64,000 nt of DNA from Bacteroidota bacterium. GTDB lineage: Bacteria > Bacteroidota > Bacteroidia > JABEUT01. A program made the translations under genes and the position numbers. The DNA lies in contig JAKAOA010000001.1 in NCBI GenBank assembly GCA_021823405.1, positions 43,628-107,627 of the forward strand, written 5' to 3'. How positions within the stretch are numbered: the stretch's first letter is position 1; every line of letters starts with the position of its first letter. The notes under the pieces are model-generated. The model had not been told where the DNA came from. It worked only from the letters and a program-made list of their open reading frames with translations, and searched no databases. This document shows, one piece after another, positions 1 through 64,000 of the stretch.

Positions 1-1421
1 AAACCCTGCTGTTTGAACAACTGGGCGAAACCCCCGAAGCCGCCGGAAAAGACGCCGACAAAACGCTTATCATGGAAACTGAACTCGCAGTATCGGCTAT
101 GAGCCCTTCGGAAGAAAGAGATGTTCATGCCGTTTATAATAAGATGACCATGCGCCAACTGCAAGACGAAACGCCGGGCATCAACTGGCAAACATGTCTC
201 GATACCTTTGGTCTGAAATCAGTTGACTCCATACTGGTAGCGCAGCCCGATTTCCTAAAAAAAGTGAGCGACCTTGCCAATTCCTATTCAACCGACGACT
301 GGAAAACCTATCTGCGGCTGCACCTGATCGTTTCTACCGCAGGGAAATTGAGCGATACCCTGAACTCCATAAGTTTCAACTTCTGGGATAAAACATTCAG
401 AGGGATAAAACAGATGAAACCCCGCTGGAAACGCGCCGTAGAAGCAACGAGCGGAGCACTGGGCGAACTTGTCGGTCAGCTGTATGTTGACAAATATTTC
501 AGCGCATCCACCAAGGAAAAAGTACGCGTCATGGTAAATAATATAATAGCGTCATACAAAGACCGAATCAATAACCTGACGTGGATGAACCCCGAAACGA
601 AAAAATACGCCATTGAAAAACTGGATAAAATTACCCTCAAACTCTGTTACCCCGATAAGTGGAGGGACTATTCAGCCCTGCATATCAAAAATGACGCTTA
701 TGTGCTGAACGCAATCAGGGTAAATGAATTCAACTTCAACTACGACATGAACAAACTGGGTAAGCCGGTAGACAGAAGCGAGTGGGAGATGTCGCCGCAA
801 ACCGTGAACGCCTATTACGAGCCGACCAGGAACGAGATTGTATTTCCGGCAGGAATCCTTCAACCGCCCTTTTTCGATACCACCAGAGACGATGCGATGA
901 ACTACGGCGCCATCGGAGCCGTTATCGGACATGAACTTACACATGGCTTCGACGACCAGGGAAACCAATACGATGCCGAAGGCAACATGCGCAAATGGTG
1001 GACAAACAGCGACTCCGCCCACTATTTCAGCAAACTTAAAATGGTGATTAACCAGTTCGATAATTATGAAATAGATTCGGTACATGTAAAAGGCGACCTG
1101 ACCATCGGCGAAAATACCGCCGACCTCGGCGGCATAACTATCGCCTATCAGGCACTGGAAAAAGACCTGAAACAGCATCCCGAAGGAATGGTGGACGGAT
1201 TTACGCCTGAACAACGGTTCTTCATTGCATTTGCCCAGGTATGGCGGCAAAATACGCGGCCTGCTGCTGCAAGAATGCGAATAAAAACTGACCCCCACTC
1301 TCCGCCTATGTTCAGAGTATTGGGTCCGCTCTCCAACATGACCGAGTTCTACAACGCCTTCAACGTAAAGCCGGGCGAAGCCATGTATCGCCCCGACAGT
1401 TTGAGGGCGGTAATCTGGTAA
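1..1421 (+). CDS. M13 family zinc metallopeptidase (neprilysin/PepO-like), 5'-truncated by the window edge
   Basis: The frame is open from position 3, so the gene continues upstream. HELTHGF (HExxH) zinc motif and ENTADLGG (ENxADxGG) motif typical of the M13 family are present. Confidence 0.85.
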   Translation, partial: TLLFEQLGETPEAAGKDADKTLIMETELAVSAMSPSEERDVHAVYNKMTMRQLQDETPGINWQTCLDTFGLKSVDSILVAQPDFLKKVSDLANSYSTDDWKTYLRLHLIVSTAGKLSDTLNSISFNFWDKTFRGIKQMKPRWKRAVEATSGALGELVGQLYVDKYFSASTKEKVRVMVNNIIASYKDRINNLTWMNPETKKYAIEKLDKITLKLCYPDKWRDYSALHIKNDAYVLNAIRVNEFNFNYDMNKLGKPVDRSEWEMSPQTVNAYYEPTRNEIVFPAGILQPPFFDTTRDDAMNYGAIGAVIGHELTHGFDDQGNQYDAEGNMRKWWTNSDSAHYFSKLKMVINQFDNYEIDSVHVKGDLTIGENTADLGGITIAYQALEKDLKQHPEGMVDGFTPEQRFFIAFAQVWRQNTRPAAARMRIKTDPHSPPMFRVLGPLSNMTEFYNAFNVKPGEAMYRPDSLRAVIW

Positions 1422-2179
1422 TGAAGGTAATAGGAATAATACCCGCCCGCTACGGTTCCTCGCGTTTTCCGGGCAAACCATTAGCCGATATTAACGGCAA
1501 AACCATGATTTGCAGAGTTTATGAGCAAGCTGCAAAAAGCAAATCCCTTTCGCACCTCGTAGTAGCCACCGATGACCAACGGATAATGGACGAGGTGAAG
1601 AAGTTCGGCGGCAACGGCATAATGACAAGGAACAGCCACCGCAGCGGTACCGACCGCTGCCTCGAAGCGCTCGAAAAATTGGAAAGAATAAATGCCGCAG
1701 AACAGTGGGATGTAGTTGTAAATATTCAGGGCGATGAACCATTCATACACCCTGAACAGATAGATAAAGTGACCGCATGTTTCAATATCCGAAAAGAAAA
1801 GAATGCCGGAATACAAATTTCCACTCTGGTTTGCAAAATAGATGAGCCGCGCGAACTGCAACAGCCCAGCGTGGTAAAAGTAGTGCGCCAGACCGACGGC
1901 AAAGCTCTATACTTCAGCCGCTCGCCTATACCTTACTTTAGAGAGAACACCGATAAACCATGGACACGAAAACATGATTACCTGAAACATATCGGTATTT
2001 ACGGCTTTCGCGCTTCTGTGCTCAAAGAACTTGTAAAACTTTCACCCTCCCCCCTCGAAATTGCCGAATCGCTTGAGCAGCTGCGATGGCTCGAAAATGG
2101 ATATACCATCCATACAGAAATAACGGATAAAGAAACATTTTCAATAGATACCCCCGAAGATTTGCTAAAAATAATTTAA
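1421..2179 (+). CDS. kdsB: 3-deoxy-manno-octulosonate cytidylyltransferase (CMP-KDO synthetase)
   Basis: N-terminal MKVIGIIPARYGSSRFPGKPL and the overall length match KdsB. The start overlaps the upstream stop as TAATG. Confidence 0.9.
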   Translation: MKVIGIIPARYGSSRFPGKPLADINGKTMICRVYEQAAKSKSLSHLVVATDDQRIMDEVKKFGGNGIMTRNSHRSGTDRCLEALEKLERINAAEQWDVVVNIQGDEPFIHPEQIDKVTACFNIRKEKNAGIQISTLVCKIDEPRELQQPSVVKVVRQTDGKALYFSRSPIPYFRENTDKPWTRKHDYLKHIGIYGFRASVLKELVKLSPSPLEIAESLEQLRWLENGYTIHTEITDKETFSIDTPEDLLKII

Positions 2180-2305
2180 CAATTGCTCCAGTCACACCTT
2201 TAGGCAAGGAATAAAGTAAAGGTAACCTTTTTTACTATCTACCCACTCCTTGGAGTAAGAAGATGACATGGCGACGCATATTGTTCAAAACTATTTTAAT
2301 TAAAT

Positions 2306-2396
2306 ATGTATTATGTAATAAATAATGTATATATTTGCGTTTTATAACTATGAGATATTAGAGATAAGATATAAACTATGAGCGATGAACTATAAG
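2306..2396. repeat. AT-rich block 'X' of the left inverted-repeat arm (inverted copy at 12391-12472)
   Basis: atgtattatgtaataaataatgtatatatttgcg has one mismatch against the reverse complement of 12441-12472. The shared motifs ataaactatgag and gcgatgaactat are rearranged between the two copies. Confidence 0.7.
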
Positions 2397-2525
2397 ATTA
2401 ACGTCTTATCCGGCAGGCGGCAATACTTTAGGTCTATTTTAAAGGAACGATGAATAACAAAACAAACGCAAAAAATAGTGACCACGACAATTATTCTGAA
2501 CAAAACAGATATGATCAATTCATTT

Positions 2526-3069
2526 AACGGGTTGACACGGGTTAACAGATTTTGGGCTGTTTTAAATTGAATAAACTTGCAAATCAACATATTATGATTT
2601 TTAGAAGGCAGAAAAGTGTCAACCCGTTCAGTTTACTAGCCGTAGGCGGTGATTTAAGCAGGTTCAATTCATACAGAATACCCCTGTCGGGAACAACAAG
2701 AGCGGCAAATTTGGACACTTTTTACCCCGAACCTGTGCAAAACTGTCCAAAATTTATCTACACACTATATTATTGAAGCGGATATGAAAATAACAAAATG
2801 GACACTTTTTACCGTGAACCTGTGCAAAACTGTCCAAAATTTAGCTACACACTATATTATGGAAGCGGATATGAAAATAACAAAATGGACACTTTTTACC
2901 GTGAACCTGTGCAAAACTGTCCAAAATTTAGCTACACACTATATTATGAAAGCGGATATAAAAATAAGAGTTATGGACACTTTATACCGTAAAGCTATGC
3001 CAAAATGTGCCCGACTACTGGAGTGGTGTGCCATTTTAATGCACACACGATATATGGGAGCGATTATGA
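2526..3069. repeat. Left inverted-repeat arm block 'Y': a leader, three tandem 87/88 bp units (2710-2797, 2798-2884, 2885-2972) and a degenerate terminal unit
   Basis: The reverse complement of 11614-11993 aligns along the whole length. Each unit carries the hairpin TTTGGACA(C)...TGTCCAAA. Units are contiguous with no spacers. Confidence 0.85.
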
Positions 3070-3312
3070 AAAATTATTATTTATTGTCACCATTAGCGGA
3101 TTATGTTTATGAAAATCAATGGAATCGAAAAAACAGTCCGGAATTTACATACGGTTGCATCCTTATCCTTGAATAACTTATATTAAATAAAAGTAAAACT
3201 GTAATATGCAATATAGTACTTACCCGCTGTAACAGCCGGCTATCAATAATAACAAACCGCCATTAGGCAGGTTGCAGGTTAATAAACCGTTTAATCCCTG
3301 TTTTTTTTAACT

Positions 3313-3834
3313 TTGAACAAAATTGCAATTATGCAAACCCTAATTTTAAACGCCGACCAAATTCAAAAAAAAATAACCCGTATAGCTTATGAGATATACG
3401 AAGCGCATGCCGGCGAAAAGGAAATAATTCTGGCAGGCATTACCCCCGGCGGTTATCTTTTTGCAGCAAGGATAAAGCACGCCTTACAGAAAATATCACC
3501 CCTTACCATTCAATTAACTAAAGTGGGAATAGATAAATCGAAGCCCGCATATCCTGCAGAAATTGAAATGGATAAAAAGCAAAAACCGGACAATATGTCG
3601 ATTGTACTGGCGGACGATGTGCTGAACACCGGTACCATACTGGCATACAGCATGAAAGCATTCCTCAATTTTCCCGTAAAATCAATTCGTATTGCAGTTC
3701 TTATCGACCGCAACCATACCATTTACCCAATTAAGTCGGATTATACCGGCTTATCAATTGCTACCACATTGCAGGAACATGTAGTGGTGAACCTGGAAAC
3801 AAAAGGGAAAGAATTTGTTGCGCTCGAAGATTAA
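3313..3834 (+). CDS. pyrR: PyrR-family phosphoribosyltransferase (bifunctional pyr regulator / uracil PRTase-like)
   Basis: ILNADQIQKKITRIAYEI, the PRPP-binding VLADDVLNTGTIL motif, and IAVLIDRNHTIYPIKSDYTG are each collinear with B. subtilis PyrR. Confidence 0.8.
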   Translation: MNKIAIMQTLILNADQIQKKITRIAYEIYEAHAGEKEIILAGITPGGYLFAARIKHALQKISPLTIQLTKVGIDKSKPAYPAEIEMDKKQKPDNMSIVLADDVLNTGTILAYSMKAFLNFPVKSIRIAVLIDRNHTIYPIKSDYTGLSIATTLQEHVVVNLETKGKEFVALED

Positions 3835-3855
3835 AAAAGAGATTTTGAGTAAGCT

Positions 3856-4992
3856 ATGGAGTTTGTACAGGTAAATGATTCCGAAACGAAGAAGGATTTT
3901 CACAAACTGCCATTTCTCATTTATAAAGATGACGTAAACTGGATTCCTCACCTCCGACAAGATATTGAGGAGGTTTTCGATACGGGGCTAAATATATGCT
4001 TTAACCATGGTGACGCCATTAGATGGGTGTTGTATGACGGAAGCAGGAAACCGATAGGCAGAGTTGCCGCTTTCATCAATAAAAAAACTGCTTACACCTA
4101 TACCCAACCAACCGGGGGAATGGGATTCTTTGAATGTATTAACGATAAAGCGACCGCTTTCGCTCTGTTCGACAAATGCGTTGAATGGCTGAAGGAACGA
4201 GGGATGAGCGCAATGGACGGTCCGGTAAACTTTGGCGAAAAAGACCGCTACTGGGGACTGCTGGACGATGGATATGATAAACCGGCAATATATGCGATGA
4301 ACCACAACCCTCCATACTATAAACGGTTTTTTGAAGAATACGGGTTCACCGGTTTCTACGAACAGATAGTATATTACCGCAATACAGTTGACCCCCCAAA
4401 TGCACGGCTGGTAAAACTGGCGGAACGGATAACGAGCGATCCGCATTATCGTATTGAAACACTTGATAAAAAAAATGCCGCAAAATATGCCGAGGATTTC
4501 AGAACCATTTACAACAAAGCATGGAAGGCGGAAAGAGCCGATTTTGAAGAACTGACCAAGGAACGCGCACTATCTCTCATGGGTAAACTTAAACCTATCC
4601 TTGATGAGGATACAAACTGGTTCGCTTACCATAATAATGAACCGGCAGGCGTTTTTATCTGCATCCCTGAACTGAATGTCATCATGAAGCATCTGCATGG
4701 TAATTTTAACCTCTGGGGCAAACTGAAGTTTCTTTGGTATTTGAAAACCAAAGGGTGCAGGACAATGCTAGGCATCGTATTCGGAATAGCGCCAGAATTT
4801 CAGGGTAAGGGAATTGAGGCGGCGATTTTTACGGAATTGGGTAAGAGGATACAACCTAAAAAATCGTATGACCATATTTTAATAAGTTGGATAGGAAATT
4901 TTAACCGGAAAATGATGCACCTTCTAACAGCCCTGCTCGATACAGTACCTTACAAAAAGTTCATCACCTACCGTTTTATTTTCAAAAGCTGA
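3856..4992 (+). CDS. Hypothetical protein, possibly a tandem GNAT-fold acyltransferase
   Basis: 378 aa ORF with coding-like composition. Secondary-structure pattern and a GIEAAIF-type segment are weakly reminiscent of the GNAT fold. No firm motif. Confidence 0.35.
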   Translation: MEFVQVNDSETKKDFHKLPFLIYKDDVNWIPHLRQDIEEVFDTGLNICFNHGDAIRWVLYDGSRKPIGRVAAFINKKTAYTYTQPTGGMGFFECINDKATAFALFDKCVEWLKERGMSAMDGPVNFGEKDRYWGLLDDGYDKPAIYAMNHNPPYYKRFFEEYGFTGFYEQIVYYRNTVDPPNARLVKLAERITSDPHYRIETLDKKNAAKYAEDFRTIYNKAWKAERADFEELTKERALSLMGKLKPILDEDTNWFAYHNNEPAGVFICIPELNVIMKHLHGNFNLWGKLKFLWYLKTKGCRTMLGIVFGIAPEFQGKGIEAAIFTELGKRIQPKKSYDHILISWIGNFNRKMMHLLTALLDTVPYKKFITYRFIFKS

Positions 4993-5045
4993 TAAATGAC
5001 TTGTTAAAACTATTATCTTTGCACGCTATTTTTAAAAATATTGTT

Positions 5046-5118
5046 GATTCCGTAGCTCAGTTGGTAGAGCACAACACTTTTAATGTTGGGGTCGCGGGTT
5101 CGAGCCCCGCCGGGATCA
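5046..5118 (+). tRNA. tRNA-Lys (anticodon TTT)
   Basis: Cloverleaf: acceptor gattccg/cgggatc (one G-U), D-arm gctcagttggtagagc, anticodon arm caaca-cTTTtaa-tgttg, T-arm gcgggttcgagccccgc, discriminator A. CCA is not encoded. Confidence 0.85.
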
Positions 5119-5336
5119 CAGTATTGCGCAGCATAAATCGCTTCGCCTCATTAGCTAAAACACGCGCATATCTGTTCGCTCATTTCAGCATTACTTTTCT
5201 TCGCTGCAATTGCTATATTTTTTTGGATATCTTTATGAACCTAAAAAGGTTGTTAATATCAGCTTGGTCATTAGTAATGGAGTTTCATTCCTTAACGATC
5301 AAAAATTATTAAAACGATTAATTATATTTAAGGAGT

Positions 5337-6872
5337 ATGCTGGTAAAAACATTCGGAAGTGCGGTACATGGAATTGATGCCACCCTCATAACAGTGGAGG
5401 TTAATGTTGGCACGGGTGTAAATTTCTTCTTGGTGGGATTGCCCGACAGCGCAGTAAAGGAAAGCCAGCAACGTATTGACGCAGCCCTGAAAAATAACGG
5501 ATACAGCATACAGGGCAAAACGATTACCATAAATATGGCGCCCGCCGATATAAGAAAGGAAGGTTCAGCATACGACCTTACAATAGCCATCGGTATACTT
5601 GCAGCTTCGGAACAAATGAAACCGGATAGTGTGGGTAACTATGTGATTATGGGAGAACTGTCATTAGATGGCGGGCTGCAGCCCATAAAAGGTGTGTTGC
5701 CTATTGCAATAAACGCACGGGCGCAAGGCATAAAGGGAATTATACTGCCCGAACAAAATGCTCGCGAAGCCGCCATAGTTGACGGGTTAATGGTTTACGG
5801 CATTAAGAATATAAAACAGGCGATTGACTTCCTGAATGGCGAAATGAACCTGGATCCTATGGTGATAGACGCCAAGGAAGCATTTTATACTCAACTCACC
5901 CAGTCCGATGTAGATTTTGCCGATGTAAAGGGACAGGAAAACATAAAACGATCTCTGGAAATAGCGGCTGCCGGCGGTCATAATGTATTACTGATTGGTC
6001 CGCCGGGCGCCGGTAAAACCATGCTTGCCAAGCGGCTACCGACCATACTACCGCCGCTTACCCTTGAAGAAGCCCTTGAAACTACCAAAATACATTCGGT
6101 GGCGGGTAAAATAGGTAGCGGTAAAGGATTGGTAACGACACGCCCCTTTCGCGCTCCTCATCATACCATAAGCGATGTAGCGCTAGTAGGCGGCGGCGGA
6201 TTCCCCCAGCCGGGCGAAATATCGCTTGCTCATAACGGCGTCCTTTTCCTTGATGAACTGCCGGAGTTTAAAAGAACGGTATTAGAGGTGATGCGTCAGC
6301 CGCTGGAAGACAGAATAATCAGAATATCGAGGGCAAAATCATCGGTGGAGTTTCCTGCAAGTTTCATGCTTGTAACAGCAATGAACCCTTGCCCCTGCGG
6401 CTACTATAATCACCCGCAGAAGGAGTGCGTTTGCGCCCCGGGAACAGTTCAAAAATATTTGAACCGCATTTCAGGACCACTTCTTGACCGGATTGATATA
6501 CATATTGAGGTGGTGCCTGTTGCTTATGGGGAGCTGTCGTCCGAAAGAGTAAACGAGAAAAGTGAGAAGGTAAGAGAACGCGTGATAAAAGCCAGAACAA
6601 TTCAGGCGGAGCGATTCGCCGATACACCTATATACTGTAATGCCCAGATGAGCTCAAAGCAATTAAAAACCTATTGCGCAATTAACGATGCCGGTCATGC
6701 ATTGCTAAAAACGGCGATGGAAAAGCTAAATCTATCTGCACGGGCATACGACAGGATTCTCAAAGTAGCAAGAACAATCGCCGATTTAAACGAATCAGCA
6801 GGTATTGAAACAGCGCACCTTGCCGAAGCGATTAATTACCGGAGTTTGGACCGGGAAAACTGGGCCGGTTGA
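5337..6872 (+). CDS. comM: YifB/ComM family Mg-chelatase-like AAA+ ATPase
   Basis: N-terminal Lon-like region MLVKTFGSAVHGIDATLITVEV. Walker A is GPPGAGKT. The C-terminal Mg-chelatase ChlI domain is present. Total length 511 aa. Confidence 0.9.
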   Translation: MLVKTFGSAVHGIDATLITVEVNVGTGVNFFLVGLPDSAVKESQQRIDAALKNNGYSIQGKTITINMAPADIRKEGSAYDLTIAIGILAASEQMKPDSVGNYVIMGELSLDGGLQPIKGVLPIAINARAQGIKGIILPEQNAREAAIVDGLMVYGIKNIKQAIDFLNGEMNLDPMVIDAKEAFYTQLTQSDVDFADVKGQENIKRSLEIAAAGGHNVLLIGPPGAGKTMLAKRLPTILPPLTLEEALETTKIHSVAGKIGSGKGLVTTRPFRAPHHTISDVALVGGGGFPQPGEISLAHNGVLFLDELPEFKRTVLEVMRQPLEDRIIRISRAKSSVEFPASFMLVTAMNPCPCGYYNHPQKECVCAPGTVQKYLNRISGPLLDRIDIHIEVVPVAYGELSSERVNEKSEKVRERVIKARTIQAERFADTPIYCNAQMSSKQLKTYCAINDAGHALLKTAMEKLNLSARAYDRILKVARTIADLNESAGIETAHLAEAINYRSLDRENWAG

Positions 6873-6938
6873 GTACGAAATCTATATGACAACGTGAGAC
6901 AATCCCACTGACCGGATTACCGTTTATGAGCATACAGA

Positions 6939-8486
6939 ATGAAAACATTTTTCTCCAGATATCTTGGACTAGCCCTGTTCAGCGGCGCTTTAATTATCGG
7001 GATTAGTACATACAAAGGTTATGGTATTTCGTGGGACGAGGGTATTCAGCGCCAGCTTGGAGAAGCCACGTACAATTATCTTTTTCATGGTCAGGATTCG
7101 CTGAAATATTCCCACAACAAGGAATATGGCATTGCTTTTGAATTACCATTGTTTATGCTCGAAAAAATAATGCACCTTACCGACACCAGGGCAATTTATC
7201 TAATGAGACATCTGGTAACACATATCTTCTTTTTAATTAGCGCCTTGTTCTTTTTTTTACTTATCGATTACTTGTATAGAAATAAATTATTGGCGGCTTT
7301 CGGCATTCTGTGTCTGCTAACTACACCTCTCATTTACGGTCATTCCTTTTTTAATTCCAAAGATGTAGTTTTTCTTTCCATGTTCATTATTTGTTTTTAC
7401 ATTATGGCGGTTGCTTTCGAAAGGAATAGTTTACGATGGCATATCCTTCTTGGTATATCCCTTGCAATATTGATGAATATTCGTGTTATGGGCATTTTGC
7501 TGCTTGGATTCGCCTGCCTCTTCTTCGCCCTCGATATTTACAAATTAAAGAGTGATAGAAAAGCAAAAATGAAAGTTGCCCTTTTCGCTCTAACAGTTGT
7601 TTCACTCGCCTTCGGATTACTGGCAATAACCTGGCCTTATCTCTATCCCGCCCCGGTAAAAAATTTTTGGGACGCCTTCTATCATTTATCCCATTGGCAT
7701 TGGGTAGGATGGATTTTGTTCTGGGGTAAAGAATATTGGTGCTTATCTGCTCCGAAATGGTATGCCATCTCATGGTTCTGCTTTTCCAACCCGCTCCTCT
7801 ACGTAGCGTTAGGATTTATCGGAATTATAGCTATAGGAGTTGCTTTTATTAGAAAGCCAGCCCAATTCCTTGCCAATACGGTACAAAGAAACCAAATTTT
7901 ATATCTGTTCTGTTTTGCGGAGCCGCTTGCAACCGTTTATCTGCTGCATTCCGAACTGTTTGACGCCTGGAGACATCTGTTTTTTATTTATCCCGCATTC
8001 CTTCTCTGCGCCATATATGGGCTGAATATATTACTGAACACTAAGGCGCGATATGTTGTTATAATACTTGCCGGTTTAAATTTTATCTATATCGCCTTTT
8101 ATATGATAAAGACCTACCCTTACGAGTACATCTATTTTAACGAACTGATCCGGCAACGGTATGAACCGCAATACCTGCGTACCCATTTTGAGATGGACTA
8201 TTGGGGAACATCCTATACCCGCGCCTTCGAATATATTTTAAAGCATGATACTTCAGAAAATATAACTGTATCGGTACCATCGCCATCGTTAATTGGCGAT
8301 GAAAATAAATGGCTGCTCGATTCCGCCGACAGAAGCAGAATCCATATAATTCCTGATTCGACTAAAGCCGCGTATTTTGTCAGTTATTACCGTTACCACC
8401 CTTTAGATTACCCATTTCAGAATAAAGAGGTGTTCTCGGTAAAAGTGATGAACAGTACAATTATAAGCGTTTTCAAATTGAAATAA
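6939..8486 (+). CDS. Polytopic membrane protein, GT-C fold glycosyltransferase (ArnT/PMT family-like)
   Basis: At least 10 predicted TM helices. A WDEG acidic motif sits in the first extracytoplasmic loop and there is a large C-terminal soluble domain, as in GT39/GT83 enzymes. Confidence 0.5.
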   Translation: MKTFFSRYLGLALFSGALIIGISTYKGYGISWDEGIQRQLGEATYNYLFHGQDSLKYSHNKEYGIAFELPLFMLEKIMHLTDTRAIYLMRHLVTHIFFLISALFFFLLIDYLYRNKLLAAFGILCLLTTPLIYGHSFFNSKDVVFLSMFIICFYIMAVAFERNSLRWHILLGISLAILMNIRVMGILLLGFACLFFALDIYKLKSDRKAKMKVALFALTVVSLAFGLLAITWPYLYPAPVKNFWDAFYHLSHWHWVGWILFWGKEYWCLSAPKWYAISWFCFSNPLLYVALGFIGIIAIGVAFIRKPAQFLANTVQRNQILYLFCFAEPLATVYLLHSELFDAWRHLFFIYPAFLLCAIYGLNILLNTKARYVVIILAGLNFIYIAFYMIKTYPYEYIYFNELIRQRYEPQYLRTHFEMDYWGTSYTRAFEYILKHDTSENITVSVPSPSLIGDENKWLLDSADRSRIHIIPDSTKAAYFVSYYRYHPLDYPFQNKEVFSVKVMNSTIISVFKLK

Positions 8487-8505
8487 AACGCGTTACCGGC
8501 AAAAC

Positions 8506-9687
8506 TCAAATGCAATTTTCAATTACTACTGCACTGGCTCCGCCGCCTCCGTTGCATATTCCGGCTGCGCCGTAACGAGCGTTATTCTGCTTTAACACAT
8601 TAATAAGAGTCACCAATATCCTTGAACCGGAACTGCCGAGTGCGTGCCCCAGCGAAACCCCTCCTCCATTCACATTCAACCTGTCGGGCTTTATTTCCAA
8701 TAATATTCTGTTAACTATTGCCACTACTGCGAATGCCTCATTTATTTCGAAGTAATCTATGTCTTTCATTTTCAACCCCGCCTTGGCTATAGCAAGTGGC
8801 AATGCCTTTGAAGGTGTAGTTGTAAACCTCTCCGGCGCCTGTTCGGCATCGGCGTACCCCAATATTTTAGCAAGCGGCTTTATGCCCATTTTATCGGCTT
8901 TTTCCTTGCTCATCAACACAAGTGCGGAGGCGCCGTCGTTCAGTGTAGAGGCATTGGCGGCGGTAATGGTTCCTGTTTTATCGAATACGGGAGGCAGCGA
9001 GGGAATACGATCAAAGTTCACATTTTTATGCTCTTCATCCTCGCTGTAGATAGCCGGTGGTCCTTTGCGCTGCGGTACCTCAACCTGTACCACTTCCTCT
9101 TTGAATTTTCCCGCACTCCATGCTGCGGCAGAGCGTTTATATGATTCTATTGCAAAGTCGTCCTGGTCCTTTCTGCTTATTTTATATTCTTTGGCGCACA
9201 ATTCACCTGCATTCCCCATGTGAAAATGGTTGAACGGGTCGGTAAGCCCGTCGTGAACAAGCCCGTCTATCAATATTCCGTTTCCCAGTCGGTATCCTTT
9301 CCTTGCCTTTTCCAGGTAATAGGGAACCATAGACATGTTTTCCATTCCGCCGGCAACAATCACCTCACTGTCGCCAAGCAGAATACTTTGCGTTCCGAAC
9401 ATTACAGCTTTCATTCCGGAAGCGCATACTTTATTAATGGTAGTACAGGGGATTGAGTCGGGCAAGACGGCAAATTTAGCTGCCTGGCGGGCCGGCGCTT
9501 GTCCTTCACCTGCCTGCAACACATTCCCCATCAGTACTGCGTCTATATCATGGTCGTCCAGTTTTATTCTGTCAATCGCTTTGCGAATGACTATCGCTCC
9601 GAGCGAAACGGCAGGAACCTCTGATATTATTCCGCCGAAACTGCCGGTAGGAGTTCGTACTGCAGATACTATATATACTTCTCTCAT
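8506..9687 (-). CDS. Acetyl-CoA C-acetyltransferase (thiolase II)
   Basis: MREVYIVSAVRTPTGSFGG N-terminus, active-site Cys region (NKVCASGMKA), and C-terminal GGGGASAVVIE. Confidence 0.9.
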   Translation of the reverse strand: MREVYIVSAVRTPTGSFGGIISEVPAVSLGAIVIRKAIDRIKLDDHDIDAVLMGNVLQAGEGQAPARQAAKFAVLPDSIPCTTINKVCASGMKAVMFGTQSILLGDSEVIVAGGMENMSMVPYYLEKARKGYRLGNGILIDGLVHDGLTDPFNHFHMGNAGELCAKEYKISRKDQDDFAIESYKRSAAAWSAGKFKEEVVQVEVPQRKGPPAIYSEDEEHKNVNFDRIPSLPPVFDKTGTITAANASTLNDGASALVLMSKEKADKMGIKPLAKILGYADAEQAPERFTTTPSKALPLAIAKAGLKMKDIDYFEINEAFAVVAIVNRILLEIKPDRLNVNGGGVSLGHALGSSGSRILVTLINVLKQNNARYGAAGICNGGGGASAVVIENCI

Positions 9688-9964
9688 CGTTCTTTGAATG
9701 GTTTAAAATTGTTCAAAAGTATTATCTTTTTATTAGTTGATGTACTTATAGTTATACATTTATACTAACACGTTGTAATAAGCTTATATTCAATATTATA
9801 TGCACTTCTTGCTTTAGCATATAATGATAAAAAGTTTGTCTTAACGCATTTTTTCATTTTATTTGTGAGACATTAGCCCGGAATGGAACAAATTCGGAAT
9901 TAATTGCTTACTATTCTTAACCCGACTATTTGATGTGCGGGAAAGAAAATTTGCATCCCTTGTT

Positions 9965-11374
9965 TCAGTTCTCGTTATCTTTTATCATTTTAAGCAATAA
10001 TTCTTCCACTTCCCTGCTGTCCCATTTACGTTCAATATCGGGTACGGCGAGAATTTTTTTCATAACTGCATCTTGTTTTGCACCCATCGCCAGGGCTTTG
10101 CTATAAGGTATATCGCTGAAAGTTACCATGGAATAAAGCGGTATCCAGAGGTCGGGATGAAGTGCACTGAAGCGGGCTTCTATCTTTTTTTGCAGGATGA
10201 AATCGGGGTGGGTGACCAGGTCGCGCATTTCAATAAAGTTGGCGACAGCCAGGTCGGCTATCGCATCGGCATTGGGTTTGCGCGCCTGCTGAAATTCCTT
10301 AGTTATGTTGCGCCATATTTCCCTGTCGTTGGCGTGCAATGCCTTGGACTGTTCGCTAAAATGGCGTTCCATAATCTGTTCCAATACAGTACAATCCTCA
10401 AAGCCGCAGTTCATACCTTGACCATAGAAGGGCACTACCCCGTGAGCCGCGTCGCCCAAAAGAGTTATTCTATCATCCGGCGACCACGGATAGCAACGTA
10501 TGGTTACGAGCGAGGCGGTAGGGTTACTGAAAAAGTCCTCCAACAGAGTTGGCATAACCGGCACAGCATCAGGGAATGTTTGCGTAAAAAATTTCTTTAC
10601 TTTATCAGGCGTATCTAGCGATGCGAACGACTCTTTTCCTTCAAACGGAAAAAACAGGGTACACGTAAAACTGCCATCAATGTTGGGTAGGGCTATCATC
10701 ATAAAAGTACCGCGCGCCCATATATGCAGACCGTTTTTATCGAAGGCGAAATCGCCGTTTTTCTTCGGTGGTATAAGTAACTCCTTGTAGCCATAGTCGA
10801 GGTAGCGCTGCGAATACTCAAACCTGTCTGTGGTGAGCTGCAAATGCAGCCGTACTGCCGAAAAGGCGCCATCCGCTCCGAATATTCGTTTGGCATTAAC
10901 AGTTGTTTCACCTGTTGAATTAACATCTGTGAGCCGCAGCTGCACATCATCATTATCGTGTAGCGATATGCCAGTGCAACGTTGATTAAAATGTATGGCA
11001 GCGCCATGTTTTTCGGCAAGGTCCATCAGCATACAGTTAAGCCCGGCGCGGGAAACGGAGAATATCGCCTGACCTTCCTTCCCGTAAGGCATAAATTGGG
11101 TATTGCCAACTTTATCATGCACCATGCGCCCCTTCATAGGTATGGCAATTTTTCTTATATCATCGTCTATGCCTACACCCTGTAATGCTTTCCAGCCGCG
11201 ATCCGAAAGAGCCAGATTAATGGATTTTCCGGCGGATATTTTCTGCTTTCGCATATCTCCGCGCCGCTCGTAAACCTCGGTTTTATACCCCCGCTTGCCA
11301 AGGTATATCGCCAGCAGAGAGCCCACAAGTCCCGCCCCGACTATTGCATAAGATTTTTCTGTCGTAATATTCAT
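9965..11374 (-). CDS. kmo: Kynurenine 3-monooxygenase (FAD-dependent)
   Basis: Collinear with eukaryotic and Cytophaga KMO. GAGLVGSL FAD motif is present, together with SINLALSDRG, FMMIALPN, LLGDAAHGVVPFYGQGMNCGFEDC. Confidence 0.85.
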   Translation of the reverse strand: MNITTEKSYAIVGAGLVGSLLAIYLGKRGYKTEVYERRGDMRKQKISAGKSINLALSDRGWKALQGVGIDDDIRKIAIPMKGRMVHDKVGNTQFMPYGKEGQAIFSVSRAGLNCMLMDLAEKHGAAIHFNQRCTGISLHDNDDVQLRLTDVNSTGETTVNAKRIFGADGAFSAVRLHLQLTTDRFEYSQRYLDYGYKELLIPPKKNGDFAFDKNGLHIWARGTFMMIALPNIDGSFTCTLFFPFEGKESFASLDTPDKVKKFFTQTFPDAVPVMPTLLEDFFSNPTASLVTIRCYPWSPDDRITLLGDAAHGVVPFYGQGMNCGFEDCTVLEQIMERHFSEQSKALHANDREIWRNITKEFQQARKPNADAIADLAVANFIEMRDLVTHPDFILQKKIEARFSALHPDLWIPLYSMVTFSDIPYSKALAMGAKQDAVMKKILAVPDIERKWDSREVEELLLKMIKDNEN

Positions 11375-11613
11375 TCGTTCTCTTTTAACCGTTAACCGGA
11401 CGCAGTATTATAAGTTTCATGCCTTTTAGTGAATGGATTTATTATGACAATGATGATAATATATAAAAATACCCCATCCAGTAAACATCTGCAAAAATAG
11501 ATACTTTTAACCAAAGCCGTGCCGAATAATTCATCACGTCTGTTATCTCTATCCGGCTTATCAGACAAACTATCAAACAAATTCCCAATAAAGAGTCAGT
11601 CATATCCATATCA

Positions 11614-11993
11614 TCATACTCGCTACCTTATATAGTGTGTGCATAAAAATGGCACACCACGCCGGTAGGCGGGCATGCTTTGGCATGGCTTCGGGGTAAA
11701 AAGTGTCCAAATCACTTATTTTTATATCCGCTTCCATAATATAGTGTGTAGATAAATTTTGGACAGTTTTGCACAGGTTCCCTATAAAAAGTGTCCAAAT
11801 TTGCCGCTCTTGTTGTTCCCGACAGGGGTATTCTGTATGAATTGAACCTGTATAAATGACCACCTGCTGCTATTGAATTGAACGGGTTAACACTTTTCCG
11901 CCTTCTAAAAATCATAATATGTTGATTATCTATTTTATTCAATTTAAAACAGCTCAAAATCTGTTAACCCGTGTCAACCCGTTAGATCTACCA
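11614..11993. repeat. Right inverted-repeat arm block 'Y': a leader, one full 88 bp unit and a degenerate terminal unit, in inverted orientation
   Basis: Its reverse complement aligns to 2526-3069 at roughly 85-90% identity outside the unit-number difference. Confidence 0.85.
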
Positions 11994-11999
11994 CTGTTG

Positions 12000-12019
12000 A
12001 ACCCGATAGCTATCGGGTT
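12000..12019. repeat. REP-like palindromic element, subtype 1 (AACCCGATAGCTATCGGGTT)
   Basis: Perfect 20 bp palindrome with the flank ttg...gccaaaattca. Member of the 7-copy family. Confidence 0.8.
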
Positions 12020-12073
12020 GCCAAAATTCACAAACCCTGTTAAGCATAGTTTAGTGAATAGTGGGAGTTGGGC

Positions 12074-12093
12074 GTCCCGATAGCTATCGGGAC
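12074..12093. repeat. REP-like palindromic element, subtype 2 (GTCCCGATAGCTATCGGGAC)
   Basis: Perfect 20 bp palindrome followed by gtgaaaagcgcaaa. Confidence 0.8.
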
Positions 12094-12390
12094 GTGAAAA
12101 GCGCAAACTCATTTGGCAGACATATCTTGCTATATGTGTTTTTGTCATTTAGTATAGAATTTACAACTTTAACTCACCGAAAGAATTCTGTCGTTTTTTG
12201 TCGGAAAATGCGTATTTTTTCATATTGCCGGTAGGGTATATTTTCAGATATTTTAATGCAACATATTGATTTACAGTTATTTTATAAATTTTTGAAAATT
12301 TGACGTTCACAAAATCATTTACAGGCACTATATTTTCTTTTCTCAAAATCATTTTCCACTATTTATTTTCTGAATTATAATTGTGTCTTT

Positions 12391-12472
12391 CATAGTTTAT
12401 ATCTCATAGTTCATCGCTTATAACTTATAGCTTCAGAGCGCAAATATATACATTATTTATTACATATTACAT
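12391..12472. repeat. AT-rich block 'X' of the right inverted-repeat arm
   Basis: Reverse complement matches 2306-2396 (see the left-arm X feature). Confidence 0.7.
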
Positions 12473-12737
12473 ATATTGATAATATATTTATTAACAATCG
12501 ACTTCACTCTGCCCTCTCGTTTTGCAAAGAGAGGTGGGAGGTAAAAGGGATTAGCTTTGTCCTATTGAAGATGTTGTCCTTTTATATTTTGGTAAGTTTT
12601 ATAGCTAAAAAGCCGCTGACTGGGATTAATCAGTGCAAATGAATAAAGTCAGATAAAAATTGACATAAGGAATTATACGGATCGTAAGTTATTTAATCTC
12701 AAAGTTTTCATAGTCCATTCGAGTTTAAACAATTAGC

Positions 12738-12766
12738 AGAAAAAAAGGCGGGTAAAAACCCGCCCT
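12738..12766 (-). terminator. Rho-independent terminator downstream of hsp20
   Basis: On the minus strand the stem GGCGGGT / ACCCGCC with a 4-nt loop is followed by a T7 tract. Confidence 0.7.
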
Positions 12767-12776
12767 TTAAAAACTG

Positions 12777-13238
12777 TTATCCAATTTCTATAACACGGGA
12801 AGTGTTAATCTTGGTTTCAGTTGATTTTGGCACGGTGATATGCAATATACCATCCTTGTAAGCTGCCGATATTTTGTCCTTTACCACCGTATCTTTAGGA
12901 ATCTGGAAGGAGCGTTGAAATGATTCAAAGCTGAACTCCCTGCGGGTGTAGTTACCTTCCTTGTCACTTTCTTCCTTGCCGTCTTCCTTGTGCCCTGAAA
13001 TTGTCAGCATGTCATTGTCAAGCTCAACTTTAAAGTTGTTCCTTTCAAGACCGGGGGCGGCTACTTCCACCTCATAACTCTTTTCTGTTTCGCGGATGTT
13101 CACTGATGGTACGCTTGCATTACCTGCCAGTCGGTTGAAAGACCAGTCAAAAATGTCCCTGTTGAATAATTCATCTAATACAGATGGAAATTCCGGGAGC
13201 AAGCTCCTGCTGTGATTTGATTTTACAAGTGTTTTCAT
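12777..13238 (-). CDS. Hsp20/alpha-crystallin family small heat-shock protein
   Basis: Alpha-crystallin domain (VNIRETEKSYEVEVAAPGLERNNFKVELDNDMLTISG ... AAYKDGILHITVPK). Confidence 0.9.
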   Translation of the reverse strand: MKTLVKSNHSRSLLPEFPSVLDELFNRDIFDWSFNRLAGNASVPSVNIRETEKSYEVEVAAPGLERNNFKVELDNDMLTISGHKEDGKEESDKEGNYTRREFSFESFQRSFQIPKDTVVKDKISAAYKDGILHITVPKSTETKINTSRVIEIG

Positions 13239-13442
13239 AATTAGTCCTCCTTAATTTTATGTCTGCCACTTTCTATTTTTAATGACAGACGGGTTAAACA
13301 TTAAATTGAATTAATCATAAATAAGATTGCAATCTTGATTTGATTACTATCAAAACCTTTGCCAGAAAATTTATGACAAAAGTTAAAAAGTGTTAATCAA
13401 AATTCGGCAGAAAATATGTCTTGTGCAAAACGACCATAATTG

Positions 13443-13462
13443 AACCAGATAGCTATCAGGAC
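13443..13462. repeat. REP-like palindromic element, subtype 2, slightly degenerate (AACCAGATAGCTATCAGGAC)
   Basis: Carries the core ...GATAGCTATC... and the downstream motif gcaatcgcaaaat shared with 12094 and 26240. Sits in the hsp20/pirin divergent promoter region. Confidence 0.65.
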
Positions 13463-13637
13463 GCAATCGCAAAATTACTTGCGCACAATGTAATATCTTC
13501 GTTTCATTTTATAGTCAGATCTTTCCATGCCAAATTCTATTTTATATTCTTGCAATTTATCATTTCTTAATCTACATTAAGGAAAAGTTCTATCCGGTAT
13601 ATCTATTTTTGTCGCCGAATTTAGCGGAAACAATAGT

Positions 13638-14519
13638 ATGGAAATTATTGAACAAGGCATGAAAACAAGAACTGTACAGCAAATTACGAAAGCATTGCCC
13701 CAAATTATGGGCGATGATACAATCTACCAGCCATTCCCAAGCCACGCCCTGCAGCACGTTGACCCGTTCATATTACTGCACCACTGGGGTCCATACACCT
13801 TTCAGCCCGAAAATGACGCCTTTTCGGTAGGCGCGCATCCGCATCGCGGTTTTGAACCTGTTACCTTTATCTTTCAGGGTGAAGTTCACCACCGCGACTC
13901 TATGGGAAACGACAGCATTATAAAAGAGGGAGGCATACAATGGATGACCGCAGGCAGAGGCGTAATGCATTCCGAAACCGGTACCGACGAATTTCATAAG
14001 AAGGGCGGTAATTTTGAAATTATACAGGTTTGGATGAACCTGCCTAAGAAATTGAAAATGGCTGAACCATTTTATCAGGGTTACCAGTCAGACCAAATCC
14101 CAACTCTTTTTCAGGACGGGAAGAAGGTGGAATTAAAAATCGCCTCCGGTAAATACCGGAATATTGCAGGTCCCGTTAAATCGCCTACGGATATAAACTC
14201 CTTCATGATATATATGCAAGAAAACGGAAGAGCTGAAATTGAACTGGAAGAACAAAAAAATGTAATGCTCTACTTGCTCGATGGTTCGGTTAACGTGAAT
14301 AATACAAGTATAAAATCGGCAAGGAACGCTATAACATTCCGGAATGATGGAACGCTAATTAATATTGAGGCAACGGGCAAAAGTAAACTGCTGTTGCTTG
14401 CCGGTAACCCGATAAACGAACCGGTGGCGCAATATGGTCCCTTCGTTATGAATACGCGTGAGGAACTAAATCTTGCTTTTGAGGACTTTTACAATGGCAA
14501 AATGGGAACTTTAAAATGA
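13638..14519 (+). CDS. Pirin family protein (bicupin)
   Basis: HPHRGFEPVTFIFQGEVHHRDSMGN metal-binding cupin motif. 293 aa. Confidence 0.9.
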   Translation: MEIIEQGMKTRTVQQITKALPQIMGDDTIYQPFPSHALQHVDPFILLHHWGPYTFQPENDAFSVGAHPHRGFEPVTFIFQGEVHHRDSMGNDSIIKEGGIQWMTAGRGVMHSETGTDEFHKKGGNFEIIQVWMNLPKKLKMAEPFYQGYQSDQIPTLFQDGKKVELKIASGKYRNIAGPVKSPTDINSFMIYMQENGRAEIELEEQKNVMLYLLDGSVNVNNTSIKSARNAITFRNDGTLINIEATGKSKLLLLAGNPINEPVAQYGPFVMNTREELNLAFEDFYNGKMGTLK

Positions 14520-14549
14520 TTATTAAACGCTTAAAAAAATCAACCATAT

Positions 14550-14999
14550 ATGTTACAGAAAATAATTAAATCATCTCCCGGTTACGACAGGACTGTTCTC
14601 CGGCTTACATTAGGAATTGTGTTACTTGCGCATGGATCGCAAAAAATGCTTGGCCTGTTTGGCGGCTACGGTTTCGTTGGAACTTTAAACGCTTTTAGTC
14701 AATATATGCATATTGCGGCGCCCGTTACTGTAATGGTGATCTTCATAGAATTTTTCGGTTCGCTCATGCTTATCAGCGGACTGTTCACCCGCATAGCAGC
14801 GCTGGGTGTATTGGGATTATTCACCGGAATACTTTTTATTACCGCTCCCCATTCTGGATTTTTTATGAATTGGGAAGGCATAGCCAAACCGGAGGGTTTT
14901 GAATATGAGATTCTCGTACTCGGAATGGCGCTAACCCTGCTGATTGGCGGCGGCGGTTCTTTTGCAATGGAAAATAAATTCGCCATCAATAATAATTAA
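14550..14999 (+). CDS. DoxX family membrane protein
   Basis: About 150 aa with 4 TM helices and a DoxX-like hydrophobic pattern. Located between pirin and YceI, a recurrent arrangement. Confidence 0.65.
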   Translation: MLQKIIKSSPGYDRTVLRLTLGIVLLAHGSQKMLGLFGGYGFVGTLNAFSQYMHIAAPVTVMVIFIEFFGSLMLISGLFTRIAALGVLGLFTGILFITAPHSGFFMNWEGIAKPEGFEYEILVLGMALTLLIGGGGSFAMENKFAINNN

Positions 15000-15022
15000 C
15001 AACAACTAAAACAAAACAAGTT

Positions 15023-15550
15023 ATGACTAAATGGAAGATTGACACAGCACACAGCCAAATCCAATTTAAGGTGAAACACCTTGTGGTAACAACAGTATCA
15101 GGAACGTTCGGAAAATTTGACGCCGGGATGGACTGGTCAGGCGGCGACCTTACTGATGCCAAAATAAATTTTACTGCCGAGGTTGACAGCATTAATACCG
15201 GCAATGCTCAACGAGACGGGCATCTTAAAGCGGAGGACTTTTTTAACGCTTCAAAATATCCCGAAATAAAATTTGTCTCTAAGTCGGTAAAAAAGATTGA
15301 CAACGAAAATTATAAGGTTGAAGGAGACCTGTCGCTCCGCGATGTTACAAAACCGGTTACCTTGAATGTGGTGTACGGCGGAACTGTTAAGAACCCCTAT
15401 AACATGATAGTAGCGGGATTTGACATTACCGGGAAAATTAACCGCAGCGATTTCGGACTGAAGTGGACGGCTTCCACTGAAGCCGGTCAGCTGGTGGTAA
15501 GCGACGATGTGCGCCTTGACATAACAGTTGAAATGATTCAGCAGAATTAA
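15023..15550 (+). CDS. YceI family periplasmic polyisoprenoid-binding protein
   Basis: WKIDTAHSQIQFKVKHLVVTTVSGTF YceI signature. 175 aa. Confidence 0.85.
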   Translation: MTKWKIDTAHSQIQFKVKHLVVTTVSGTFGKFDAGMDWSGGDLTDAKINFTAEVDSINTGNAQRDGHLKAEDFFNASKYPEIKFVSKSVKKIDNENYKVEGDLSLRDVTKPVTLNVVYGGTVKNPYNMIVAGFDITGKINRSDFGLKWTASTEAGQLVVSDDVRLDITVEMIQQN

Positions 15551-15803
15551 TAATCGCTTAGTCGCATTATCGATCAAAGAGAAATTTGAATTGCAAATTA
15601 TTCCATAGTTCAATTTCTCCATACTGCTGTGAATCCTTTATTGACAAAGCATTTCGGGTTGTGATGAAAATAAGTTCCGTCATACTATTCAAACTTCGAA
15701 TTGCGCTTATCAACATTTGAGTGTTAGTAATATGCTGACAATTATATGCTTTTTAATTTTTTTCTTGCCTATGTTCGTAACATAAATTTAAAATTTAACC
15801 AAC

Positions 15804-15887
15804 ATGGCAACAAAAAAAGCAAAAAAGAAAGCTGCCCCGAAAAAAAAAGCAGCCAAAGCGAAGAAGAAAACTTCGAAAAGGAAATAA
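15804..15887 (+). CDS. Putative 27-aa lysine-rich basic peptide (MATKKAKKKAAPKKKAAKAKKKTSKRK)
   Basis: ATG..TAA ORF not listed in the ORF track because it is under 60 aa. It is followed immediately by a strong terminator. Contains an A9 homopolymer. Confidence 0.3.
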   Translation: MATKKAKKKAAPKKKAAKAKKKTSKRK

Positions 15888-15890
15888 AGA

Positions 15891-15920
15891 AAAACCCCGC
15901 ATTATTGCGGGGTTTTTTTT
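15891..15920. terminator. Bidirectional rho-independent terminator (CCCCGCA-ttat-TGCGGGG + T8, A-tract on the other side)
   Basis: Perfect 7 bp GC stem flanked by an A-run and a T-run. Lies between the small ORF (+) and the recG stop (-). Confidence 0.8.
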
Positions 15921-15952
15921 ATCCGGTATTTTAAAAGTGATGTAATTACCTG

Positions 15953-18058
15953 TTATGATATTCTGCTCCAGTTTCCCTTTTCCCTATCCATCCGGAATAG
16001 TTGCTGCGCTATAATTTTATTTTTATCCATCGTCAGTCCTGGATCCTCATTTAAAATTTCACCTGCGATAATTCTTGCCTGACTGACTAAAACTCCGTCT
16101 CGTGCAATATCCGATATTTTCAGATCAAGAATACCGCTTTGTTGGGTTCCGGTTATGTCACCCGGACCTCGCAATCGTAAATCCTGTTCCGAAATTTCAA
16201 ATCCGTCTCCGGTACGAACTATTGTATCTATTCTCGTTCTTGCGTCGGCGCCAAGTTTAAAGGGAGTCATAAGTATGCAATAGCTCTGGTATGCACTTCT
16301 TCCCACTCTGCCGCGTAGCTGATGCAATTGCGATAAGCCGAAACGTTGAGCGCTTTCTATCAGTATTACTCCTGCATTGGGAACATTTACTCCGACTTCA
16401 ATGATGGTTGTGGCAACAAGGATATGAATTTCATTTTTTGCAAAAAGCTGCATTATTTTTTCTCTCTCCGCTAATTTTATCTTCCCATGTATCATCGCCG
16501 TTCGGTGCATCGGAAATGCTTTGCATACTTCTTCGTAGCCGTTTACCAGATTCTCAAGGTCGTTCTTTTCCGATTCGTCAATAAGCGGATAAATAATATA
16601 TGCCTGTCTGCCTTGTTGTAACTCCTTTCTGATAAATGCATATACTTCGCTTCGTCTGTTATCATAGCGATGTACTGTTTTAACGGGCTTCCTGCCGGGC
16701 GGCATCTCATCAATTACCGATACGTTTAAGTCGCCGTAGAAGGTCATGGCAAGTGTTCTCGGAATGGGCGTGGCGGTCATAATGAGAACATGAGGGACGG
16801 CTTCGCTCTTTTGCCACAGACGCGCACGTTGTTCCACTCCAAAACGGTGCTGTTCATCTATGACTACCAGTCCGAGTTTATTAAATTTCACAGCGTCCTC
16901 TACTAATGCATGGGTGCCGATAATGATTTGCAATACACCGGCGCCAAGTTTCTCCAGTATTTTTTTCCTTCCGCTTTTTTTAGTCGAACCGGTTATGATA
17001 TCTACTTCAACAGACAAATTACCTAAGAATTCTTTTAACGTGGCGTAGTGTTGCATAGCAAGTATTTCGGTTGGCGCCATAAGGCAGCACTGGTAACCGT
17101 TATCAATAGCAAGAAGCATACTAAGCAGAGCAACAAGCGTTTTCCCGCTGCCTACATCGCCTTGTAATAGCCGGTTCATCTGTTTACCGGTGCCCATGTC
17201 GCGGTGAATCTCCTTCACCACCCTCTTTTGTGCTGTTGTAAGTGGGAACGGCAGGTTGTTATTATAGAATTCGTTGAAGTGGTCACCGACTCTTGGAAAG
17301 ATATAGCCCTTTACCGCCTGTTCCCGAAGAACCTTATGCCTAAGAAGATTGATCTGTAAGTAGAACAGTTCTTCAAATTTCAACCGTCTCTGCGCCTGCA
17401 TTAACATCTCGTTATTCGCCGGCAGATGTATATGCCTGATTGCTTCGCGGCGAGGTAAGAGGTGTAGTTTCTCTATTAGCCAGGCAGGCAGGGTTTCATC
17501 AAGGTGTTTTAATGCCTGCGGTACAAGGGTTCGCTGTAATCGAAGAATGCCTGATGAGTCGAGACCTTTAAGTTTAAGGAGTTCTGTAGCGCTATATACA
17601 GGTTGAAGCCCCTTTAAAAGTTCTTTATTCTCCTCGGTTCCTGCTTCGATAGACGGATGACTAATATTGTATTTACCGTTGAAAATAGCGGGTTTGCCGA
17701 AAACTATATAATCCGTTACGGGACTTAAGGTTTTATTTATCCACTTAATTCCCTGAAACCATACAAGTTCAATGGTACCTGTATCGTCGGTTAGCTCTGC
17801 AACTAACCGCTGCCTACGTTTTTCTCCCAATATTTCGGTTCTCGTTATCTTACCGCATAATTGTATGTAAGGCATCTCCTCCTTTACCTCCTTTATTTTA
17901 TAAAACCTTGTTCTGTCAACATAACGGAAGGGATAAAAATGCAATAAATCGGAAAATGTGTTAATGCTCAATTCCTTTTTTAACGCCTCCGCCCGCTGCG
18001 GACCAACTCCTTTAAGATATTCTATAGGGGTTTCAAGAAAGGAGGTTCCGGCGTTCAT
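15953..18058 (-). CDS. recG: ATP-dependent DNA helicase RecG
   Basis: Wedge domain (LKGVGPQRAE), DEAH helicase motifs (GDVGSGKT, DEQHRFG). Start placed at Met16 of the ORF-track protein to avoid the 32-nt overlap with hemB. The longer start (18103) is possible. Confidence 0.85.
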   Translation of the reverse strand: MNAGTSFLETPIEYLKGVGPQRAEALKKELSINTFSDLLHFYPFRYVDRTRFYKIKEVKEEMPYIQLCGKITRTEILGEKRRQRLVAELTDDTGTIELVWFQGIKWINKTLSPVTDYIVFGKPAIFNGKYNISHPSIEAGTEENKELLKGLQPVYSATELLKLKGLDSSGILRLQRTLVPQALKHLDETLPAWLIEKLHLLPRREAIRHIHLPANNEMLMQAQRRLKFEELFYLQINLLRHKVLREQAVKGYIFPRVGDHFNEFYNNNLPFPLTTAQKRVVKEIHRDMGTGKQMNRLLQGDVGSGKTLVALLSMLLAIDNGYQCCLMAPTEILAMQHYATLKEFLGNLSVEVDIITGSTKKSGRKKILEKLGAGVLQIIIGTHALVEDAVKFNKLGLVVIDEQHRFGVEQRARLWQKSEAVPHVLIMTATPIPRTLAMTFYGDLNVSVIDEMPPGRKPVKTVHRYDNRRSEVYAFIRKELQQGRQAYIIYPLIDESEKNDLENLVNGYEEVCKAFPMHRTAMIHGKIKLAEREKIMQLFAKNEIHILVATTIIEVGVNVPNAGVILIESAQRFGLSQLHQLRGRVGRSAYQSYCILMTPFKLGADARTRIDTIVRTGDGFEISEQDLRLRGPGDITGTQQSGILDLKISDIARDGVLVSQARIIAGEILNEDPGLTMDKNKIIAQQLFRMDREKGNWSRIS

Positions 18059-18071
18059 AAGGTTAACCGGA

Positions 18072-19037
18072 CTACCAGCCGTTTTCCGCAATATCCCTTG
18101 CATGATAGGTGATGATCAGACCGGCGCCGGCTCTTACAAAGGCATGCATGTTTTCCATTACCACGCTCTTTTCATCTATCCATTTACGCCCCGCTGCCGC
18201 TTTAACCATCGAATATTCGCCGGAGACATTATAGCAAGCAATGGGTAACCGGGTGTTATGCCGGAGCCGGTTTACAACATCGAGGTATGCAAGCGCCGGC
18301 TTTACCATCAATACGTCTGCGCCTTCGGCTTCATCCAGAGCTGCTTCCTTCATTGCTTCGTTGGGGTTGCGATAATCCATCTGATATGATTTCCTGTCGC
18401 CAAATTGCGGACTGGAATCGGCGGCTTCGCGAAATGGTCCGTAATATGCTGATGCGAACTTAATGGAGTATGCCATTATCGGGGTATCGGTCAGGTCGGC
18501 ATCATCGAGCGCTTTGCGTATAACCCCCACCCTGCCGTCCATCATGTCGGAAGGCGCCACCATATCGGCTCCCGCTTCGGCGTGAACGAGAGCCATACGG
18601 GCTAATGAAGTAACGGATAAATCATTGTGTACACGTCCATTTTTTACAATGCCGCAATGACCGTGCGAGGTATATGCACAAAGGCATACATCGGTAATGA
18701 CATAGAGTTCGTCTTTGAAATTCTTTTTAAGCAACCGGGTTGCCTGCGCTACCACTGTATCCTTATGGTAGGCAGATTTTCCTTCAGGGCTTTTTTCCTC
18801 GCCCGACCCGAAGAGGAGAATTTTATTAATCCCCTTTTTTAAACCCTTTTCAACATCTTTCATAAGAGTATCGGGGGAGAAATGGTTTATTCCGGGCATG
18901 GAAGATATAGGCGAAATGAGGTTTTTCCCTTTTTCAACAAAATACGGATATATAAGCATATCCTTGTGAAATCGGACTTCGGCTACCATATCGCGTAGGG
19001 CGGCGCTTATTCGGAGACGGCGCGGGCGGATTAACAT
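18072..19037 (-). CDS. hemB: Porphobilinogen synthase (delta-aminolevulinate dehydratase)
   Basis: MLIRPRRLR..., the active-site region around SDMMDGRV, and ...YNVSGEYSM. 321 aa. Confidence 0.9.
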   Translation of the reverse strand: MLIRPRRLRISAALRDMVAEVRFHKDMLIYPYFVEKGKNLISPISSMPGINHFSPDTLMKDVEKGLKKGINKILLFGSGEEKSPEGKSAYHKDTVVAQATRLLKKNFKDELYVITDVCLCAYTSHGHCGIVKNGRVHNDLSVTSLARMALVHAEAGADMVAPSDMMDGRVGVIRKALDDADLTDTPIMAYSIKFASAYYGPFREAADSSPQFGDRKSYQMDYRNPNEAMKEAALDEAEGADVLMVKPALAYLDVVNRLRHNTRLPIACYNVSGEYSMVKAAAGRKWIDEKSVVMENMHAFVRAGAGLIITYHARDIAENGW

Positions 19038-19138
19038 TACATCTAATAATTAAATATCTGACATTCAGAACTGAAAATTGCAAGCAAAGATACTACTGAA
19101 AAGATACCACGAATCTCATACAAATTTAATAAAAAATC

Positions 19139-20710
19139 CTACACACTATATACTGCCTGAAGCAGTCCGATTTCATCAAAAGAAGGGACAAGGAAAACGG
19201 AAGGGTGGTTCGCCATTTTTAAGGCATGGGCGGTAGCATTGCCCATGGCGATTATTTTCTGCTCCTTTTTCAGTTTCTTCTTCTCTAAAAACGCCTCCAC
19301 GTTAGACGGGCTTGTAAATAACATAATATCGGATTCGGGTATTCCTTCAACGGGTTTATGTATTGTTTCATAAACGGGTAAATCAATCACTTGGGTTTTA
19401 TTTACGAATTGTTGTTGTATCGTTCTCATACTTTCCTTCGCCTGCGGAAAAAGCGCCTGTCCTGATTTTACAAGGTTTGCAAACTGTTTTCCTACTAATC
19501 TGGTATCGGTAGAGACGCCAATAAAGTCGGCTCTTCTGCCAAATGTTCTTATCGCTTCCGCGGTTGATTTTGCAATTGCTCCAATTCGGATATTCCCAAT
19601 TTCCGGCTTTTGGTCGAAGAAATAGGTAACCGCATGTTTGCTGGAAAAAAAGAGCCATTCGGCTGCCGGTAATTTTCCGAACGGAATGGGCTTAAACTCA
19701 ATAAATGCCCTGCCGCTTACTGTATATCCGTTGGCTATCAGCGAACGGCTGAAAAAATCATTCTCCCTTATATCTCGTGTTATGAAGACCGAAGCGCTTT
19801 TTCTCGAATTAATCTTCTCGCATACTTTTTGTTCCCAGCCCTGTGGCATAGCGGTCTGAAAATAAAAGTAGCGCGGATAAGAGTTCACATCCCGGGAGTA
19901 GGCGGCGAAAATCTTAAAAAAGGGCTTATCGAATTCGTCTGAATGCTTTTCGCAATATACGCCGAGAGGCAGGTTACAGCCGCCCTGAAACATACCGAAT
20001 ATCTTGCGTTCCGCAAAAACCGTCTCCTGTACTTCAGGATGATTGATTTTATCCAGACATTGCTGTAAATCTGCATCACCTTCGCGGATCTGCAACGCAA
20101 GCACACCTTGCGCCGGCGCCGGCACTAACTCGTGAGGTGCAAATTTAAAGGAATGAAATCCGGAAACATCCAGTCCCAATCGCTCGGCAGCAGCCGACGC
20201 CAGGAAGATAGCATCATACTTTTTATCCTGAAGTTTTTTTAGTCGCGTTTGAACGTTGCCCCGTAACTCTTTAATCTCCACATCGGGTCTGAATGCCTTA
20301 ATCTGAACGTTGCGTCGAGCAGCGGATGTGCCAATTACAGCTTTCTTCTTAATGGCAAATTTCATTGTTTCATCTACCGAATCCTTATTAATAAGCAACA
20401 GTTCCGATGGGTCTTCACGGTATGAAACCGCTCCTACCTTGAGTCCTTTAACGGGTGTAGTCGGCAAATCCTTATAGGAATGTACGGCAAGGTCGATTTC
20501 CTTATTAAGGAGCGCTTCTTCAATTTCCTTTGTAAAAAAACCCTGTCCTTCTATTGCAGAAAATCTTTGTTCGGGCTGTAAATCGCCTTTGGTTTTAATT
20601 ATTTTTACTTCTATCCTATTCCCGGTTTTAAGCAGTTCCTTTTTGATGAAATTTGCCTGCCACAGCGCAAGTTCGCTGCCTCGCGAGCCGATGATTATTT
20701 TTTTTGCCAT
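19139..20710 (-). CDS. hemC: Bifunctional hydroxymethylbilane synthase / uroporphyrinogen-III synthase (HemC-HemD fusion)
   Basis: N-terminal HemC (IIIGSRGSELALWQA, about 300 aa) fused to a C-terminal HemD-like domain (VFITRD...GAIAKSTAEA...). Confidence 0.85.
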   Translation of the reverse strand: MAKKIIIGSRGSELALWQANFIKKELLKTGNRIEVKIIKTKGDLQPEQRFSAIEGQGFFTKEIEEALLNKEIDLAVHSYKDLPTTPVKGLKVGAVSYREDPSELLLINKDSVDETMKFAIKKKAVIGTSAARRNVQIKAFRPDVEIKELRGNVQTRLKKLQDKKYDAIFLASAAAERLGLDVSGFHSFKFAPHELVPAPAQGVLALQIREGDADLQQCLDKINHPEVQETVFAERKIFGMFQGGCNLPLGVYCEKHSDEFDKPFFKIFAAYSRDVNSYPRYFYFQTAMPQGWEQKVCEKINSRKSASVFITRDIRENDFFSRSLIANGYTVSGRAFIEFKPIPFGKLPAAEWLFFSSKHAVTYFFDQKPEIGNIRIGAIAKSTAEAIRTFGRRADFIGVSTDTRLVGKQFANLVKSGQALFPQAKESMRTIQQQFVNKTQVIDLPVYETIHKPVEGIPESDIMLFTSPSNVEAFLEKKKLKKEQKIIAMGNATAHALKMANHPSVFLVPSFDEIGLLQAVYSV

Positions 20711-20878
20711 GTTGCAAAAGTACAGAATGTTTCAGATGGTTAGTTTATTATTCCCCTGTTCATAATTACCATCACTTTTAATTAAAAACCGCGTGCGGAA
20801 AGAAATTGATGTAATCACTTATTCATTACATCCTTAAAATAATTACCTTTGACAGGTAACAATTAATACCCAATAATT

Positions 20879-21385
20879 ATGGCGATAAAAGACGGAATGA
20901 TAATGGAATATAAACACGAAATGGCAAACACCCGAAAAATGTTGGAACGAGTGCCATTTGAAAAAGCGGAATATAAGCCGCATGAAAAATCGCGCGCTAT
21001 GGCGAACGAGGCATTCCATATTGTTAACATACTAACATGGATTCCGAGAATATTAAATAATCCCGGCTTTGATGTAGCCCAACCCGGCGCACTGCCTAAG
21101 CCGGATGTACCTAAAAACAATAAAGAACTCCTTACTCAATTTGATAAGAATTATGCTGACTCCCTTAAAGCGCTTGAAAATGCCACTGATGAAGCGTTGA
21201 TGACTCCATGGACATTCCGCAATGGAGAACACGTAATATTTACATTGCCAAGGGTTGCCGCAATACGCAATGTCGGATTGAATCATCATTACCATCACCG
21301 CGGTCAGATGAGTGTTTATCTGCGTTTGGCGGGTGTGCCTGTTCCGGGAATGTATGGTCCAAGCGCCGACGAATCAGGTATTTAA
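20879..21385 (+). CDS. DinB/YfiT-like (DinB_2 superfamily) metal-dependent hydrolase-fold protein
   Basis: 168 aa with a conserved His-rich C-terminus (HHYHHRGQMSVYLRLAG) typical of DinB_2. Confidence 0.55.
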   Translation: MAIKDGMIMEYKHEMANTRKMLERVPFEKAEYKPHEKSRAMANEAFHIVNILTWIPRILNNPGFDVAQPGALPKPDVPKNNKELLTQFDKNYADSLKALENATDEALMTPWTFRNGEHVIFTLPRVAAIRNVGLNHHYHHRGQMSVYLRLAGVPVPGMYGPSADESGI

Positions 21386-21510
21386 GATAATCTATGTTGG
21401 GTTATTACTTCCGCCGGTATTAATGAGGCGGACTTATTTTTTTCGGAAAAATGCGAATAAGAATGGCAGTTGGGTTCTCCCTATATTTGCATGCTAATAA
21501 TATCTAATCC

Positions 21511-23538
21511 ATGGATTCAAGAGCATTTAAAAAAGCTATACAACAAGGCATCCCTGACAAATTACCCGAAATGCCTCTTTATGATAAAAATATAAACCAC
21601 GCCCCTAAACGAAAAGATATACTGACGAAGGAAGAAAAAAAGCTTGCCGTTAGAAATGCTCTGCGTTATTTCCCTGCCAAACATCATGCTGTACTTGCAA
21701 AAGAATTCGCCGGAGAACTGCGTATATATGGAAGAATATATATGCACCGGTTCCGCCCTGTATATAAAATGTATGCACGCAACATAAACGAATACCCGTA
21801 TAATTCTCTGAAAGCCGCCGCTATTATGCTGATGATACAGAACAATCTTGATGAGGCAGTAGCGCAGCATCCGCACGAATTGATAACATACGGTGGAAAT
21901 GGCGCAGTATTCCAGAACTGGGCGCAATATCTGCTTACAATGAAGTATCTTTCGGAAATGACTGATGAGCAAACGCTGGTCATGTATTCCGGTCATCCTT
22001 TGGGGCTGTTTCCATCCTCCAAAGATGCTCCGCGCGCGGTAGTTACCAACGGTATGATGATACCCAACTATTCAAAACCCGATGACTGGGAACGATACAA
22101 TGCCCTTGGCGTTACTCAATATGGACAGATGACTGCCGGCTCATATATGTATATTGGATCGCAAGGAATAGTGCATGGTACAACGCTGACTTTGTTAAAT
22201 GCTGCGCGGAAAAGGAACTCGTCCTTAGATGGACAAAAACCGAAAGGGAAAGACGCCCGCAAAATTTTTGTGTCATCGGGATTGGGCGGTATGAGCGGCG
22301 CACAGCCAAAAGCTGCCGTAATAGCGGGGCTGATTTCAATAATAGCTGAAATAAACCCGAAAGTGGTTGAGAAGCGATATAAACAGAATTGGGTAAACGA
22401 GGTCTATTCCGATTTAAATAAACTATTGCTCCGGGCTAAAAAAGCGGTTCGACAAAATGAACCGGTATCGCTGGCTTACATGGGCAACGTAGTTGACCTT
22501 TGGGAACGACTCTCATTGGAAGATATTGAGATTGCTCTTGGCTCCGACCAGACCTCGTTACATAATCCGTTTGCAGGCGGTTATTATCCGGCAGCGCTTA
22601 CATTCGATAAATCCAATGCTCTGATGGTTTCGGATCCTGAACGGTTCAAAACCGAAGTTTACAATTCACTGAAAAGACAAGTGGAAGCAATAAAAATGCT
22701 AACCGGCAGGGGAATGTACTTTTTTGACTATGGCAACGCATTCTTGCTTGAATCAGGAAGGGCAGGAGCCGATATTTTTAAGAAAGATGGAAGTTTTATC
22801 TATCCCTCTTACGTAGAAGATATTATGGGACCAGTTTTTTTCGATTACGGATTCGGTCCGTTCCGGTGGGTTTGCACATCGGGAAAAGCCGCCGACCTGC
22901 ATCTTACGGATAAAATTGCTGCCGGGGTTCTCGAATCTCTGGCTAAAACGGCGCCGCAGGAAATTACTGCACAGCTGAAGGATAACATCCGCTGGATTAA
23001 AGACGCCAGGAAGAACAACCTCGTTGTTGGTTCTCAAGCGCGCATTCTCTACGCCGATGCCGAAGGCAGAATTAAAATTGCAAAGGCGTTCAACAAAGCG
23101 GTAAGGCAAGGCAAGATAACGGCTCCGGTTGTACTTGGCAGAGACCATCACGATGTATCGGGCACCGATTCTCCCTATCGCGAAACAGCTAATATCTATG
23201 ACGGTTCACGTTTCACCGCCGATATGGCGGTGCAGAACGTTATCGGCGACTCCTTCCGCGGTGCAACATGGGTATCGTTGCATAACGGCGGCGGAGTTGG
23301 CTGGGGCGAAGTGATAAACGGCGGCTTTGGATTGGCGCTCGATGGCAGCAGCCAAGCCGACAGGAATCTGGCAAAAATGCTTTACTGGGATGTAAATAAC
23401 GGTATTGCGCGCCGTTCATGGGCAGGAAATAGCGGTGCAATGTTCACTGCAAAGCGTGAACTAAAAAAGATGAAAAATTTGCAGATAACCATACCTAATA
23501 GGGTTGAAGATCGTTTGCTGGAGAATTTTTTTGATTGA
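21511..23538 (+). CDS. hutU: Urocanate hydratase
   Basis: 675 aa. N-terminal ...IPDKLPEMPLYDKNINHAPKRKD, an NAD-binding GLGGMSGAQP region, and collinearity with HutU. Confidence 0.9.
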   Translation: MDSRAFKKAIQQGIPDKLPEMPLYDKNINHAPKRKDILTKEEKKLAVRNALRYFPAKHHAVLAKEFAGELRIYGRIYMHRFRPVYKMYARNINEYPYNSLKAAAIMLMIQNNLDEAVAQHPHELITYGGNGAVFQNWAQYLLTMKYLSEMTDEQTLVMYSGHPLGLFPSSKDAPRAVVTNGMMIPNYSKPDDWERYNALGVTQYGQMTAGSYMYIGSQGIVHGTTLTLLNAARKRNSSLDGQKPKGKDARKIFVSSGLGGMSGAQPKAAVIAGLISIIAEINPKVVEKRYKQNWVNEVYSDLNKLLLRAKKAVRQNEPVSLAYMGNVVDLWERLSLEDIEIALGSDQTSLHNPFAGGYYPAALTFDKSNALMVSDPERFKTEVYNSLKRQVEAIKMLTGRGMYFFDYGNAFLLESGRAGADIFKKDGSFIYPSYVEDIMGPVFFDYGFGPFRWVCTSGKAADLHLTDKIAAGVLESLAKTAPQEITAQLKDNIRWIKDARKNNLVVGSQARILYADAEGRIKIAKAFNKAVRQGKITAPVVLGRDHHDVSGTDSPYRETANIYDGSRFTADMAVQNVIGDSFRGATWVSLHNGGGVGWGEVINGGFGLALDGSSQADRNLAKMLYWDVNNGIARRSWAGNSGAMFTAKRELKKMKNLQITIPNRVEDRLLENFFD

Positions 23539-23600
23539 AGTGGTTAAGGTTTCCTTATAAAACTAAACTGAAAAAACGCCGAGGTTCTGATGTTTAAACC

Positions 23601-24599
23601 ATGCTTGCATTAATTTATCTAATTCGGATAATCTTCTACGTGCGAATAAATAAAATACTCCTAATTCTAATTCTCCTTCCTGCTCTGGACCGATCACTCG
23701 CTTCGGTTCATGATCCGCTGAAACCCTTCGGACTGAAAAACTATTTTAATTACCCCGGTGATACCTCCGGCACTGACGATAGCGCTGACGACGATAACAT
23801 AAAAGAAAGAACCTTTGCCATAGGTTTGGAAGCATGTAATGATCAGGAACACTACGGATTGCGCGATGCGAACCAGCGGCTGCCATTTCTGGAACCCAGT
23901 TTTACTTACACTGCCAAATCCGGTTTCTATGTTGAACTAACCGATCAATACCTGTTAATGAAAAGAGGAGGCGGTTTTGACGTGTTCGGTTGGAATCCGG
24001 GATGGAATATAGACCTCACAGATAAGACAACCTTGAATGTTAACTGGCAGGGATACAGGTTCCGCGGCAAAAGTGTAAATTTTATCGGCTCTTCCGAAGC
24101 GGATGCCCTCTCCACTTATATTGAACAGGATATAGGGAATCTGACAGGAAAATTTACCGCCGCTTATGATATATATAAAAAGCCCTCCAATCCTAAAATA
24201 CCCCGAACGGCTAACGACTTTGTATTTACTCCCGACCTGACTTATAATTTTGAATACGATTGGGGTAAAACTGTAAAACAATCATTCGCCGTGATACCAG
24301 AGGTTAGTATTGATGCCGGCACTGCCAATTTCATAACAAATTACGAAAACCTAAAAGTAGCCGACAGCGCTGCAAACGGACTTAAAACGAGATTGGCAAA
24401 TTACGCTGCCAACAGCAATTCTAAATTTGAACTGTTAGATTATAGCTTCACTTTAAGTATAGATTATAATCTCGGAAATTTCGAGATGGAGCCCCAGTTT
24501 ATCTACTGCATTCCTATCTATAAGCCGCTAAATAGACCATCGCCCAAATCGGCGATAATTTCATTCACCCTTACATACAATATACGCTCAAAGAAATAA
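23601..24599 (+). CDS. Hypothetical secreted/outer-membrane protein (putative beta-barrel)
   Basis: Hydrophobic N-terminus, alternating amphipathic beta-strand pattern, aromatic-rich C-terminus. No recognised motif. Confidence 0.35.
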   Translation: MLALIYLIRIIFYVRINKILLILILLPALDRSLASVHDPLKPFGLKNYFNYPGDTSGTDDSADDDNIKERTFAIGLEACNDQEHYGLRDANQRLPFLEPSFTYTAKSGFYVELTDQYLLMKRGGGFDVFGWNPGWNIDLTDKTTLNVNWQGYRFRGKSVNFIGSSEADALSTYIEQDIGNLTGKFTAAYDIYKKPSNPKIPRTANDFVFTPDLTYNFEYDWGKTVKQSFAVIPEVSIDAGTANFITNYENLKVADSAANGLKTRLANYAANSNSKFELLDYSFTLSIDYNLGNFEMEPQFIYCIPIYKPLNRPSPKSAIISFTLTYNIRSKK

Positions 24600-24637
24600 C
24601 AGGCGTTACTGTTGCGCTTATCTCAAAGATTTAAGAA

Positions 24638-25981
24638 ATGGAAAATTTCAGGTTAAATAAACAGATAGTATATGCAGCCGGCATGATGGGGTGGTCCATT
24701 ATGATAAACCTTATTGGGGTTATGTTAATCTTTTATTATCTCCCGCCAGACGGTTCCGGATTGGCAGTTCTGATTTCGCAAAACAGATGGTTCCATATTT
24801 TTAATATTCTGGCTGTCATTCTTGCATCAGGTCGGCTGATAGATGCATTTTACGACCCTTGCATAGACCGTATGAGTGATAAATCAAAAAACAAAAGAGG
24901 CAGAAGAATACCATTTATGCTTTATAGCGTATTGCCATCGGCTGTATTCTGCATTTTGGTCTTCTATCCGCCGGTTCAAGGAATATCGCATTCAAACGCT
25001 ATCTGGCTGCTGATTACGCTAACTTTATTTTTTATAGCGACTACAACTTATGCTATTCCATATAATGCAATGCTTCCTGAAATAGCAAGGACAGCACAGG
25101 ATAAGGTCCGGCTATCCACTTTTCAGCAAGTAGGTTTTGTATCCGGTATAGTAATTGCTGCCCAAACTAACGTTATAGCTGACGTTTTCGGCTCGGTCTT
25201 CCACCTGCATGATAGAACGGTTAGCGTCCGGTATGCGGTAATTTTTCTTTCCGTAACGGGAGGTATTGCCATGCTTTTGCCCGCTCTGGTTATAGATGAG
25301 AAGAAATATTGCAATTCAACACCTTCATCCACGCCGCTGCTGGCTTCATTAAAGGAAAGTTTTTCAAACCGGAATTTTATATTTTTTATTGTCGCCTGCT
25401 TTTCTTACTATATGGCAATAAACCTTATATCGAACGGACTGTTATACTTTGCAAAAGTCCTGGCGAACCTATCGGCTAATGAAGGTGGGATATTGATGAT
25501 TTTTATGGTAGTATTGTCTGTTGCATTTTATCCTGCGGTTAATTTAAGCGTTAAGAAATTAGGCGAAAAGAAGATTTTCGTAATCTCCTTATTCATGCTT
25601 GCCTTCGCCTTCTTTGGCATTCCACTTATCGGGAAATTACATATCCCGCCAAGGATTATGCTCTATTCATCGGTTGCGCTTTCTGCTTTTCCTGTCGCCT
25701 CGCTGGGTATTTTACCGAACGCCCTTCTTGCCGGATTAATTGATGATGAGGTTCGCCGAACTGGTGATAATAAAGAGGGGATGTTTTTTGCAGTTAATTT
25801 TTTCTCCATAAAATTGGGTCAAACAGCAGGATTGTCTCTATTTGCCATGCTTACAATTTACGGAAAAGATCCGGGCAACGATTTAGGGCTGCGCCTTACC
25901 GGTGTGGCAGGCGCTGTTCTCTGTATTATTGCCGGAATTACTTTTGCCGGATTCCGGCAGCGCGCGAATATATATGATTGA
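24638..25981 (+). CDS. MFS transporter (GPH / sugar:cation symporter-like)
   Basis: 447 aa with about 12 TM helices. The D..R-containing loop motifs fit the GPH family. Confidence 0.65.
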   Translation: MENFRLNKQIVYAAGMMGWSIMINLIGVMLIFYYLPPDGSGLAVLISQNRWFHIFNILAVILASGRLIDAFYDPCIDRMSDKSKNKRGRRIPFMLYSVLPSAVFCILVFYPPVQGISHSNAIWLLITLTLFFIATTTYAIPYNAMLPEIARTAQDKVRLSTFQQVGFVSGIVIAAQTNVIADVFGSVFHLHDRTVSVRYAVIFLSVTGGIAMLLPALVIDEKKYCNSTPSSTPLLASLKESFSNRNFIFFIVACFSYYMAINLISNGLLYFAKVLANLSANEGGILMIFMVVLSVAFYPAVNLSVKKLGEKKIFVISLFMLAFAFFGIPLIGKLHIPPRIMLYSSVALSAFPVASLGILPNALLAGLIDDEVRRTGDNKEGMFFAVNFFSIKLGQTAGLSLFAMLTIYGKDPGNDLGLRLTGVAGAVLCIIAGITFAGFRQRANIYD

Positions 25982-26028
25982 ATCTGTAAACCGGACTGCG
26001 ATTAGTCGCGTTATACAGACCATAATTG

Positions 26029-26048
26029 AACCCGATAGCTATTGGGTT
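26029..26048. repeat. REP-like palindromic element, subtype 1 (AACCCGATAGCTATTGGGTT, 1 mismatch)
   Basis: Carries the same caattg and gttaaaattca flanks as the copies at 12000, 35002 and 46471 (opposite orientation to the latter two). Confidence 0.75.
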
Positions 26049-26221
26049 GTTAAAATTCATTTATTCAAAGTATCAGTATCACTACTCGTACAGATGTACT
26101 GCCCGTAAGTGATTTAGCGACCACAAAATACCTGTACGGGCAGTCATATCAAGATGAATGTTTTACATTTTCATCCATTGTCGGTATATTTTACTTTGCG
26201 CCACCGCTATAGCTAAGGTGT

Positions 26222-26239
26222 CTTGATAACTATCGGGAC
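26222..26239. repeat. REP-like palindromic element, subtype 2, degenerate left half (cttgataactatcgggac)
   Basis: Followed by gcggtcgcaaaat, the subtype-2 flank. Preceded at 26176-26190 by ttgtcggtatatttt, the conserved tail motif of the longer element. Confidence 0.55.
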
Positions 26240-26539
26240 GCGGTCGCAAAATCAATTAGAGCAGTAGAAATTATTACCTCTTAAAATAATCTAATTCAGA
26301 CGACTCTTTTATAGCCATAAGAAGGTTAAATCTTACGAATATGTAATCCAATACTTGTAAATTTTCAAAAATAAATAATCATTCTATTATTTTTATAATA
26401 CATTGCTTATCAGTTGTTTTAATGATTCTTTGATTATTTAAATGTTACATATAAGGCGGAAAAATTTACTTTTCTGTTTGTGAATCAAAAATAATTATAC
26501 CTTTGCAGCCATATTTTAATCCATCAAATAAAACACACA

Positions 26540-26776
26540 ATGAAAAAATTAGTATCTATTATTGCAGTTGCAGGTGTATTGGCTCTTATTTCCTGCGGTC
26601 CAAGCGCCGATGAAAAGGCAAAAGCTGAAAAAGCGAAAGCTGATTCGGCAAGAATGGCTGACTCCACAAAACAAGCTCAACAAGCGGCTATGATGAAAAT
26701 GAAACAGGACTCCGCCGCCAAAGCTGCTGCCATGAAATCAGACACCACAAAGAAGGACACTGCAAAGAAAATGTAG
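26540..26776 (+). CDS. Small Lys/Ala-rich lipoprotein (78 aa)
   Basis: Signal peptide with lipobox LISC. Low-complexity KAKAEKAKAD...AAKAAAMK mature part. Its own terminator lies downstream. Confidence 0.5.
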   Translation: MKKLVSIIAVAGVLALISCGPSADEKAKAEKAKADSARMADSTKQAQQAAMMKMKQDSAAKAAAMKSDTTKKDTAKKM

Positions 26777-26800
26777 TTTTAACCCTCTTAGTTATTAGAA

Positions 26801-26829
26801 AGGAGTTCAATTGGAACTCCTTTTTTTTT
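26801..26829 (+). terminator. Rho-independent terminator (AGGAGTTC-aattg-GAACTCCT + T9)
   Basis: Perfect 8 bp stem followed by a T-tract, directly after the lipoprotein ORF. Confidence 0.8.
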
Positions 26830-27904
26830 GAACGACAGCAATATGACTGATGAAGCAAACATAAGCGAACATACAGAGCTACAGGACGAGGATAAGGAGA
26901 TGTATGAGCATTTCCACTTTCTGGTTGACCCGGGACAAGAGCCATTAAGAATAGACAAATTTCTGCAATACAAAATTGCCAATGCAACCCGTACACGCAT
27001 CCAGCACGCACTGGTGGAAGGGAATATTCTTATTAACGGCAAGCCGCGTAAAACGAATTACAAAGTAAAGCCGGGAGATGAAATCAGTATTGTTTTCGCC
27101 TATCCCAAAAGGGAAATTGAACTTATTCCCGAGAACATTCCCCTCAATATTGTTTACGAAGATGAAGATATAATCATTATTAATAAAAAAGCGGGGATGG
27201 TAGTGCATCCGGGAGTCGGAAATTTTACCGGAACATTAATGAATGCAGCGCTATACCACTATAAATCGCTGCCGCAAAAAAAGTCGAATGGTAACGATCC
27301 CTTTAGCGAAATGCGACCGGGGCTTGTTCACCGTCTCGATAAGAACACCAGTGGATTAATTGTAGTAACAAAAAATGAAAAGAGTATAAATAGTTTGGCA
27401 AATGCATTCTTTGAAAGGAAAGTTGACCGGCGTTACATAGCTTTAGTATGGGGTGATTTTGTAGAAAATGCGATTACCATTGATGCCCATATCGGAAGAG
27501 ATTTGCGCGACCGGAAAAAAATGGCTGCTTTTCCTAAAGGCGAGCATGGGCGGAATGCGGTTACTCACATAAAAGTATTGGAACGCTTTAAATATGTAAC
27601 TCTGGTAGAATGTAAACTTGAAACCGGAAGGACTCATCAGATAAGGGTGCACCTCCAACATATCGGGCATCCGGTATTTAATGATGAAGTATATGGGGGC
27701 GATAAAATATTAAGGGGTCAGATAAATGCAAAGTACAGGCAATTTGTGGAAAACTGCTTTGTCATTATGCCGCGACAGGCACTGCATGCGCTCACATTAG
27801 GGTTTATTCACCCAACTACCGGTAAGCCCATTCATTTTGAGTCGGACATTCCGGAGGATATGAAAGCGGTAATAGCGAAGTGGAGAGGAAGAAATAATAA
27901 GTAA
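26828..27904 (+). CDS. rluD: RluA/RluD-family 23S rRNA pseudouridine synthase
   Basis: S4 domain (LRIDKFL), catalytic HRLDKNTSGLIVV motif. 358 aa with an acidic N-terminal extension. Confidence 0.85.
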   Translation: MNDSNMTDEANISEHTELQDEDKEMYEHFHFLVDPGQEPLRIDKFLQYKIANATRTRIQHALVEGNILINGKPRKTNYKVKPGDEISIVFAYPKREIELIPENIPLNIVYEDEDIIIINKKAGMVVHPGVGNFTGTLMNAALYHYKSLPQKKSNGNDPFSEMRPGLVHRLDKNTSGLIVVTKNEKSINSLANAFFERKVDRRYIALVWGDFVENAITIDAHIGRDLRDRKKMAAFPKGEHGRNAVTHIKVLERFKYVTLVECKLETGRTHQIRVHLQHIGHPVFNDEVYGGDKILRGQINAKYRQFVENCFVIMPRQALHALTLGFIHPTTGKPIHFESDIPEDMKAVIAKWRGRNNK

Positions 27905-27920
27905 AATACCTTTCTTTTCC

Positions 27921-28589
27921 TTACTCGGCGTTTTTTCTCCCATGTTTAAGCACCCTCGCTTCGGAATAAAATATTATCTCTTCAGCTATATTTTTCATGT
28001 GGTCGCCTACGCGTTCTATCATCTTCATTATACTTAATAACTGTATTGCCTGTGAAAGATGTTCGGCGTTACCTTTTGCATATTCTTCAGCAGTAATAAC
28101 GGCATGCTCGGTTATTTCGTCAATTTTCTTATCTCTTCCGAAGATTTCCCTCGCAAGCAAAGTATCTTCCTTCTCAAAAGCGATGAGCAGGCACTGGAAC
28201 ATCTCAAAACCAGTATCGAAAGCGCCCTTAATGTCAGTTTTGTTAAGAAATCCCTCGTCAAACCTATTACTATAGATTGATACAGTGCGGCCTATTCCGT
28301 CAGCCAAATCGCCTATGCGTTCCAAATTCATGTTTATTTTGAGAGCGGAGAGAACAAATCGCAGATCTACTGCCACGGGAGTAAAAAGAGCTAAAATAGT
28401 TTCACAGCGGCTGTCTATCTGTAATTCCTTTGCATTCACCAATTTTTCGGTATGTTCCAATTCTTTTAGAACTGCCTTATTGTTTTCGAGCAACGCCTTT
28501 TGCGCTCTGGAAAATTGACCATGCGTAAGGTTAAACATTTGCAGAAGTTCGGTTCTCAATGAGTCCAATTCGGCTTGAAGATGTTCCAT
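27921..28589 (-). CDS. phoU: Phosphate signalling complex protein PhoU
   Basis: Two PhoU repeats (ERIGD.A..I / ERVGDH.KNIAE). 222 aa. Downstream of pstB. Confidence 0.9.
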   Translation of the reverse strand: MEHLQAELDSLRTELLQMFNLTHGQFSRAQKALLENNKAVLKELEHTEKLVNAKELQIDSRCETILALFTPVAVDLRFVLSALKINMNLERIGDLADGIGRTVSIYSNRFDEGFLNKTDIKGAFDTGFEMFQCLLIAFEKEDTLLAREIFGRDKKIDEITEHAVITAEEYAKGNAEHLSQAIQLLSIMKMIERVGDHMKNIAEEIIFYSEARVLKHGRKNAE

Positions 28590-28668
28590 TTTATATGGTT
28601 AAGTTAGATGCTTTTTGTTTATATAAGTTCTTAAATAAGCGAAAATTGATAAGTTGAATTCCCCGATA

Positions 28669-29427
28669 TTAACCGAACCTACCTGTAATGTAGTTCTGCG
28701 TTTTTTCGTTCTTAGGATTGGTAAACACCTTTTTGGTATCGTCATATTCAAGAAGTTCGCCAAGATAAAAAAATGCGGTCATATCACTGATTCGCGCCGC
28801 CTGCTGCATATTATGGGTAACAATTACAAGGGTATAATTAGCTTTAAGTTCATACAGCAGGTCTTCTATTTTTGATGTGGAAAGCGGGTCTAATGCCGAG
28901 GTGGGCTCATCTAAAAGTATAACTTCCGGTTTCATGGCGATTGCTCGTGCAAGGCATAACCGCTGCTGCTGGCCTCCGGAGAGCGAGGTGCTCCTTACGT
29001 GCAGTTTGTCCTTAACCTCATCCCAAAGTGCAACCTTCTTCAGCGCATCCTCTGTTATCTCTTCCTTTTCGAGTTTCTTAAGTTTAATACCATTGAGCAT
29101 AAAACCGGACAGAACATTTTCCCGTATACTCATAGTTGGGAAAGGGTTCGGGCGTTGAAATACCATGCCTACATTTCGCCGCAACTGCATTGCATCCATT
29201 TCATATACATCTTCGTAGTGTAGCCGTATCTTCCCTTCTACTTTGGCTTCGGGTGTAAGGTCGTGCATACGGTTTATGGCGCGTAATATGGTCGTTTTCC
29301 CGCAACCTGACGGTCCCATGAAAGCGGTTACCCGTTTTTCAGGAATATCCATATTAATTCCCTTCAGGACTAGAGTATTTCCGAAAGATACTTTAAGGTT
29401 TTCAGTTCTTAAAATTGCACTCTCCAT
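28669..29427 (-). CDS. pstB: Phosphate ABC transporter ATP-binding protein
   Basis: Walker [10 protein letters not shown], signature LSGGQQQRL, Walker [12 protein letters not shown]. 252 aa. Confidence 0.9.
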
Positions 29428-30266
29428 TTTCTTTCAAATATTTTAATTACAGCATTCAGCAGAATAATAAACACTACAAGTATTAATGAACCGCCCCATG
29501 CTATACGGTGCCAGTCGTTATATGGACTTGATGCATAAGTAAAAATCACCTTAGGTATGGTGTCCACGGGTTTACGGGGGTCAAAGATAAGTTCAGGATT
29601 TCCGAACGCCGTGAACAACAGGGGAGCCACCTCGCCAAAAATACGTGCGATACCGATAATACAACCTGTAAAAATACCGCCTAATCCGCCAGGTAATACA
29701 ATTTTCATGGTAGTTTTAAAATAGGAGGCGCCCAATGCCAGCGATGCTTCTTTTAAAGTGCGCGGGATAAGCACCAGAGTTTCTTCAGTGTTTTTTATGA
29801 TTGGAGGGAGCATCATTATGGCAAGGGCGATGCTACCTGAAAAGGCAGAAAATTTACCTGTCGGTTTTACTATCCATACATATATAATAATACCTATTAC
29901 TATGGAAGGTATGCCCTGCAATACATCTACCGCTACTGCGAGTCGTTCGGTTAGTTTTCTGCCTCTGTTTTCGGCAAGATAAATACCAACGGATACGCCA
30001 AGCGGAATTGCAATAACAGCCGCTATAGATACCACCATTATACTCCCCACTATAGCATTAAGAATACCGCCGCCCGTTTCCCCGACAGGTTTTGGGTTTT
30101 GACTGAATAATGCCCAGTTAATGCTTGAAATTCCCTCCTTGAATAAATAATAAAGTATAATGGTAACTACCAGAAGGCAGCTTATGGTAAGGCACCAGAT
30201 GAAAGCGGAGAATATCCGGTCTTTTGCACGTCTTCGTTTCAGCCCCTGAATATCCCGCGGCATCAT
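29409..30266 (-). CDS. pstA: Phosphate ABC transporter permease PstA
   Basis: 6 TM helices with an EAA-like loop. Operon position between pstC and pstB. Confidence 0.85.
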
Positions 30267-31150
30267 AAGGAATAGCTTATTTTCTTTATTACTAACCTGC
30301 CCAGCAGGTTAATTATAGTGGTAATTATAAAAAGCATTAAACCGATTTCTATGAGCGAACTCAAATATACATCCCCTATGGCTTCGGTAAACTCATTAGC
30401 TATAACACTAGCCATAGTATATGCAGGACTGAATATATTCCGCGGCAATTCGGGTGAATTTCCTATTAAAATAGTTACTGCCATCGTTTCGCCCAGCGCC
30501 CTGCCCAGTGATAACAGGAACCCTGCTGAAATTCCCGAAATATTGGAAGGAAGAATAATTCTGGTAATTACTTCTGACCGAGTGCTTCCAAGGGCATACG
30601 CCGCTTCTTTTAAAGTTGTAGGAGTCATGCTTATTACCTGTCTCATAAGCGAAACCGAATAGGGAATAAGCATAATGGAAAGTACTATAGATGCCGTTAA
30701 TATGCCTACCCCGGGCGCAGGCATGTGCATTTTCAATTCAAATTTACCCACCAGCGGCGCAATAGTATATAATCCCCAAAAACCGTAAACTACCGTGGGG
30801 ATGGCAGCCAGTATTTCAATGGCGTTTCTGAAAATATCGGTAATAGCGCCTTTCGGGAAGTACTCGCCCAGGAAAAGAGCCGCAGCAATGGAAAACGGGA
30901 TTGAAATGAGAAGCGACAAAAAAGATGTAATAATAGTTCCTGCCAGAAAGGGGAGCATACCGAAGTGGTTTGCCACGGGGTCCCATGTTTTTCCCCACAA
31001 AAAGCCGATTCCATTGGCTTTAATGGCAGGCCATGACGAAACAGTAAGCGTAATAAAGAAAATAAGCAGCAATATCATGGTTAGAATTGATACAAAACTT
31101 AACCATCTTACAAAAATTTTATTTTCCAGTACCAGCCAGCGATTCTTCAT
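30263..31150 (-). CDS. pstC: Phosphate ABC transporter permease PstC
   Basis: 6 TM helices, conserved EAA..LG loop. 4-nt overlap with pstA. Confidence 0.85.
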   Translation of the reverse strand: MKNRWLVLENKIFVRWLSFVSILTMILLLIFFITLTVSSWPAIKANGIGFLWGKTWDPVANHFGMLPFLAGTIITSFLSLLISIPFSIAAALFLGEYFPKGAITDIFRNAIEILAAIPTVVYGFWGLYTIAPLVGKFELKMHMPAPGVGILTASIVLSIMLIPYSVSLMRQVISMTPTTLKEAAYALGSTRSEVITRIILPSNISGISAGFLLSLGRALGETMAVTILIGNSPELPRNIFSPAYTMASVIANEFTEAIGDVYLSSLIEIGLMLFIITTIINLLGRLVIKKISYSL

Positions 31151-31195
31151 CTTATCAAGGTGCGTTCCATTTCTTCAAATATATTTTGCAAAGGT

Positions 31196-31225
31196 AAAAA
31201 AAGGGAGCGCCCGCCGGCTCTCCCT
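31196..31225 (-). terminator. Intra-operon attenuating terminator between pstS and pstC
   Basis: On the minus strand the GC-rich hairpin AGGGAGAGCCGG...CGCTCCCT is followed by T7. Confidence 0.6.
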
Positions 31226-31288
31226 TTACCAAAACACAACCTCACATGAAAAAAAGCGGGCAGTGAGCACGTTAAAAACATACCGTGC

Positions 31289-32365
31289 CTATGGATTTTG
31301 CAACACCGGTTGTCCATCAAAGGTTACGGACTTAAGAATTGCTTCATCAGCGGCAACTGCCTTAGGCGGCAGCGGCGCGTATGTTAAAGGTTTAGCATAT
31401 TGTTGCCCGTCGTGTACCATCCACCACAGTTCTTTCAGGAGATTAGTCACCTTGTCCTTCGATCGGTCTCCATATTTTTGCTCCTTATAGAGTATTATCC
31501 AGGTAAAACTTGCAATAGGATACGCCTGGTCAACATTTGAGTTTGTTATACTTATACGGGTATCGGCGGGTATATCGCCGTTTGCGCACAAACTGGCGGA
31601 TTCAAGGGATGGCGTTATATAATTCCCTGCGGAATTCTTTACTTGTGCAAAAGGCATATTATTTTCAATGGCGTAAGCCAACTCTATATAACCTACCGCT
31701 CCGGGCGTTTGCTTTATTACACCGGCAACCCCTTCGTTGCCTTTACCGCCTAATTCACCATCTGGCCAATTTACCGAAGTGCCTTTACCAACTTTGCTTT
31801 GCCAATCGCTGCTGATTTTAGAGAGGTAATCGGTCCATATAAATGAAGTTCCACTGCCATCGCTCCGGTGTACTACAGTTATATCCTCATCGGGTAGCTG
31901 GGCATCGGGGTTTTCTGCCCTAATTTTATCATCGTTCCATTTGGTGATGGTTCTCAAATAAATTCCGGCGATAATATCGGGTGTTACCTTTAAAGTCGGG
32001 TTACCGGGCAGGTTGTAGCTTAATACTACCGCACCCACGCAGGTAGGGAATTCCACCAATGTCGCAGGGGCTTTACTTAATTGGTCATCGCTTAAGTAGG
32101 CATCTGATGCGCCAAAGTCCACTGTTTTATTCATGATCTGTTTTATGCCGCCGCCCGAGCCGATGGATTGATAGTTTGTCTGAATACTATCTAATTTCCC
32201 ATATTCGGAGAACATTTTAGAATAAAGCGGGTAAACGAAGGTAGAACCGGCTCCGAGCAATTGTCTGTCTTCGGGATTATTCTTATCGCCGCCGCCTGTA
32301 CATGAGGTAAAGCCAACAGATATAACGAGTAGTGCGGCAATTATTTTTGATTTTGTTGTTTTCAT
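31289..32365 (-). CDS. pstS: Phosphate-binding protein PstS (lipoprotein)
   Basis: Start placed at MKTTKSKIIAALLVISVGFTSC (signal + lipobox) rather than the longer ORF-track start. PBP fold with SGGSG and GSG phosphate-binding loops. Confidence 0.85.
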   Translation of the reverse strand: MKTTKSKIIAALLVISVGFTSCTGGGDKNNPEDRQLLGAGSTFVYPLYSKMFSEYGKLDSIQTNYQSIGSGGGIKQIMNKTVDFGASDAYLSDDQLSKAPATLVEFPTCVGAVVLSYNLPGNPTLKVTPDIIAGIYLRTITKWNDDKIRAENPDAQLPDEDITVVHRSDGSGTSFIWTDYLSKISSDWQSKVGKGTSVNWPDGELGGKGNEGVAGVIKQTPGAVGYIELAYAIENNMPFAQVKNSAGNYITPSLESASLCANGDIPADTRISITNSNVDQAYPIASFTWIILYKEQKYGDRSKDKVTNLLKELWWMVHDGQQYAKPLTYAPLPPKAVAADEAILKSVTFDGQPVLQNP

Positions 32366-32395
32366 ATATATCCTATTTTGAGTATTGATGTTGAA

Positions 32396-32429
32396 TTTAA
32401 AAAAAGTTATGGGCAGTTCGCCCATAACT
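32396..32429 (-). terminator. Rho-independent terminator between the porin gene and pstS
   Basis: On the minus strand AGTTATGGGC-gaact-GCCCATAACT (perfect 10 bp stem) is followed by T7. Confidence 0.8.
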
Positions 32430-32439
32430 TTCTATTTAT

Positions 32440-33975
32440 TTAGAATGCGAAGAGGAAGGTTACACGGTAAAGTATATAGGAATCGCTGCCCAGATTGCCT
32501 GAACCGAATCCGTTTTTGATACCATAATACCAAACATTAGGCATGATATGATATTTCTTGTCTTTGGTAGGTGTCCAGTCAACTCCGGCATTGATGAAGG
32601 TTTCGGTATATGTATTCTGCCCCGATGCCAGATTAGGCGCCATGCTTAAAAACGTTTCATTCGGACGGTTATTGATTACGCTGCTGTTATCTAAACTTGT
32701 CAGATTACTGTTTGGATTGTAATTATAGCTATAATTAACATCCGGATTGAACAAATCGAATCTGGCAAAAAGGTTTAGGCAATTTTGAATAATGGTAGCA
32801 TGGGCAAAAATGGATAGCGCAGATTCCCCTCCATTGGCGGTATCTACTATTGGTTTTCCCGGATTTGCAGCATTCCATATTGTTTCTACCTCACCGTTAA
32901 TATATGTTTGTCTGTCATATTCAAAGCCGACGCCGAACCATTTGGAATTATATACGGCATATCCCTTAAGTGTATACTGGGCGTGCTGGTATCCCTTTGA
33001 TGTGCCATAATAGAAGTTGCCATAGTTTATATAGTCGCCATAACCACCGATAGTGAGAGCTCCGTTTAAAGTATTGAAAAACACATGAAGACGGAACTTT
33101 TTAGCTGCATCAGTGGTATAGTTGTAAGGGTTTAGCAGTATTGAACCGCTGGGGCTTAATGAAGAACCGGCTAAGGTTTGAGCAATTGCATTAGTGAAAC
33201 CCGGAACAGGAGAATTCGCCGCATTATCGCCTATCATGAAGCTATAGCCAAAAAAAGAAGGAAATTTGGTTGAATCCGCTCCTTTAAAAGAAGCGATTTT
33301 ACCGCCGAGATAAACTCCCATGTCCGATGAAGCGTCCATACCGTGTATATCAAGTATTGTCTTTTCTACGGAACGATAAGTACAAAGGGGCTCTGTATTG
33401 TATGGGTCGGCGAAGGAATTGGTTGCCATTTGTCCTACTTTAAGGTCGCTGCCTTTAAATATATTACGGTACTGGATATAAGCGTATTTCATGTACATAA
33501 CGCGGTTATCATTCACGTCCTGATCACCTTCGTAAGCCAATAACACGCATCCGCTTAATCTACTGTTAGGGTGATAATCGTAGCCCAGATACGCCCTTCG
33601 GATTTCCATCGCGTTGGGGTGGGTGGTCTGTGCTGTTTTTGCCCCATTAGGGGCGCCGCCCGCATTAGGGGTTCCTACTCCCTTGTATTGTTGCTTTGTT
33701 CCTCTGCCGGCCGAGTCGCCTTGCTGCATCCAGGCATAGTCGCCGAATACGTAACCCCAGAGCCCGCCGTTTTTATTCTGCGACAAGCCCATTCCGTTCG
33801 TCAGCTCCGAGATGGCATTATTGGACAGTTGACTTGGGTTTGCCGGGGCAGGAGCCGTTACCTGGTCTTGCGCAATAGTCAGCTGGCAGGTAAGAAGTGA
33901 AAAACCAAGGATTACCATAGTTTTAACAGCTTTCCTTGTTACATTTTGAATTTTTGTAATTTGCTTTGTTTTCAT
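32440..33975 (-). CDS. Outer-membrane beta-barrel porin, putatively phosphate-selective (OprO/P-like role)
   Basis: Signal peptide, amphipathic beta-strand pattern, C-terminal ...FLFAF (terminal Phe), Gly/Asn/Tyr-rich. Located at the head of the pst locus under the candidate Pho box. Confidence 0.5.
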   Translation of the reverse strand: MKTKQITKIQNVTRKAVKTMVILGFSLLTCQLTIAQDQVTAPAPANPSQLSNNAISELTNGMGLSQNKNGGLWGYVFGDYAWMQQGDSAGRGTKQQYKGVGTPNAGGAPNGAKTAQTTHPNAMEIRRAYLGYDYHPNSRLSGCVLLAYEGDQDVNDNRVMYMKYAYIQYRNIFKGSDLKVGQMATNSFADPYNTEPLCTYRSVEKTILDIHGMDASSDMGVYLGGKIASFKGADSTKFPSFFGYSFMIGDNAANSPVPGFTNAIAQTLAGSSLSPSGSILLNPYNYTTDAAKKFRLHVFFNTLNGALTIGGYGDYINYGNFYYGTSKGYQHAQYTLKGYAVYNSKWFGVGFEYDRQTYINGEVETIWNAANPGKPIVDTANGGESALSIFAHATIIQNCLNLFARFDLFNPDVNYSYNYNPNSNLTSLDNSSVINNRPNETFLSMAPNLASGQNTYTETFINAGVDWTPTKDKKYHIMPNVWYYGIKNGFGSGNLGSDSYILYRVTFLFAF

Positions 33976-34070
33976 AAATTAAATGGTTTTGGTTTATGAT
34001 TCTGCCCGGTTTGTTATTTTTTCGGACGGTGCAAAAGTGAAGGTTGAACATTTGGTAAATATGATGCAAA

Positions 34071-34119
34071 TGTTAAGGAATTGTTAAGCATTTTCAGGTA
34101 TAGTTAAGTATTTGTTATG
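34071..34119. promoter_or_regulatory. Candidate Pho-box-like operator: TGTTAAG direct repeats on an 11-bp register in the porin-pst / phoB divergent promoter
   Basis: TGTTAAG (34071-34077), gaat spacer, TGTTAAG (34082-34088), then aGTTAAG (34102-34108) and TGTTAtG (34113-34119). A 7+4 architecture as for PhoB boxes. Confidence 0.4.
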
Positions 34120-34181
34120 ACTAAATTTTGTTGCTTATTTAACCTAACTTTGCAGCCAGTTGTAAATTAGAATTCTAAAGC

Positions 34182-34862
34182 ATGGATAAAATCAAAATAT
34201 TATTGGCAGACGACGAACCGGATGTACTGGATTTTCTAACCTTTAACCTTCAAAGGGAGGGATATGAGGTAGTTACAGCCATCAATGGCAGAGAAGCCAT
34301 AAAACTTGCAAAAAAGGAAACGCCTAATCTGATAATTCTGGATGTGATGATGCCCGAAATGGACGGCATTGAGGCATGCAAAGAACTGCGCACGATGCCC
34401 GAATGCAAAAATGCACATATCATTTTCCTTACAGCGCGTACCGAAGATTATTCCCAGATTGCAGGACTGGATTCAGGCGCCGATGACTATGTTTCAAAGC
34501 CAATAAAACCTCGGGTTCTGATAAGCCGTATAAATGCGCTGATGCGCCGAAAGAACACTGAAGAAGAGCCATCAGGCATAATTGATATCGGCGGCGGAAT
34601 GACGATTGATAAAGCGGGATACCAAGTAAAAATAAACGGCGCTCAACTTTCACTTCCGCGTAAGGAATTTGAGTTGCTGAATCTCCTTGCCTCAAAGCCG
34701 GGTAAGGTATTCAGCCGTGATGATATATTACACAAAATCTGGGGCGAGGATGTAGTTGTAGGCGACCGTACCATTGACGTTCATATTCGTAAATTGAGAC
34801 AGAAACTGGGAGAAGAGAAAATAAAGACCATAAAAGGCATCGGTTATAAATTTGAATTCTGA
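34182..34862 (+). CDS. phoB: OmpR/PhoB-family response regulator
   Basis: Receiver (LLADDEPD...IILDVMMPEMDG) plus winged-helix trans_reg_C. Adjacent to pst and followed by a histidine kinase. Confidence 0.75.
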   Translation: MDKIKILLADDEPDVLDFLTFNLQREGYEVVTAINGREAIKLAKKETPNLIILDVMMPEMDGIEACKELRTMPECKNAHIIFLTARTEDYSQIAGLDSGADDYVSKPIKPRVLISRINALMRRKNTEEEPSGIIDIGGGMTIDKAGYQVKINGAQLSLPRKEFELLNLLASKPGKVFSRDDILHKIWGEDVVVGDRTIDVHIRKLRQKLGEEKIKTIKGIGYKFEF

Positions 34863-34946
34863 AGGTCAATCACCAACCTTCTCTATTTATGCTGCCCGTA
34901 TGAGATTTTACAACCGTGTGCCACCTTGGCTATAACGGTTGCGCAA

Positions 34947-35037
34947 AGCAAAATACCTATATGAGCAGTTATACCGATGCTATGAATTTGAGAATTTTAA
35001 CAACCCGATGCTATCGGGTTCAATTGCAGTCGGTATA
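34947..35037. repeat. Long (~91 bp) form of the REP/MITE-like element (palindrome core 35002-35020) between phoB and phoR
   Basis: Aligns base-for-base with 46417-46507 (gcaaaatac...tgaatttg...caacccgat(a)gctatcgggttcaattg..gtcggtata). Confidence 0.75.
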
Positions 35038-35155
35038 CCTAACGTAATTCCATACCATTTTTAAATGTTTACTGCAACTATTGTTGAACGCATTTGTATT
35101 GATTACTGTGTAATATTTTCTATTTTAGTATCTTAGCTCTCCATAGAATACAGCT

Positions 35156-36169
35156 TTGAAAAAGGACTCTATCATTTTCTCCGTCGGATGTGCCCTGCTT
35201 ATTACAGGCATTACCTATTTTATTTCCATTCTATTACCCGCCCGATTACATCCGCACCCGATTTGGTTTGCCGCATTATCCGCGATAAGTATTGTTGCCG
35301 CCACAGTTGCATATAATATTATGGTCAGCAGGAAAATAAAGCGAATTATAGAAATTGTTACAGGCGAAAATGATTTAAACAATGCATCACTCGGCGTTCT
35401 TGAAGAATCAATCCGCAAGTTACTCCGCGAAAGAAAGGATGAACTTGAGAAAATACAAAAACTTGAAAGGCACAGACGAGAGTATCTTGGAAATATTTCA
35501 CATGAAATGAAAACCCCGTTATTTCATATACAGGGGTATGTTTCTACCCTTGCCGAGAATAATATAGACGACCCTGCCATGGTAAAAAGATACCTCGAAA
35601 GAACAGGTAAGAGTATAGAACGCCTTATCCATATTCTGGAAGACCTTGATACAATTTCACAGCTTGAAAGTGAAGAGATAAAGAGTGAAATGGAACCATT
35701 CGATATTGTAGAGCTGTGCCGTGAGGCGCTCGAATCGGAAGAGACGAATGCTCTTAAAAAAAATATTGCGCTTATTCTGATGAACGAAAACGGAAAAATG
35801 GCAGTTAACGGAGATAGGTTTCGTATCAGACAAGTGCTGGTAAATCTTGTGGTAAACTCTATTCGATATGGGAAGAAGGATGGCGAAACCCGGATTCGTC
35901 TTAAGGACGATGGCGATTCGGTACTGGTGGAGGTTGCCGATAACGGCATAGGCATAGCGCCAGAACATCTTCCTCGGCTCTTTGAGCGCTTTTACAGAGT
36001 AGATAAAGACCGCTCAAGACAACATGGAGGCACAGGGCTGGGCTTATCAATTGTAAAACATATTCTCGAAGCGCATCATCAGACCATTCAAGTAATGAGC
36101 ACTCCCGGGGTAGGTTCGGTATTTTTCTTCCATCTGAAAAAAGCCCCACATTACAGCAGCTTCAGTTAG
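35156..36169 (+). CDS. phoR: Sensor histidine kinase (PhoR-like)
   Basis: Two N-terminal TM helices, H-box SHEMKTPL, N/G1/G2 boxes (DNGIGI, GGTGLGLSIV). Confidence 0.75.
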   Translation: MKKDSIIFSVGCALLITGITYFISILLPARLHPHPIWFAALSAISIVAATVAYNIMVSRKIKRIIEIVTGENDLNNASLGVLEESIRKLLRERKDELEKIQKLERHRREYLGNISHEMKTPLFHIQGYVSTLAENNIDDPAMVKRYLERTGKSIERLIHILEDLDTISQLESEEIKSEMEPFDIVELCREALESEETNALKKNIALILMNENGKMAVNGDRFRIRQVLVNLVVNSIRYGKKDGETRIRLKDDGDSVLVEVADNGIGIAPEHLPRLFERFYRVDKDRSRQHGGTGLGLSIVKHILEAHHQTIQVMSTPGVGSVFFFHLKKAPHYSSFS

Positions 36170-36241
36170 CCGTATGCTATCATTGAATATCATCGAGTCG
36201 GCATGGTGTAAACCTTAAAATGATAAGCAACTTCCCCCCAC

Positions 36242-36961
36242 TTATTTATTGTAGAACATTCTCTCCTTGAATTTTGCCCTGTAAACCATTCCAAGGGTAA
36301 TCTGTTTCGGTTTCCCATCCTCGGCTGTTATCCCTTTAAGGGTGAGCAGGTCATACTCTACTTCATGCACCGCTTCAAGAGATACCGCTTGCGATTTGTT
36401 AACTTGAATCAGGGATGGGGAATTGGCAGTGAGCAAATCCATCTTACAATTCATAAGCGTATATTTCTCGCCGTTTTTCAACCACACCTGTTTGTTGCGC
36501 GGGTCAATTTCATCGGTCGATACAAATATAATATCAACCAGCCGGATATTAACTTTCCTTCGCGACTCCGCTACATTGAATAACTCATATTCCTTTTTTT
36601 CGACCAGCAGTTCATGCGCCTTTTGAAATGCTTTGTAAAGCCGATCCTTCATTATAGGTTTGGTTACTATATCAATGGGTGAAATATCGATGGCATCTCT
36701 GAATTTGTGATCTGTGCCGGAGATGAAAATGACCGGCTTATCGTTCAGTACCTGCGCGAGTGTAGTTCCATCTATACCCGGCATCTGAATATCCAACAGA
36801 CATAAATCAAAAATGAGCTCCGGAGCTTGTTTCAAAAATTCGGTTGGGTCGGTAAAAGTATCCTTCACTTCAACTATCGGCGACTCTTTACATAGCTGGA
36901 GCAATGAAGAAAGAAAGTATTCATCATCATCTACCGCTACTGTCCGTAATTTTTTTATCAT
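36242..36961 (-). CDS. LytTR-family response regulator (receiver + LytTR DNA-binding domain)
   Basis: Receiver with DDDE acidic pocket and LLDIQMPGIDG. C-terminal LytTR-like domain. No cognate kinase in the operon. Confidence 0.7.
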   Translation of the reverse strand: MIKKLRTVAVDDDEYFLSSLLQLCKESPIVEVKDTFTDPTEFLKQAPELIFDLCLLDIQMPGIDGTTLAQVLNDKPVIFISGTDHKFRDAIDISPIDIVTKPIMKDRLYKAFQKAHELLVEKKEYELFNVAESRRKVNIRLVDIIFVSTDEIDPRNKQVWLKNGEKYTLMNCKMDLLTANSPSLIQVNKSQAVSLEAVHEVEYDLLTLKGITAEDGKPKQITLGMVYRAKFKERMFYNK

Positions 36962-37067
36962 TTTATAATATTGCGAATGGCTTCCTGCATTTATTAAAGC
37001 GGTAATTGTTCGCTAAGAACATATATAGTGCAAATCAGGGGTACGGGATTCTGAAATTCGTTTGAAT

Positions 37068-37745
37068 TTACTTTAAAGTACTACCGGCTATTCCGAAATA
37101 AAACAGTACCGGAAACGATGAAAAACCAAGCCAGATAAAAACTGCGAACCCTCTGGAGGCCATTTCCCAAAAGGATTCATAGCTTTTATTATTAAAGCCG
37201 AGCGTGTGAATGGCAGAGCGCAAGGCGTGACTTAAATGAAAGGCAAGAAATGTTACGCCAATTATATACAAACCTGCGTAAAGCGGATTTTGAAAAGCAT
37301 CCTTAACCATATCTGCAAGCTTAACTCCGGCGGGTAAGCCGGTAATACGGTAGGGTAAAAAAAACTGATACAGGTGTCCGATAATAAAAAACAGGACAAA
37401 TGAACCGGTAATACCCATGTTACGCGAAAACCACGATGCGCCGCCAGAAGTAGATGACGCCTGATACTTAACAGGCCGCGCTTTGCTATTTTGTGCAGTC
37501 AGTTGCACAGCAGTAAAAACGTGTATCAGAATCGCCGCAAAAAGAAAAATCTCTATTACGCGTATGATGATATTGTGAACCGCTGAATGAGAATAGTCGT
37601 TGAACGCGACTCCCTGGTCGTTGAAGTAGAGTAACAGGTTGCCATACAAATGCTCGAGAAGAAAAACAATCAGGAACAATCCGGTGCAAGCCATTACCAA
37701 TTTTCTGCCAATGGAAGAAGTAAATGTGACCTTAAGCGTATTCAT
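37068..37745 (-). CDS. Succinate dehydrogenase/fumarate reductase cytochrome b subunit, b558 family (SdhC-like), orphan
   Basis: 5 TM helices. SSIGRKLVMACTGLFLIVFLLEHLYGNL N-terminus and a conserved His pattern (EHL, LIHVF, IGHLYQF, LAFHLSHAL) match the Bacillus/Bacteroides-type SdhC. Confidence 0.6.
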   Translation of the reverse strand: MNTLKVTFTSSIGRKLVMACTGLFLIVFLLEHLYGNLLLYFNDQGVAFNDYSHSAVHNIIIRVIEIFLFAAILIHVFTAVQLTAQNSKARPVKYQASSTSGGASWFSRNMGITGSFVLFFIIGHLYQFFLPYRITGLPAGVKLADMVKDAFQNPLYAGLYIIGVTFLAFHLSHALRSAIHTLGFNNKSYESFWEMASRGFAVFIWLGFSSFPVLFYFGIAGSTLK

Positions 37746-38012
37746 GTTTTATAGGGATAAAAATTAGATTTCAGGTCGTAATTCGGGTTCAAATTTATGG
37801 TTTTTTACTGATTCGAAGGGCAAAATAAAAAGTCATTCTACCTGGAATGTGCCATAGCTCTGCATTATCAATCTAATCATCTCAAGCTATGCTATAAATA
37901 GCTGATAGCAAGCATTTAACAAAATTAATAAAAGATTTTTGCCATTCTGATTTGGAAATTCATTAAACATTTATAATTTTGTAAGGTCAAAATCATAAAT
38001 AAACCTAATATT

Positions 38013-38912
38013 ATGAAAATCAAACGTTATTTAATTATTGCCGGATTTGGTCTGGCTCTTACCGGTATTACATTCATGGGCTGTAAAAAAAATGATACCA
38101 CAACCAGTTCACCCACTGACATTACAGCAGCCGAAGATGATAACAATGCCACTTTTGCCATTCAGGACTCTAAAAATATTGCCGATGGCGCAGCAAAATC
38201 AAAAGCCGTAGAACGCGTTATGAAATCTCCGTGCGCCACCTGGTCATTACATAAGGATACCATAAATCACACCAGCGATTCGTTACTGGACATTAGTTTT
38301 GGCAATACGCCCTGCCAGTGTCTTGATAACAGATATAGAGCCGGACATATACTTGTATGGTATGCCGGAATACATTGCTTCACCACTAACGGCGATTCAA
38401 CGGTAATGGGCTTTAGTAATTATAGTTTTGGCAATTCCCCAAGCAGTATGATTGGCGTAACCGGTACCAGAACCTTAATAAACCTTAGTAAAGATACCGG
38501 TAACGGTTTATATTCCTGGAAGTTCCATGCCTCGCTTACTTTAACTTACCCCGGCAACGGCGGTACGGCAACCTGGAATTCAACCCGCAATATAACACTC
38601 ACTCCATTTAATGGTACAAACTATTTTGTAGTTACGGGAAGTGCGAACGGTAGATGCAGAAGTGGCGCTAATTATAATATTACAATAAATAATAATTATC
38701 CTCTTTATGTACAACCGCCCGTATACTCGAATTATATCTATCAGTCAACTCCATGCTATTTTATTGAGGCAGGCGAGCTTAGCATAACTGTCTCCACCTT
38801 TAGCTACCCCATATATGTAAGTTTTGGCAGCGGGGGTAATATGCCGCCTGTATGCGAAAATAGCGCAACAGCAACCATTAACGGTATATCGTACCAGTTT
38901 ACTCAACCGTAA
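38013..38912 (+). CDS. Hypothetical lipoprotein
   Basis: Signal peptide plus lipobox (FMGC). Ser/Thr/Asn/Gly-rich, Cys-containing mature domain. Terminator downstream. Confidence 0.45.
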   Translation: MKIKRYLIIAGFGLALTGITFMGCKKNDTTTSSPTDITAAEDDNNATFAIQDSKNIADGAAKSKAVERVMKSPCATWSLHKDTINHTSDSLLDISFGNTPCQCLDNRYRAGHILVWYAGIHCFTTNGDSTVMGFSNYSFGNSPSSMIGVTGTRTLINLSKDTGNGLYSWKFHASLTLTYPGNGGTATWNSTRNITLTPFNGTNYFVVTGSANGRCRSGANYNITINNNYPLYVQPPVYSNYIYQSTPCYFIEAGELSITVSTFSYPIYVSFGSGGNMPPVCENSATATINGISYQFTQP

Positions 38913-38955
38913 TACCCAAGTTCGGGTAATGGACAGTCATGAAAATAATAATAGA

Positions 38956-38990
38956 AGGGTTGCTTTTAGGCAACCCTTTTTTATTTTTTT
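38956..38990 (+). terminator. Rho-independent terminator (AGGGTTGC-ttttag-GCAACCCT + T-tract)
   Basis: Perfect 8 bp stem followed by a T-rich run. Confidence 0.8.
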
Positions 38991-39060
38991 CCGATTTTTG
39001 CATTACGGAGGAGTACCGATACTGTAAATGCGGGTTGCAGTTAATTTTCAGGATAAAAAT

Positions 39061-39492
39061 ATGTGGAAGGAATATTTTTCGTTCAATAAGAGGCAGCGAA
39101 ACGGAATCATCGTGCTGGTTTCATTAATAATATTAATGATAGGCGTAATAATTATTCTCGATAACAGACCGCCTGTAAAAGGTAATTTTGACTTTACCGG
39201 CTTTAAAGCGCAGTTGGCGGAAACAGAGAACATACCGTCATCCCGCGATTCAGAAGATATACCCGTGAAGATGGAAAGACCGAAGGACCCGTTTGCCGTT
39301 AAATTAGATCTCAACAATTGTACGGTAAAGGAACTTGCCCGCGTTCCCGGAATAGGGTATTACCGCGCCCTTGCGGTGGTGAACTACCGCGAAATGCATG
39401 GTCCGTATAGAAAAACGGACGACCTGCTGAAATGCAAAGCTGTTGACGATTCCTCTTTCCGAATCTTAAAGCCCTTTGTCATTCCCGAATGA
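39061..39492 (+). CDS. comEA: ComEA-family helix-hairpin-helix DNA-binding protein
   Basis: N-terminal TM anchor and a C-terminal tandem HhH (LNNCTVKELARVPGIGYYRALAVVNYREMHGPY). Start placed at MWKEYF, and the longer alternative is 39028. Confidence 0.7.
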   Translation: MWKEYFSFNKRQRNGIIVLVSLIILMIGVIIILDNRPPVKGNFDFTGFKAQLAETENIPSSRDSEDIPVKMERPKDPFAVKLDLNNCTVKELARVPGIGYYRALAVVNYREMHGPYRKTDDLLKCKAVDDSSFRILKPFVIPE

Positions 39493-39534
39493 ATTATCAG
39501 TTGTTGAATCCATCATTCAGCTAATTATCGCCAT

Positions 39535-40845
39535 TCATTCCAAACCCAGATATACATTAAGTACCTTTTTCTTCATCAGGAAATCGTATTTAGCGCTTGC
39601 CATATCAATTTCCGCCTGTACTTTTTTGTTCTTGGCATCGTTATAGGTCAGCGAATTATTCATTCCAAGCCGGAACTTTTCCGACTCGTATTTGAAATTC
39701 TCTTCAGCATAGCGCAGCTGTTCTTTAGCTGCCGCATACTTCCTTTCGCCTGCAATGATATCGTGATAGGCGCTTTCTATTTTTTTAATGAGGTCCTTCT
39801 CGGCGATACTTTCATCGAGCCGGGTGTTCCGGTAATTTATTTCGGCATTAATTATCGAATATTGATTTGTATAATTATTAAAAATTGGAAGTGACAGGTT
39901 GAACCCAAGCGTAACTGTACGATTATCGAATATTTGCGTTTCGATGCTCTGCGGATTCAGATTGGATGTGGTAGTACCCAGAGAGGGCGAAAAAGACAGA
40001 GTGGGAATTGTACCCGCCCTTTGAATAGAGGCATTAAGTTCTGCTATTCGCGTATTGTTCGAAGCTATTTTTAATTCCGGGGAGTTATTTCTTGCCAATT
40101 CAATGGTCTGGTCAAGAGTTAGGGTGTAGGTAATCTGCGCGCTGTCGTCGGCGACAGGCGCAATTCTGAAATTGGTATCCGCCTCAACCTCTAAGGTCTG
40201 CCGGAGCGCCAGGTAATCGTTATCAAGCGTATTTTGAGCGTTTACCAGATTGAATTTATCGCTGGAAAGCTGCGATTGCATATTATACAAGTCCCCGGCG
40301 GCAATACTTTTTGCGGCATAGAGATTTTTACTGCGGTCAACCTGCAGCTGCGATTGACGAACGGTTTGTTCCGCCTTGTCAACGGTTTCCCGGTCGAGTA
40401 ATATCTGAAAATATTGCTGCATGGTTTGCACCTTAATATCGTTGACCGATTTTTTGTAATTATTATCGCTTAATTCTATTCCTTCCCGTTTTTCTTTAAG
40501 TGTATTTGGTTTTCGCATTCCTTCATAAAGGTTAATAGATGAATTAATGTTTTCGCTCGTGCCTACGTTGGCTGTATTTACAAGTTCGTTGAGAGATGGT
40601 ATAACGTATATACCCCACGTTTCACCCGAAAAAACAGATGCGTTCAATGAGGGTATGTATTTCATTTTGGCTTGTTTGTAATCCGCCTGACTTACAATTT
40701 TATTATTTGCCGCTTTTGCCAAAGTCAGGTTACGCCTTAACGCAGTATCAATACATTGTTCGAGCGTCCAGCTGTTCTGTGCTTTCAAGATGCCGGAGAA
40801 TAAAGTGAGGCAAATGATAAGGAGCGTAAAAGGGTGAATTTTCAT
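39535..40845 (-). CDS. TolC-family outer-membrane efflux protein
   Basis: Signal peptide and two tandem OEP repeats, about 436 aa. Terminal gene of the efflux operon. Confidence 0.8.
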   Translation of the reverse strand: MKIHPFTLLIICLTLFSGILKAQNSWTLEQCIDTALRRNLTLAKAANNKIVSQADYKQAKMKYIPSLNASVFSGETWGIYVIPSLNELVNTANVGTSENINSSINLYEGMRKPNTLKEKREGIELSDNNYKKSVNDIKVQTMQQYFQILLDRETVDKAEQTVRQSQLQVDRSKNLYAAKSIAAGDLYNMQSQLSSDKFNLVNAQNTLDNDYLALRQTLEVEADTNFRIAPVADDSAQITYTLTLDQTIELARNNSPELKIASNNTRIAELNASIQRAGTIPTLSFSPSLGTTTSNLNPQSIETQIFDNRTVTLGFNLSLPIFNNYTNQYSIINAEINYRNTRLDESIAEKDLIKKIESAYHDIIAGERKYAAAKEQLRYAEENFKYESEKFRLGMNNSLTYNDAKNKKVQAEIDMASAKYDFLMKKKVLNVYLGLE

Positions 40846-40888
40846 AATAGAACCATTGTAGGGGAGGTTAATAGGAAGTTATACCTGT

Positions 40889-41986
40889 TCATAAAGAATT
40901 TCCGTCAATTTCGGGGGACTTTATTTCGTCGTCTTTTGTTAAGCCCGACAGAACCTCAATATTAATTCCATCGGAAATGCCGAGTGTGATATACTGTTTG
41001 CGGAAAGCGCCATTTTTCCCTTTCACCTGAACAAAGGATGAGTCGCCCGAAAAACTAACATCGCCTTCTTTAATGGCTAATACATTCATCTTCTTCTCAA
41101 GAAGGATGGATGCATCGGCGCTGTAACCGGCTCTTATTATTTTGCCTTCCTTAGGTATTACAGCCGCTGAAAAGTCGAATTTTACAGAACCTTGCGTATC
41201 GGAGCCCTGCGGCGCTATCATCTCTATTACCGCATCGAAGGTATCTTTCTGTATGGCGCCTATGGTAAGTTCTATTTTCATACCTTCTTTCAAATAGGAA
41301 ACATCAGTTTCGGATATTTTACCGTTGAAAATCATCTGATTCATATCGGCAAGGGTAAATAAAGTTGTTCCCTCGCTGAAGGTGCTTCTTCCCATTACCG
41401 AACTGCCCACTTTTATAGGTATGGTTAATACAGTGCCATCGCAGGTTGCAAAAATAATGTTAGAAGACATGGTTCCGGAGTCCTTCGCCGCCCCTACCTT
41501 TATTACCTGAAGCCGGTTCTGCGCCGATTTCAAATCTTCCGCCTTCAACTCATAATCCTTCTTTGCATTGATAAGGTCGGTCTCTGCAATGGCTCCAACG
41601 CTAAATAGCTTCTTTTGTCTTTCCAGGTCTTGCAAAGACGCTTCTTCATTTATCCTCGCTGAAACCACCGCAGATTCGGCATTGTTCAGATTTTCCAGAT
41701 CCGGAATAAGTTTCAGCTTAGCCAATGGCTGTCCCTTTTTTACCTTATCTCCCACATTCACCTCTATTGCAGATACAATGCCTGAAATAGCCGGTTTTAT
41801 ATCAATTTCTTCTCTCGGAGAAATGGTGCCTGCAACGGTAACCTTACGTTCTATTGTTGTAATGAATGGCTTGTTTGGCTTCAAGGCATTTTTAACCGAA
41901 GCACTGCTGCTTAATTTGCCCTTGAAGAGAAAAGGAATGGCGACTATAACTCCCAGTACGGCAATGATAATTATAACCTTTTTCAT
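40889..41986 (-). CDS. Efflux transporter periplasmic adaptor (HlyD/MacA family)
   Basis: N-terminal TM, coiled-coil hairpin, lipoyl and beta-barrel domains. Sits between the MacB-like permease and TolC. Confidence 0.8.
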   Translation of the reverse strand: MKKVIIIIAVLGVIVAIPFLFKGKLSSSASVKNALKPNKPFITTIERKVTVAGTISPREEIDIKPAISGIVSAIEVNVGDKVKKGQPLAKLKLIPDLENLNNAESAVVSARINEEASLQDLERQKKLFSVGAIAETDLINAKKDYELKAEDLKSAQNRLQVIKVGAAKDSGTMSSNIIFATCDGTVLTIPIKVGSSVMGRSTFSEGTTLFTLADMNQMIFNGKISETDVSYLKEGMKIELTIGAIQKDTFDAVIEMIAPQGSDTQGSVKFDFSAAVIPKEGKIIRAGYSADASILLEKKMNVLAIKEGDVSFSGDSSFVQVKGKNGAFRKQYITLGISDGINIEVLSGLTKDDEIKSPEIDGNSL

Positions 41987-42008
41987 TTTTTATGATTTTT
42001 TGAATTTG

Positions 42009-43247
42009 TTATTCGTATCGTAATGCCTCAATTGGGCTGATTTTCGATGCATTTCTGGCTGGTATGAATCCCGCAAGTGCGCCTGCAACGACCAATATTA
42101 TTATGGCGGAAATGGCCACATTCATATCTACTTCGGGGTGCTGAAAATAGGTGACCGATTTTGTTAATTTACCTATAAGCGATAGCGCACCGGAAGCAAT
42201 TACAAGACCAACAAAACCCGATACAGTGGTTATCACTATTGCTTCCTGAATTACAAGTGAGATAATGGACGAGGGAACTGCTCCAAGCGCTTTTCTTATT
42301 CCTATTTCCTTCGTTCGTTCTTTTACGGTTACAAGCATAATGTTGCCCACGCCTACAACCCCGCCAACCAATGTACTGCAACCGATTATCCATAAAAAAA
42401 TTCCAACGCCCGAAAAAAGCTGTCCTACCACTTTTTCATTACGGGCTCTGTTATAAACATATAATGCATCGTCATCCTTCGGGTCAAAGGAGTATTTACG
42501 CGCAAGCCACTTCTTTATCTTATGTCCGGCTGATTCTGCATCGGCGCCATCTTCCATAACCGCGGTAAAGTGTTCTATCTTCCCGTCCGGTTCAAATTCC
42601 GCCTTATAAACCGAGAAAGGGAGATATATAGTTGATTCGCTTCCGAAGTTGAATATTCTGGTAGTGTCCTCCGCCACAAGCCCGACTACCTTATAGTAAT
42701 TGCCCTTAATCGTAATATACTCTCCGATAGGATCCTTCCCGTGAAATAACTGGTCCTCTATTTTTTTACTTATCACCGCTACTTTTCTCTCCTGCTCCAT
42801 GTCAAGCGGGTCGAGCCAGCGTCCTTCGCCAATATGGAGATATTCTATCTGAGAAAATTCGGGGAAAACAGCCCTTACATCATATACGCCGCTGTTGTTG
42901 CCATAAGATATAGTGCCGGCGTTGGTCACATTGGCTTCGGGCGAAATATATTTTATTACTGGTATATCGGCTTTAAGGTCTGCCATATCATCGCCGGTTA
43001 CTTGTATCGAACGCCCCACGTTTAATCCTTTGTAAGGGATGGTAGTTTTACCGCCCCAGAATTCTACGGCATTGCTTGCAGAGCCGGCAAGTTGATTATT
43101 TACGCCATTTTTAAAGCCCTTACCAACGCAAAGTAACAATACAAGCATAAAAATGCCCCATGATACTCCAAAACCGGTAAGAAAGGTGCGCAACTTATGG
43201 GCTTTTATTGACTGATATATCTCTTTCCAGACCTCTTTCTTAAACAT
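42009..43247 (-). CDS. ABC transporter permease, MacB/FtsX-like
   Basis: N-terminal TM, a large periplasmic domain, and a C-terminal FtsX 3-TM bundle. 412 aa. Confidence 0.8.
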   Translation of the reverse strand: MFKKEVWKEIYQSIKAHKLRTFLTGFGVSWGIFMLVLLLCVGKGFKNGVNNQLAGSASNAVEFWGGKTTIPYKGLNVGRSIQVTGDDMADLKADIPVIKYISPEANVTNAGTISYGNNSGVYDVRAVFPEFSQIEYLHIGEGRWLDPLDMEQERKVAVISKKIEDQLFHGKDPIGEYITIKGNYYKVVGLVAEDTTRIFNFGSESTIYLPFSVYKAEFEPDGKIEHFTAVMEDGADAESAGHKIKKWLARKYSFDPKDDDALYVYNRARNEKVVGQLFSGVGIFLWIIGCSTLVGGVVGVGNIMLVTVKERTKEIGIRKALGAVPSSIISLVIQEAIVITTVSGFVGLVIASGALSLIGKLTKSVTYFQHPEVDMNVAISAIIILVVAGALAGFIPARNASKISPIEALRYE

Positions 43248-43262
43248 TAATAATCCTTTTTT

Positions 43263-43925
43263 TTAGTTTGTAATTATTCCGTCCTTTATGGTTATTATCC
43301 TCTCCGTTTGTTCAGCTATATCCTTTTCGTGGGTGATAATAATGATAGTAACGCCCTGATTATGTATTGTCTTGAACAAATCCATAATATCCTGCGACGA
43401 TTTACTGTCAAGGTTACCGGTCGGTTCGTCTGCCAGTATCATTTTGGGCTGGGTAACCAATGCTCTCGCTATGGCTACCCGTTGTTTCTGTCCGCCTGAT
43501 AGCTCACTGGGCAAATGGTGCGCCCATTCACTTATGCCTACACGTTCCAGATAGTTGCGCGCCTTCTTATTTCTTTCTTTGGTTCGGACTCCCTGGTAGT
43601 ACAATGGCAGTGCAACGTTTTCGAGCGCATTTTTATAAGACAGCAGGTTATATGATTGGAAGACAAACCCTATAAACCTGTTCCTGTAATGAGCGGCTTT
43701 CTTTTCCGAAAGATTCTTAATCAGCGTATCTTCAATGTAGTATTCGCCGGAATCGTATTGGTCTAAAATACCCAGAATATTCAGAAGCGTTGATTTTCCG
43801 GAGCCGGATGCGCCCATAATGGAAACCATCTCGCCCTTCTGAACCTCCAAATTAATGCCTTTAAGAACCTGAAGCCGTTCTTTACCTACCGGGTACGATT
43901 TATATATGTTAGAAAGCCGTATCAA
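43263..43925 (-). CDS. ABC transporter ATP-binding protein (MacB/LolD-type)
   Basis: Walker [10 protein letters not shown], signature LSGGQKQRV, Walker [12 protein letters not shown]. Confidence 0.9.
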
Positions 43926-44479
43926 TGATAATTTACAGTATAAAAGGACTGACAGTTAGCCGGAAAAACGGTGTAAAATTAACCATTTATCAATGCCTTT
44001 TATCTGCCACTATTATATGACGAATTATACGATATTTAACTGTAAAAATAAAATAATGACTAAATCCAACAAACAGAAGCACGGCGTTAACGACGATGCT
44101 GAAAACATAGATAACCATACTTGGATAATCGAACCGGATAGGCGCCCAACATATTTTTTACATAGCTTGAGCATGCCGTTTTGGCTATACCCTTACTAAA
44201 AGTAAAGGGCAGGCAGGCGAACGGCAGGCGGACAACTTATTATAAAATTCCGGCAAAAACGATAACCGAAGTACAACCATTATTACCTGAATGAGAGTTG
44301 TTAATCCATACTGTATGCTAAATTATAACTCGAACTATTGCAATGAATTAGTAGCTTTTGCATCAAAATCATACCATTGTGTCAAATAAAAGGTTAAATT
44401 GCAGAAAATTTGAAAAGCAATGTTGTCATCCCTCCATTAAAAGGATTTCTGAAACGTTGATTTTTCATTAAATAACAAT

Positions 44480-46309
44480 ATGGCTGAAACAAATCTGCAC
44501 AATTTTCATATACCGGTTATGGGTTTGGGTTACACCATGGACACGCCTCTTAAGGTAGCCCGTTTTGGCATATCTTCCGTCATATCATTAGGCGAAGATG
44601 AGTTGATTGAACAAATGCGCAAGTTCCATTCAGGTCAATCCGGCGAACCATATATTCCAATTGACGAAAAACAGGATGATTTCCGCGCAAAACGGGTTAC
44701 TGCCTATCTGAATCTGGTAAACAAACTGGTAAACGCCCAGATAAAAGAATTGTCAGGACAGCCCTTTGCACCCGGCTCCGATATTGTAAAATATTTTGAA
44801 TTGCTGCCAGACGACTCGCCTGCCAAGAAGAGTTACACAATCTTTTTGACCCTCGGCGAGGGTAAAGAAAAAAGTGACGCAGAGAAGAAATTACGAGGAA
44901 TGATCCGCGCCGGCTCCATTGATGTAAATATCATGTCGAAGGTGGATACTCTTCATTACGATAAAAACGGTGAGCCGCTGCCGCCCGAATTTGCTAATGC
45001 CATGTCTGCTCTACGCGGTTATGCGAGCAGCGACCTCCGTTCTACTATCGTTTTTTCAGCAGGTTACAATCCCCGTTTATACAATTATGTAGAGCATTTC
45101 GACGACTTTTTCCCGGATAATGATGGACAGCTTAAGAAAAAAATTGCCATCAAAGTAAGCGACTACAGGTCGGCTATGATTCAGGGAAAAGTGTTTGCAA
45201 AAAAGGGGTTGTTCGTTTCCGAATTCAGAGTAGAATCGGGTCTTAATTGCGGCGGACATGCCTTTGCCACTGAAGGACTCCTGCTAGGTCCGATACTTGA
45301 GGAATTCAAACTAAACAGGGAAGCACTTGAAAATGAGCTTTATACGCAATGCGCTGCTGTGCTGAAGCAAAAAGGTAAAAATCCGTTTTCCGTGCCGCCG
45401 AAGTTTAAACTAACGGTACAAGGCGGAGTAGGAACAAGTAATGAACACAAGTTCCTGTTGCAGCGCTATAATTTTGACTCCGTTGGCTGGGGCAGCCCGT
45501 TTCTGCTTGTTCCCGAAGTGACAAATGTGGATGAACAAACGTTAGGTATGCTGGCTAATGCCACCAAAGACGATTATTATTTAAGCAATGCTTCTCCGTT
45601 GGGAATCCCTTTCAATAACTTCAGAAAAACGTCATCGGAAAATCTTGTCAAAGTGCGTATTCAAAAAGGAAGACCGGGCAGTCCATGCTATAAGAAATAT
45701 CTTGCCACCAATACAGAGTTTACCGAAAATCCGATTTGTACTGCATCAAGAGAATATCAATATAATAAGATAGAACAGCTTAAAGAGAAGAATCTAACCG
45801 GCATAAGGTATGAACAGGAATTTATTAAAATTACCGAAAAGGAATGCCTTTGTGAGGGATTAGGCGCCGGTGCACTTCAAAAGAACAGCATTAAGCACCC
45901 TCACAAACTGAATGCAGTAACTATTTGCCCGGGACCCAACCTTGCTTATTTTTCAGGTATTCACACCTTGAAGGAAATGGTTGACCACATATACGGCAGA
46001 ACCAACCTCCGAAATTCGATTAAACGTTCGAATATGTTCATTAACGAAATTGTTCTTTATATCTCATTCTTGAAAAATAAAATTGCCGCCAATCTATATG
46101 AGCCGCCGGCAAACTTTGAAAAATATATTCAAATCTTTAAACACAATCTGATACAGGGAATTAATTATTACAAAAATCTGGTAAACCGTCTTTCAGAGGG
46201 CTCCGAATCCACTCCAGACGAGGTGTTCAACGAATTGGCGGCTTTGGACTCTTCAATAAATGAAATAAATATAATGGCAGCATCACCTGCGCAAGAGGTA
46301 CTGCCATAA
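44480..46309 (+). CDS. Hypothetical 609-aa protein with NMO/FabK/PfaD-like TIM-barrel flavoenzyme features
   Basis: IPVMGLGYTMD...ISSVISLG resembles the NMO N-terminal PI..G.M......AAVS.AGG.G.L pattern. VESGLNCGGHAF resembles the E(A)GGH catalytic motif. VQGGVGT...GWGSPFLLVPE resembles AAGGI.DG...G.GTRFL.T.E. No search was run. Confidence 0.45.
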   Translation: MAETNLHNFHIPVMGLGYTMDTPLKVARFGISSVISLGEDELIEQMRKFHSGQSGEPYIPIDEKQDDFRAKRVTAYLNLVNKLVNAQIKELSGQPFAPGSDIVKYFELLPDDSPAKKSYTIFLTLGEGKEKSDAEKKLRGMIRAGSIDVNIMSKVDTLHYDKNGEPLPPEFANAMSALRGYASSDLRSTIVFSAGYNPRLYNYVEHFDDFFPDNDGQLKKKIAIKVSDYRSAMIQGKVFAKKGLFVSEFRVESGLNCGGHAFATEGLLLGPILEEFKLNREALENELYTQCAAVLKQKGKNPFSVPPKFKLTVQGGVGTSNEHKFLLQRYNFDSVGWGSPFLLVPEVTNVDEQTLGMLANATKDDYYLSNASPLGIPFNNFRKTSSENLVKVRIQKGRPGSPCYKKYLATNTEFTENPICTASREYQYNKIEQLKEKNLTGIRYEQEFIKITEKECLCEGLGAGALQKNSIKHPHKLNAVTICPGPNLAYFSGIHTLKEMVDHIYGRTNLRNSIKRSNMFINEIVLYISFLKNKIAANLYEPPANFEKYIQIFKHNLIQGINYYKNLVNRLSEGSESTPDEVFNELAALDSSINEINIMAASPAQEVLP

Positions 46310-46416
46310 TAGCAAACTTTTTCTTTAAAACCGTAAAATAACAGTTAGTTAAATGGCTGTACCCGCCGAATTAGCTTTGTACGCCTTTTATACTGCTCGT
46401 AGGTCATTTTGCCAAT

Positions 46417-46507
46417 GCAAAATACTTATACGAGGAGTTCTACATATGCTTTGAATTTGCGTATTTTGGCAACCCGATAGCTATCGGGTTCAATTGTGGT
46501 CGGTATA
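46417..46507. repeat. Long (~91 bp) form of the REP/MITE-like element (palindrome core 46471-46490)
   Basis: Collinear with 34947-35037. The core is the perfect palindrome AACCCGATAGCTATCGGGTT. Confidence 0.8.
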
Positions 46508-46605
46508 TTTTGAACACGATAATTGATACTTTAGAGCAAAATGGAGCATTTCAGAATTATTGACAGTAGCGAGCATACTCAAAAAATCTAAATACCGTAA
46601 TTGGG

Positions 46606-47601
46606 TTGGAGCAAAAGGTCGGTTCTTTAATATCAGCCATTAACGAATCTGTAGGCGCTAAAAAGCCGTTCCTGTTTATCATTGACTTTAATTGCGAACA
46701 TCCTATCGTTCGCTTCCTCAACGAAATTGACCCTGAAGAAATCCTATATGATTTTAAAGGATTTACCAATCTGCCGACATATACTAAAAGCAATAACAAC
46801 GCCCCGTTTTATTTCCGGAAATTCCCCATCCCATATTCAACCTACAGAGAAAGGTTTGACAGGGTTAGAAAAGAACTGCTGCAAGGCAACAGCTATCTCC
46901 TTAACTTGACATTCCCCACGCCGGTAGAAACCTCACTGACGCTCCAAGAGATATTCATCCGCAGCGAAGCACCTTACAAGCTTCTCCTGAACAAAGACAA
47001 TGAACTAAAATTTGTAGTTTTTTCACCGGAATCCTTTGTAAATATAAAGGATGGAGTAATACGTTCTTTTCCGATGAAAGGTACTATAAACGCCTCGGTT
47101 CCGAATGCCGAAAATATTATCCTGAAAGACGCTAAAGAGCTGGCGGAACACTCCACCATCGTTGACTTGATAAGGAATGATTTGAGTATGGTGGCAAATA
47201 ATGTAAAGCTGGAAAGATTCCGTTATGTAGAACGAATTAAAACAAACGTATCCCAACTGTTGCAGATAAGTTCAGAAATAAGCGGCACGGTGAAAAAAGA
47301 ATTACGCAACAGCTACGGTGAACTTCTTGCGCTGCTTCTACCAGCCGGCTCAATCAGCGGCGCACCTAAATGCAAAACAGTGCAAATAATAAAGGAAGCT
47401 GAAGGTTACGAACGGGGCTATTATACAGGGGTGTTCGGCTATTCCGATGGCGAAAAACTCGAAAGCGCGGTAATGATACGCTTTATAGAACAAACCCAAA
47501 ATAACCTCTGTTTTAAAAGCGGCGGCGGAATAACCATATACAGCAACCCGGAAAGCGAGTACCGTGAACTAATAGATAAAGTTTATGTGCCTTTTAATTG
47601 A
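46606..47601 (+). CDS. pabB: Aminodeoxychorismate synthase component I-like chorismate-binding enzyme (short form)
   Basis: Chorismate-binding domain motifs (SPE.F..., GSISGAPK, YERGYYTGVFGY, GGGI). Lacks the N-terminal regulatory domain of long TrpE/PabB. Confidence 0.7.
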   Translation: MEQKVGSLISAINESVGAKKPFLFIIDFNCEHPIVRFLNEIDPEEILYDFKGFTNLPTYTKSNNNAPFYFRKFPIPYSTYRERFDRVRKELLQGNSYLLNLTFPTPVETSLTLQEIFIRSEAPYKLLLNKDNELKFVVFSPESFVNIKDGVIRSFPMKGTINASVPNAENIILKDAKELAEHSTIVDLIRNDLSMVANNVKLERFRYVERIKTNVSQLLQISSEISGTVKKELRNSYGELLALLLPAGSISGAPKCKTVQIIKEAEGYERGYYTGVFGYSDGEKLESAVMIRFIEQTQNNLCFKSGGGITIYSNPESEYRELIDKVYVPFN

Positions 47602-48184
47602 GACGATAAAAGTATCGGAACGAAGGTTCTTGAATCTTGCATTTCACAATGAACGCATGAATTCAGCCCGGCGCAAACTTCTCGGTTGTAAAGACAGTAT
47701 AGGGATTGCCGAATCGCTGAATGTACCCTCTAACCTTGGTAACGATGTTTTCAAATGCACCGTCAGTTATGGACAGACAATAGTCAAAGTCGAGTTTAAA
47801 CCCTATTCTATCCCAAAAATAAAAAACTTAATGATTATCCGTTGCGATACGATAGATTACTCATTTAAATATGCCGATAGAAGTGAATTAAACAACTTGT
47901 TTAACCTGCGCGGCTGGTGTGATGAGATTCTTATTGTTAAGGATGGCCTCATTACCGATACCTCGTTTACCAACATAATATTTAACGATGGCAAGAAATG
48001 GGTAACGCCTGAAAAGCCGTTACTGAAAGGTACTAAAAGAGAAAATCTATTAAAGAAAGGATTAATTAAAGAAGCTGCTGTCAGTTTGGAGGATTTGACA
48101 AAATTCAACGAAGCATGCCTTATAAATGCCATGTTGGAGATTGGCGACATTAGAATAGATACCAAGAATATATACAAACTATAG
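47585..48184 (+). CDS. pabC: Class IV aminotransferase-fold protein, putative aminodeoxychorismate lyase
   Basis: 199 aa. 17-nt overlap with pabB. A fold-type IV pattern fits (…RHL.R…, the mid-domain lysine region, KDGLITDTSFTNIIF, GTKRENLL). Short for a PabC. Confidence 0.55.
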   Translation: MCLLIETIKVSERRFLNLAFHNERMNSARRKLLGCKDSIGIAESLNVPSNLGNDVFKCTVSYGQTIVKVEFKPYSIPKIKNLMIIRCDTIDYSFKYADRSELNNLFNLRGWCDEILIVKDGLITDTSFTNIIFNDGKKWVTPEKPLLKGTKRENLLKKGLIKEAAVSLEDLTKFNEACLINAMLEIGDIRIDTKNIYKL

Positions 48185-48334
48185 CTAATATACCGACCGC
48201 AATTGAATTTACTAAAATTCACAAATTCAAACCCTGCCTGCCAGCGCTGTTCGAACAGACATGGCTATAACTGCTGGTATAGGTATTTTGCGAAAGTCAT
48301 ATCTTTGTTCCACTAAACATAGTGTAAAATTCCG

Positions 48335-48796
48335 ATGACAAAAGCATTGAGAAATACCATCCTCTGGCTTGCTGCATTTAGCAGTTACTGCCTGCCCGCC
48401 TGTTCACAAAACGCAGGGAAAAAAATAATAGAAACCAAAAATGCCCCTTCTCCTATTGGTCCATACAGTCAGGCGGTTCAAACAGGCAATCTCGTTTTTG
48501 TTTCGGGACAGATTGGTAAAGACCCCGTTAGCGGCTCTCTGATAAACGACAACATAAAAGATGAAACCGCGCAAGTAATGAAAAATGTGAAGGCAGTACT
48601 GGAAGCAGACGGACTAACAATGGAGAATATCGTAAAAACAACCGTTTATCTTACCGATATAAATGACTTTAAGCAGGTGAACGAAATATACGGAGCATAT
48701 TTTAAAAGCGATTATCCGGCCCGAGAAACGGTGGAAGTGTCGCATTTACCCGCCGGTGCAAAGGTGGAAATATCAGTAATAGCGGAGAAAAAATAA
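48335..48796 (+). CDS. ridA: RidA/YjgF family reactive-intermediate deaminase with N-terminal signal peptide
   Basis: PYSQAVQTGNLVFVSGQIG and AR.TVEV YjgF signature. Signal-like N-terminus. Confidence 0.85.
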   Translation: MTKALRNTILWLAAFSSYCLPACSQNAGKKIIETKNAPSPIGPYSQAVQTGNLVFVSGQIGKDPVSGSLINDNIKDETAQVMKNVKAVLEADGLTMENIVKTTVYLTDINDFKQVNEIYGAYFKSDYPARETVEVSHLPAGAKVEISVIAEKK

Positions 48797-48807
48797 AATA
48801 CTCTCGT

Positions 48808-49479
48808 TTGGTGATGGAAAATGATTTAGGCGAAGGAGCGGTTATGCTCATTAATAAGCCGCTTGGTTGGACTTCATTTGATGCAGTGGCTAAAATCCGC
48901 AGTTCGTTGTTCAGAAAATATGGAAAACGGCTGAAGGTAGGACATGCAGGAACACTCGATCCTCTGGCCACGGGTTTGCTAATAATCTGCACCGGCGCTT
49001 ATACCAAAAAGATAAGTGAATTTCAGGACATGGAGAAGGAGTACGAAGCCGTACTGAAATTTGGTGCAACGCGCCCATCGTTCGATAAGGAGACTGAAAT
49101 AGATGCAACCTTTCCCTATTCCCATATTACGGCAGAAATGCTGGATAGAGCAGCCAGACAATTCACTGGGGAAATAGAACAAATACCGCCTGTTTATTCA
49201 GCCATTAAGATAGACGGTAAAAGGGCTTATGAAAGTGCGCGGCAAGGCAAGGAGATTGAGATGCAGAAACGCAAGATAACGATTAATTTGTTCGAAATAA
49301 CCCGCGTTGAATTACCCGATGTACATATAAGAGTAATTTGCAGTAAAGGAACTTACATACGCTCATTGGCTCGCGATTTTGGCGCTGCGCTTAATTCGGG
49401 CGCCTATCTGGAGTCGCTTAAACGCACCCGAATTGGCAGTTATAATCTGAAAGATGCTTTAAATGTTGAGAGTATCTGA
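48808..49479 (+). CDS. truB: tRNA pseudouridine(55) synthase
   Basis: LINKPLGWTSFD and catalytic GHAGTLDPLATGLL motif. 223 aa. Confidence 0.9.
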   Translation: MVMENDLGEGAVMLINKPLGWTSFDAVAKIRSSLFRKYGKRLKVGHAGTLDPLATGLLIICTGAYTKKISEFQDMEKEYEAVLKFGATRPSFDKETEIDATFPYSHITAEMLDRAARQFTGEIEQIPPVYSAIKIDGKRAYESARQGKEIEMQKRKITINLFEITRVELPDVHIRVICSKGTYIRSLARDFGAALNSGAYLESLKRTRIGSYNLKDALNVESI

Positions 49480-49498
49480 TAACCGCTCCCTTACGCTC

Positions 49499-50272
49499 TT
49501 ATTTTTTCCCAGCATCTCCCAGCTCTCTTTCCCTAATCTCCTTTAGGAATTTCGATACATAGATGAATTCTTGCAATTCTTTATTATCCGTCCCCAAAAT
49601 GCTTTCTTTGGCGCCTTCCCACCATTTCCGCGAATTGTAAAGGTAGAGTACCTTATCGCCTATTTCCATCACTGAATTCATGTCGTGAGTTATAACGACC
49701 GTTGTCATGTTGTATTCTATGGTTATGTCATGAATCAACTTATCTATTACGTTTGCTGTTTTAGGGTCCAGTCCTGAATTGGGCTCATCGCAAAAGAGGT
49801 ACCGGGGATTTGTGGCTATGGCGCGGGCTATGGCAACGCGCTTTTTCATGCCTCCGCTAATTTCGGAGGGATAGAGATGATTCACATTTTTAAGGTTAAC
49901 TCTCGAGAGGCAAAAATTAGCCCGTTCAATTTTTTCCTCTTCTCCCATATCAGTAAACATGGATAACGGAAAGACCACATTTTCCTCCACCGTTTTGGAA
50001 TCAAATAAGGCGCCGCCCTGAAACAGCATCCCCATCTCTTTGCGAATGTTTTGTTTCTCTCTGCCGTTCATCTTAATAAAGTCCCTGCCGTTGTATAACA
50101 CCTGCCCGGAATCCACTTCGGTTAACCCTACTATGCATTTAAGCAGAACCGTTTTACCCGAGCCGCTCTCGCCTATAATGAGGTTTGCCCTGCCTTGCTC
50201 GAATCTGCAGGAGAAATCACTGATGATGGTTCGTTTGCCGAACGACTTATTTACATTAATAAGTTCTATCAT
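49499..50272 (-). CDS. mlaF: ABC transporter ATP-binding protein, MlaF-like
   Basis: Walker A GESGSGKT, signature ISGGMKKRV, Walker B LFCDEPNSGLD. Followed by an MlaE-like permease. Confidence 0.8.
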   Translation of the reverse strand: MIELINVNKSFGKRTIISDFSCRFEQGRANLIIGESGSGKTVLLKCIVGLTEVDSGQVLYNGRDFIKMNGREKQNIRKEMGMLFQGGALFDSKTVEENVVFPLSMFTDMGEEEKIERANFCLSRVNLKNVNHLYPSEISGGMKKRVAIARAIATNPRYLFCDEPNSGLDPKTANVIDKLIHDITIEYNMTTVVITHDMNSVMEIGDKVLYLYNSRKWWEGAKESILGTDNKELQEFIYVSKFLKEIRERELGDAGKK

Positions 50273-50321
50273 TAGTTAGGATTAAATGCGCTTTTTTGTT
50301 GGTTATTTATTTCAGTTTTTT

Positions 50322-51065
50322 TCAGGCGAGAAGGAGTTGGGTAAGGATAAAATTGAACAATAGTATCAATATATCGCAATACACCACCGCTTTGGTACTC
50401 GATTTACCCACTTCCAATGCTCCACCGTTAGTATAATAGCCATGATATGCCGAAACTGAAGCGATGATAAACGCGAATACTATCGTTTTTATCAGTGCGT
50501 AAGTTACATTATAGGGACGGAACTCGAATTGTAACCCATATACATATTGGTAGGATGTAATTACGTGAGCGAACATGCCTAACACCCAGCCGCCGAAAAC
50601 TCCCAGAAACATGCTAATTATAATCAGAAAAGGGTTAATTATGACGCAGGCGATGATTTTGGGCAGAACAAGATAAGCGCTGCTGTTAATGCCCATTATT
50701 TCGAGTGCATCAATCTGTTCAGTAACGCGCATGGTTCCAATCTCCGATGCGATGTTCGACCCTACCTTACCCGCAAGTATCAAACTTACGATAGTGGGCG
50801 AGAACTCAAGTATAATCGAATCGCGCGTGGTTACCCCTACGGCATAAAGAGGCACCCAAGGACTGGTGAAACCAAACGCTGCCTGTATGGTGATAACAGC
50901 CCCCATAAATAAAGATATGATGGCTATTATAGGCAGCGAATTGATTCCCAAGGTCTCTATCGCATGGAACAATTCTATACGGTACATTCGCATTTTTTCG
51001 GGCTTCGCAAATACGTGCCGCATCATTATAAAGTACCTGCCTATATGCGAAAACAAGGTTGTCAT
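50322..51065 (-). CDS. mlaE: ABC transporter permease, MlaE-like
   Basis: 247 aa, 5-6 TM helices, MlaE conserved DALE..GI region. Confidence 0.8.
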   Translation of the reverse strand: MTTLFSHIGRYFIMMRHVFAKPEKMRMYRIELFHAIETLGINSLPIIAIISLFMGAVITIQAAFGFTSPWVPLYAVGVTTRDSIILEFSPTIVSLILAGKVGSNIASEIGTMRVTEQIDALEIMGINSSAYLVLPKIIACVIINPFLIIISMFLGVFGGWVLGMFAHVITSYQYVYGLQFEFRPYNVTYALIKTIVFAFIIASVSAYHGYYTNGGALEVGKSSTKAVVYCDILILLFNFILTQLLLA

Positions 51066-51898
51066 TGCTTGCTTGATTTAAACAGTATATCCTTTTCTTC
51101 CCGGCTAAGGCTTTCATAGCCCGACCTTGAAATTTTATCCAATATTTCATCAATCTTCTTCTGCGTATCGTTCACCGGCTTTTTAAATCCCATCACCTTT
51201 GCTTTCCCGGGCTTTGCTTTTTTCCCCGAAAATATGTTTCCAATCTTGTGAAAGAATGAACTTAAAATATTGGCAAAATCGTTTCCTTTACGACTTTGCC
51301 AGATATAAAACCAACCATATATTGCGCCGCCTATGTGAGATACCTTGCCTCCGCTGTTCGACCTGAAATCTACAATGGAAAAAAGTAAAAATGCTCCCAG
51401 CACAAGCCATTTTAATTTTACCTCGCCTATCAAAAATAAGAATATTGGATAATCGGGCAGTAATACCGCTATGGCAACCATTACCGCCATTATACCGGCA
51501 GAAGCGCCCATGAGCAGCGACGGGTACGAACCTGTAATATAAGATACCAGCAGGTATAAAATCCCTCCGGCCAGCCCGCCTATTATATATGTATATAAAA
51601 ACTTCCTTTCGCCCAGATATTCAATGAAGAGCTTTCCCATCCAATAGAGCCAAAGCATGTTGAATAAAATGTGCATGACGCCTGTATGCAGGAACATATA
51701 GGTGAACAGTGTCCATGGGTGGAACAATACATAGCGCGGCGATGAGGAGAGCCCGATATAGCTAAGTAATACGGCAGATGATGAAAAATTGACATAGAGG
51801 TTGGCAGCAAGGAACACAGCAATATTGATAACAATAATGCGGGTAATAACAGCGTCGCTGCCGCCCATTAACTTATTCATCTCTGTACGGATGCTCAT
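51062..51898 (-). CDS. Rhomboid family intramembrane serine protease
   Basis: FLH...H...NM motif, GASAGI catalytic Ser motif, and a downstream His-containing helix. Confidence 0.7.
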   Translation of the reverse strand: MSIRTEMNKLMGGSDAVITRIIVINIAVFLAANLYVNFSSSAVLLSYIGLSSSPRYVLFHPWTLFTYMFLHTGVMHILFNMLWLYWMGKLFIEYLGERKFLYTYIIGGLAGGILYLLVSYITGSYPSLLMGASAGIMAVMVAIAVLLPDYPIFLFLIGEVKLKWLVLGAFLLFSIVDFRSNSGGKVSHIGGAIYGWFYIWQSRKGNDFANILSSFFHKIGNIFSGKKAKPGKAKVMGFKKPVNDTQKKIDEILDKISRSGYESLSREEKDILFKSSKQ

Positions 51899-51910
51899 TT
51901 TCTGTTTAGT

Positions 51911-52690
51911 TCATAAAGTTTTTTTCTGTTTCCAGTAAAGGATAAGAAAAAAACCGAATACCATGCCCCCGAGATGGGCAAAATGCGCTATATTGTCTGA
52001 TGGATTGGCTGAAATTGCCGAGTAAAGTTCTATTAGCCCGTATATTATTACAAAATATTTTGCCTTGATAGGGATGGCGAAGTAAACATAAAGCAAAGTA
52101 TTCGGAAACAGCATACCGAAGGCAAGCAGCACGCCGAAGATGGCGCCTGAAGCGCCAATGGTAACTGACATATCCATTTTTAACTGGTAGAGTTTCTGTA
52201 ATATCATAACCGCCTCGCTGGTTGATGCGGGTTGAGGATACCTGAAGCCCGTAAAATACTTATCAGCCAGCATGGAGAAATCGTTCAGGTTAGGCGAGGC
52301 ATCATAAATGCTCAATGCATTTTCTATGCCATGGAAGTAGATGTATTGGGTTATCTCCTGGGTAAATGCGGCGCCTATGCCACATATAAGATAAAAGAGC
52401 AAAAATCGCTTTGAACCCCAGTAGTTCTCCAGCATATTACCGAACATCCACAGAGCGAACATGTTGAAAAAAATATGCAAGAAACCGCCGTGCATGAACA
52501 TATATGTTATAATCTGGTACGGCTTGAAATCGGCTGACATAAAATAGTGCAAGCCCAGCAGGTTGGTAAGGTCGTACCGGTAAGTATTCTGTATTACAAG
52601 CGTGGCAATGAAGAACAGAACATTTGCAATAAGAAGGTTCTTAACAACAGGCGGAAACAAGGCAAAGCGGGGAGGACGGTAGTCGTTCAT
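51911..52690 (-). CDS. Rhomboid family intramembrane serine protease (second, tandem)
   Basis: FMHGGFLHIFFNM and GASGAIFGV catalytic motif, plus HLGG. Confidence 0.75.
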   Translation of the reverse strand: MNDYRPPRFALFPPVVKNLLIANVLFFIATLVIQNTYRYDLTNLLGLHYFMSADFKPYQIITYMFMHGGFLHIFFNMFALWMFGNMLENYWGSKRFLLFYLICGIGAAFTQEITQYIYFHGIENALSIYDASPNLNDFSMLADKYFTGFRYPQPASTSEAVMILQKLYQLKMDMSVTIGASGAIFGVLLAFGMLFPNTLLYVYFAIPIKAKYFVIIYGLIELYSAISANPSDNIAHFAHLGGMVFGFFLILYWKQKKTL

Positions 52691-52695
52691 GTCTG

Positions 52696-54540
52696 CTATT
52701 TCTTTAATAATTTCTCGGCATCATCAGGCGTTATTTCAGCTAATATTTTTTTCCCGTCTGGTGATACAGTCGGGTTGGAACAGTTGAATAATCTGGACAT
52801 TAATTCAAGACGTTCTTCCTCTTTTAATATTCTATAATATCCGGCGGCCATTTTTCGGGAGTAACTTCTGGCAAGAATACCGGCGCCCGGCGTTTTTATA
52901 TCGTTTTGCTTGCCGATCCTGCTGTCTTCCAGAACTTCCTCAAGTAACCCTTGTACGAGTGTGGAGTCGGCGCCGGGCGGAACGCCGTAAATTATGCACG
53001 TCTGTTTACCGAACTCGCTAATGTCGAACCCCATGTAGCGCAGGTCGGGGAGAAGTTCGACCAGCAGAAGAAAATCTGCCGCCGGGAACTGCAACGTCTG
53101 CGGGAACAACTCCTTTTGAACAGGAGAAGGGCGCTTTTTCTCAATGGACTCCATCGCCTCATCATAGAATATCCTCTCCCATGCCGCTTTCTGGTCAATC
53201 AATATAAGTTTGTCATAGCGCAGAGCGACTACAAATTGTTCGTTCCAATTGGCAGTCCACTCAAAATCTGTTGCCGGAGACACTTTGTTTTTAGGGTGAG
53301 ATGCCACGGCGTTAAACGTTGCTGTATGTCCTCTAAATTGTTCATCTAACGCCGACAGAACTTCTTGTGTAGCTTCAATGCTTTTCGCCGACGGCTTTCC
53401 GCCCGTTATCCGGTGAGGTATGCCTGGTTCTTCAAGAAACGGATTATAATCAGGATTTACCTTTATCATCGGAGGCCGTATAAGCGTATCCGGCTTAACG
53501 GGATTAATTACTATGGAGGTCTCCTGTTCAAAGTCCATTGCCGGCGCCATGTTATATTGTCCAAGCGATTTTTTTACCGCCGCTTTAACAATCGCGTAAA
53601 TGGCAGATTCATCTTCAAATTTTATCTCCGTTTTGGTGGGATGTATATTAACATCTATTTTATCGGGCGGTGTTTCAAGAAAGATGAACCATGACGGATA
53701 GACGTCTTTAGTTACTAATCCTTCGTACGCCGAAGTAACCGCATGATTCAGGTAATTGCTTTTTATAAAGCGGCGGTTAACAAAAAAGTATTGTTCGCCT
53801 TTCACCCTGCGTGCGTATTCAGGTTTGCCTATAAACCCCGATACCTTCAGGATGTTTGTATCTTCCGACACGGGTGCAATCCGTTCATTATACGAATTAT
53901 TGAACAAGCCCATTATCCTCTGTTTCAGGTTACTGGCAGGTAGGTGAAATATTTCCTTATTCTGATTATAAAAGTAGAATTCTGTTTCGGGGTGCGCCAG
54001 CGCCGCTCTCTGGAATTCGTCAATTATATGACGCAGTTCTGCAGCATCCGATTTCAGGAAATGTTTTCGGGCGGGAACGTTAAAGAAAAGATTTTTAACT
54101 GTAAAAGAACTGCCTTGTTGCCACTGGCAAGGTTCCTGTTTTATTATCCTGCCGTCTTCCAGTTCTATCAGCGTTCCCGTTTCACCATCAGATTGCCTCG
54201 TTTTCAGTTCAACGAGAGCTATGGCGGCTATCGAGGCGAGCGCTTCGCCGCGGAACCCCTTTGTATGTATTGAAAAAATGTCTTCTACGCTGGAAATCTT
54301 AGAGGTTGCATGCTTTTCAAAGCAGAGCCGGGCATCCGTCTCATTCATCCCGTAGCCGTTGTCTATCACCTGTATCAGGGTCTTCCCTGAATCCTTTACA
54401 AGAAGTTCTATTCTGGAACTGCCGGCGTCAATGGCATTCTCCAAGAGCTCCTTAACCGCCGAAGCGGGGCGCTGAATCACCTCTCCCGCAGCAATCTTGT
54501 TAATCACCTGGTCCGGCAATAACTTTATTACATCTGCCAT
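52696..54540 (-). CDS. mutL: DNA mismatch repair protein MutL
   Basis: GHKL ATPase N-terminus (IAAGEVIQRPASAVKELLENAIDAG, GFRGEAL) and a C-terminal dimerisation domain. 614 aa. Confidence 0.9.
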   Translation of the reverse strand: MADVIKLLPDQVINKIAAGEVIQRPASAVKELLENAIDAGSSRIELLVKDSGKTLIQVIDNGYGMNETDARLCFEKHATSKISSVEDIFSIHTKGFRGEALASIAAIALVELKTRQSDGETGTLIELEDGRIIKQEPCQWQQGSSFTVKNLFFNVPARKHFLKSDAAELRHIIDEFQRAALAHPETEFYFYNQNKEIFHLPASNLKQRIMGLFNNSYNERIAPVSEDTNILKVSGFIGKPEYARRVKGEQYFFVNRRFIKSNYLNHAVTSAYEGLVTKDVYPSWFIFLETPPDKIDVNIHPTKTEIKFEDESAIYAIVKAAVKKSLGQYNMAPAMDFEQETSIVINPVKPDTLIRPPMIKVNPDYNPFLEEPGIPHRITGGKPSAKSIEATQEVLSALDEQFRGHTATFNAVASHPKNKVSPATDFEWTANWNEQFVVALRYDKLILIDQKAAWERIFYDEAMESIEKKRPSPVQKELFPQTLQFPAADFLLLVELLPDLRYMGFDISEFGKQTCIIYGVPPGADSTLVQGLLEEVLEDSRIGKQNDIKTPGAGILARSYSRKMAAGYYRILKEEERLELMSRLFNCSNPTVSPDGKKILAEITPDDAEKLLKK

Positions 54541-54712
54541 AATGAACGGAATATTGCCTGTAAAGTTAATAAGATTTAGGGTGATGGTAATTGATTATTA
54601 TTTGTTCCCGCAACTAAAAAGGAAAACAATGTACTTCTGAATAAAAAACAGTGAACATTGATTAAAGTATAATGTATATTTGGGTTCTTTATTAATCACG
54701 TTTAAATATAAT

Positions 54713-56221
54713 ATGGAATTAAGCGAACAGGAACAGATAAGGCGTGGCAAGCTGCAGGACCTGCGCAAAGCAGGAATCGACCCCTACCCGCCCGAACTCT
54801 TTAATGTGAATGCCACCACATCGGATATACTTGCTAATTATGAGCGCGATAAGCTGAATTATAAAAACATTAGCATAGCCGGACGGATTATGGTATTCCG
54901 TATAATGGGCAATGCGGCATTCGCCGAGATACAGGACTCCCACGGCAGGATACAGATTTATGTGAAACGTGATGAAATTTGCCCCGGAGAGGATAAAACG
55001 CTCTACAATACGGTCTTCAAAAAGCTGCTCGATATTGGCGATATCATCGGGGTACAAGGTTTTGTATTCACCACCAATACCGGCACCATTTCCATTCATG
55101 TAACATCTTTCAAACTGCTTAATAAAGCGCTACGTCCGCTGCCTGTAGTTACCGTAGATGCTGAAGGGAAAACGCACGACGAGGTATCGGACCCGGAGAT
55201 GCGTTACCGGCAGCGCTATGTTGACCTGATTGTGAACCCCGAAGTACGCAAGGTGTTCACCCAACGAACAGCGCTCATCAATTCAATGCGCAATTTCTTC
55301 AACGAAAGAGGATATCTGGAAGTTGAAACGCCCATACTGCAGAACATCCCCGGCGGCGCCACAGCCCGTCCATTCATAACCCATCACAATGCCCTCGATA
55401 TACCGCTCTACCTGCGAATTGCCAACGAACTTTACCTTAAACGGCTTATAGTGGGCGGCTTTGATGCTGTGTATGAGTTCGCCAAAGATTTCAGAAATGA
55501 GGGAATGGACCGTACTCACAACCCCGAATTTACGCAGATGGAGATTTATGTGGCATACAAGGATTACGAGTGGATGATGAATATGACCGAAGAGATGCTC
55601 GAAAAAATCGCCCTTGACTTGCATGATTCAACTACAGTACAATTTGGAGAAAAGAACATTGACTTCCGCCGCCCTTTCAAAAGGGTATGTCTTTACGACT
55701 CTATTAAGGAAATGACCGGCTTCGATGTTTCTTCAATGAATGAAAAGGAATTGGCTGAAGTATGCCGCGCACTAAAAATAGAAACCACCCCATCTATGGG
55801 CAAGGGAAAGCTGATTGATGAAATATTCTCGGCACGGTGCGAACCGGAATACATCCAGCCCACCTTCATTACTGACTATCCTATAGAGATGTCGCCGTTG
55901 TGCAAAAAACACCGTTCCAAGCGGGGCTTGGTGGAGCGTTTCGAACTTATGATAAACGGCAAAGAGATATGCAACGCTTACAGCGAGCTTAATGACCCCA
56001 TCGACCAGCGCGAACGCTTCGAAGAACAGATGAAGCTGGCTGCACGGGGCGACGAAGAGGCAATGACTATCGATAATGACTTTCTGCGCGCTCTTGAATA
56101 TGGAATGCCGCCAACATCAGGCATGGGTATGGGAATTGACCGGCTTACGATGCTGATGACAAACTCACCCTCTATACAGGATGTGCTCTTCTTCCCACAG
56201 ATGAGGCCGGAAAGGTTCTAA
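54713..56221 (+). CDS. lysS: Lysine--tRNA ligase (class II)
   Basis: Start placed at MELSEQEQIRRGKL. OB anticodon-binding domain. Class II motifs (…FRNEG…, GGFDAVYE, GMGIDRL). Confidence 0.9.
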   Translation: MELSEQEQIRRGKLQDLRKAGIDPYPPELFNVNATTSDILANYERDKLNYKNISIAGRIMVFRIMGNAAFAEIQDSHGRIQIYVKRDEICPGEDKTLYNTVFKKLLDIGDIIGVQGFVFTTNTGTISIHVTSFKLLNKALRPLPVVTVDAEGKTHDEVSDPEMRYRQRYVDLIVNPEVRKVFTQRTALINSMRNFFNERGYLEVETPILQNIPGGATARPFITHHNALDIPLYLRIANELYLKRLIVGGFDAVYEFAKDFRNEGMDRTHNPEFTQMEIYVAYKDYEWMMNMTEEMLEKIALDLHDSTTVQFGEKNIDFRRPFKRVCLYDSIKEMTGFDVSSMNEKELAEVCRALKIETTPSMGKGKLIDEIFSARCEPEYIQPTFITDYPIEMSPLCKKHRSKRGLVERFELMINGKEICNAYSELNDPIDQRERFEEQMKLAARGDEEAMTIDNDFLRALEYGMPPTSGMGMGIDRLTMLMTNSPSIQDVLFFPQMRPERF

Positions 56222-56273
56222 CCCTTACAGATATTCTGGTATTATCCTGTTTAACCTGCAGAAATAAGAAGGA

Positions 56274-58934
56274 TTACTTCAACTTCTCCTCGAAAAATGA
56301 TATGTATCCGTCTGCTTTGCCGTGCTGCAGCATGAGCCGGAAATTGGTATCGGAGATGTAAAAAGTACGGCATGCTCCGGGACCTAAGGATTTGAATAGC
56401 GCATTATCGCCGCTAACGAAATTATAATAATCCTTCATCCTTACCAGATTAGGAAAGCTACCCACCTTCACCATTTGGTAATTGTTGTCTATCATCATAC
56501 TTTCCACCTTAAGGCGGCTTTCGCTATAGTTTTTGCTGTTGAGGTCGGACAGGGCGATACGCAATTCATTTATTTTAGATGCCTCTTTATTGTCTATTAC
56601 CGCTATAAAATAGTAGATGGTGTCCGGCGCGGTGGAATATTTAACTGACGTATCGGGAGCTGGCTTAGGCGGCACGGGTTTCTTGTTAAGCAAGGCGAGA
56701 GTAGCTTGGGCAAGAAATTTTACAGAATCTTTTGGATATAAAATTATTACCTTGGTAAGGGCTTTTTTATAGGCATCAAGCCCTTCGCTATAGCCAATAC
56801 CGGCTGCTTCGAGATATGCAAATTTGGGAGCATAATTGCTTTTCGAATAAAGGGTATCGGCTTTTCGGCAGTCGGCAAGAAGGTTTGCGTAATTCCCATC
56901 CTGATAATTCTGAAGCGCCGATGAGTAAAGCTCTTGCATTACCGCTTCGCTTGCCTGCTGATTTTGCCTGTATTTCTCCGGATTGGCGATAAGCTGGGCG
57001 TATTCGGTATTGGGGTATTGCGTGAGCAAAATATTCTTATAGTAATTCATCCTATCGGTATTCCCCAGTTTCTCATAGGTGCGGTAAAGAGAATAATAGG
57101 TGATCAGCTTATATTTATTGTCCGGATAAGCGCGCAACAGGTCTTCAAATTCAGTTGCCGCCCTGCCGTAATTTCTCAAATATTCCTTATAAATGGAGCC
57201 GGCATTATAATATGCCTCTATAACGCTGTCATTAAGAGCTTGCTTTTGTGCTTCGGTTTTGGGTACGTTTTTCAAATAATAGGCGCGGCTTTGCTGGTCG
57301 TTCAGTGAATCTTTCTTCTTCTCCGCAAGCATTTTCCCGTTTGCCGCCCCGTTTTTTGACTGGGTTTCATTCGTCGAGGCATTTTGTTGCGACGATACAA
57401 CCTTCTTACTCCTCCGCCAGTCGTCCTCGAGCGGCCGGTTGCCCCATTTCTGTAGAAATTCAGTAAGTCCCAGTTGAATCTGTCCGGGATTATAGAAGTA
57501 CCAGTTGCTGTTCGAACCGGCCATTACGGCGTTGTTGTTTGCCGGATTGCTGCTTTGGTTCATCTCTGCTTCTTCCTGCTCTTTCTCCTTCTGCTTCATT
57601 GCCAGCTTTTCCGCCTTTTCGCGCGCTATTATTTCATCGGCTATCCGCTCAAGTTCCGCGTTGCTCAATTTGCTCAATCTTAATAAACTGTCGTCAAGGG
57701 CTATCATGTCAAGGCATTTTACCAGCCGGTTCAGGTTATCTCTCTTGGACACTATGGAGTCGCGCCCTTTAAAGGTCTTTGGAAGGGTGCGTAAGGTACT
57801 GTCGTAATATTTTTTCGATTTTGGATAATCCGTATCTATAAAGTTGATATCGGCGAGCGACAGATAGGAGATGGCTTTCTGTGTGGTATTGGTAGTGCTG
57901 GTGCGAATCGACTTATTGAAGTACTGTATCGCCTTAGTGGTATCTGTTTCCTTTTCAGCAATTTGCGCCAGAGCATAATATATCTGGTCGCGGTTATCAA
58001 TGTTGATGGTGGGTTTCAGCATTTTTACCAGTTCGTTCTTGATTTTCTCGTTTTCTTTTGGACTTCCAACATAGATGAGCGCTCTTGATATTTTGGCGGC
58101 GAACTCTAGCTCATAGGGAGGGTGCATTTTCAGCACGGTGGAATAGTAGTTGAACGCCTTCTGCTTATCACCGGAATTGGCGGCAAGCTGCGCCAGAATA
58201 TAGTAATAACGGCTTCTTACCGGTTTCTTATGTTCGGTTGTTGCGGCTTTCAGCAGCCATTTTTGCATTTCTTCATATTCACCCGTCAGCGAATAATAGT
58301 CGGCTATAGTAGCGCACACCTGCGGATAGGTTTTTTTGTCTATGTCTTTCGCGCTTTTTAACAGGTCTATCAATTCTTCAGCTTCGGAAACCTCCGCCAT
58401 TTTATCATAAGCCCTTGCCTCCCACATAAATGCCTGGTATTTGAATGTGGTCTTTCTATATTCTTTAGAAGCATAGTCGAGCGCCTCAAGGGCAGATATG
58501 TCTTCATTCTTATATATCCGGGCTTTAGCCAGCAGAATATAGCAGTATTTGATGTACTTTACCGCATCGGGTATTTCGCGTTTTTGTTTGGTTGTAATGG
58601 TATGGTTCTCTATCATTGCGGTTGCCTTCTTTATCGCCCTGTCCATTTCGGGGTAAATGGATTGCGCTTCCTTGCTTTCGGCATATACGAATACGGGCAG
58701 CAATTCGGAAAAATCGTCCTGATGACTTTGAATCAATTTCTGGTATCCTTCGTTGAATGCAAGGTTACCCCAGAAATACCCGTTGTAGTGGCAGGTAGTA
58801 TTATGATAAGTTCGCGTAACAAAGGTATTGTGTTCTGTACTGCAAGCGGCAAATAGCAGCGCAAGAAGCCAAAGCCGGATTGCAGCCGTTCCTAACCGGC
58901 GCAAGTCAGATATGAAACCTTGTGGACAATTCAT
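56274..58934 (-). CDS. Large tetratricopeptide-repeat protein (secreted/lipoprotein-like)
   Basis: 886 aa. N-terminal signal with Cys. Multiple TPR-like helical repeats. A central coiled-coil/acidic KEKEQEEAEM segment. Confidence 0.55.
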   Translation of the reverse strand: MNCPQGFISDLRRLGTAAIRLWLLALLFAACSTEHNTFVTRTYHNTTCHYNGYFWGNLAFNEGYQKLIQSHQDDFSELLPVFVYAESKEAQSIYPEMDRAIKKATAMIENHTITTKQKREIPDAVKYIKYCYILLAKARIYKNEDISALEALDYASKEYRKTTFKYQAFMWEARAYDKMAEVSEAEELIDLLKSAKDIDKKTYPQVCATIADYYSLTGEYEEMQKWLLKAATTEHKKPVRSRYYYILAQLAANSGDKQKAFNYYSTVLKMHPPYELEFAAKISRALIYVGSPKENEKIKNELVKMLKPTINIDNRDQIYYALAQIAEKETDTTKAIQYFNKSIRTSTTNTTQKAISYLSLADINFIDTDYPKSKKYYDSTLRTLPKTFKGRDSIVSKRDNLNRLVKCLDMIALDDSLLRLSKLSNAELERIADEIIAREKAEKLAMKQKEKEQEEAEMNQSSNPANNNAVMAGSNSNWYFYNPGQIQLGLTEFLQKWGNRPLEDDWRRSKKVVSSQQNASTNETQSKNGAANGKMLAEKKKDSLNDQQSRAYYLKNVPKTEAQKQALNDSVIEAYYNAGSIYKEYLRNYGRAATEFEDLLRAYPDNKYKLITYYSLYRTYEKLGNTDRMNYYKNILLTQYPNTEYAQLIANPEKYRQNQQASEAVMQELYSSALQNYQDGNYANLLADCRKADTLYSKSNYAPKFAYLEAAGIGYSEGLDAYKKALTKVIILYPKDSVKFLAQATLALLNKKPVPPKPAPDTSVKYSTAPDTIYYFIAVIDNKEASKINELRIALSDLNSKNYSESRLKVESMMIDNNYQMVKVGSFPNLVRMKDYYNFVSGDNALFKSLGPGACRTFYISDTNFRLMLQHGKADGYISFFEEKLK

Positions 58935-59105
58935 GGATTATCGTATGCGGCGCTAAATCTATTTTAGTAACGTGTTTCAGTGGGTTTTATTGTAACCGGA
59001 ATGCTGTAAGCCAATAGTAATAAGGATTTTAAGTAATAACGAAACTCGAATCCGCTTCAAGTATATACCTTTCGGCGTCTACCGAGAATATTTGATATTT
59101 AAAAT

Positions 59106-60650
59106 TCACAGAGGGATGTTTCCGTGCTTTTTTCGGGGTAGTTTATCTACTTTATTCTGAAGCATTTCAAATGCCCGGATTAATTTTATCCGCGTATCTT
59201 CCGGCATAATAACTTCATCTACATATCCCCGTTCCGCCGCCCTGTAAGGATTTGCAAAGTGGCTGATGTATGCATCTTCTTTCTCCTTAAGCTTTTGCAC
59301 GGGGTCGCTTGCTTCCGATATTTCTTTTTTAAATATGATTTCAGCAGCGCCCTTAGCTCCCATTACCGCAATTTCGGCAGTGGGCCAGGCATAGTTCATG
59401 TCTGCGCCTATATGTTTGGAGTTCATCACATCGTAAGCGCCGCCATACGCCTTGCGGGTAATTACCGTAATACGCGGTACGGTGGCCTCGCAAAAAGCGT
59501 AAAGTAATTTGGCGCCGTTGGCTATAATGCCTTTCCATTCCTGGTCAGTGCCGGGCAGAAAGCCGGGTACATCTTCAAATACGAGAAGCGGAATATTGAA
59601 TGCATCGCAGAAGCGCACAAACCGCGCTGCCTTCACGGAGCAATTTATATCCAGCACCCCTGCAAGACATGCCGGCTGGTTGGCGACTATGCCGATACTC
59701 TTGCCTGCCAGCCGTGCAAATCCTATAACGATATTTTCTGCAAAATTCTTATGCACCTCGAAGAAGGAATCCTCGTCGGCTACCTGACCGATAACATCGC
59801 GTATATCGTATGGCTGATTGGAGTTTTCGGGAATTAAATTATTCAGCGCCGGTCTCTTTTCGTCGCCGCCGCTTTGGTAATCGACCGATGGCGGCAGCTC
59901 TTCGCAGTTCTGCGGAATATAGCTTAGTAGTTTTTTCAGATATTCAATACATTCCACCCCGTTTGAGCACGAAAAATGCGCCACGCCTGATTTAGAGGAA
60001 TGCGTTGAGGCGCCGCCAAGTTCCTCGCTCGTTACCTCCTCATGAGTTACCGTCTTTACTACATTAGGTCCCGTTACGAACATATACGAAGTGTTCTCAA
60101 CCATTAGAATAAAGTCAGTGATGGCAGGAGAATAAACTGCCCCTCCGGCGCATGGTCCCATAACGGCTGACAACTGCGGAATTACGCCCGAAGCAAGAGT
60201 ATTGCGGTAGAAGATATCGGCATAGCCGCCAAGCGATACCACACCCTCCTGTATTCGCGCCCCGCCGGAGTCGTTAAGCCCTATGACGGGAGCGCCGTTC
60301 TTCATCGCCAAGTCCATAATTCGGCATATCTTTTCGGCGTGCGCTTCAGAGAGTGAGCCGCCGAATACCGTAAAATCCTGCGCAAATACATAAACGAGCC
60401 GCCCTTGCATTGTGCCGAAACCGGTAATAACGCCGTCTCCCAGATATTTTTCCCTGTCGAGCCCGAACTCGGCGGAACGGTGCGTTACGAACATGCCTAT
60501 TTCTTCAAAGCTGTTCTCGTCAAGCAGCAGGTGTAATCGTTCTCGTGCGGTTAACTTACCTTTTCCATGCTGCGAATCTATGCGTGTTTTGCCTCCTCCA
60601 AGTTTTGCAAGGGCTATTTTTTCGTTCAGGTCTTTTGTTTTGTCGGTCAT
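59106..60650 (-). CDS. Acyl-CoA carboxylase carboxyltransferase (beta) subunit, propionyl-CoA/methylmalonyl-CoA type
   Basis: Carboxyl-transferase N and C domains ([29 protein letters not shown]). Start placed at MTDKTKD, and the longer alternative is 60677. Confidence 0.85.
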
Positions 60651-60748
60651 AGGTTCAATAAATTTCAAATTTAACATGAATTTTAATTACATTAGCGCAA
60701 AGTTAAGTTTTAACGGCTATACCGCCGTTTCATTTTGAAATCGGTATT

Positions 60749-61474
60749 ATGGAAGATAATAGTATTCGAAAGTCAATGACAGACGAACCGCAGGCTAAGA
60801 TAACCCCGCTAATTGAGCGTAGCTGGCGCGAAGTATTGAAAGACGAGTTTGACAAACATTACTTTTCGCAGCTTAAACATTTCCTGATGGAAGAAAGAGA
60901 GAAGCACATTGTATATCCTCCCGGCAAATTTATTTTTTCCGCCTTCAACCATACTCCGTTTTCAAACGTGGAGGTGGTTATCCTCGGTCAGGACCCCTAC
61001 CATGGTGCAGGTCAGGCGAACGGTTTATGCTTTTCGGTAAGCAACGGCGTACCCATGCCCCCGTCACTTATAAATATATTCAAAGAAATAAAAAATGACT
61101 TGGGATATACTTACAATGGAACCGGCTGGCAGGGTAATCTGGAGCGGTGGGCTGACCAGGGCGTACTGTTGCTCAACGCCATACTTACCGTCAGGGCGAA
61201 CGAACCCGGCTCGCATCAGGGGCGCGGCTGGGAAACCTTTACAAATAGCGTTATAGAGCATCTCTCCAATGAAAAAGAAGGACTCGTGTTTCTGCTCTGG
61301 GGAAAATATGCGCAGGCAAAGGAATGCCTTATTGATGCCTCACGGCACCATATACTGAAAGCGGCTCACCCCTCGCCTTTTTCGGCATATAATGGTTTTT
61401 TCGGCTGCAAGCATTTCTCAAAAACAAACAATATGTTGAAAACGGAAGGGAAAAAGGAGATTGATTGGAGGTAA
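60749..61474 (+). CDS. ung: Uracil-DNA glycosylase (family 1)
   Basis: GQDPYHGAGQANGLCFSV water-activating loop, LLLNAILTVRA, HPSPFSA motif. Confidence 0.9.
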   Translation: MEDNSIRKSMTDEPQAKITPLIERSWREVLKDEFDKHYFSQLKHFLMEEREKHIVYPPGKFIFSAFNHTPFSNVEVVILGQDPYHGAGQANGLCFSVSNGVPMPPSLINIFKEIKNDLGYTYNGTGWQGNLERWADQGVLLLNAILTVRANEPGSHQGRGWETFTNSVIEHLSNEKEGLVFLLWGKYAQAKECLIDASRHHILKAAHPSPFSAYNGFFGCKHFSKTNNMLKTEGKKEIDWR

Positions 61475-61705
61475 AATATTTTTGAGAATTGGTGTAATCT
61501 TATCTCTTTTTCTTCATTATCGCCTTCCATAATTAACAAATTTACCATGTCTCCGGTTAAAAATAATTTTTGAGGCGGTCAAGCTAAAAGATTGAATTTT
61601 AGAGATAACGAGGATTTTATAGAACAGAATCTTTCACCGATTCAAAAAAATGATTGCATTTCTTTGGAATAACTTACCTTTGCCCTGAAGCTAACCTCAT
61701 AAAAT

Positions 61706-63241
61706 ATGAATATGAAAAAGAAGAGTTTTATAATTGTGTTTCTTTTTTCTATGTTTTTTCTAATGAATGAAAAAACAGTAAAGGCGCAACTTGACAGTGC
61801 AGTTTTTAATTACAACAACAACGCACAAACATTCATTGTGCCATGCGGCGTTGATACCATAAGAATATCGACTTTTGGAGCGCAGGGAGGCACCTCTGAC
61901 TCGGCAAGTTCGCCAGTGATTGGCGGTTTTGGCGCTGAAATGAATGGCACATTTACCGTAACCCCTTCGCAAGTATTATCGGTTATCGTAGGATTACACG
62001 GGCATAATTCAGTTCAAACCGGCTCCAGCGGGGGCGGTGGTTCGGGCGTAGTTTATAACGGATCCCCATGGATTATAGCCGCTGGCGGAGGCGGGCGTAA
62101 CAGCGGCGGTTATGCTCTGGCAGCCGGCGATACCGGAACCAACGGAGAGGCGGGCATTAACGGAAGCAATGCGCCCGGAGGTTCGGGCGGTAGCGATGGC
62201 GACAGTGTGGTATATGGCAATTTAAGCATTGCTTACGGCGGCAGAGGGTTTAACTCCGGTTCCAATGGCAGCATGGGGAAAAATGGATATACTACCTACC
62301 CCACAGTAACCACCAATGGCACATGGGGCCTAGGCGGCGGTGGAGGTGGGGTAGGAAATAGTTACTGTAATTGCGGCGGCGGCGGCGGCGGATATTCTGG
62401 CGGAGGAGCAGGAGGTATTAATGGCGATGGCGGTGGAGGTGGATCCTACAATACAGGTTCTCACCGCTTGAATTACCCGGGCGTTAATTCTGGCAACGGA
62501 AGGGTTGTGATAAAATGGAACGGTGGATACGGGCCAATTACTGATTCGCTTAAAGTAGTAAACAATATTATGTGCCATGGCGATAGCAACGGCAGTATAA
62601 TGGTAAAAGCGCAGGGAGGTATGACACCCTATACTTATTCATGGGCTCCGCTGGGTGGCACACGCGATACTGCTTCCGGGCTAAAAACTGGCAGTTATAC
62701 AGTTACCGTGACTGACAAGAATGGTTGCACCTCAACCGCAGAGATAACGCTTGCTAACCCCGCCTTACTTACCCTTTCCGATTCTACCCTGCCCGACAGC
62801 GGCAATTGCCACGGATGGGGAAAAGTAAAACCCACAGGCGGAACCGCACCTTACAAATATTCCTGGACAGGCGGAGGCACCTCGGATACGATTTATCATA
62901 AGTGCACCGGAAGCTATACCTGCACAGTGACCGATACGAACGGCTGCTCGGCAAGTATAGTGGTGAATATAGGCATCATACTAGATGTGCAGAATGTTTC
63001 AGCGCCTAAAATAGCAATCTATCCGGATCCCAATAACGGTTCATTTGCCATCTCGGGTATAAGCGAAAACGAGGTCGTGGAAATCTATAACGCTTTGGGG
63101 CAGATGATTAGCAGTACAAAATCCGGCAGCAATACCATCATGCAGTTTAATATTTCAGGGCAGTCAAGCGGGATCTATCTCCTAAAAATAATTGACGTAA
63201 CTGGAAAATTAATAGCAGAAAAGCAATTAATGAAACAGTAA
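61706..63241 (+). CDS. Secreted glycine-rich protein with two SprB-type repeats and a T9SS C-terminal sorting domain
   Basis: Signal peptide. Long G/S/N-rich region (GGGGSG..., CNCGGGGGGYSGGGAGG). Two C.G.YTVTVTD.NGC repeats. C-terminal por_Cterm-like IAIYPDPNNGSF...GIYLLKI. Confidence 0.7.
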   Translation: MNMKKKSFIIVFLFSMFFLMNEKTVKAQLDSAVFNYNNNAQTFIVPCGVDTIRISTFGAQGGTSDSASSPVIGGFGAEMNGTFTVTPSQVLSVIVGLHGHNSVQTGSSGGGGSGVVYNGSPWIIAAGGGGRNSGGYALAAGDTGTNGEAGINGSNAPGGSGGSDGDSVVYGNLSIAYGGRGFNSGSNGSMGKNGYTTYPTVTTNGTWGLGGGGGGVGNSYCNCGGGGGGYSGGGAGGINGDGGGGGSYNTGSHRLNYPGVNSGNGRVVIKWNGGYGPITDSLKVVNNIMCHGDSNGSIMVKAQGGMTPYTYSWAPLGGTRDTASGLKTGSYTVTVTDKNGCTSTAEITLANPALLTLSDSTLPDSGNCHGWGKVKPTGGTAPYKYSWTGGGTSDTIYHKCTGSYTCTVTDTNGCSASIVVNIGIILDVQNVSAPKIAIYPDPNNGSFAISGISENEVVEIYNALGQMISSTKSGSNTIMQFNISGQSSGIYLLKIIDVTGKLIAEKQLMKQ

Positions 63242-63414
63242 GCGTTTTGCAGATTATCTTATAGAAGAAAGAGTCGAATGACTCCTTCTTCCTGATGATT
63301 TACTATGAGCTTTTCCTAAGATTTATCTTGTCAGATAAATCAATGGGCGCACGGTGGTTTTTTAACTTTTGATTCAGAATATTTATCTGAAATTATAAAC
63401 GAACAATAAACAGT

Positions 63415-64000
63415 ATGGTCATCATAGGCATTATTGTATGCATTATAGCGGGCTTCGCAATCGGTTACTTTTATTTTAAGTCCCTTACCTTAAAAGATGC
63501 GATAGATAAAAAGGAAGTTCAGGAAAATTATGTATTAAAGGAAATTTATAATGCGTCTCTGTCTGAAACTAACGATTGTAAAAGGAATCTTAACGAAGCG
63601 AATAAAACGATTTGGGAGCTTAAGGAAAAAACCGGACAATTAAACGCAGAAATAAAATCATTAACTGATAAAATTACATCCTTCAACCTGGAAATCGAAC
63701 AACTGCACAAACAATCGCATGAACAGTTTAAGAATCTGGCAAACGATATTTTGGAAGAAAAGACCAAAAAATTTACCGAACTGAACAAGGAAAAAATGGA
63801 TGCCATTCTTAAACCTTTAGCTGATAAGGTTGTAGAGTTCAAAGAAAAGGTGGAAAAGCAATCAAATGAAACCCTGACGCTAAAAGGCGAGATAAAGAAT
63901 CTTGTTGACATGAGCAAAAAGATGAACGAAGACACAGCCAATCTTACAAAAGCTTTGAAGGGCGACAGCAAAGTTCAGGGTGACTGGGGAGAAAGAATAC
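63415..64000 (+). CDS. rmuC: DNA recombination protein RmuC, 3'-truncated by the window edge
   Basis: N-terminal TM helix, long coiled-coil, and ALKGDSKVQGDWGE (RmuC KG.SK.RG.WGE signature). No stop codon before the end of the window, so it is absent from the ORF track. Confidence 0.8.
   Translation, partial: MVIIGIIVCIIAGFAIGYFYFKSLTLKDAIDKKEVQENYVLKEIYNASLSETNDCKRNLNEANKTIWELKEKTGQLNAEIKSLTDKITSFNLEIEQLHKQSHEQFKNLANDILEEKTKKFTELNKEKMDAILKPLADKVVEFKEKVEKQSNETLTLKGEIKNLVDMSKKMNEDTANLTKALKGDSKVQGDWGERI

Follow-up and report, generated by a model that had tools for sequence, protein, structure and literature searches.

Inverted arms around a block of housekeeping genes in a Bacteroidota genome as candidate members of a dispersed, MITE-like intergenic repeat family

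The 64,000-nucleotide stretch of Bacteroidota DNA analysed here (the window) carries two non-coding arms that bracket a block of housekeeping genes in inverted orientation. The explanation preferred here, with roughly even confidence, is that the arms belong to a species-restricted, non-coding, MITE-like and non-autonomous family of dispersed intergenic repeats, two members of which lie close together in opposite orientation. That the arms enclose housekeeping genes is probably incidental to the spread of this repeat, not a sign of a dedicated inversion device.

Self-comparison of the window confirmed that the arms are inverted repeats, as a sequence-only reading had described. The left arm (2261-3075, plus strand) is the reverse complement of the right arm (11608-12517, minus strand), with the homology divided into two separate blocks, X and Y. 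Three inverted pairs were recovered: 2522-2793 with 11716-11987 (272 nt at 92%), 2886-3069 with 11614-11797 (184 nt at 87%) and, for X, 2261-2400 with 12378-12517 (140 nt at 71%). The longest run identical between the arms is 66 nt (2659-2724). Patterns diagnostic of the arms are confined to both arms within the window, with no occurrences in shuffled sequence. Compared left against right, the flanks 5′ of X and 3′ of Y are unrelated. Inspection of the ends of the homology (2261/12517 and 3075/11608) revealed neither inverted termini nor flanking direct repeats, and the boundaries at the X end are fuzzy. In independent assemblies of the same organism, the left arm is covered by contig L001 and the right arm by L131, ungapped and at 99.97-99.98% identity; the arms are therefore not an assembly artefact.

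The bracketed 8.5-kb block (3076-11607) encodes a pyrR-like PRTase, a 378-aa protein, tRNA-Lys(UUU) (5046-5119), comM, a PMT_2 glycosyltransferase and, on the minus strand, a thiolase and kmo. The tRNA is the sole Rfam match passing threshold in the window. The 378-aa protein has no Pfam match, and some of its homologues carry a GNAT domain or the GNAT name assigned by JGI. Annotation thus agrees with the gene content first proposed, and domain annotation of the neighbouring genes identified no recombinase or transposase in or beside the block.

Both arms follow the same order: a −7 box, heptamer repeats, a spacer, a 225-nt core and 87-nt tandem units. Conservation along the arms is very uneven, at 97% in the X block, 91% in the core and none in the spacer. 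The near-perfect stretch of X noticed earlier holds as 34 nt with a single mismatch, located at 2306-2339 (plus strand) in the left arm and 12439-12472 (minus strand) in the right, aligned 2306-2339 against 12472-12439. Within it lies a canonical Bacteroidetes −7 box (TAnnTTTG), TATATTTG, at 2330-2337 on the plus strand of the left arm; the box of the right arm is at 12448-12441, and both are directed inward. The adjoining heptamer repeats of AACTATG type (2346-2400, plus strand; 12378-12432, minus strand, from self-comparison) are weakly alike between the arms. This heptamer is a generic Bacteroidota microsatellite and not specific to the arms, its motif occurring on at least 120 metagenome contigs. 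An apparent homology of X to the promoter of a TerS-like HTH gene in a relative (L004) dissolved on the same ground, the common motif being the generic heptamer.

The spacers measure 121 nt on the left (2401-2521, plus strand) and 390 nt on the right (11988-12377, minus strand). They are not significantly alike, so that the right arm is not simply the left arm with an insertion of about 380 bp, as had been thought. The right spacer holds two copies (12002-12017 and 12076-12091) of a separate dispersed REP-like palindrome, CCCGATAGCTATCGGG. The host, an uncultured soil-type Bacteroidia genome, carries such palindromes and heptamer microsatellites as well.

Block Y consists of a 189-nt core followed by 87-nt units, three plus a terminal variant on the left and one plus a terminal variant on the right. 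The 225-nt core copy, as delimited across the family, spans 2526-2750 (plus strand; AACGGGTTGACAC...TGTCCAA) and 11759-11983 (minus strand). The motif GACACTTTT, or a near variant, occurs four times per core in alternating orientation, which forms two inverted-repeat pairs with spacings of 26 and 75 nt; GGGTTRAC is present three times. In the left core, pair A/B lies at 2526-2538 and 2616-2628, and hairpin C/D at 2710-2718 and 2743-2751. The three left units (2711-2797, 2798-2884 and 2885-2971, plus strand) each comprise the C/D hairpin and a 48-nt tail, and the right arm has a single unit at 11712-11798 (minus strand). The left terminal variant (2972-3075, plus strand), at which the arm homology stops, has a 21-nt insert and a GUGUGC..GCACAC hairpin; its right counterpart (11608-11711, minus strand) is 81% identical. 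The differing number of units between the arms indicates minisatellite behaviour. A CRISPR array was rejected, as the whole 87-nt period is repeated with no unique spacers and the flanking genes encode no cas domains.

The arms do not form a unique pair. When the frame-0 core translation was compared with 1.84 billion representative proteins, the only matches were small, spurious ORFs of the same metagenome-assembled genome (GCA_027320225.1 / ERZ27237364) and sample (P0242, P0243 and P0244). These led to two further core copies, C3 (contigs L138/L139) and C4 (L140/L141), upstream of a DHH-family gene and a radical-SAM gene, giving at least four copies in one genome. The region common to the four is sharply bounded at both its 5′ and 3′ ends, beyond which the sequences are unrelated. 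Each of the four is intergenic and co-directional with the downstream gene, and their pairwise core identities of 89-93% are star-like. The left core is closer to C3 (93.0%) than to the right core (about 89-91%), which argues that the bracket is formed by two neighbouring members of a dispersed family. The number of 87-nt units is three in the left copy, one in the right, about one in C4 (a degenerate full unit) and about 0.5 in C3. The X promoter block, the 48-nt unit tail and the terminal unit are common to the left and right copies only; these extra modules suggest that the two probably arose locally from one another.

The earlier placement of the arms in long intergenic gaps and their description as non-coding were both upheld. 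Protein-coding arms were ruled out: the longest ORF, of 130 aa, is not conserved between the arms, core substitutions are spread 9/10/10 over the codon positions, and pN/pS values are alike across the three forward frames of the core ORF region (0.54/0.72/0.56). Scanned in six frames with Pfam, the entire right intergenic region gave no match, and no protein homologues of the arms were found. An insertion sequence or composite transposon was likewise rejected, as ORFs, Pfam and protein searches revealed no transposase gene or remnant in the arms. A relic of a giant Ig-repeat adhesin gene was dismissed because the matches to P0245-P0248 reach just 20-31 bits per stretch. Internal repeats inflate even these scores, Pfam reports no domain, and the ‘YPEP’ match of this reading occurs in the left copy only.

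Rfam and sequence searches also agreed with the view that the arms belong to no described element, being neither an IS, an rRNA-associated repeat nor an Rfam family. The best Rfam E-value over the left arm was 2.9, far below any gathering score. There was no match to the arms in IMG/VR, JGI metagenomes, phages or plasmids, and a phage, plasmid or satellite origin was rejected for lack of any DNA match. GTDB species representatives yielded only a chance match inside coding sequence; the JGI and GTDB scans with the unit motif used exact patterns, which diverged relatives could escape. The element is absent at the syntenic sites of the nearest relatives, which share 73-81% protein identity. The gaps upstream of pyrR measure about 100-250 nt in two of these (L003 and L010). 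Three relatives (L134, L135 and L136) have a conserved block upstream of kmo; it has left no trace in the window, where the right arm sits exactly at the break of this synteny.

Taken together, the copies are dispersed and non-identical, intergenic and devoid of coding capacity, as in MITE-like elements. The family may have spread or been copied recently within the lineage, either through a transposase supplied in trans or through copying by recombination. The last hairpin and its 48-nt tail have been amplified into the 87-nt minisatellite, with four units on the left and two on the right. No transposase candidate for the family was identified, and the core boundaries yielded neither clearly defined terminal inverted repeats nor target-site duplications. 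The 5′ TTGACACGGGTTAACAG matches the reverse complement of the core 3′ end imperfectly (11/17, read by eye), and the bases flanking the core (ATTT / AATTC / TTC) are inconsistent across copies. Co-orientation, the upstream −7 box and the uneven conservation suit a functional unit that is transcribed at least as well as they suit a passive mobile element.

This last point bears on a rather unlikely alternative, in which the copies form a multi-copy non-coding RNA gene family. An X-type promoter would drive a forward transcript through the core and hairpin units, acting in trans or on the downstream gene. The canonical TAnnTTTG box lies within the best-conserved 34-nt block of both arms, promoter block and core are conserved while the spacer is not, and the four copies are co-oriented with the downstream gene. 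An X-like −7 box, AAATAAATCTATATTTTTG, also precedes the C4 core by about 150 nt (L140 45-52). Substitutions cluster into predicted loops (P about 0.01-0.03), and 11 one-sided changes on the forward strand keep pairing through G-U, with five cells broken; the reverse strand by contrast has four kept and 10 broken. The terminal unit of the right arm carries, on its forward strand, a GC-rich hairpin and then U5. However, the RNAalifold structure was picked to fit the same four sequences. Compensatory double changes number zero on the forward strand and one on the reverse, and no measure rises above shuffles, at the low power of four sequences. Folding z-scores are inconsistent, the forward values (−0.96/−3.39/−0.64/−3.39) being no better than the reverse (−2.95/−2.47/−1.13/−2.78). 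The distance from promoter to core ranges from 150 to 460 nt, the core boundaries match no promoter or terminator, and there is neither an Rfam family nor an orthologue in the relatives. The sequence-only reading had suggested a duplicated intergenic RNA locus; taken as an intergenic non-coding locus that has been duplicated, this comes close to what was found, with more than two copies present.

A broader form of the same idea, which appears quite unlikely, is that the family is a lineage-specific functional module and not selfish DNA: either a long, modular non-coding RNA of about 0.7 kb with a conserved Bacteroidetes promoter of its own or a binding array for a putative protein. The number of hairpin units would be tuned by minisatellite expansion, and the module would always lie co-directionally upstream of unrelated housekeeping genes.

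Very little probability is given to a local inverted segmental duplication of about 0.8 kb, with gene conversion keeping the arms alike and flipping of the 8.5-kb block as its main effect. The copies are 8.5 kb apart, inverted and alike over the 66-nt identical run; they alone share X, the unit tail and the terminal unit; and the right arm coincides with the kmo synteny break relative to three relatives. Against this, left-right core identity is no higher than that of left and C3, and arms that differ by 8-13% would recombine less readily. In the relatives, the genes next to pyrR and kmo do not fit a simple inversion of the block, and base-composition skew tracks gene strand and so gives no signal. 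Inversion by homologous recombination, as proposed earlier, is mechanistically possible through the 66-nt run, and the arm pair could in principle serve as a substrate for RecA-dependent inversion. The expectation of both orientations failed: every arm-spanning contig among the ENA and NCBI assemblies matches the orientation of the window. An ancestral inversion could not be rebuilt from the relatives, since pyrR synteny varies and the conserved kmo neighbours are missing from the window. A site-specific invertible segment was rejected, given the single orientation among arm-spanning contigs and no recombinase in or beside the block.

The least probable of the rivals, rated as most doubtful, is a cis-acting DNA module in which the alternating GACACTTTT sites and the three GGGTTRAC sites form a binding array for a putative DNA-binding protein. 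Such a module might be an insulator, an operator, or a partition- or origin-like site upstream of several genes. The motif TTGRACACTTTT occurs 10 times in the window, nine of them in the arms, against 1.05 expected. The inverted site pairs are at fixed spacing, the hairpin loops are hypervariable while the repeat arms are conserved, and the architecture resembles tandem centromere-like repeats such as sopC. However, no candidate binding protein is encoded nearby, TTGRACACTTTT is absent from the other intergenic regions of the window, and pyrR, kmo, the DHH-family gene and the radical-SAM gene have no obvious common regulation. Each downstream gene also keeps its own −7 box between element and start codon, at 3308-3315 (plus strand) for pyrR and 11499-11492 (minus strand) for kmo. 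As these two boxes lie close to the start codons, the arms are unlikely to be long 5′ leaders of pyrR and kmo. A replication origin, terminus or fork trap was rejected, the skew tracking gene strand only and no convincing DnaA boxes being found by reading.

The dispersed-repeat explanation has its nearest parallel in BrickBuilt of Porphyromonas gingivalis, a leader-(repeat)n-tail MITE with 19 intergenic copies (PMC4596501). Both are strictly intergenic, species-restricted elements of Bacteroidota, and the leader, variable-number tandem repeat and tail layout, including partial forms, is found in each (PMC4596501). Both are non-coding, extend up to about 1 kb and have attracted the annotation of spurious ORFs; promoter elements reported inside BrickBuilt add to the likeness (PMC4596501). 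The comparison is one of architecture, not sequence: the BrickBuilt unit is 23 nt, in contrast to the 87-nt hairpin-bearing unit here, and its 19 copies have defined small terminal inverted repeats, whereas the present family has four known copies and unclear terminal repeats.

The BOX elements of Streptococcus pneumoniae (boxA-boxB(n)-boxC) are likewise modular dispersed intergenic repeats with a variable middle module and stable hairpins. They differ in occurring at more than 100 copies per genome, in another phylum and with other modules, and no sequence relation is expected. REP and RAYT-mobilised REPIN sequences are intergenic and lineage-restricted, with inverted pairs of short motifs that form hairpins. 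REPs are, however, palindromes of 20-40 nt that number in the hundreds and flank a RAYT gene, unlike the 225-nt unit here with its spacings of 26 and 75 nt and no known RAYT gene; the separate CCCGATAGCTATCGGG family fits REP better than the arms do. Tandem sRNA arrays such as NsiR1 of Nostoc have hairpin-bearing intergenic tandem units of similar size, but each unit carries a promoter and a terminator. The 87-nt units lack a canonical Bacteroidetes promoter, and only their reverse strand has a hairpin with a U-run after it. Flipping inverted repeats, such as rrn operons or IS copies, also place two inverted copies of several hundred bp around a chromosomal segment. The arms, in contrast, are non-coding and just 87-92% identical, and the second orientation was not observed in assembled contigs.

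The finding is mainly one of caution, as a striking kb-scale inverted bracket appears to consist of two nearby members of one small family of dispersed repeats. Families of this kind break up short-read assemblies, and in this organism short-read contigs end within the copies. Rearrangements can likewise start from them, and a lineage-specific synteny break coincides with the right arm. If the family is transcribed or protein-bound, it would constitute a new regulatory element of the Bacteroidota. For now it may be added to the orphan MITE-like elements that carry a minisatellite, in the fashion of BrickBuilt.

Positions 1500-13500 of the window were compared with themselves, which returned three inverted pairs: 2522-2793 with 11716-11987 (272 nt, 92%), 2886-3069 with 11614-11797 (184 nt, 87%) and 2261-2400 with 12378-12517 (140 nt, 71%). 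Both arms are also present without gaps in independent assemblies of the same organism (NCBI MAG GCA_027320225.1, ENA ERZ27237364 and Logan SRR13206618), and the structure is therefore real. The inverted repeats described by the sequence-only reading are confirmed by these two results. The near-perfect stretch in the X block spans 34 nt and has a single mismatch between 2306-2339 and 12472-12439. Three diagnostic patterns were confined to the two arms when the 64-kb window was searched, with no occurrence in shuffles. The flanks, outside X and past the terminal unit, show no relatedness between left and right.

Read inward, the left arm runs along the + strand and the right arm along the - strand. 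Each starts with the X block, which carries a canonical Bacteroidetes -7 box, TATATTTG (2330-2337 in the left arm, 12448-12441 in the right), and continues with heptamer repeats of the AACTATG type (2346-2400 and 12378-12432). Next comes a spacer, of 121 nt in the left arm but 390 nt in the right. An insertion of ~380 bp with two REP-like palindromes had been proposed for the right arm; the two copies of this unrelated palindrome are present, but the spacers have no significant likeness to each other. The core is 189 nt long and starts with AACGGGTTGACACGGGTTAACAG. Beyond it lie 87-nt tandem units, of which the left arm has three and the right arm one, composed of a hairpin (TTTGGACAC...CTGTCCAAA) and a 48-nt tail. 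Each arm closes with a terminal unit, a variant that has an insert of 21 nt. Outward TAnnTTTG boxes upstream of X (2293-2286, - strand; 12552-12559, + strand) are 37 nt away in one arm and 104 nt in the other, which are not equivalent positions, and are probably due to chance.

The REP-like palindrome, TTTTGGCAACCCGATAGCTATCGGGTTCAA, belongs to a separate dispersed family that has six window sites where 0.13 would be expected (12002-12017, 12076-12091, 13445-13460, 26031-26046, 26222-26237 and 46473-46488), two of which are inserted in the right-arm spacer. The X heptamers (AACTATG/AGCTATG) are part of a (NNNTATG)n heptamer microsatellite that is very widespread: the 22-nt pattern matched at least 120 metagenome contigs (L011-L130). 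Among the matches listed, the repeats often lie directly upstream of TTTG..TAnnTTTG promoters or form inverted hairpin pairs. TAACTGA heptamer repeats are a comparable case (PMC4679880).

In order to catch spurious ORFs called by gene callers on further copies, the frame open across the core (window 2546-2773) was translated and searched against 1.84 billion representative proteins. This gave three small matches. P0244 is the left arm itself; P0242 and P0243 are ORFs starting 'MIFRRQKSVNPF...' on two more copies in the same MAG and ENA sample. One of these copies, termed C3 (L138/L139), is located upstream of a DHH-family gene, and the other, C4 (L140/L141), upstream of a radical-SAM gene. Matches to giant Ig-repeat proteins were rejected as chance similarity inflated by internal repetition (20-31 bits per stretch, Pfam silent). 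The four copies have a common region of approximately 225 nt with sharp boundaries (window 2526-2750), beyond which C4 retains one degenerate unit. This common core contains four occurrences of GACACTTTT or a near variant in alternating orientation, a motif restricted to the arms within the window. Core identity is 93.0% between left and C3, 90.7% between right and C4, 90.4% between C3 and C4, 89.3% between left and C4 and 89.1% between right and C3. As the left and right cores are about 89-91% identical, the arms are not mutual closest relatives in this region. All four copies are oriented towards a downstream gene start at a distance of 240-450 nt, and each of these genes has its own TAnnTTTG box. 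In L138 (350-470), 3' of the C3 core, there are five close GTATAC palindromes (GGTATACC, GGTATACA, TGTATACC, etc.) that are absent from the other copies.

Protein-coding arms are rejected on the even spread of changes over codon positions (8/7/8 for the 23 differences of the 272-nt block, 9/10/10 for the four-copy variable columns), near-equal forward-frame pN/pS values (0.54, 0.72 and 0.56), the lack of a conserved ORF and an empty Pfam result in the six-frame scan of the right intergenic region. The 130-aa ORF over the left units has neither a right-arm counterpart nor homologues. Rfam recognized the tRNA alone and nothing in the arms. Unit and core pattern searches of IMG/VR and the JGI metagenomes were without match, as was sensitive blastn against phages and plasmids. 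The same patterns had a single chance match among GTDB species representatives, in a sufS-like CDS of an Armatimonadota MAG.

The best-supported reading, given about an even chance, is that of a MITE-like repeat, dispersed in intergenic regions and restricted to this species. Confidence is held at this level because three defining hallmarks of MITEs, namely clean terminal inverted repeats, target-site duplications and a cognate transposase, are unproven. The 3' hairpin module of the element would have expanded into the 87-nt minisatellite. Besides the core, the left and right copies, which lie 8.5 kb apart, have the X block, the unit tail and the terminal unit in common; a local event probably derived one from the other, and the bracket around the block is probably a by-product of this copying. 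Among described elements, the nearest parallel is BrickBuilt of Porphyromonas gingivalis (PMC4596501): it is laid out as leader-(23 nt)n-tail, occurs in 19 intergenic copies and shows promoter activity. Its repeat unit is 23 nt as opposed to 87 nt here. BOX and REPIN elements are more distant parallels.

It is unlikely that the copies form a promoter-driven non-coding RNA family, although transcription may start from the conserved -7 box of the X block. Consensus folding of the four cores on the forward strand gave 68 pairs, in which 11 one-sided changes are kept through G-U and five cells break. This strand has no compensatory double changes, and no measure exceeded the shuffle controls. The reverse-strand fold is slightly poorer (4 changes kept, 1 double change, 10 broken). 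Folding z-scores vary among copies and strands, from -0.6 to -3.4 on each strand, and reflect the inverted repeats, not a strand-specific fold. Substitutions concentrate in the loops between GACACTTTT-type sites (P about 0.01-0.03). The data are no less compatible with a palindromic DNA element than with a structured RNA.

The gene list proposed for the bracketed 8.5 kb, with no recombinase, is borne out by gene and domain content: a PRTase (pyrR-like), a 378-aa protein, tRNA-Lys(UUU), comM, a PMT_2 glycosyltransferase, a thiolase and kmo. The 378-aa protein has no Pfam match itself, and some homologues have a GNAT domain or are named GNAT by JGI. Since pyrR and kmo retain their own -7 boxes near the start codons, the arms are separate entities and were rejected as leaders of these genes. 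Within comM, all short-read contigs of the organism (ENA, NCBI, Logan) stop at 5491 or resume at 5513/5514; the right-hand contigs terminate in CCGGGTAAAACG, where the window reads ACAGGGCAAAACG. A cluster of SNPs at the strain level, or else an assembly bubble, probably accounts for this break (5491-5513).

That the inverted duplication serves as an inversion substrate, as the sequence-only reading had suggested, is quite improbable. The longest identical left-right run is 66 nt, a length of identity that suffices for RecA-dependent exchange. Yet the contigs connecting kdsB, arm and pyrR (L001) and HSP20, arm and kmo (L131) both follow the window order, and a search for both orientations found no alternative junctions among the arm-spanning contigs examined. 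Nor can a simple inversion be rebuilt from what adjoins these genes in relatives, and base-composition skew follows gene strand alone. The earlier interpretation is supported in part: the arms are real, but they are two of at least four family copies and probably not an inversion device. A protein-binding DNA array is very improbable.

The nearest relatives by the 378-aa protein (81%, 79% and 72% identity) have pyrR adjoining this gene. The intergenic gap upstream of pyrR is merely ~100-250 nt in L003 and L010, and the corresponding regions of L004 and L007 differ and contain no arm. In the 72%-identity relative, pyrR is separated from the E1 dehydrogenase gene by a 2.6-kb islet (L004, 6891-9501). 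The islet codes for a stand-alone HTH protein similar to the small subunit of phage terminase (phrog_4044, 4e-9) and for PKD, SRPBCC and DUF922-like proteins. In the 81%-identity relative (L003, 9459-14002), umuC, umuD and a Hypoth_Ymh gene take the place of comM after tRNA-Lys, an arrangement that resembles a tRNA-associated island.

Relatives by kmo (73-75% identity) conserve an upstream block of Peptidase_S66, DUF4412, UPF0102 and UPF0093 (L134, L135 and L136), with a 235-aa ORF in L134 and L135. This block is absent throughout the 64-kb window. Its retention in three relatives and its absence here place the right arm (gap 11375-12776) at a lineage-specific synteny break and rearrangement point. 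Together with the armless pyrR sites and the searches above, this makes the element itself lineage-specific.

Follow-up and report, generated by a model that had tools for sequence, protein, structure and literature searches.

A modular composite repeat with an internal 87-bp tandem array, found in two inverted copies in a Bacteroidota genome

Results

Two inverted copies of a composite element lie upstream of housekeeping genes

We analyzed a 64-kb stretch of Bacteroidota DNA (hereafter the window), in which a composite element occurs twice, as inverted copies with 8.5 kb between them. Each copy is upstream of, and co-oriented with, one housekeeping gene: a PyrR-like gene for the left arm and an FAD monooxygenase gene for the right arm. 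Both copies start exactly with TAACGGGTTGACAC at their 5’ end and show the same order of modules: a leader (L), a block X, a variable number of 87-bp units (U) and a tail (T). In the left arm, on the plus strand, L (2524–2628) is a member of a multi-copy family whose elements measure ~100 nt, and block X (2629–2709), delimited by arm alignment, is a lineage-specific connector from leader to units. Three abutting units of ~87 bp follow (2710–2971), and then a diverged terminal unit, the tail (2972–3069), which is a paralogue of the units with a 21-nt insertion and a hairpin (GTGTGC-N9-GCACAC). Unit 1 (2710–2796, 87 nt) is orthologous to the only unit of the right arm, unit 2 (2797–2883, 87 nt) is a duplicate specific to the left arm, and unit 3 (2884–2971, 88 nt) corresponds at its 3’ end to the right-arm junction into the tail. 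The right arm, on the minus strand (11985–11614), consists of L (11881–11985; arm alignment and family match), block X (11800–11880; arm alignment and probe match), a single 88-nt unit (11712–11799) and the terminal unit (11614–11711). Distinct 5’ and 3’ modules (2524–2709, and 2972–3069 or 11711–11614) hence surround a spacer-less tandem array whose number of internal modules differs between copies (three units versus one).

Further upstream, each arm carries a promoter module, P. The left one (2285–2338, plus strand) is AT-rich and ends in a predicted sigma-A -7 box of the TAnnTTTG type, TATATTTG, at 2330–2337; the right one (12440–12491, minus strand) has the same predicted box at 12448–12441, also facing the element. 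In the right arm, P and L are separated by ~450 nt holding extra palindromic repeat modules.

The tandem array was recovered by several means. Tandem Repeats Finder reported it at 2712–3008 (period 87, 3.4 copies, 92% matches, 0% indels), a separate repeat search placed the unit starts at 2712, 2799 and 2886, and a 40-nt unit core gave four matches in the window compared to none expected from shuffles. Units 1 and 2 are 93% identical, units 2 and 3 are 95% identical, and left-arm units share 89–90% identity with the right-arm unit; terminal units, which carry the 21-nt insertion, are 70–77% identical to ordinary units and 80% identical to one another. These data, together with the arm alignment, agree with a preliminary description of this DNA, which had proposed near-identical abutting units closed by a degenerate terminal unit, and a right arm made of one full unit and the same terminal unit on the minus strand. 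The 87/88 bp alternation that it also proposed was not observed: start-to-start spacing in the left arm is 87, 87 and then 88.

Arm-to-arm identity is 92% for 2522–2793 versus 11716–11987 and 87% for 2886–3069 versus 11614–11797, with a weaker repeat around P (2280–2381; 76% over 109 nt). Homology starts sharply at 2524 / 11985 and ends at 3069. The 3’ part of block X is 100% identical between arms, and a 51-nt probe from this block matches the two arms only. Differences between arms are clustered: the longest identical run is 66 nt, a length that 227 of 10,000 permutations attain (p=0.023), and a second perfectly conserved run spans 44 nt. Such clustering could point to constraint on function or to gene conversion, as opposed to neutral selfish DNA.

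Each unit follows the plan TTTGGACAC, 15 nt, TGTGCAAAAC and TGTCCAAAAT, and a 44-nt tail. The inverted repeat expected in every unit does exist, as TTTGGACA / TGTCCAAA with a 26-nt loop between the paired octamers, yet the nonamers TTTGGACAC and CTGTCCAAA lie 24 nt apart and not 17–19 nt. Similarly, the anticipated stem of 8–9 bp is found (8 bp) in unit 1 and in the right-arm unit only; units 2 and 3 start with AATGGACA and therefore have a 6-bp stem.

The leader belongs to a dispersed family associated with predicted promoters

A conserved leader of about 150 bp had been anticipated, and it is indeed conserved, but over 186 nt (2524–2709). Its first ~105 nt define a family found on 24 JGI metagenome contigs and at one related MAG locus (L015), with homology limited to 2522–2628; a single metagenome assembly yields up to six different contigs of the family. 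At its 5’ end L carries two direct copies of a motif, GGGTTGACAC / GGGTTAACAG, and at its 3’ end an inverted copy, GTGTCAACCC, which gives rise to a terminal inverted repeat (TIR) of 13 bp, AACGGGTTGACAC / GTGTCAACCCGTT. The TIR of the module measures 10–13 bp, (AAC)GGGTTGACAC / GTGTCAACCC(GTT), and the whole composite has none. Orthologous pairs are 90–97% identical within the leader element and have their immediate flanks replaced by other modules. The family has no Rfam counterpart, searches of the literature on its motif strings and on interspersed repeats or MITEs in Bacteroidetes found nothing, and the leader pattern gave zero matches in IMG/VR. We conclude that these ~100-nt leaders are an undescribed family of intergenic elements.

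A small protein or leader peptide encoded by the family (frame ..NGLTRVDRF..) was discarded, given that stops interrupt every frame in no fewer than 20 of the 25 copies and that no start is conserved; a protein search with a spurious ORF over one family element returned the query itself and one relative only. Riboswitch-like covariation between the variable segments was sought with RNAalifold and by alignment inspection, and there was none.

A stereotyped predicted sigma-A promoter module of the Bacteroidetes type usually precedes the leader element by 120–225 nt, in the same orientation. A profile built from P modules matches only the two arms within the window. Across the family, TAnnTTTG boxes (see PMC9723704 for the Bacteroidetes -7 consensus) are biased toward the strand of the element (18 upstream and 16 downstream, versus 4 and 3 on the other strand; 34 versus 7 in all). 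Inside the leader or the units there is no canonical sigma-70 or Bacteroidetes promoter. The proposal of a transcribed 5’ region for the leader hence receives indirect support from a predicted sigma-A module that precedes it in the same orientation, in both arms and at least 12 related loci; its extent is the part that needed correction. An invertible promoter was rejected as an explanation, with inverted repeats only ~77 bp apart and no recombinase nearby.

In ten relatives, the region upstream of pyrR is ~100–150 nt long and has the same proximal -7 box without the element, while in the window it spans 1.1 kb. Both downstream genes retain their own proximal promoters, with predicted -7 boxes outside the repeat: TAACTTTG for the PyrR-like gene (3308–3315, plus strand, downstream of the repeat) and TATTTTTG for the FAD monooxygenase gene (11492–11499, minus strand). 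Because these promoters are kept and the ten relatives lack the element, the composite probably arrived at the pyrR site by insertion. No target-site duplication (TSD) flanks either copy, no pair of TIR motifs lies at transposon distance in any locus, and the window contains no transposase or RAYT gene; lacking a TSD, a composite TIR and a cognate transposase, mobility is a property that we infer.

Exact-pattern scans for the units gave zero matches elsewhere in GTDB species representatives, JGI metagenomes and IMG/VR; these scans required an exact match to a 21-base pattern and would miss diverged copies. Accordingly, the count of units in related genomes, put forward earlier as a check, was zero among GTDB representatives for this exact pattern. 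The X, U and T parts had no copy beyond the two arms in any collection scanned, and blastn found no match to the element in plasmids and phages. Two copies of the full composite are thus known, both lying inside a single 10-kb stretch of the 64-kb window.

Alternative explanations

The promoter association raises the question of whether the element is a dedicated ncRNA gene or a cis-acting RNA leader. P would drive a ~0.7–0.8 kb transcript of L, X, units and tail, in which hairpins and TGTSCAAAA motifs could act as RNA binding sites (e.g. a protein sponge) with a capacity tuned by unit number. Several features are consistent with this. Both arms and at least 12 loci have the stereotyped P module upstream of L, with strong strand specificity; six of six units retain the stem TGGACA(C) / (G)TGTCCA despite the 21-nt loop insertion in terminal units, and this fits a hairpin better than a duplex operator of fixed spacing; the right tail has a weak terminator-like hairpin followed by a T-run (11663–11651); and the 66- and 44-nt runs are perfectly conserved between arms. 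Structural analysis, however, argues against it. In the whole window, cmscan at the gathering score retrieved from Rfam tRNA-Lys only and nothing for the element, three chance-level matches were all that appeared for 2180–3320 at E≤10, and twenty related loci gave one tRNA only. Compared to shuffles, the left arm (2520–3075) has no excess stability (z=+1.07) and neither do the hairpins of its units (z from -1.3 to +0.1); the only outliers are the leader’s 13-bp inverted repeat (z=-3.5 and -5.5), the right-arm unit (hairpin z=-2.4) and the right-arm tail (z about -2.4). RNAalifold on 25 leader-family sequences yielded 17 pairs and 0 compensatory changes. In the leader stem, the 3’ CCC carries uncompensated changes, and the TT-to-AA change that shortens the stem in units 2 and 3 is not compensated either, although covariation among units could be sought in six copies only, with low power. 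The sense strand of the left arm has no canonical terminator. The structured ncRNA initially suspected is therefore not backed by Rfam, by folding energy or by covariation, and we deem a dedicated ncRNA gene or cis-acting RNA leader rather unlikely.

A purely local event was also considered, namely the inverted duplication of one intergenic region, possibly when the 8.5-kb tRNA-Lys segment and its surroundings were rearranged, that would leave the array as a plain VNTR without mobility or function. This would explain why only two copies are known, inverted and 8.5 kb apart, with units nowhere else in exact-pattern scans. Also, gene order around pyrR is unlike that of all relatives (only the pyrR-p378 pair is conserved), and the site is therefore a rearrangement breakpoint. 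Yet the onset of arm homology is not arbitrary and coincides with the exact 5’ edge of the dispersed L, and both arms carry P at different distances, as in unrelated loci of other genomes. Besides, the arms have diverged by 8–13% and their differences are clustered, which indicates two old copies that have been maintained. We consider a local duplication unlikely.

The element could instead be a protein-binding array on double-stranded DNA, in which TGT(G/C)CA / GACA motifs in 10-bp phase, two direct and one inverted per unit and on the same plan in the leader, recruit a regulator or a nucleoid-type protein upstream of both genes. The direct repeats of 10-nt period read GGGTTGACAC|GGGTTAACAG in the leader and TGTGCAAAAC|TGTCCAAAAT in every unit. 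On related contigs, arrays such as TGGACA-N4-GTGACA-N4-GTGACA-N4-GTGTCA adjoin L, and the leader family itself is made of conserved blocks with variable spacers of fixed length between them and no covariation, all of which speaks for binding to DNA. GACA/TGTC density in the element is ~4 times the window average, but this is partly due to unit repetition itself. Against this reading, a candidate binding protein was not found, ordinary and terminal units space their inverted half-sites differently, by 21 nt, and the genes downstream of leader-family members are functionally unrelated. PhoB was examined as the binder, for the window has pst-phoU and a PhoBR-like pair, and was rejected: the likely Pho box is TGTTAAG-N4-TGTTAAG (34071–34088), unlike TGTSCA. 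We hold a binding array to be distinctly unlikely.

The reliability of the copy number deserves attention. All public contigs matching the locus apparently come from one read set, SRR13206618, plus presumed ENA and NCBI derivatives, and for this reason the count of three units is without independent confirmation. Short-read mis-assembly of the copy number, or of the array itself, could be suspected from this and from a matching Logan contig that starts within unit 3, as well as from the one position at which the ENA contig departs from the window, 2901, which lies in the variable patch of unit 3. Nevertheless, units differ at diagnostic positions, making three copies resolvable, the ENA contig covers the entire array with the same structure, and the NCBI MAG contig spans the right arm, so that an artefact seems very improbable.

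Least credible of all is a small repeat protein (ORF 2784–3176, 130 aa, on the left; 11600–11863, 87 aa, on the right), despite a frame open through X, U and T in both arms, a unit length divisible by 3 and the 130-aa ORF called by gene callers on the ENA contig: pN/pS is 0.98–2.29 in the single frame open in both arms, inter-arm differences fall evenly on codon positions 1/2/3 (12/18/16), the start codon is ATG on the left versus ATA on the right, the register of the repeat moves by +1 on entering the terminal unit, Pfam gave no match, the 173-codon open frame through the units has no homologue among 5.8 billion proteins, and ORFs of this kind also arise in large BOX elements (PMC3049150). 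The lack of coding capacity proposed in the preliminary description is borne out by these data, though one of its arguments, that ORFs lose frame through the units, is not. With 87 bp equal to 29 codons, ORF 2784–3176 runs in frame through units 2 and 3, repeating one 29-residue peptide, and at the 88-nt step into the terminal unit the repeat slips by +1 relative to the frame, with the ORF still open. As judged from sequence, the element is non-coding.

Discussion

Our preferred reading, to which we assign a probability of roughly 55%, is that of a modular interspersed repeat of the BOX/BrickBuilt type, with an internal minisatellite that expands and contracts, and possibly transcribed from its own promoter module. 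Within a modular and non-coding composite of MITE-like character, the array would be the internal minisatellite, in keeping with the repeat element with a distinct leader that had been anticipated for this locus. The ancestral form was probably L-X-U-T, as in the right arm, and the left arm may have gained two units through slipped-strand mispairing or unequal recombination between 87-bp repeats. The resemblance of unit 1 to the right-arm unit, and of the 3’ end of unit 3 to the right-arm tail junction, is as expected for an internal duplication. Since L is accompanied by the upstream sigma-A module in different genomes, transcription of the element probably runs through L, units and tail, and the transcript would be a long untranslated leader or a read-through RNA. 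Effects on neighbouring genes, if any, would come from added promoter activity and hairpins and not from a specific folded RNA. The recurring TGT(G/C)CA, in 10-nt phase and with an inverted partner, is probably the motif that is recognized, putatively by a transposase or another DNA-binding protein.

A more ambitious proposal, which we find rather unlikely, is that P, the GACA arrays, L and the downstream modules (X, units and tail) make up a new, dedicated transcription unit. It would function as an ncRNA or as a DNA scaffold of 10-nt-phased TGTNCA/GACA motifs recruiting a putative protein, with unit number setting the number of sites. The lineage concerned is one of uncultured soil and freshwater Bacteroidia.

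Regarding the modular-repeat reading, the closest analogue is the BrickBuilt MITE of Porphyromonas gingivalis, an intergenic element with a leader, spacer-less tandem repeats, a tail and promoter activity (Klein et al. 2015, PMC4596501). The likeness extends to the phylum, to a leader and tail around an array of variable length without spacers, to a strictly intergenic location by housekeeping genes, and to small inverted-repeat ends, promoter elements and spurious ORF calls (PMC4596501). Yet BrickBuilt has a 23-nt unit in 1–22.8 copies and 19 dispersed copies per genome (PMC4596501), while we found an 87-nt unit in 1–3 copies and two elements in 64 kb. Unlike in BrickBuilt, the inverted repeat closes the leader module alone and not the whole composite. 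Sequence similarity between both systems is not to be expected, and the unit pattern was in no species representative.

In pneumococcal BOX elements, a tandem array of boxB with a variable number of copies stands between boxA and boxC, and ORFs arise in large copies (Croucher et al. 2011, PMC3049150). They resemble our composite in the end modules around a variable internal array, in a copy number that changes through slippage or unequal crossover, in their potential to form hairpins and, putatively in our case, in influencing the expression of neighbouring genes (PMC3049150). TIRs and TSDs have been reported for BOX (PMC3049150), and neither was found for the composite. BOX belongs to Firmicutes and shows no homology to the composite. 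A boxB unit measures ~45 nt, and there are more than 100 BOX copies per genome.

MIRU-type VNTRs are head-to-tail intergenic units of 40–100 bp that can keep short ORFs open and vary in copy number by locus. Abutting intergenic units, open short ORFs and a copy-number difference between loci are all found here, but MIRUs occupy tens of dispersed loci and, unlike the composite, have no distinct leader and tail. REPs are palindromes of 20–40 nt tied to RAYT transposases. A strict REP array, another early suggestion, does not match an 87-nt unit with a 6–8 bp stem and no RAYT or transposase in the 64-kb window. The window does hold a separate, genuinely REP-like palindrome family, different in sequence from the units. 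Correia and ERIC elements, of 100–150 bp, have TIRs, and the L module resembles them as a small intergenic element with TIRs. We know of no REP/BIME, ERIC or Correia element with an internal tandem array of 87-bp units. Finally, direct repeats following a leader are reminiscent of CRISPR, but the preliminary description had rightly set this aside: units abut without unique spacers, the period is 87 nt, and there are no cas domains among the 53 ORFs of the 64-kb window. The geometry of an integron attC site was also rejected, since the order of motifs, judged from the letters themselves, is the reverse of that of attC.

If the modular-repeat reading holds, the element would be a new sequence family among the few modular repeats with internal minisatellites (BOX, BrickBuilt), found in uncultured Bacteroidia and with an unusually long unit of 87 bp. 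Arrays of this kind would break short-read assemblies and mislead gene callers into predicting ORFs such as the 130-aa “gene”. Two inverted copies separated by 8.5 kb could also bring about an inversion of the tRNA-Lys segment, and the array could be used as a VNTR marker for strain typing. The link between the leader family and a stereotyped, predicted promoter module, tight and strand-specific over many loci, is perhaps the more interesting by-product of this work.

Two inverted copies of a discrete composite repeat

Global alignment of the two arms showed that their homology starts sharply at TAACGGGTTGACAC (2524 in the left arm, plus strand; 11985 in the right arm, minus strand) and stops at ..GCGA(T/G)TATGA (3069 and 11614, respectively), so that what is repeated is a discrete composite. 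It consists, in order, of a leader module L (2524-2628 in the left arm, plus strand), a connector block X (2629-2709), n units and a tail T. On the strand opposite to the element, a terminator-like hairpin of 10 pairs, GCTCTTGTTGTTCCCGACAGGGGT, was flagged in block X, with no difference between the arms (2680-2703, minus; 11806-11829, plus).

The tandem array that the preliminary description placed in the left arm is real: Tandem Repeats Finder gave 3.4 copies of period 87 at 2712-3008 (92% matches, no indels), a repeat search of the window put unit starts at 2712, 2799 and 2886, and a 40-nt unit core had three matches in the left arm and one in the right, the only four in the window, with none in shuffled sequence. 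Also as described, a diverged fourth unit closes the array (2972-3069; 70-77% identity to ordinary units, allowing for a 21-nt insertion), and the right arm carries a leader, one unit and a like terminal unit on the minus strand (11985-11614). Other details needed correction. The spacing between unit starts is 87, 87 and 88 rather than an 87/88 bp alternation; ORF 2784-3176, said to lose frame, keeps it through units 2 and 3 because 87 nt make 29 codons, the repeat slipping in register against that frame only at the terminal unit; and the nonamers TTTGGACAC and CTGTCCAAA lie 24 nt apart, not 17-19. As for the 8-9 bp stem, 8 bp are found in unit 1 and the right-arm unit only, units 2 and 3 having 6 bp.

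Unit 1 and the single right-arm unit correspond, with the TTTATC variant common to both. Units 2 and 3 share CCGTG and TTTAGC, and at its 3' end unit 3 has the sequence found where unit and tail join in the right arm. Most simply, the element would have begun as L-X-U-T, where U is one ordinary unit, and an 87-bp internal segment would then have been duplicated in the left arm.

Resemblance to BrickBuilt and BOX elements

Judged by tests for membership, the composite is neither an Rfam family, nor a REP/BIME (the REP array first proposed finds no support in the strict sense), nor a CRISPR (already set aside in the preliminary description), nor a coding gene; none of the 53 ORFs of the window encodes a transposase, integrase, RAYT or Cas protein. 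It does have the architecture of a modular composite repeat, and many dispersed copies were found for the leader module only. Two such repeats are the BrickBuilt MITE of Porphyromonas gingivalis (23-nt units, 19 copies; PMC4596501) and the pneumococcal BOX elements, organised as boxA-boxB(n)-boxC (PMC3049150). Common to all three are a leader, spacer-less tandem units in variable number, a tail, an intergenic site, promoter elements and spurious ORFs. The composite differs from both in its 87-nt unit, its unrelated sequence, an inverted repeat bounding just the leader module, the lack of any detectable target duplication or transposase, and the only two copies known so far. We give a probability of about 0.55 to a BOX/BrickBuilt-type modular non-coding repeat in which one of the two paralogues has an expanded internal 87-bp minisatellite.

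Folding of the composite

A dedicated ncRNA, or an RNA-level protein sponge, would be an unlikely alternative. The stem TGGACA(C) / (G)TGTCCA is kept in 6/6 units and, because it survives the 21 extra loop nt of the terminal units, its retention favours an RNA or single-strand DNA hairpin over a duplex site of fixed spacing. The candidate structured ncRNA of the preliminary description found no support: searched against Rfam, the region gave no match either at the gathering score or at E<=10, the whole arm folds worse than its own shuffles (z=+1.07), and the left-arm unit hairpins (-9.5 to -10.6 kcal/mol) have z between -1.3 and +0.1. The sole strong fold signal is a 13-bp perfect inverted repeat closing the leader module (z -3.5 / -5.5).

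The leader module is a dispersed family

A 73%-identical copy of 2526-2628 was found with blastn and nhmmer at a locus of a related MAG, and the pattern GGGTTGACANNGGTTRACAGATTT matched 24 contigs in JGI metagenomes, at most six from one assembly. By profile search, almost all of the 24 hold the element at its full length of ~103 nt, contig L087 having a short partial match only. Invariant blocks in the 25-sequence alignment (AAC-GGGTTGACA-NN-GGTTGACAGATTT; TTTTT; TTGATTATCA; TTAT.TTTT; AAAAAGTGTCAACCC) are separated by spacers that vary in sequence and are constant in length. RNAalifold returned the outer inverted repeat only, with no compensatory pairs in the family, and stops in every reading frame in at least 20 of the 25 copies speak against coding. 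Between orthologues the element keeps 90-97% identity, and the 50-100 nt on each side are swapped for other sequence. Similarity of the window arms to the family is limited to 2522-2628; block X, units and tail gave no match to it. A local duplication plus a VNTR, without mobility, is a reading that we regard as quite unlikely.

The whole window around the two arms is ordinary Bacteroidota chromosome (GC about 42%). Flanking the left arm are a KdsB-like gene (1421-2179) and a PyrR-like phosphoribosyltransferase gene (3331-3834), and flanking the right arm an HSP20 gene (12777-13238, minus) and an FAD monooxygenase gene (9965-11374, minus); both arms point towards the inner gene. The segment between the arms encodes a 378-aa protein, tRNA-Lys, a ComM-like ATPase, a PMT_2 glycosyltransferase and a thiolase. 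On the 378-aa protein, the closest relative at species level, a Bacteroidia MAG, has 81% amino-acid identity, and a further group of relatives 64-69%. Native -7 boxes are present for PyrR (3308-3315, plus) and the monooxygenase (11499-11492, minus), and the pyrR upstream region of ten relatives spans only ~100-150 nt, with an equivalent TACCTTTG box and no element. The composite is probably an insertion upstream of intact, predicted native promoters.

A predicted promoter module and a repeated motif accompany the leader

Upstream, the arms share a weaker segment (2280-2381 vs 12498-12390; 76% identity), in which an identical 24-mer ends in TATATTTG, a perfect Bacteroidetes sigma-A -7 box (TAnnTTTG; PMC9723704). 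Within 400 nt of family members, such boxes number 18 upstream and 16 downstream on the element strand, and 4 and 3 on the other. A stereotyped AT-rich module (..ATATAATAAAT..TAnnTTTG) carries the upstream box in at least 12 loci and both window arms; it precedes L by 120-225 nt, except in the right arm, where the distance is about 460 nt and extra palindromic modules are inserted. A profile of the module matched only beside L elements, and within the window only at the two arms, a result that is partly circular because the sequences that built the profile are counted among the matches. The next downstream gene is co-oriented in about 14/19 cases, and downstream genes are functionally unrelated across loci (GDH, MsrA, ABC-F protein, MnmG, aminotransferase, PDH-E1, RecR). 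The composite is probably co-transcribed from its associated predicted promoter module. Just 3' of the promoter-like box, both arms have short degenerate repeats, AACTATGAG / TTATAAGC (Tandem Repeats Finder period 21; 2340-2400 and 12389-12439), and similar TTATGA(A/G)T runs come after leader elements in L085 and L103.

Each unit contains an inverted copy of a motif, TTTGGACAC (reverse complement GTGTCCAAA), then two direct copies 10 nt apart, TGTGCAAAAC and TGTCCAAAAT; the leader likewise has two direct copies at 10-nt spacing, plus an inverted one. GACA/TGTC density in the arm is about 4x the window average, and arrays such as TGGACA-N4-GTGACA-N4-GTGACA-N4-GTGTCA adjoin L in related contigs. 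The repeated motif looks like a putative protein recognition motif, for which no candidate binding protein was found. An array of duplex DNA binding sites, suggested by this regularity and disfavoured by the stem retention, is improbable. The motif differs from the probable Pho box of this genome, TGTTAAG-N4-TGTTAAG (34071-34088; GTTAAG occurs a third time at 34103-34108), which lies between the pst operon and a PhoB-like regulator. The phosphate regulon cluster (27921-36169) runs PhoU, PstB, PstA, PstC, PstS and a 511-aa protein lacking Pfam matches, followed by an OmpR-family regulator in divergent orientation and a histidine kinase.

Other intergenic modules recur around the leader. In the metagenome contigs (L083-L106), a T8A8 palindrome and GCCCGAAA precede the motif array, in 10-nt phase (e.g. 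L098:8000-8100, L090:9262-9330, L084:908-1030); this module is 5' of the leader in some loci and 3' in others, and intergenic modules have therefore been shuffled in the lineage. Downstream of leader elements in L083, L088, L091, L093, L094, L100 and L084/L089/L095/L103 are interspersed hairpin modules (5-nt stem, loop, stem, GAC(A/G); e.g. GATGCTTCGACAGGCTCAGCATGACA, ATTGCCACGCTCCGCTCGCAATGACG), whose stems covary between copies, and a conserved block, CACGTGAGGTG..AGGTTTGATAATAG..AATTGACACATAGATGCAAA..ACTGTGCC, neither with an Rfam match. A separate ~100-nt intergenic family, centred on a perfect 20-nt palindrome, AACCCGATAGCTATCGGGTT, looks REP-like or terminator-like; copies lie at 46409-46507, 34939-35037, 26012-26093 (reverse) and 11990-12034 (reverse), with a related palindrome at 12074-12093. 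One copy abuts the right-arm leader, and a similar palindrome is directly 5' of the leader element in contig L101. Just 3' of the copy at 46409-46507, ORFs 47074-47601 and 47585-48184 match the Chorismate_bind and Aminotran_4 profiles (PabB/PabC-like) only in their C-terminal parts; truncation, a frameshift or mis-called start codons may account for this.

Assembly and coding potential

An assembly artefact is very improbable. The same sequence stands on an ENA contig, Logan contigs and NCBI MAG GCA_027320225.1, all apparently from one common read set. From both sides these contigs stop at ~5491, within the ComM-like gene (5337-6872), where self-BLAST detected no repeat; the contigs probably belong to a single read set, which may have a coverage or variant problem at that point. 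Over 5,491 bases the window differs from the ENA contig only at 2901 (G vs A), in a 5-nt patch of unit 3 that varies among units (CCCCG / CCGTG / TAGGG), reflecting either a population polymorphism or an assembly ambiguity within the array.

One frame is open across X, units and tail in both arms, and large BOX elements are known to generate ORFs of this kind (PMC3049150). That it encodes a small repeat-containing protein is hardly credible: the left-arm ATG start is ATA at the right-arm equivalent, pN/pS in the shared frame is 2.29 (leader + unit 1) and 0.98 (unit 3 + tail), the 46 arm differences fall 12/18/16 on codon positions 1/2/3, and the frame through the units has no Pfam match and no homologue in a 5.8-billion-protein collection, all of which bears out the earlier non-coding call. 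The pairing of the leader family with a stereotyped, predicted promoter module is undescribed, and is the part that merits follow-up.

Follow-up and report, generated by a model that had tools for sequence, protein, structure and literature searches.

A hairpin palindrome common to the phylum Bacteroidota and the probable REP/MITE-type repeat that carries it in one chromosome

Known REPs and MITEs are specific to a species or a genus. REPs possess a foot, the conserved 5' tetranucleotide GT[AG]G; by the prevailing view, they evolve together with a transposase of their own lineage and vary from genus to genus. A palindrome of another kind, HIP1 (GCGATCGC) of cyanobacteria, is an 8-mer present in thousands of copies per genome, coding DNA included, and it does not form a stable hairpin. 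Bacteroidota have their own subclasses of Y1 transposases (2.6, 2.4, and 1.2), with "atypical" flanking structures (PMC6006769). According to their family description (Di Nocera et al., 2013, PMC3733652), CGTC-tagged palindromic repeats, also found in a Bacteroidetes genome, have no dedicated transposase; their CGTC tag is unpaired, the stem opens with A/T pairs, the loop measures 4–5 nt, and CCA forms a tail.

The window analyzed here is a stretch of 64,000 nt identified as Bacteroidota chromosome by its T9SS and SprB genes. The exact 16-mer CCCGATAGCTATCGGG occurs in it at 12002, 12076, and 46473, and none of 100 shuffles gave any match. Allowing up to three mismatches adds positions 13445, 26031, and 26222, which makes six matches in total vs. 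a shuffle mean of 0.13; a further palindrome, at 35002-35020, has a 1-nt deletion (CCCGAT-GCTATCGGG). An unfiltered scan of the entire window with a covariance model built on the hairpin gave the same seven sites (E from 5e-9 to 5e-5), and its next match beyond them had E = 0.3. Thus, the list of seven copies drawn up in the sequence-only reading is correct and complete, with about 0.1 expected from shuffles, and the two palindrome subtypes exist as it described them. As it also stated, the copies are interspersed in both orientations in intergenic spacers (seven of seven). No further palindromes are present in 11 kb of extra flanks around the window. Over the parts of the window that they cover, which include six of the palindromes (B-G), the ENA, NCBI, and Logan assemblies of this organism show 99.97-100% identity, and since independent assemblies agree, the sequence at these parts is no assembly artefact. 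Two long units devoid of the palindrome, at 26127-26192 (+) and 48187-48291 (-), had been overlooked and are listed with the others:

Copy A, 11984..12034, minus strand: truncated long unit with right end TAGATCTACC.. and middle GAATTTTGGCAA, 100% identical to copy G over 31 nt; subtype-1 palindrome at 12000-12019, AACCCGATAGCTATCGGGTT.
Copy B, 12074..12093, no strand assigned: palindrome of subtype 2, GTCCCGATAGCTATCGGGAC, perfect over 20 nt and reaching out to CGTC..GACG; flank ..AAAAGCGCAAAC; top covariance-model score, 34.3 bits.
Copy C, 13431..13478, minus strand: degenerate palindrome AACCAGATAGCTATCAGGAC at 13443-13462 in a chimera, its left flank of subtype 1 (96% identical with D across 25 nt), its right flank of subtype 2 (GGACGCAATCGCAAAAT; GCAATCGCAAAAT).
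Copy D, 26012..26102, minus strand: full long unit; palindrome AACCCGATAGCTATTGGGTT at 26029-26048, with one G-T wobble.
Copy I, 26127..26192, plus strand: long unit without palindrome (..GTTTTACATT joined to TTCATCCATTGTCGGTATA), head-to-head with D.
Copy E, 26220..26255, no strand assigned: subtype-2 palindrome GTCTTGATAACTATCGGGAC, with two G-T wobbles on the plus strand, then GCGGTCGCAAAAT.
Copy F, 34947..35037, plus strand: full long unit whose ends TATACCGATGC and GCAGTCGGTATA pair in the fold; palindrome at 35002-35020 with the 1-nt deletion.
Copy G, 46417..46507, plus strand: full long unit; perfect palindrome AACCCGATAGCTATCGGGTT at 46471-46490.
Copy H, 48187..48291, minus strand: long unit without palindrome (..TTTTAGTAAA joined to TTCAATTGCGGTCGGTATA), with both end modules, the middle module, and 27 extra internal bases.

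The long unit is about 70-105 nt in length, has the ends TATACCGAC/GTCGGTATA, and houses the palindromes of A, D, F, and G and of the chimera C. There is no ORF in it. Its termini are inverted repeats, TATACCGA(T)GC pairing with GCA(G)TCGGTATA in copy F, and the inverted ends of F's unit recur in G, D, H, and I. The collinearity of F and G over 91 nt, noticed earlier, was confirmed at 84.6% identity. The accompanying proposal, that of a longer MITE-like unit from which the other copies derive by truncation, holds for the unit itself, and truncation applies to some copies (A and C). The unit resembles MITEs and nested MITEs in its length of 70-105 nt, its short inverted ends, the lack of an ORF, and perhaps its absence from the orthologous spacer of relatives. 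No parent IS with matching ends was found for it in the window or in the palindrome loci, and the 18-20-nt core is far shorter than any described MITE, yet it is the conserved part. H and I miss precisely the 16-nt palindrome carried by F, G, D, A, and C; therefore, the palindrome is a module separable from the long unit. At locus L214, a repeat unit flanking a RAYT gene carries the palindrome, a sister unit carries the variant TCCCGAAATTTCGGGA, and an upstream copy carries neither. Half- and full palindromes were also found nested in one another (L072, L088, L130, L155, L156, and L161).

In comparisons of sequence, the long unit appears to behave as an insertion. The spacer between an unknown gene and pabB measures 296 nt here, with the unit, vs. 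74-75 nt without the element at the orthologous position in two relatives (68-70% PabB identity), although such with/without comparisons could equally reflect deletion of the palindrome. Copy A starts exactly where homology between the large inverted-repeat arms ends, and the stretch with A and B, placed in the right arm by the sequence-only reading, is indeed present there and absent from the left arm. TA stands on both sides of all copies of the unit; it is inseparable from the inverted ends, and the boundary is blurred by a shared left extension. A search for a clean empty site, a target-site duplication, or strain polymorphism found none, the assemblies of the same organism being identical. 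With no strain polymorphism seen and long-unit copies only about 85-93% alike, the suggested "recently active" mobilization was not supported. A related copy of the long unit is present in another Bacteroidota MAG (L084). There are no transposase genes in the 64-kb window and no IS elements in the window or in the palindrome loci.

As a single strand, the palindrome, with the consensus GTCCCG...CGGGAT, folds into a hairpin of about -10 kcal/mol (-10.5 kcal/mol computed) with an 8-9-bp stem and an AGCT loop. Base pairing of the stem is maintained, as follows from the covariation of its ninth pair (UA 38, AU 14, CG 7, GC 1, unpaired 4). Changes on both sides of the stem were counted in 32 cells vs. 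7.3 in shuffles, and none of 500 shuffles reached 32. Several single stem changes lead to a G-T wobble on one strand, as in D and E of the window and in variants at L025, L028, and L064. The symmetric changes could alternatively result from self-templated correction of quasi-palindromes, not from selection.

The placement of copies relative to genes bears on two simple functions. Within the window, a stop codon precedes the start of D, F, G, and H by 3-108 nt: D begins 31 nt past the stop of an MFS transporter gene, H begins 3 nt past that of pabC, and G, in the spacer where it had been reported, lies 108 nt past that of an unknown gene of 609 aa and 99 nt ahead of pabB. Copy F was likewise correctly placed between phoB and phoR; its two neighbors are a response regulator and a histidine kinase, next to the pstSCAB-phoU operon. 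The phoB-like regulator ends 85 nt before F, and the phoR-like kinase starts about 284 nt after it. Copy C was found, as described, between the divergent hsp20 and pirin genes. Of 101 copies that could be scored across genomes, about 84% are intergenic and 16 are inside ORFs, in other genomes also in frame, which resembles the palindromic elements of Rickettsia. The genes on either side point the same way in 53 cases, towards each other in 21, and away from each other in 11. A median of 72 nt separates a copy from the stop codon upstream and 151 nt from the following start, and the orientation of the G..T end relative to genes has a weak bias (24 vs. 14). A stable, GC-containing hairpin soon after stops, with convergent pairs outnumbering divergent ones, would be expected of rho-independent transcription terminators. 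However, none of the seven copies in the window was called terminator-like because none has a T-run, although canonical terminators were found elsewhere in the same genome (12743-12768, 15890-15917, and 38953-38980). No downstream T enrichment was detected in 86 oriented copies, one copy occupies the promoter region of a divergent gene pair, and hsp20 has a terminator of its own before A and B are reached, all of which makes the terminator explanation very improbable.

The second function, that of an operator of one dimeric transcription factor and its regulon, would fit a perfect 16-20-bp palindrome in spacers, including the hsp20/pirin divergent promoter region. We give it hardly any credence. 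No recurrent neighbor genes were found, the largest family, an ordinary response-regulator family, being present at only five of 171 loci. The half-sites change in a compensatory manner and not independently, and copies also follow genes, fall within ORFs, and form tandem or nested arrays. A single-regulon operator is thus largely refuted by neighbors, compensatory changes, and copy positions. The earlier statement that copies occupy "functionally meaningful spots", or a regulator site, fails for a similar reason, as no gene family is recurrent beside the palindrome across genomes.

The core, (G)TCCCGATAGCTATCGGGA(T), of 18-20 nt, was found at at least 120 loci in many Bacteroidota families. 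Among the at least 120 matches listed, record titles name Bacteroidota taxa in all but three, and by our own estimate about nine chance matches to the core pattern are expected in the 596 Gb collection. The core is phylum-wide in Bacteroidota and not specific to the source genome. Further copies elsewhere, on which the sequence-only reading had made its repeat interpretation depend, are abundant in other Bacteroidota genomes. The 16-mer was found in 51 viral-contig stretches, with a T..A ninth pair in about 89%; no match to the full palindrome was found in 2.3 Gb of phage records plus 7.3 Gb of plasmid records (9.6 Gb). The flanks are unrelated between genomes and nearly devoid of sequence information, and the hairpin does not continue into them. 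Three diverged phage DGRs have an identical palindrome between TR and the RT start although their adjacent bases differ, which indicates that the sequence itself is constrained.

These data raise the possibility of a hairpin with a host function. It would be the site of a phylum-conserved RNA- or DNA-binding protein, acting in RNA stabilization or processing or in chromosome structuring, and it would be selected wherever it arises and captured by local repeats. The 18-nt sequence conserved across the phylum while its flanks vary freely argues for this explanation, as do its 100% conservation at one position in the three phage DGRs, the longer hairpins that the palindrome caps, followed by T-runs, at L042, L144, L149, and L169, and the outer G..T pair, which wobbles on one strand only. 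However, orientation and distance to genes are inconsistent, no neighbor gene recurs, no Rfam family matches at gathering score, and palindromes are present inside ORFs and nested in each other. The density is also uneven, from about two per Mb in a sample of RAYT loci to about 110 per Mb here and seven copies in 8 kb at L025, and such wide variation is more like repeat bursts than a fixed set of functional sites. We therefore regard a host function as rather unlikely.

Another explanation is a true REP system, in which each genome would have, at some other place, the gene of a domesticated Y1 (HUH) transposase (RAYT) with the palindrome as its cognate hairpin, and this enzyme would nick the palindrome and move it as single-stranded DNA. 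The palindrome is REP-like in size, hairpin, spacer location, and its lean towards the 3' side of genes. Like REP/BIME of Enterobacteria and Pseudomonas (REP of about 20-40 nt), it is a short, non-coding hairpin repeat with many spacer copies, mostly just after genes and within operons, occurring as singles, pairs, and mosaics with other modules and occasionally inside genes. One palindrome at L214 is within the repeat unit flanking a RAYT gene, the nested self-insertion is typical of hairpin-targeting elements, and the Bacteroidota-specific Y1 subclasses with "atypical" flanking structures (PMC6006769) also count in favor. However, there is no Y1 transposase gene in the window, and a RAYT was found in only one of about 170 palindrome loci, where the RAYT gene has a frameshift and a different hairpin, CGGCGAAGTCGGAGACGTTCGCCG, on its flanks. 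In 80 loci of one Bacteroidota RAYT subfamily (484 kb), one palindrome was found, and the flanks are enriched for AAGTCTCC/GGAGACTT. The association with a TnpA(REP)/RAYT-like gene that had been envisaged was thus not supported by these samples. Unlike the GTAG superfamily of REP/BIME, the palindrome is perfect rather than imperfect, has no GT[AG]G foot, has flanks without a conserved motif, and has no RAYT beside its copies, the tested subfamily having another hairpin; it is conserved across a whole phylum, whereas REP is conserved across a genus. A true REP system is in our view unlikely, slightly more so than a host function.

Other palindromic repeats differ as well. As far as the family description goes, CGTC-tagged repeats (PMC3733652) share with the palindrome an 8-9-bp stem, a 4-nt loop, the lack of an associated transposase gene, some intragenic copies, and occurrence in several phyla, and copy B reads CGTC...GACG. 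By the same description, rather than by a published consensus, the two appear to be set apart: the GTC of the palindrome is paired with GAC or GAT, it has no A/T start and no CCA tail, and only 24 of 86 copies have a C ahead of GTC. The palindrome may nonetheless be identical with the Bacteroidetes family of that study. Like HIP1, the palindrome is over-represented phylum-wide with no linked gene; unlike HIP1, it is 18-20 nt long, hairpin-forming, mostly intergenic, and of very uneven density.

Taken together, the seven sites are probably a non-autonomous REP/MITE-type hairpin repeat, built of two nested layers and kept or moved in trans by a conserved factor. The inner layer is the 18-20-nt palindrome, with its sequence conserved across the phylum, and the outer layer a lineage-specific MITE-like unit with the ends TATACCGAC...GTCGGTATA, with or without the palindrome. 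It is proposed that single-stranded DNA or RNA is the form in which the hairpin acts, and that a conserved host factor recognizes it in trans and would copy the palindrome into other repeats, hairpin tips, and occasionally ORFs and phage genomes. Counting against this, no mobilizing enzyme was found. The 18-nt phylum-wide identity is unlike known REPs and MITEs and could alternatively point to a cellular function. More tentatively, the hairpin (G)TCCCGATAGCTATCGGGA(T) may itself be the mobile or recognition unit of a phylum-conserved enzyme system other than the tested RAYT subfamily, a system that inserts or regenerates it in repeats, in itself, in ORFs, and in phage genomes. If this possibility is true, then no known bacterial mobile module would be smaller than the hairpin, and none before it would have had the same sequence throughout a phylum.

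For the window itself, the practical meaning is limited: its copies appear to be insertions of a repeat into operon spacers and not regulatory sites. They would mostly be passengers, neither terminators nor operators, and at most they may add a stable RNA hairpin to transcripts, e.g., between phoB and phoR. What is new is the 18-20-nt core common to the phylum Bacteroidota and also present in viral contigs. The same hairpin across many families and viral contigs, within unrelated lineage-specific repeats and with no link to the tested RAYT subfamily, contrasts with what is expected of REPs. If a conserved factor reads the hairpin, then a defined oligonucleotide would be a direct handle to find that factor, and the hairpin could serve as a marker of repeat bursts and assembly breaks in Bacteroidota genomes.

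In the window, seven copies of the palindrome had been claimed by the sequence-only reading, and this number is correct. The exact 16-mer CCCGATAGCTATCGGG is found at 12002, 12076, and 46473 (three matches; none in 100 shuffles), further matches with up to three mismatches are found at 13445, 26031, and 26222, and the palindrome at 35002-35020 carries a one-base deletion. A covariance model of the hairpin, with 65 variants as input, was applied unfiltered to the entire window; it returned precisely the same sites and no others (seven matches, E from 5e-9 to 5e-5), the next match having E = 0.3. The copies, together with two that lack the palindrome, are the following:

11984-12034, element A: truncated or chimeric long unit with palindrome
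12074-12093, element B: palindrome and short common flank (..TCGCAAAAT) only
13431-13478, element C: truncated or chimeric long unit with palindrome
26012-26102, element D: fairly complete long unit with palindrome
26127-26192, plus strand, element I: fairly complete long unit, palindrome missing
26220-26255, element E: palindrome and the same short common flank only
34947-35037, element F: fairly complete long unit with palindrome
46417-46507, element G: fairly complete long unit with palindrome
48187-48291, minus strand, element H: fairly complete long unit, palindrome missing

Elements F and G are collinear, as had been proposed, over 91 nt with 84.6% identity, and the gene context assigned to the copies was also borne out: F lies at a response regulator and histidine kinase adjoining the pstSCAB-phoU operon, C at the divergent hsp20 and pirin genes, and G between a 609-aa gene of unknown kind and pabB. 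For the same organism, the assemblies available from ENA, NCBI, and Logan agree with the window at 99.97-100% identity wherever they cover it, and copies B to G, six of the seven, are among the parts covered; no strain polymorphism at the copies was seen among these three other assemblies, and 11 kb of extra sequence of the same genome held no palindrome copies. The short-read assemblies (ENA, NCBI) end at ~5491-5513, within a comM-like gene (5337-6872), at ~12109, directly after element B, and at ~36636-36687, which suggests repeats or population heterogeneity at these points. The organism is placed in Bacteroidota because of the SprB repeats and T9SS sorting domain encoded in the window and the nearest homologues, named “Bacteroidia bacterium” and Dyadobacter; PabB identity is at most 70%, and there is no close sequenced relative.

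Alignment of the copies resolves the long unit (~70-105 nt) into modules, given here in the orientation of F and G:

Left module: GCAAAATACCTATAnGAGCAGTTATAC
Middle module, before palindrome: TGAATTTGnGnATTTTnnCAA
Right module, after palindrome: TTCAATTGnGGTCGGTATA

In the predicted fold of F, TATACCGA(T)GC and GCA(G)TCGGTATA inside the unit form a pairing that gives MITE-like inverted ends. Among the five fairly complete copies, H and I lack precisely the 16-nt palindrome and keep both neighboring modules; the junction in H reads ..TTTTAGTAAA directly followed by TTCAATTG.., whereas G has ..TTTTGGCAA-CCCGATAGCTATCGGG-TTCAATTG.., and the palindrome is therefore a module present or absent within one host repeat. 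At two sites, the long unit has the behavior of an insertion. Homology between the arms of a large inverted repeat breaks off precisely at the start of element A, and the spacer before pabB measures 296 nt here versus 74-75 nt in two relatives with the same gene order and no unit. Another Bacteroidota MAG (L084) also has a related unit with the palindrome. In a relative with PabB identity of 68% (L261, 7540-7579), unit-like sequence with the palindrome, ..AATACCATT-CCCGATAGCTATCGCA.., begins 8 nt after the pabC stop, the place occupied in the window by copy H, which is without palindrome; the contig ends inside this sequence. The inverted repeat itself (arms 2261-3069 and 11614-12517, one arm segment of 272 nt at 92% identity) surrounds ~8.5 kb of DNA with hpt, tRNA-Lys, the comM-like Mg-chelatase gene, a PMT_2 glycosyltransferase, a thiolase, and an FAD monooxygenase. 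Its arms hold 87-nt tandem repeats (2712-3008, inverted copies at 11614-11800), and the stretch with elements A and B interrupts the right arm; the whole could be an invertible or duplicated segment. The motif TTTGCG/CGCAAA, which flanks the palindrome, was considered as a second conserved module; it is specific to this lineage, and a general role was rejected.

Relatives and other genomes were scanned for further copies, and the palindrome was found in many Bacteroidota families. In a phylum scan, RWCCCGATAGCTATCGGGWY was compared with one genome per species (596 Gb) and gave at least 120 matches, with ~9 expected by chance according to our own estimate. All but three record titles among the matches listed name Bacteroidota; Chitinophagaceae, Flavobacteriaceae, Sphingobacteriaceae, Cytophagales, Bacteroidales, and Saprospiraceae are represented among them. 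Phage records (2.3 Gb) and plasmid records (7.3 Gb) contained no full palindrome match. Stretches of viral contigs contain the 18-mer in 46 cases and the 16-mer in 51; thus, a T..A ninth pair accompanies ~89% of the 16-mers. The most frequent 20-mer, GTCCCGATAGCTATCGGGAT, with a G..T outer pair, accounts for 88 of 124 copies. Beyond it, the flanks of copies in other genomes carry nearly no information and as a rule do not lengthen the hairpin. The density is ~110 per Mb in the window and ~2 per Mb in 484 kb of Bacteroidota metagenome contigs gathered for another purpose, and one Algoriphagus contig has seven copies in 8 kb. The core is phylum-wide in Bacteroidota, and its density is very uneven.

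Variants of the core mainly show symmetric double changes (ACCCG..CGGGT, GCCCG..CGGGC, CCCCG..CGGGG, TTCCG..CGGAA, GAAAGCTTTC). Changes on both sides fill 32 cells versus 7.3 expected, a value reached by none of 500 shuffles, and slid controls collapse. The ninth pair in 65 distinct sequences is UA in 38, AU in 14, CG in 7, GC and UG in one each, and unpaired in 4. Several single stem changes lead to a G-T wobble on one strand, and single changes of the central AGCT bases are common. This pattern of variation is consistent with single-stranded DNA or RNA folding into a hairpin whose loop has 4 nt, and not with two half-sites read independently of each other; a similar pattern could be left by self-templated correction of quasi-palindromes. 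That the sequence itself matters is hinted at by diverged phage DGRs, reverse-transcriptase elements (L147 7582-7800, L166 10820-11020, L167 3530-3720) with two or three variable repeats and a template repeat. An identical palindrome lies at the same place in all three, in the spacer between template repeat and reverse transcriptase, 28 nt upstream of the start codon of the latter, and the neighboring bases differ. A general link to DGRs was rejected: their reverse transcriptase occurs in 6 of 51 viral stretches, and the palindrome stands beside it in one phage family only. Nested half- and full-palindrome arrangements in several genomes, and arrays of TCCCGA..TCGGGA mini-hairpins in L080, suggest that the palindrome tends to land in, or grow from, its own copies. 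The viral contigs L127, L129, L136, L137, L150, L153, and L168 show, several times per contig, a composite CCCC-[palindrome]-CTCTCCnnnnGGAGAG-GGGG, which may form two hairpins with a short stem closing both.

Intergenic positions account for 85 of the 101 scorable copies in other genomes, between co-directional (53), convergent (21), or divergent (11) genes, and the copies lie closer to the upstream stop (median 72 nt) than to the next start (151 nt). Likewise, D, F, G, and H in the window begin 3-108 nt past a stop codon; C sits between divergent genes, and A and B lie beyond the terminator of hsp20 itself. The evidence excludes a terminator, an operator, and a known RNA family. None of the seven copies is terminator-like, because none has a T-run, and canonical terminators occur elsewhere in the genome. 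Rfam gave no match at the elements (gathering and E-value modes for the window, gathering mode for 18 loci), and no gene family recurs beside the palindrome across loci, as a regulon would require. The remaining 16 copies lie within long ORFs. Palindromes in such ORFs (e.g., L015 4182, L077 1979, L104 3929, L114 3314), of which one encodes a hybrid sensor kinase and another an Mrp-like ATPase, are translated as VPIAIG or PDSYRD and may be in-frame insertions like Rickettsia palindromic elements. Insertion into tRNA was also considered and rejected. A partial tRNA-Met-like 3′ half (anticodon arm with CAT, and T arm) immediately adjoins the palindrome in L128 (4830-4920) and L148 (reverse), where ARAGORN calls no tRNA; the piece may be an attachment-site remnant.

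Bacteroidetes-specific subclasses of Y1 transposases with “atypical” flanking structures (PMC6006769) and CGTC-tagged repeats without transposase in a Bacteroidetes genome (PMC3733652) have been described. By the tests that define them, the window palindrome is neither a RAYT-type nor a CGTC-tagged REP. No transposase or integrase was found among the 40 larger window ORFs (Pfam) or the gene calls of matching contigs, a motif scan of the window detected no Y1 transposase, and no transposase family is enriched around the palindrome. Abutted transposon ends are also rejected: every solo half-site is just a degenerate or nested palindrome, and none flank an ORF; in L029, what lies between the two inverted copies is an HTH/DUF2975-type pair and no transposase. 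Among ~170 palindrome-bearing loci, a RAYT-like gene was found in L098 only (3076-3917, minus strand); this gene has a frameshift, and its flanks carry CGGCGAAGTCGGAGACGTTCGCCG in place of the palindrome. This gene was rebuilt, homologues were collected, and 80 metagenome loci (484 kb) were fetched, which contained one palindrome and no enrichment. Their flanks are enriched for AAGTCTCC/GGAGACTT. The subfamily (NH[IL]H ... Y[IL]HNNP) has flanking hairpins of the type GAAGTC-GGAGAC-GTTC or AAAGTC-TCCCGAC-TTT; 27-32 of 80 loci contain the hexamers AGTCTC and GGAGAC, versus ~5 expected. Subclass 2.6 probably has its “atypical” cognate structure in these hairpins. In the one RAYT locus with the palindrome (L214), a single RAYT-flanking unit carries it, the tandem sister has the variant TCCCGAAATTTCGGGA, and the upstream copy has neither; in L214, as in the window, the palindrome is thus seen to be added onto a different repeat. 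From the scarcity of the palindrome in RAYT loci and from L214, it follows that the L098-type RAYT subfamily is not its partner, which leaves the RAYT association raised earlier unsupported for this subfamily. Searches of the literature with the sequence and its sub-strings returned unrelated primers only, and no description of the palindrome was found in the searchable literature, which is not proof of novelty, nor in supplements of REP/RAYT papers.

The family is real, and “REP/MITE-like” describes its behavior fairly. We infer that the palindrome is most likely a non-autonomous hairpin repeat, which a putative trans-acting factor conserved in Bacteroidota would keep or move, and which in this genome is carried within a lineage-specific MITE-like unit.

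Follow-up and report, generated by a model that had tools for sequence, protein, structure and literature searches.

The window, by which is meant the whole 64-kb stretch of DNA analysed here, has an sdhC gene on its minus strand (37068..37745), coding for a 225-aa single-subunit dihaem cytochrome b anchor of the type B succinate:quinone oxidoreductase / fumarate reductase kind. This is followed on the same strand, after a spacer of 106 bp (36962..37067), by the gene of a 239-aa response regulator (36242..36961) possessing a receiver and what appears to be a diverged LytTR-type output domain. Both ORFs and the gap between them lie where the first-pass annotation had placed them. Convergent with the regulator gene is that of a PhoR-like histidine kinase (35156..36169, plus strand) with HisKA and HATPase_c domains, whose closest NCBIfam models are PnpS and PhoR. 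It is preceded by PhoB (34182-34862) and faces the genes for PstSCAB-PhoU (27921-32425), the whole forming a complete Pho cluster (27921-36169: PhoU, PstB, PstA, PstC, PstS, porin, PhoB and PhoR). This is the only histidine kinase gene in the 64 kb and, as had been proposed, it comes with its own PhoB and forms part of the setting; it is no partner of the 239-aa regulator, which has no cognate kinase nearby. On the other side, divergent from sdhC, there is a gene for a hypothetical protein of 299 aa (38013..38912, plus strand) with a lipoprotein-like N-terminus, which gave no match to Pfam or NCBIfam and which is found at the same position beside sdhC in three related loci (L019, L020 and L022). 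When the 54 non-overlapping ORFs of the window that reach 90 aa were all scanned with Pfam, neither sdhA nor sdhB was identified, in agreement with the earlier statement that the flavoprotein and iron-sulfur subunits are absent locally. Scanning the window against Rfam identified one tRNA only.

Known type B anchors include SdhC of Bacillus subtilis, FrdC of Wolinella succinogenes, SdhC of Chloroflexus aurantiacus (PDB 9LAY) and FrdC of Bacteroides thetaiotaomicron. Like other anchors of this type (TIGR02046), the SdhC of the window consists of one subunit of some 225 aa, whose five hydrophobic segments were located by a Kyte-Doolittle scan at approximately residues 16-41, 59-77, 112-134, 154-175 and 201-219. 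Its assignment to the b558 family at first reading is borne out by a score of 160.9 bits with NCBIfam TIGR02046 (sdhC_b558_fam; curated cutoff 96), in an alignment spanning profile positions 1-210 of 212, and the motif TSSIGRKLVMACTGLFLIVFLLEHLYGNL is also present. With the Pfam model Sdh_cyt, which covers only part of the TIGR02046 subfamily, the protein scores 23.6 bits, slightly under the gathering score of 25.8. When 15 homologues are aligned, six of its eight histidines (H32, H53, H75, H124, H170 and H173) show no variation. The sole sequence match in the PDB is C. aurantiacus SdhC (9lay_C, E-value 5.9e-21), with which it aligns from end to end. The latter is the five-helix type B anchor of a succinate:menaquinone oxidoreductase, in which His-C32, C81, C135 and C188 are the axial ligands of haems bD (distal) and bP (proximal) (PMC12663545). 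As H32, H75, H124 and H170 of the window SdhC align with these four residues, they are the predicted axial haem ligands. The two proteins differ at the proximal quinone site, where Asp-C118 and Tyr-C119 of C. aurantiacus are replaced by Ser107 and Arg108. Taken together, the TIGR02046 score, the alignment with 9lay_C, the invariant histidines and the five hydrophobic segments indicate that the SdhC call is sound and that this is a genuine member of the b558 family. The protein is a regular member of the type B dihaem anchor family, and it is the order of the genes that is unusual.

Response regulators of the LytTR/AlgR family include AgrA, ComE, BlpR, LytR and BtsR. In common with these, the regulator of the window has a receiver with the conserved Asp and Lys residues and, C-terminal to it, a domain of some 100 aa, which matches LytTR in 13 of 21 homologues at an E-value of 0.01 or below (best 9.2e-8). 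The receiver is clear (Response_reg, 58.4 bits; cutoff 30.2) and residues D11, D12, D57 and K101 are invariant in all 21 homologues. Since this phospho-acceptor pocket is intact, the regulator is predicted to be phosphorylatable and to need a kinase. Unlike the members of the LytTR/AlgR family, however, its own sequence scores only 18.2 bits with LytTR (PF04397; E-value 0.003, residues 137-234), under the gathering score of 22.6. A profile search of the PDB with the regulator family matched receiver domains only and no solved LytTR domain. Of the earlier description of a LytTR regulator downstream of sdhC, the distance, the shared strand and the receiver stand, while the family label is accepted as "diverged LytTR-type" with the caveat of this sub-threshold score. 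The regulator also differs from LytTR/AlgR systems in that its cognate kinase is not adjacent to it in the window.

The homologues of the window SdhC, all from uncultured Bacteroidia, form a smooth series of identities (88, 87, 84, 78, 73, 71, 67% and so on) along which the order of the genes shifts. In more distant Bacteroidota, with SdhC identities of 31-55%, the genes stand in the canonical order sdhC-sdhA-sdhB at each of 17 genome loci, and among metagenome loci anchored on sdhB and having at least 2.3 kb of upstream sequence, sdhA lies directly upstream of sdhB in 49 of 50. B. thetaiotaomicron likewise has an frdCAB operon (PMC5210497). Unlike this species and nearly all of the Bacteroidota loci sampled, sdhC of the window lies outside any sdhCAB/frdCAB operon, and the arrangement is indeed as atypical as had been suspected. 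At identities of 67-73%, all four loci (L021, L023, L024 and L025) have sdhC-sdhA without sdhB after it, the next gene being a convergent crp-like gene or a CLC channel gene. At 78-100% identity, namely in the window, L001 (87%) and L022 (78%), sdhC is followed by the 239-aa regulator. These three loci also have their flanks in common, with the divergent 299-aa and comEA-like genes on one side and the convergent PhoR and PhoB genes on the other. The sdhC-regulator pair was found in none of the four loci at 67-73% identity and in none of the 17 more distant loci; it occurs only in close relatives (SdhC identity of at least 78%) that also share the wider synteny. The shift in gene order along the identity series indicates that, in these uncultured Bacteroidia, sdhCAB broke down in two stages. 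A search of the literature for dispersed sdh genes in Bacteroidetes found nothing relevant.

The orthologues of the regulator have different neighbours. At 65-67% identity they lie immediately downstream of two-component kinases (L028, L030/L031). In L028 the gene directly upstream codes for a 373-aa REC-HisKA-HATPase_c hybrid, while in L030/L031 a 374-aa hybrid, a 669-aa PAS kinase and a 147-aa receiver protein precede the regulator orthologue in this order. A more distant homologue, of 57% identity, comes after a PAS kinase and a GerE regulator. No sdhC was found near the regulator in L028, in L030/L031 or in the locus of the 57% homologue. The association with REC-HisKA-HATPase_c hybrids and PAS kinases sets these systems apart from LytTR systems that have LytS or HPK10-type kinases. 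Classical LytTR regulators are known to control genes of the double-glycine-leader peptide kind, and L028 has five to six tandem genes for such peptides downstream of its regulator orthologue; none were found in the window or in loci other than L028.

The SdhA of the relative with 73% SdhC identity was used as a query for the missing flavoprotein gene, and a match was chosen whose source pattern is like that of the window SdhC. The SdhA so identified (P0146) was found both in NCBI assembly GCA_027320225.1 and in Logan run SRR13206618, the latter being the run in which the exact window SdhC also occurs. This sdhA (L026, L027) is itself an orphan, having neither sdhC nor sdhB nearby. Upstream of it on the same strand are genes for a 432-aa REC-kinase and a 416-aa kinase, and downstream there is a convergent recQ on the opposite strand. 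The 432-aa REC-kinase has 49-51% identity over its full length to the 373-aa hybrid of L028 (L028_373) and the 374-aa hybrid of L030 (L030_374), and the 416-aa kinase has 54% identity to the PAS kinase L030_669 in the kinase core and 29% in the N-terminal region. Paralogy might account for similarities of this degree (49-54%); however, the kinases before the orphan sdhA are collinear with those preceding the regulator orthologues, their order being identical, which argues for orthology. In tetranucleotide composition the orphan sdhA locus (L026) correlates with the window at 0.959, near the values for 16-kb chunks of the window against the rest of it (0.963-0.981) and above all other foreign loci, whose correlation with the window is at most 0.914; conversely, the best match of the orphan sdhA locus is the window. 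Because of this similarity and their co-occurrence in one run, we infer, if only indirectly, that one genome or population is the source of both the orphan sdhA locus and the window.

In the window, then, sdhC is followed by a regulator whose orthologues follow kinases, and at the orphan sdhA locus similar kinases are followed by a gene whose relatives follow sdhC. These two arrangements, [sdhC -> regulator] and [kinases -> sdhA], may be read as the two products of one exchange. In the proposed history sdhB would have left first, giving sdhC-sdhA as still found at 67-73% identity. A rearrangement would then have broken the junction between sdhC and sdhA as well as that between the two-component kinase cluster and the LytTR-type regulator, converting [kinases -> regulator] and [sdhC -> sdhA] into [kinases -> sdhA] and [sdhC -> regulator]. 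Exactly these two same-strand junctions would result from one inversion between loci of opposite orientation, which is the simplest account of the split, although not a demonstrated one. The genes flanking sdhC upstream and the regulator downstream in the window are not shared with L021, L028 or L030, and as the flanking genes differ among the relatives, more than one rearrangement must have occurred, making the single inversion a simplification. As in other cases of operon disruption by chromosomal rearrangement, there is a graded series from intact through partly to fully dispersed genes that remain under selection. Unlike the usual cases, both reciprocal junctions (sdhC|regulator and kinases|sdhA) have apparently been recovered here, which is uncommon yet involves no new mechanism.

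It is considered quite probable that the window sdhC is a normal anchor gene of complex II, and probably the only one of its organism, stranded by the stepwise break-up of sdhCAB, and that its adjacency to the regulator is a rearrangement junction. Its product would insert into the membrane and bind two haems b through H32/H124 and H75/H170, dock SdhB and SdhA encoded elsewhere, and exchange electrons with menaquinone, the complex presumably still assembling from its dispersed genes. The likely kinases of the regulator would now be encoded beside sdhA. The first-pass annotation had also suggested a spare anchor subunit, and there are bacteria with two enzymes of the complex II kind; a complete sdhCAB might exist elsewhere, with the window copy a redundant paralogue or a relic in the course of being lost. 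This is unlikely. Between the window and L001, sdhC has a dN of 0.083 with dS saturated, and SdhC (87% identity) is better conserved than PhoB (84%), the regulator (78%) and the PhoR-like kinase (74%), so the stranded gene is under strong purifying selection. All of the haem ligands are intact, and identity to the sdhA-linked SdhCs falls smoothly, as would be expected of orthologues. Moreover, the sdhA in the same sequencing run has kinases upstream in place of an sdhC and needs an anchor encoded elsewhere, so the window sdhC, with no second copy presumed, is most likely the ordinary anchor and quinone site and the sole anchor of complex II in the organism. The other function first suggested, that of a quinone/redox-sensing module in which the SdhC-like dihaem protein would work without SdhA and SdhB, as a sensor signalling to the LytTR regulator, has in its favour the adjacency of the two genes, their shared strand and the lack of a cognate kinase nearby. 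It must be regarded as extremely unlikely, as this SdhC lacks additional domains and any motif of a kinase or of phosphotransfer, and is an ordinary orthologue, with the same invariant residues, of SdhCs whose genes precede sdhA at 67-73% identity, while the intact phospho-acceptor pocket of the regulator calls for a kinase and its orthologues sit behind kinases and never behind sdhC. Conservation of the pair in relatives had been named in the annotation as a check on this idea, and since the pair is not conserved beyond close, synteny-sharing relatives, the module is refuted on the annotation's own terms.

A further possibility is compatible with an origin by operon break-up and adds a functional consequence to it. 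The regulator may have lost its own promoter and be read through from that of sdhC, with the kinases transcribed together with sdhA, so that expression of the two-component system would be coupled to that of complex II. The 106-bp spacer, the putative junction, has no terminator-like hairpin, and its predicted RNA fold is not more stable than shuffled controls (z = +0.64). Pattern searches for TAnnTTTG, the consensus of the Bacteroidetes-type -7 promoter element, found no exact match in the spacer as against two upstream of sdhC, one being TAAATTTG (37790..37797, minus strand), 45 nt ahead of the ATG of sdhC, and the other at 37920-37927. The former, a match to the consensus only, is a candidate sdhC promoter. 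With both genes on one strand, co-transcription of the regulator with sdhC by read-through is thus possible, and the window, L001 and L022 have kept the arrangement for long enough that synonymous sites are saturated. However, promoters and terminators were called here from consensus scans only, and mismatches are tolerated in Bacteroidetes promoters. There is little conservation of the spacer among the three loci, and at 106 bp it far exceeds the ancestral-type sdhC-sdhA spacers (22-58 bp) and kinase-regulator spacers (31-42 bp) of the relatives, leaving room for a promoter, while persistence of the arrangement may merely mirror the general synteny of close relatives. Such rewiring is therefore put forward only tentatively, as something that may well not have happened. 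That the exchange coupled a two-component system of the peptide-signalling type to complex II expression, and that selection may have kept this coupling in a genus-level clade, is very unlikely. A repeat common to the spacers at both junctions was also considered as a possible inversion scar, but the only match is of 9 nt and is not meaningful.

If the stranded-anchor reading is correct, the sdhC-regulator adjacency is a misleading product of operon break-up, and a tempting lead towards a redox module is removed. The series of loci documents the stepwise dispersal of an otherwise near-universal operon, sdhCAB, in one lineage of uncultured Bacteroidia. It is also a caution for annotation by guilt-by-association and for pathway-completeness calls in metagenome-assembled genomes, as binning or annotation pipelines that expect sdhC, sdhA and sdhB side by side might here count complex II as incomplete. 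The sdhB of the organism was not located in a scan of JGI metagenomes, which identified one clearly orphan sdhB (L045) whose composition is closest to the loci of the clade but which does not come from this genome. There are also genes for HemB and a fused HemC-HemD in the window, which is consistent with a supply of haem.

The locus L028, which carries a regulator orthologue (67% identity) behind a two-component kinase, has five to six tandem genes for peptides of 48-49 aa directly 3' of this orthologue (6862-7916), and genes of the same type are found in the compared locus L029 (1697-1953). Each of these peptides has a double-glycine (GG) leader, MFKKxKKxAEKSKIEKFS..KLNEKELKKVVGG, followed by a short, Asn/Ser-rich core, xINYNxSKSNxGN. 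GG-leader secreted peptides are under the control of classical LytTR regulators. Because the tandem peptide genes lie directly behind the L028 orthologue, their position suggests that secreted GG-leader peptides are a target of control by this regulator family. No GG-leader peptide genes were found in the window.

In the two close relatives with the sdhC-regulator pair, the spacer between the two genes holds a short palindrome, namely ATGTGATTGCAT in L001 (~730-745) and ATGTAATTACAT in L022 (~5495-5510). This could be an operator, or else a match by chance; the corresponding spacer of the window does not possess it.

An orphan sdhA with kinases upstream is present in L026 (GCA_027320225.1, DAHVLS010000002.1, 5099-9917) and also in L027, these kinases being a REC-kinase of 432 aa and a kinase of 416 aa. 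The latter is a shortened form of the 669-aa PAS kinase of L030, a locus with a regulator orthologue, with approximately 240 middle residues absent. A hairpin (GGCTGAATT-ACAA-AATTCAGCC) lies immediately 3' of the kinase stop codon at the L026/L027 locus. For 50 sdhB loci the sequence extends at least 2.3 kb upstream, and only one of these sdhB genes, in L045 (JGI Ga0206855_10306, 3974-4744), is clearly an orphan. Its nearest loci in tetranucleotide composition are L031, L030, L023, and L021, all from relatives of the window, which is consistent with sdhB being a solitary gene in this clade.

The window also has a complete phosphate-starvation cluster (27921-36169), with PhoU, PstB, PstA, PstC, PstS, and a porin-like gene (511 aa) on the minus strand, followed on the plus strand by PhoB and a short, PhoR-like kinase (337 aa). 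Unlike classical PhoR, this kinase lacks the PAS region. Haem biosynthesis genes (18072-20710, minus strand) encode HemB (ALAD, 321 aa) and a 523-aa HemC-HemD fusion of porphobilinogen deaminase and uroporphyrinogen-III synthase. Within the window, a single RNA gene was detected, namely a tRNA-Lys(UUU) (5046-5119, plus strand), and the 103-aa ORF overlapping it (5001-5312) is presumably spurious. Beside the sdhC neighbourhood lies a MacAB-TolC-like efflux set (39535-43925, minus strand), composed of an ABC ATPase (220 aa), a MacB/FtsX permease (412 aa), a membrane-fusion protein (365 aa), and an outer-membrane factor (436 aa), a placement kept in two compared loci (L019 and L020).
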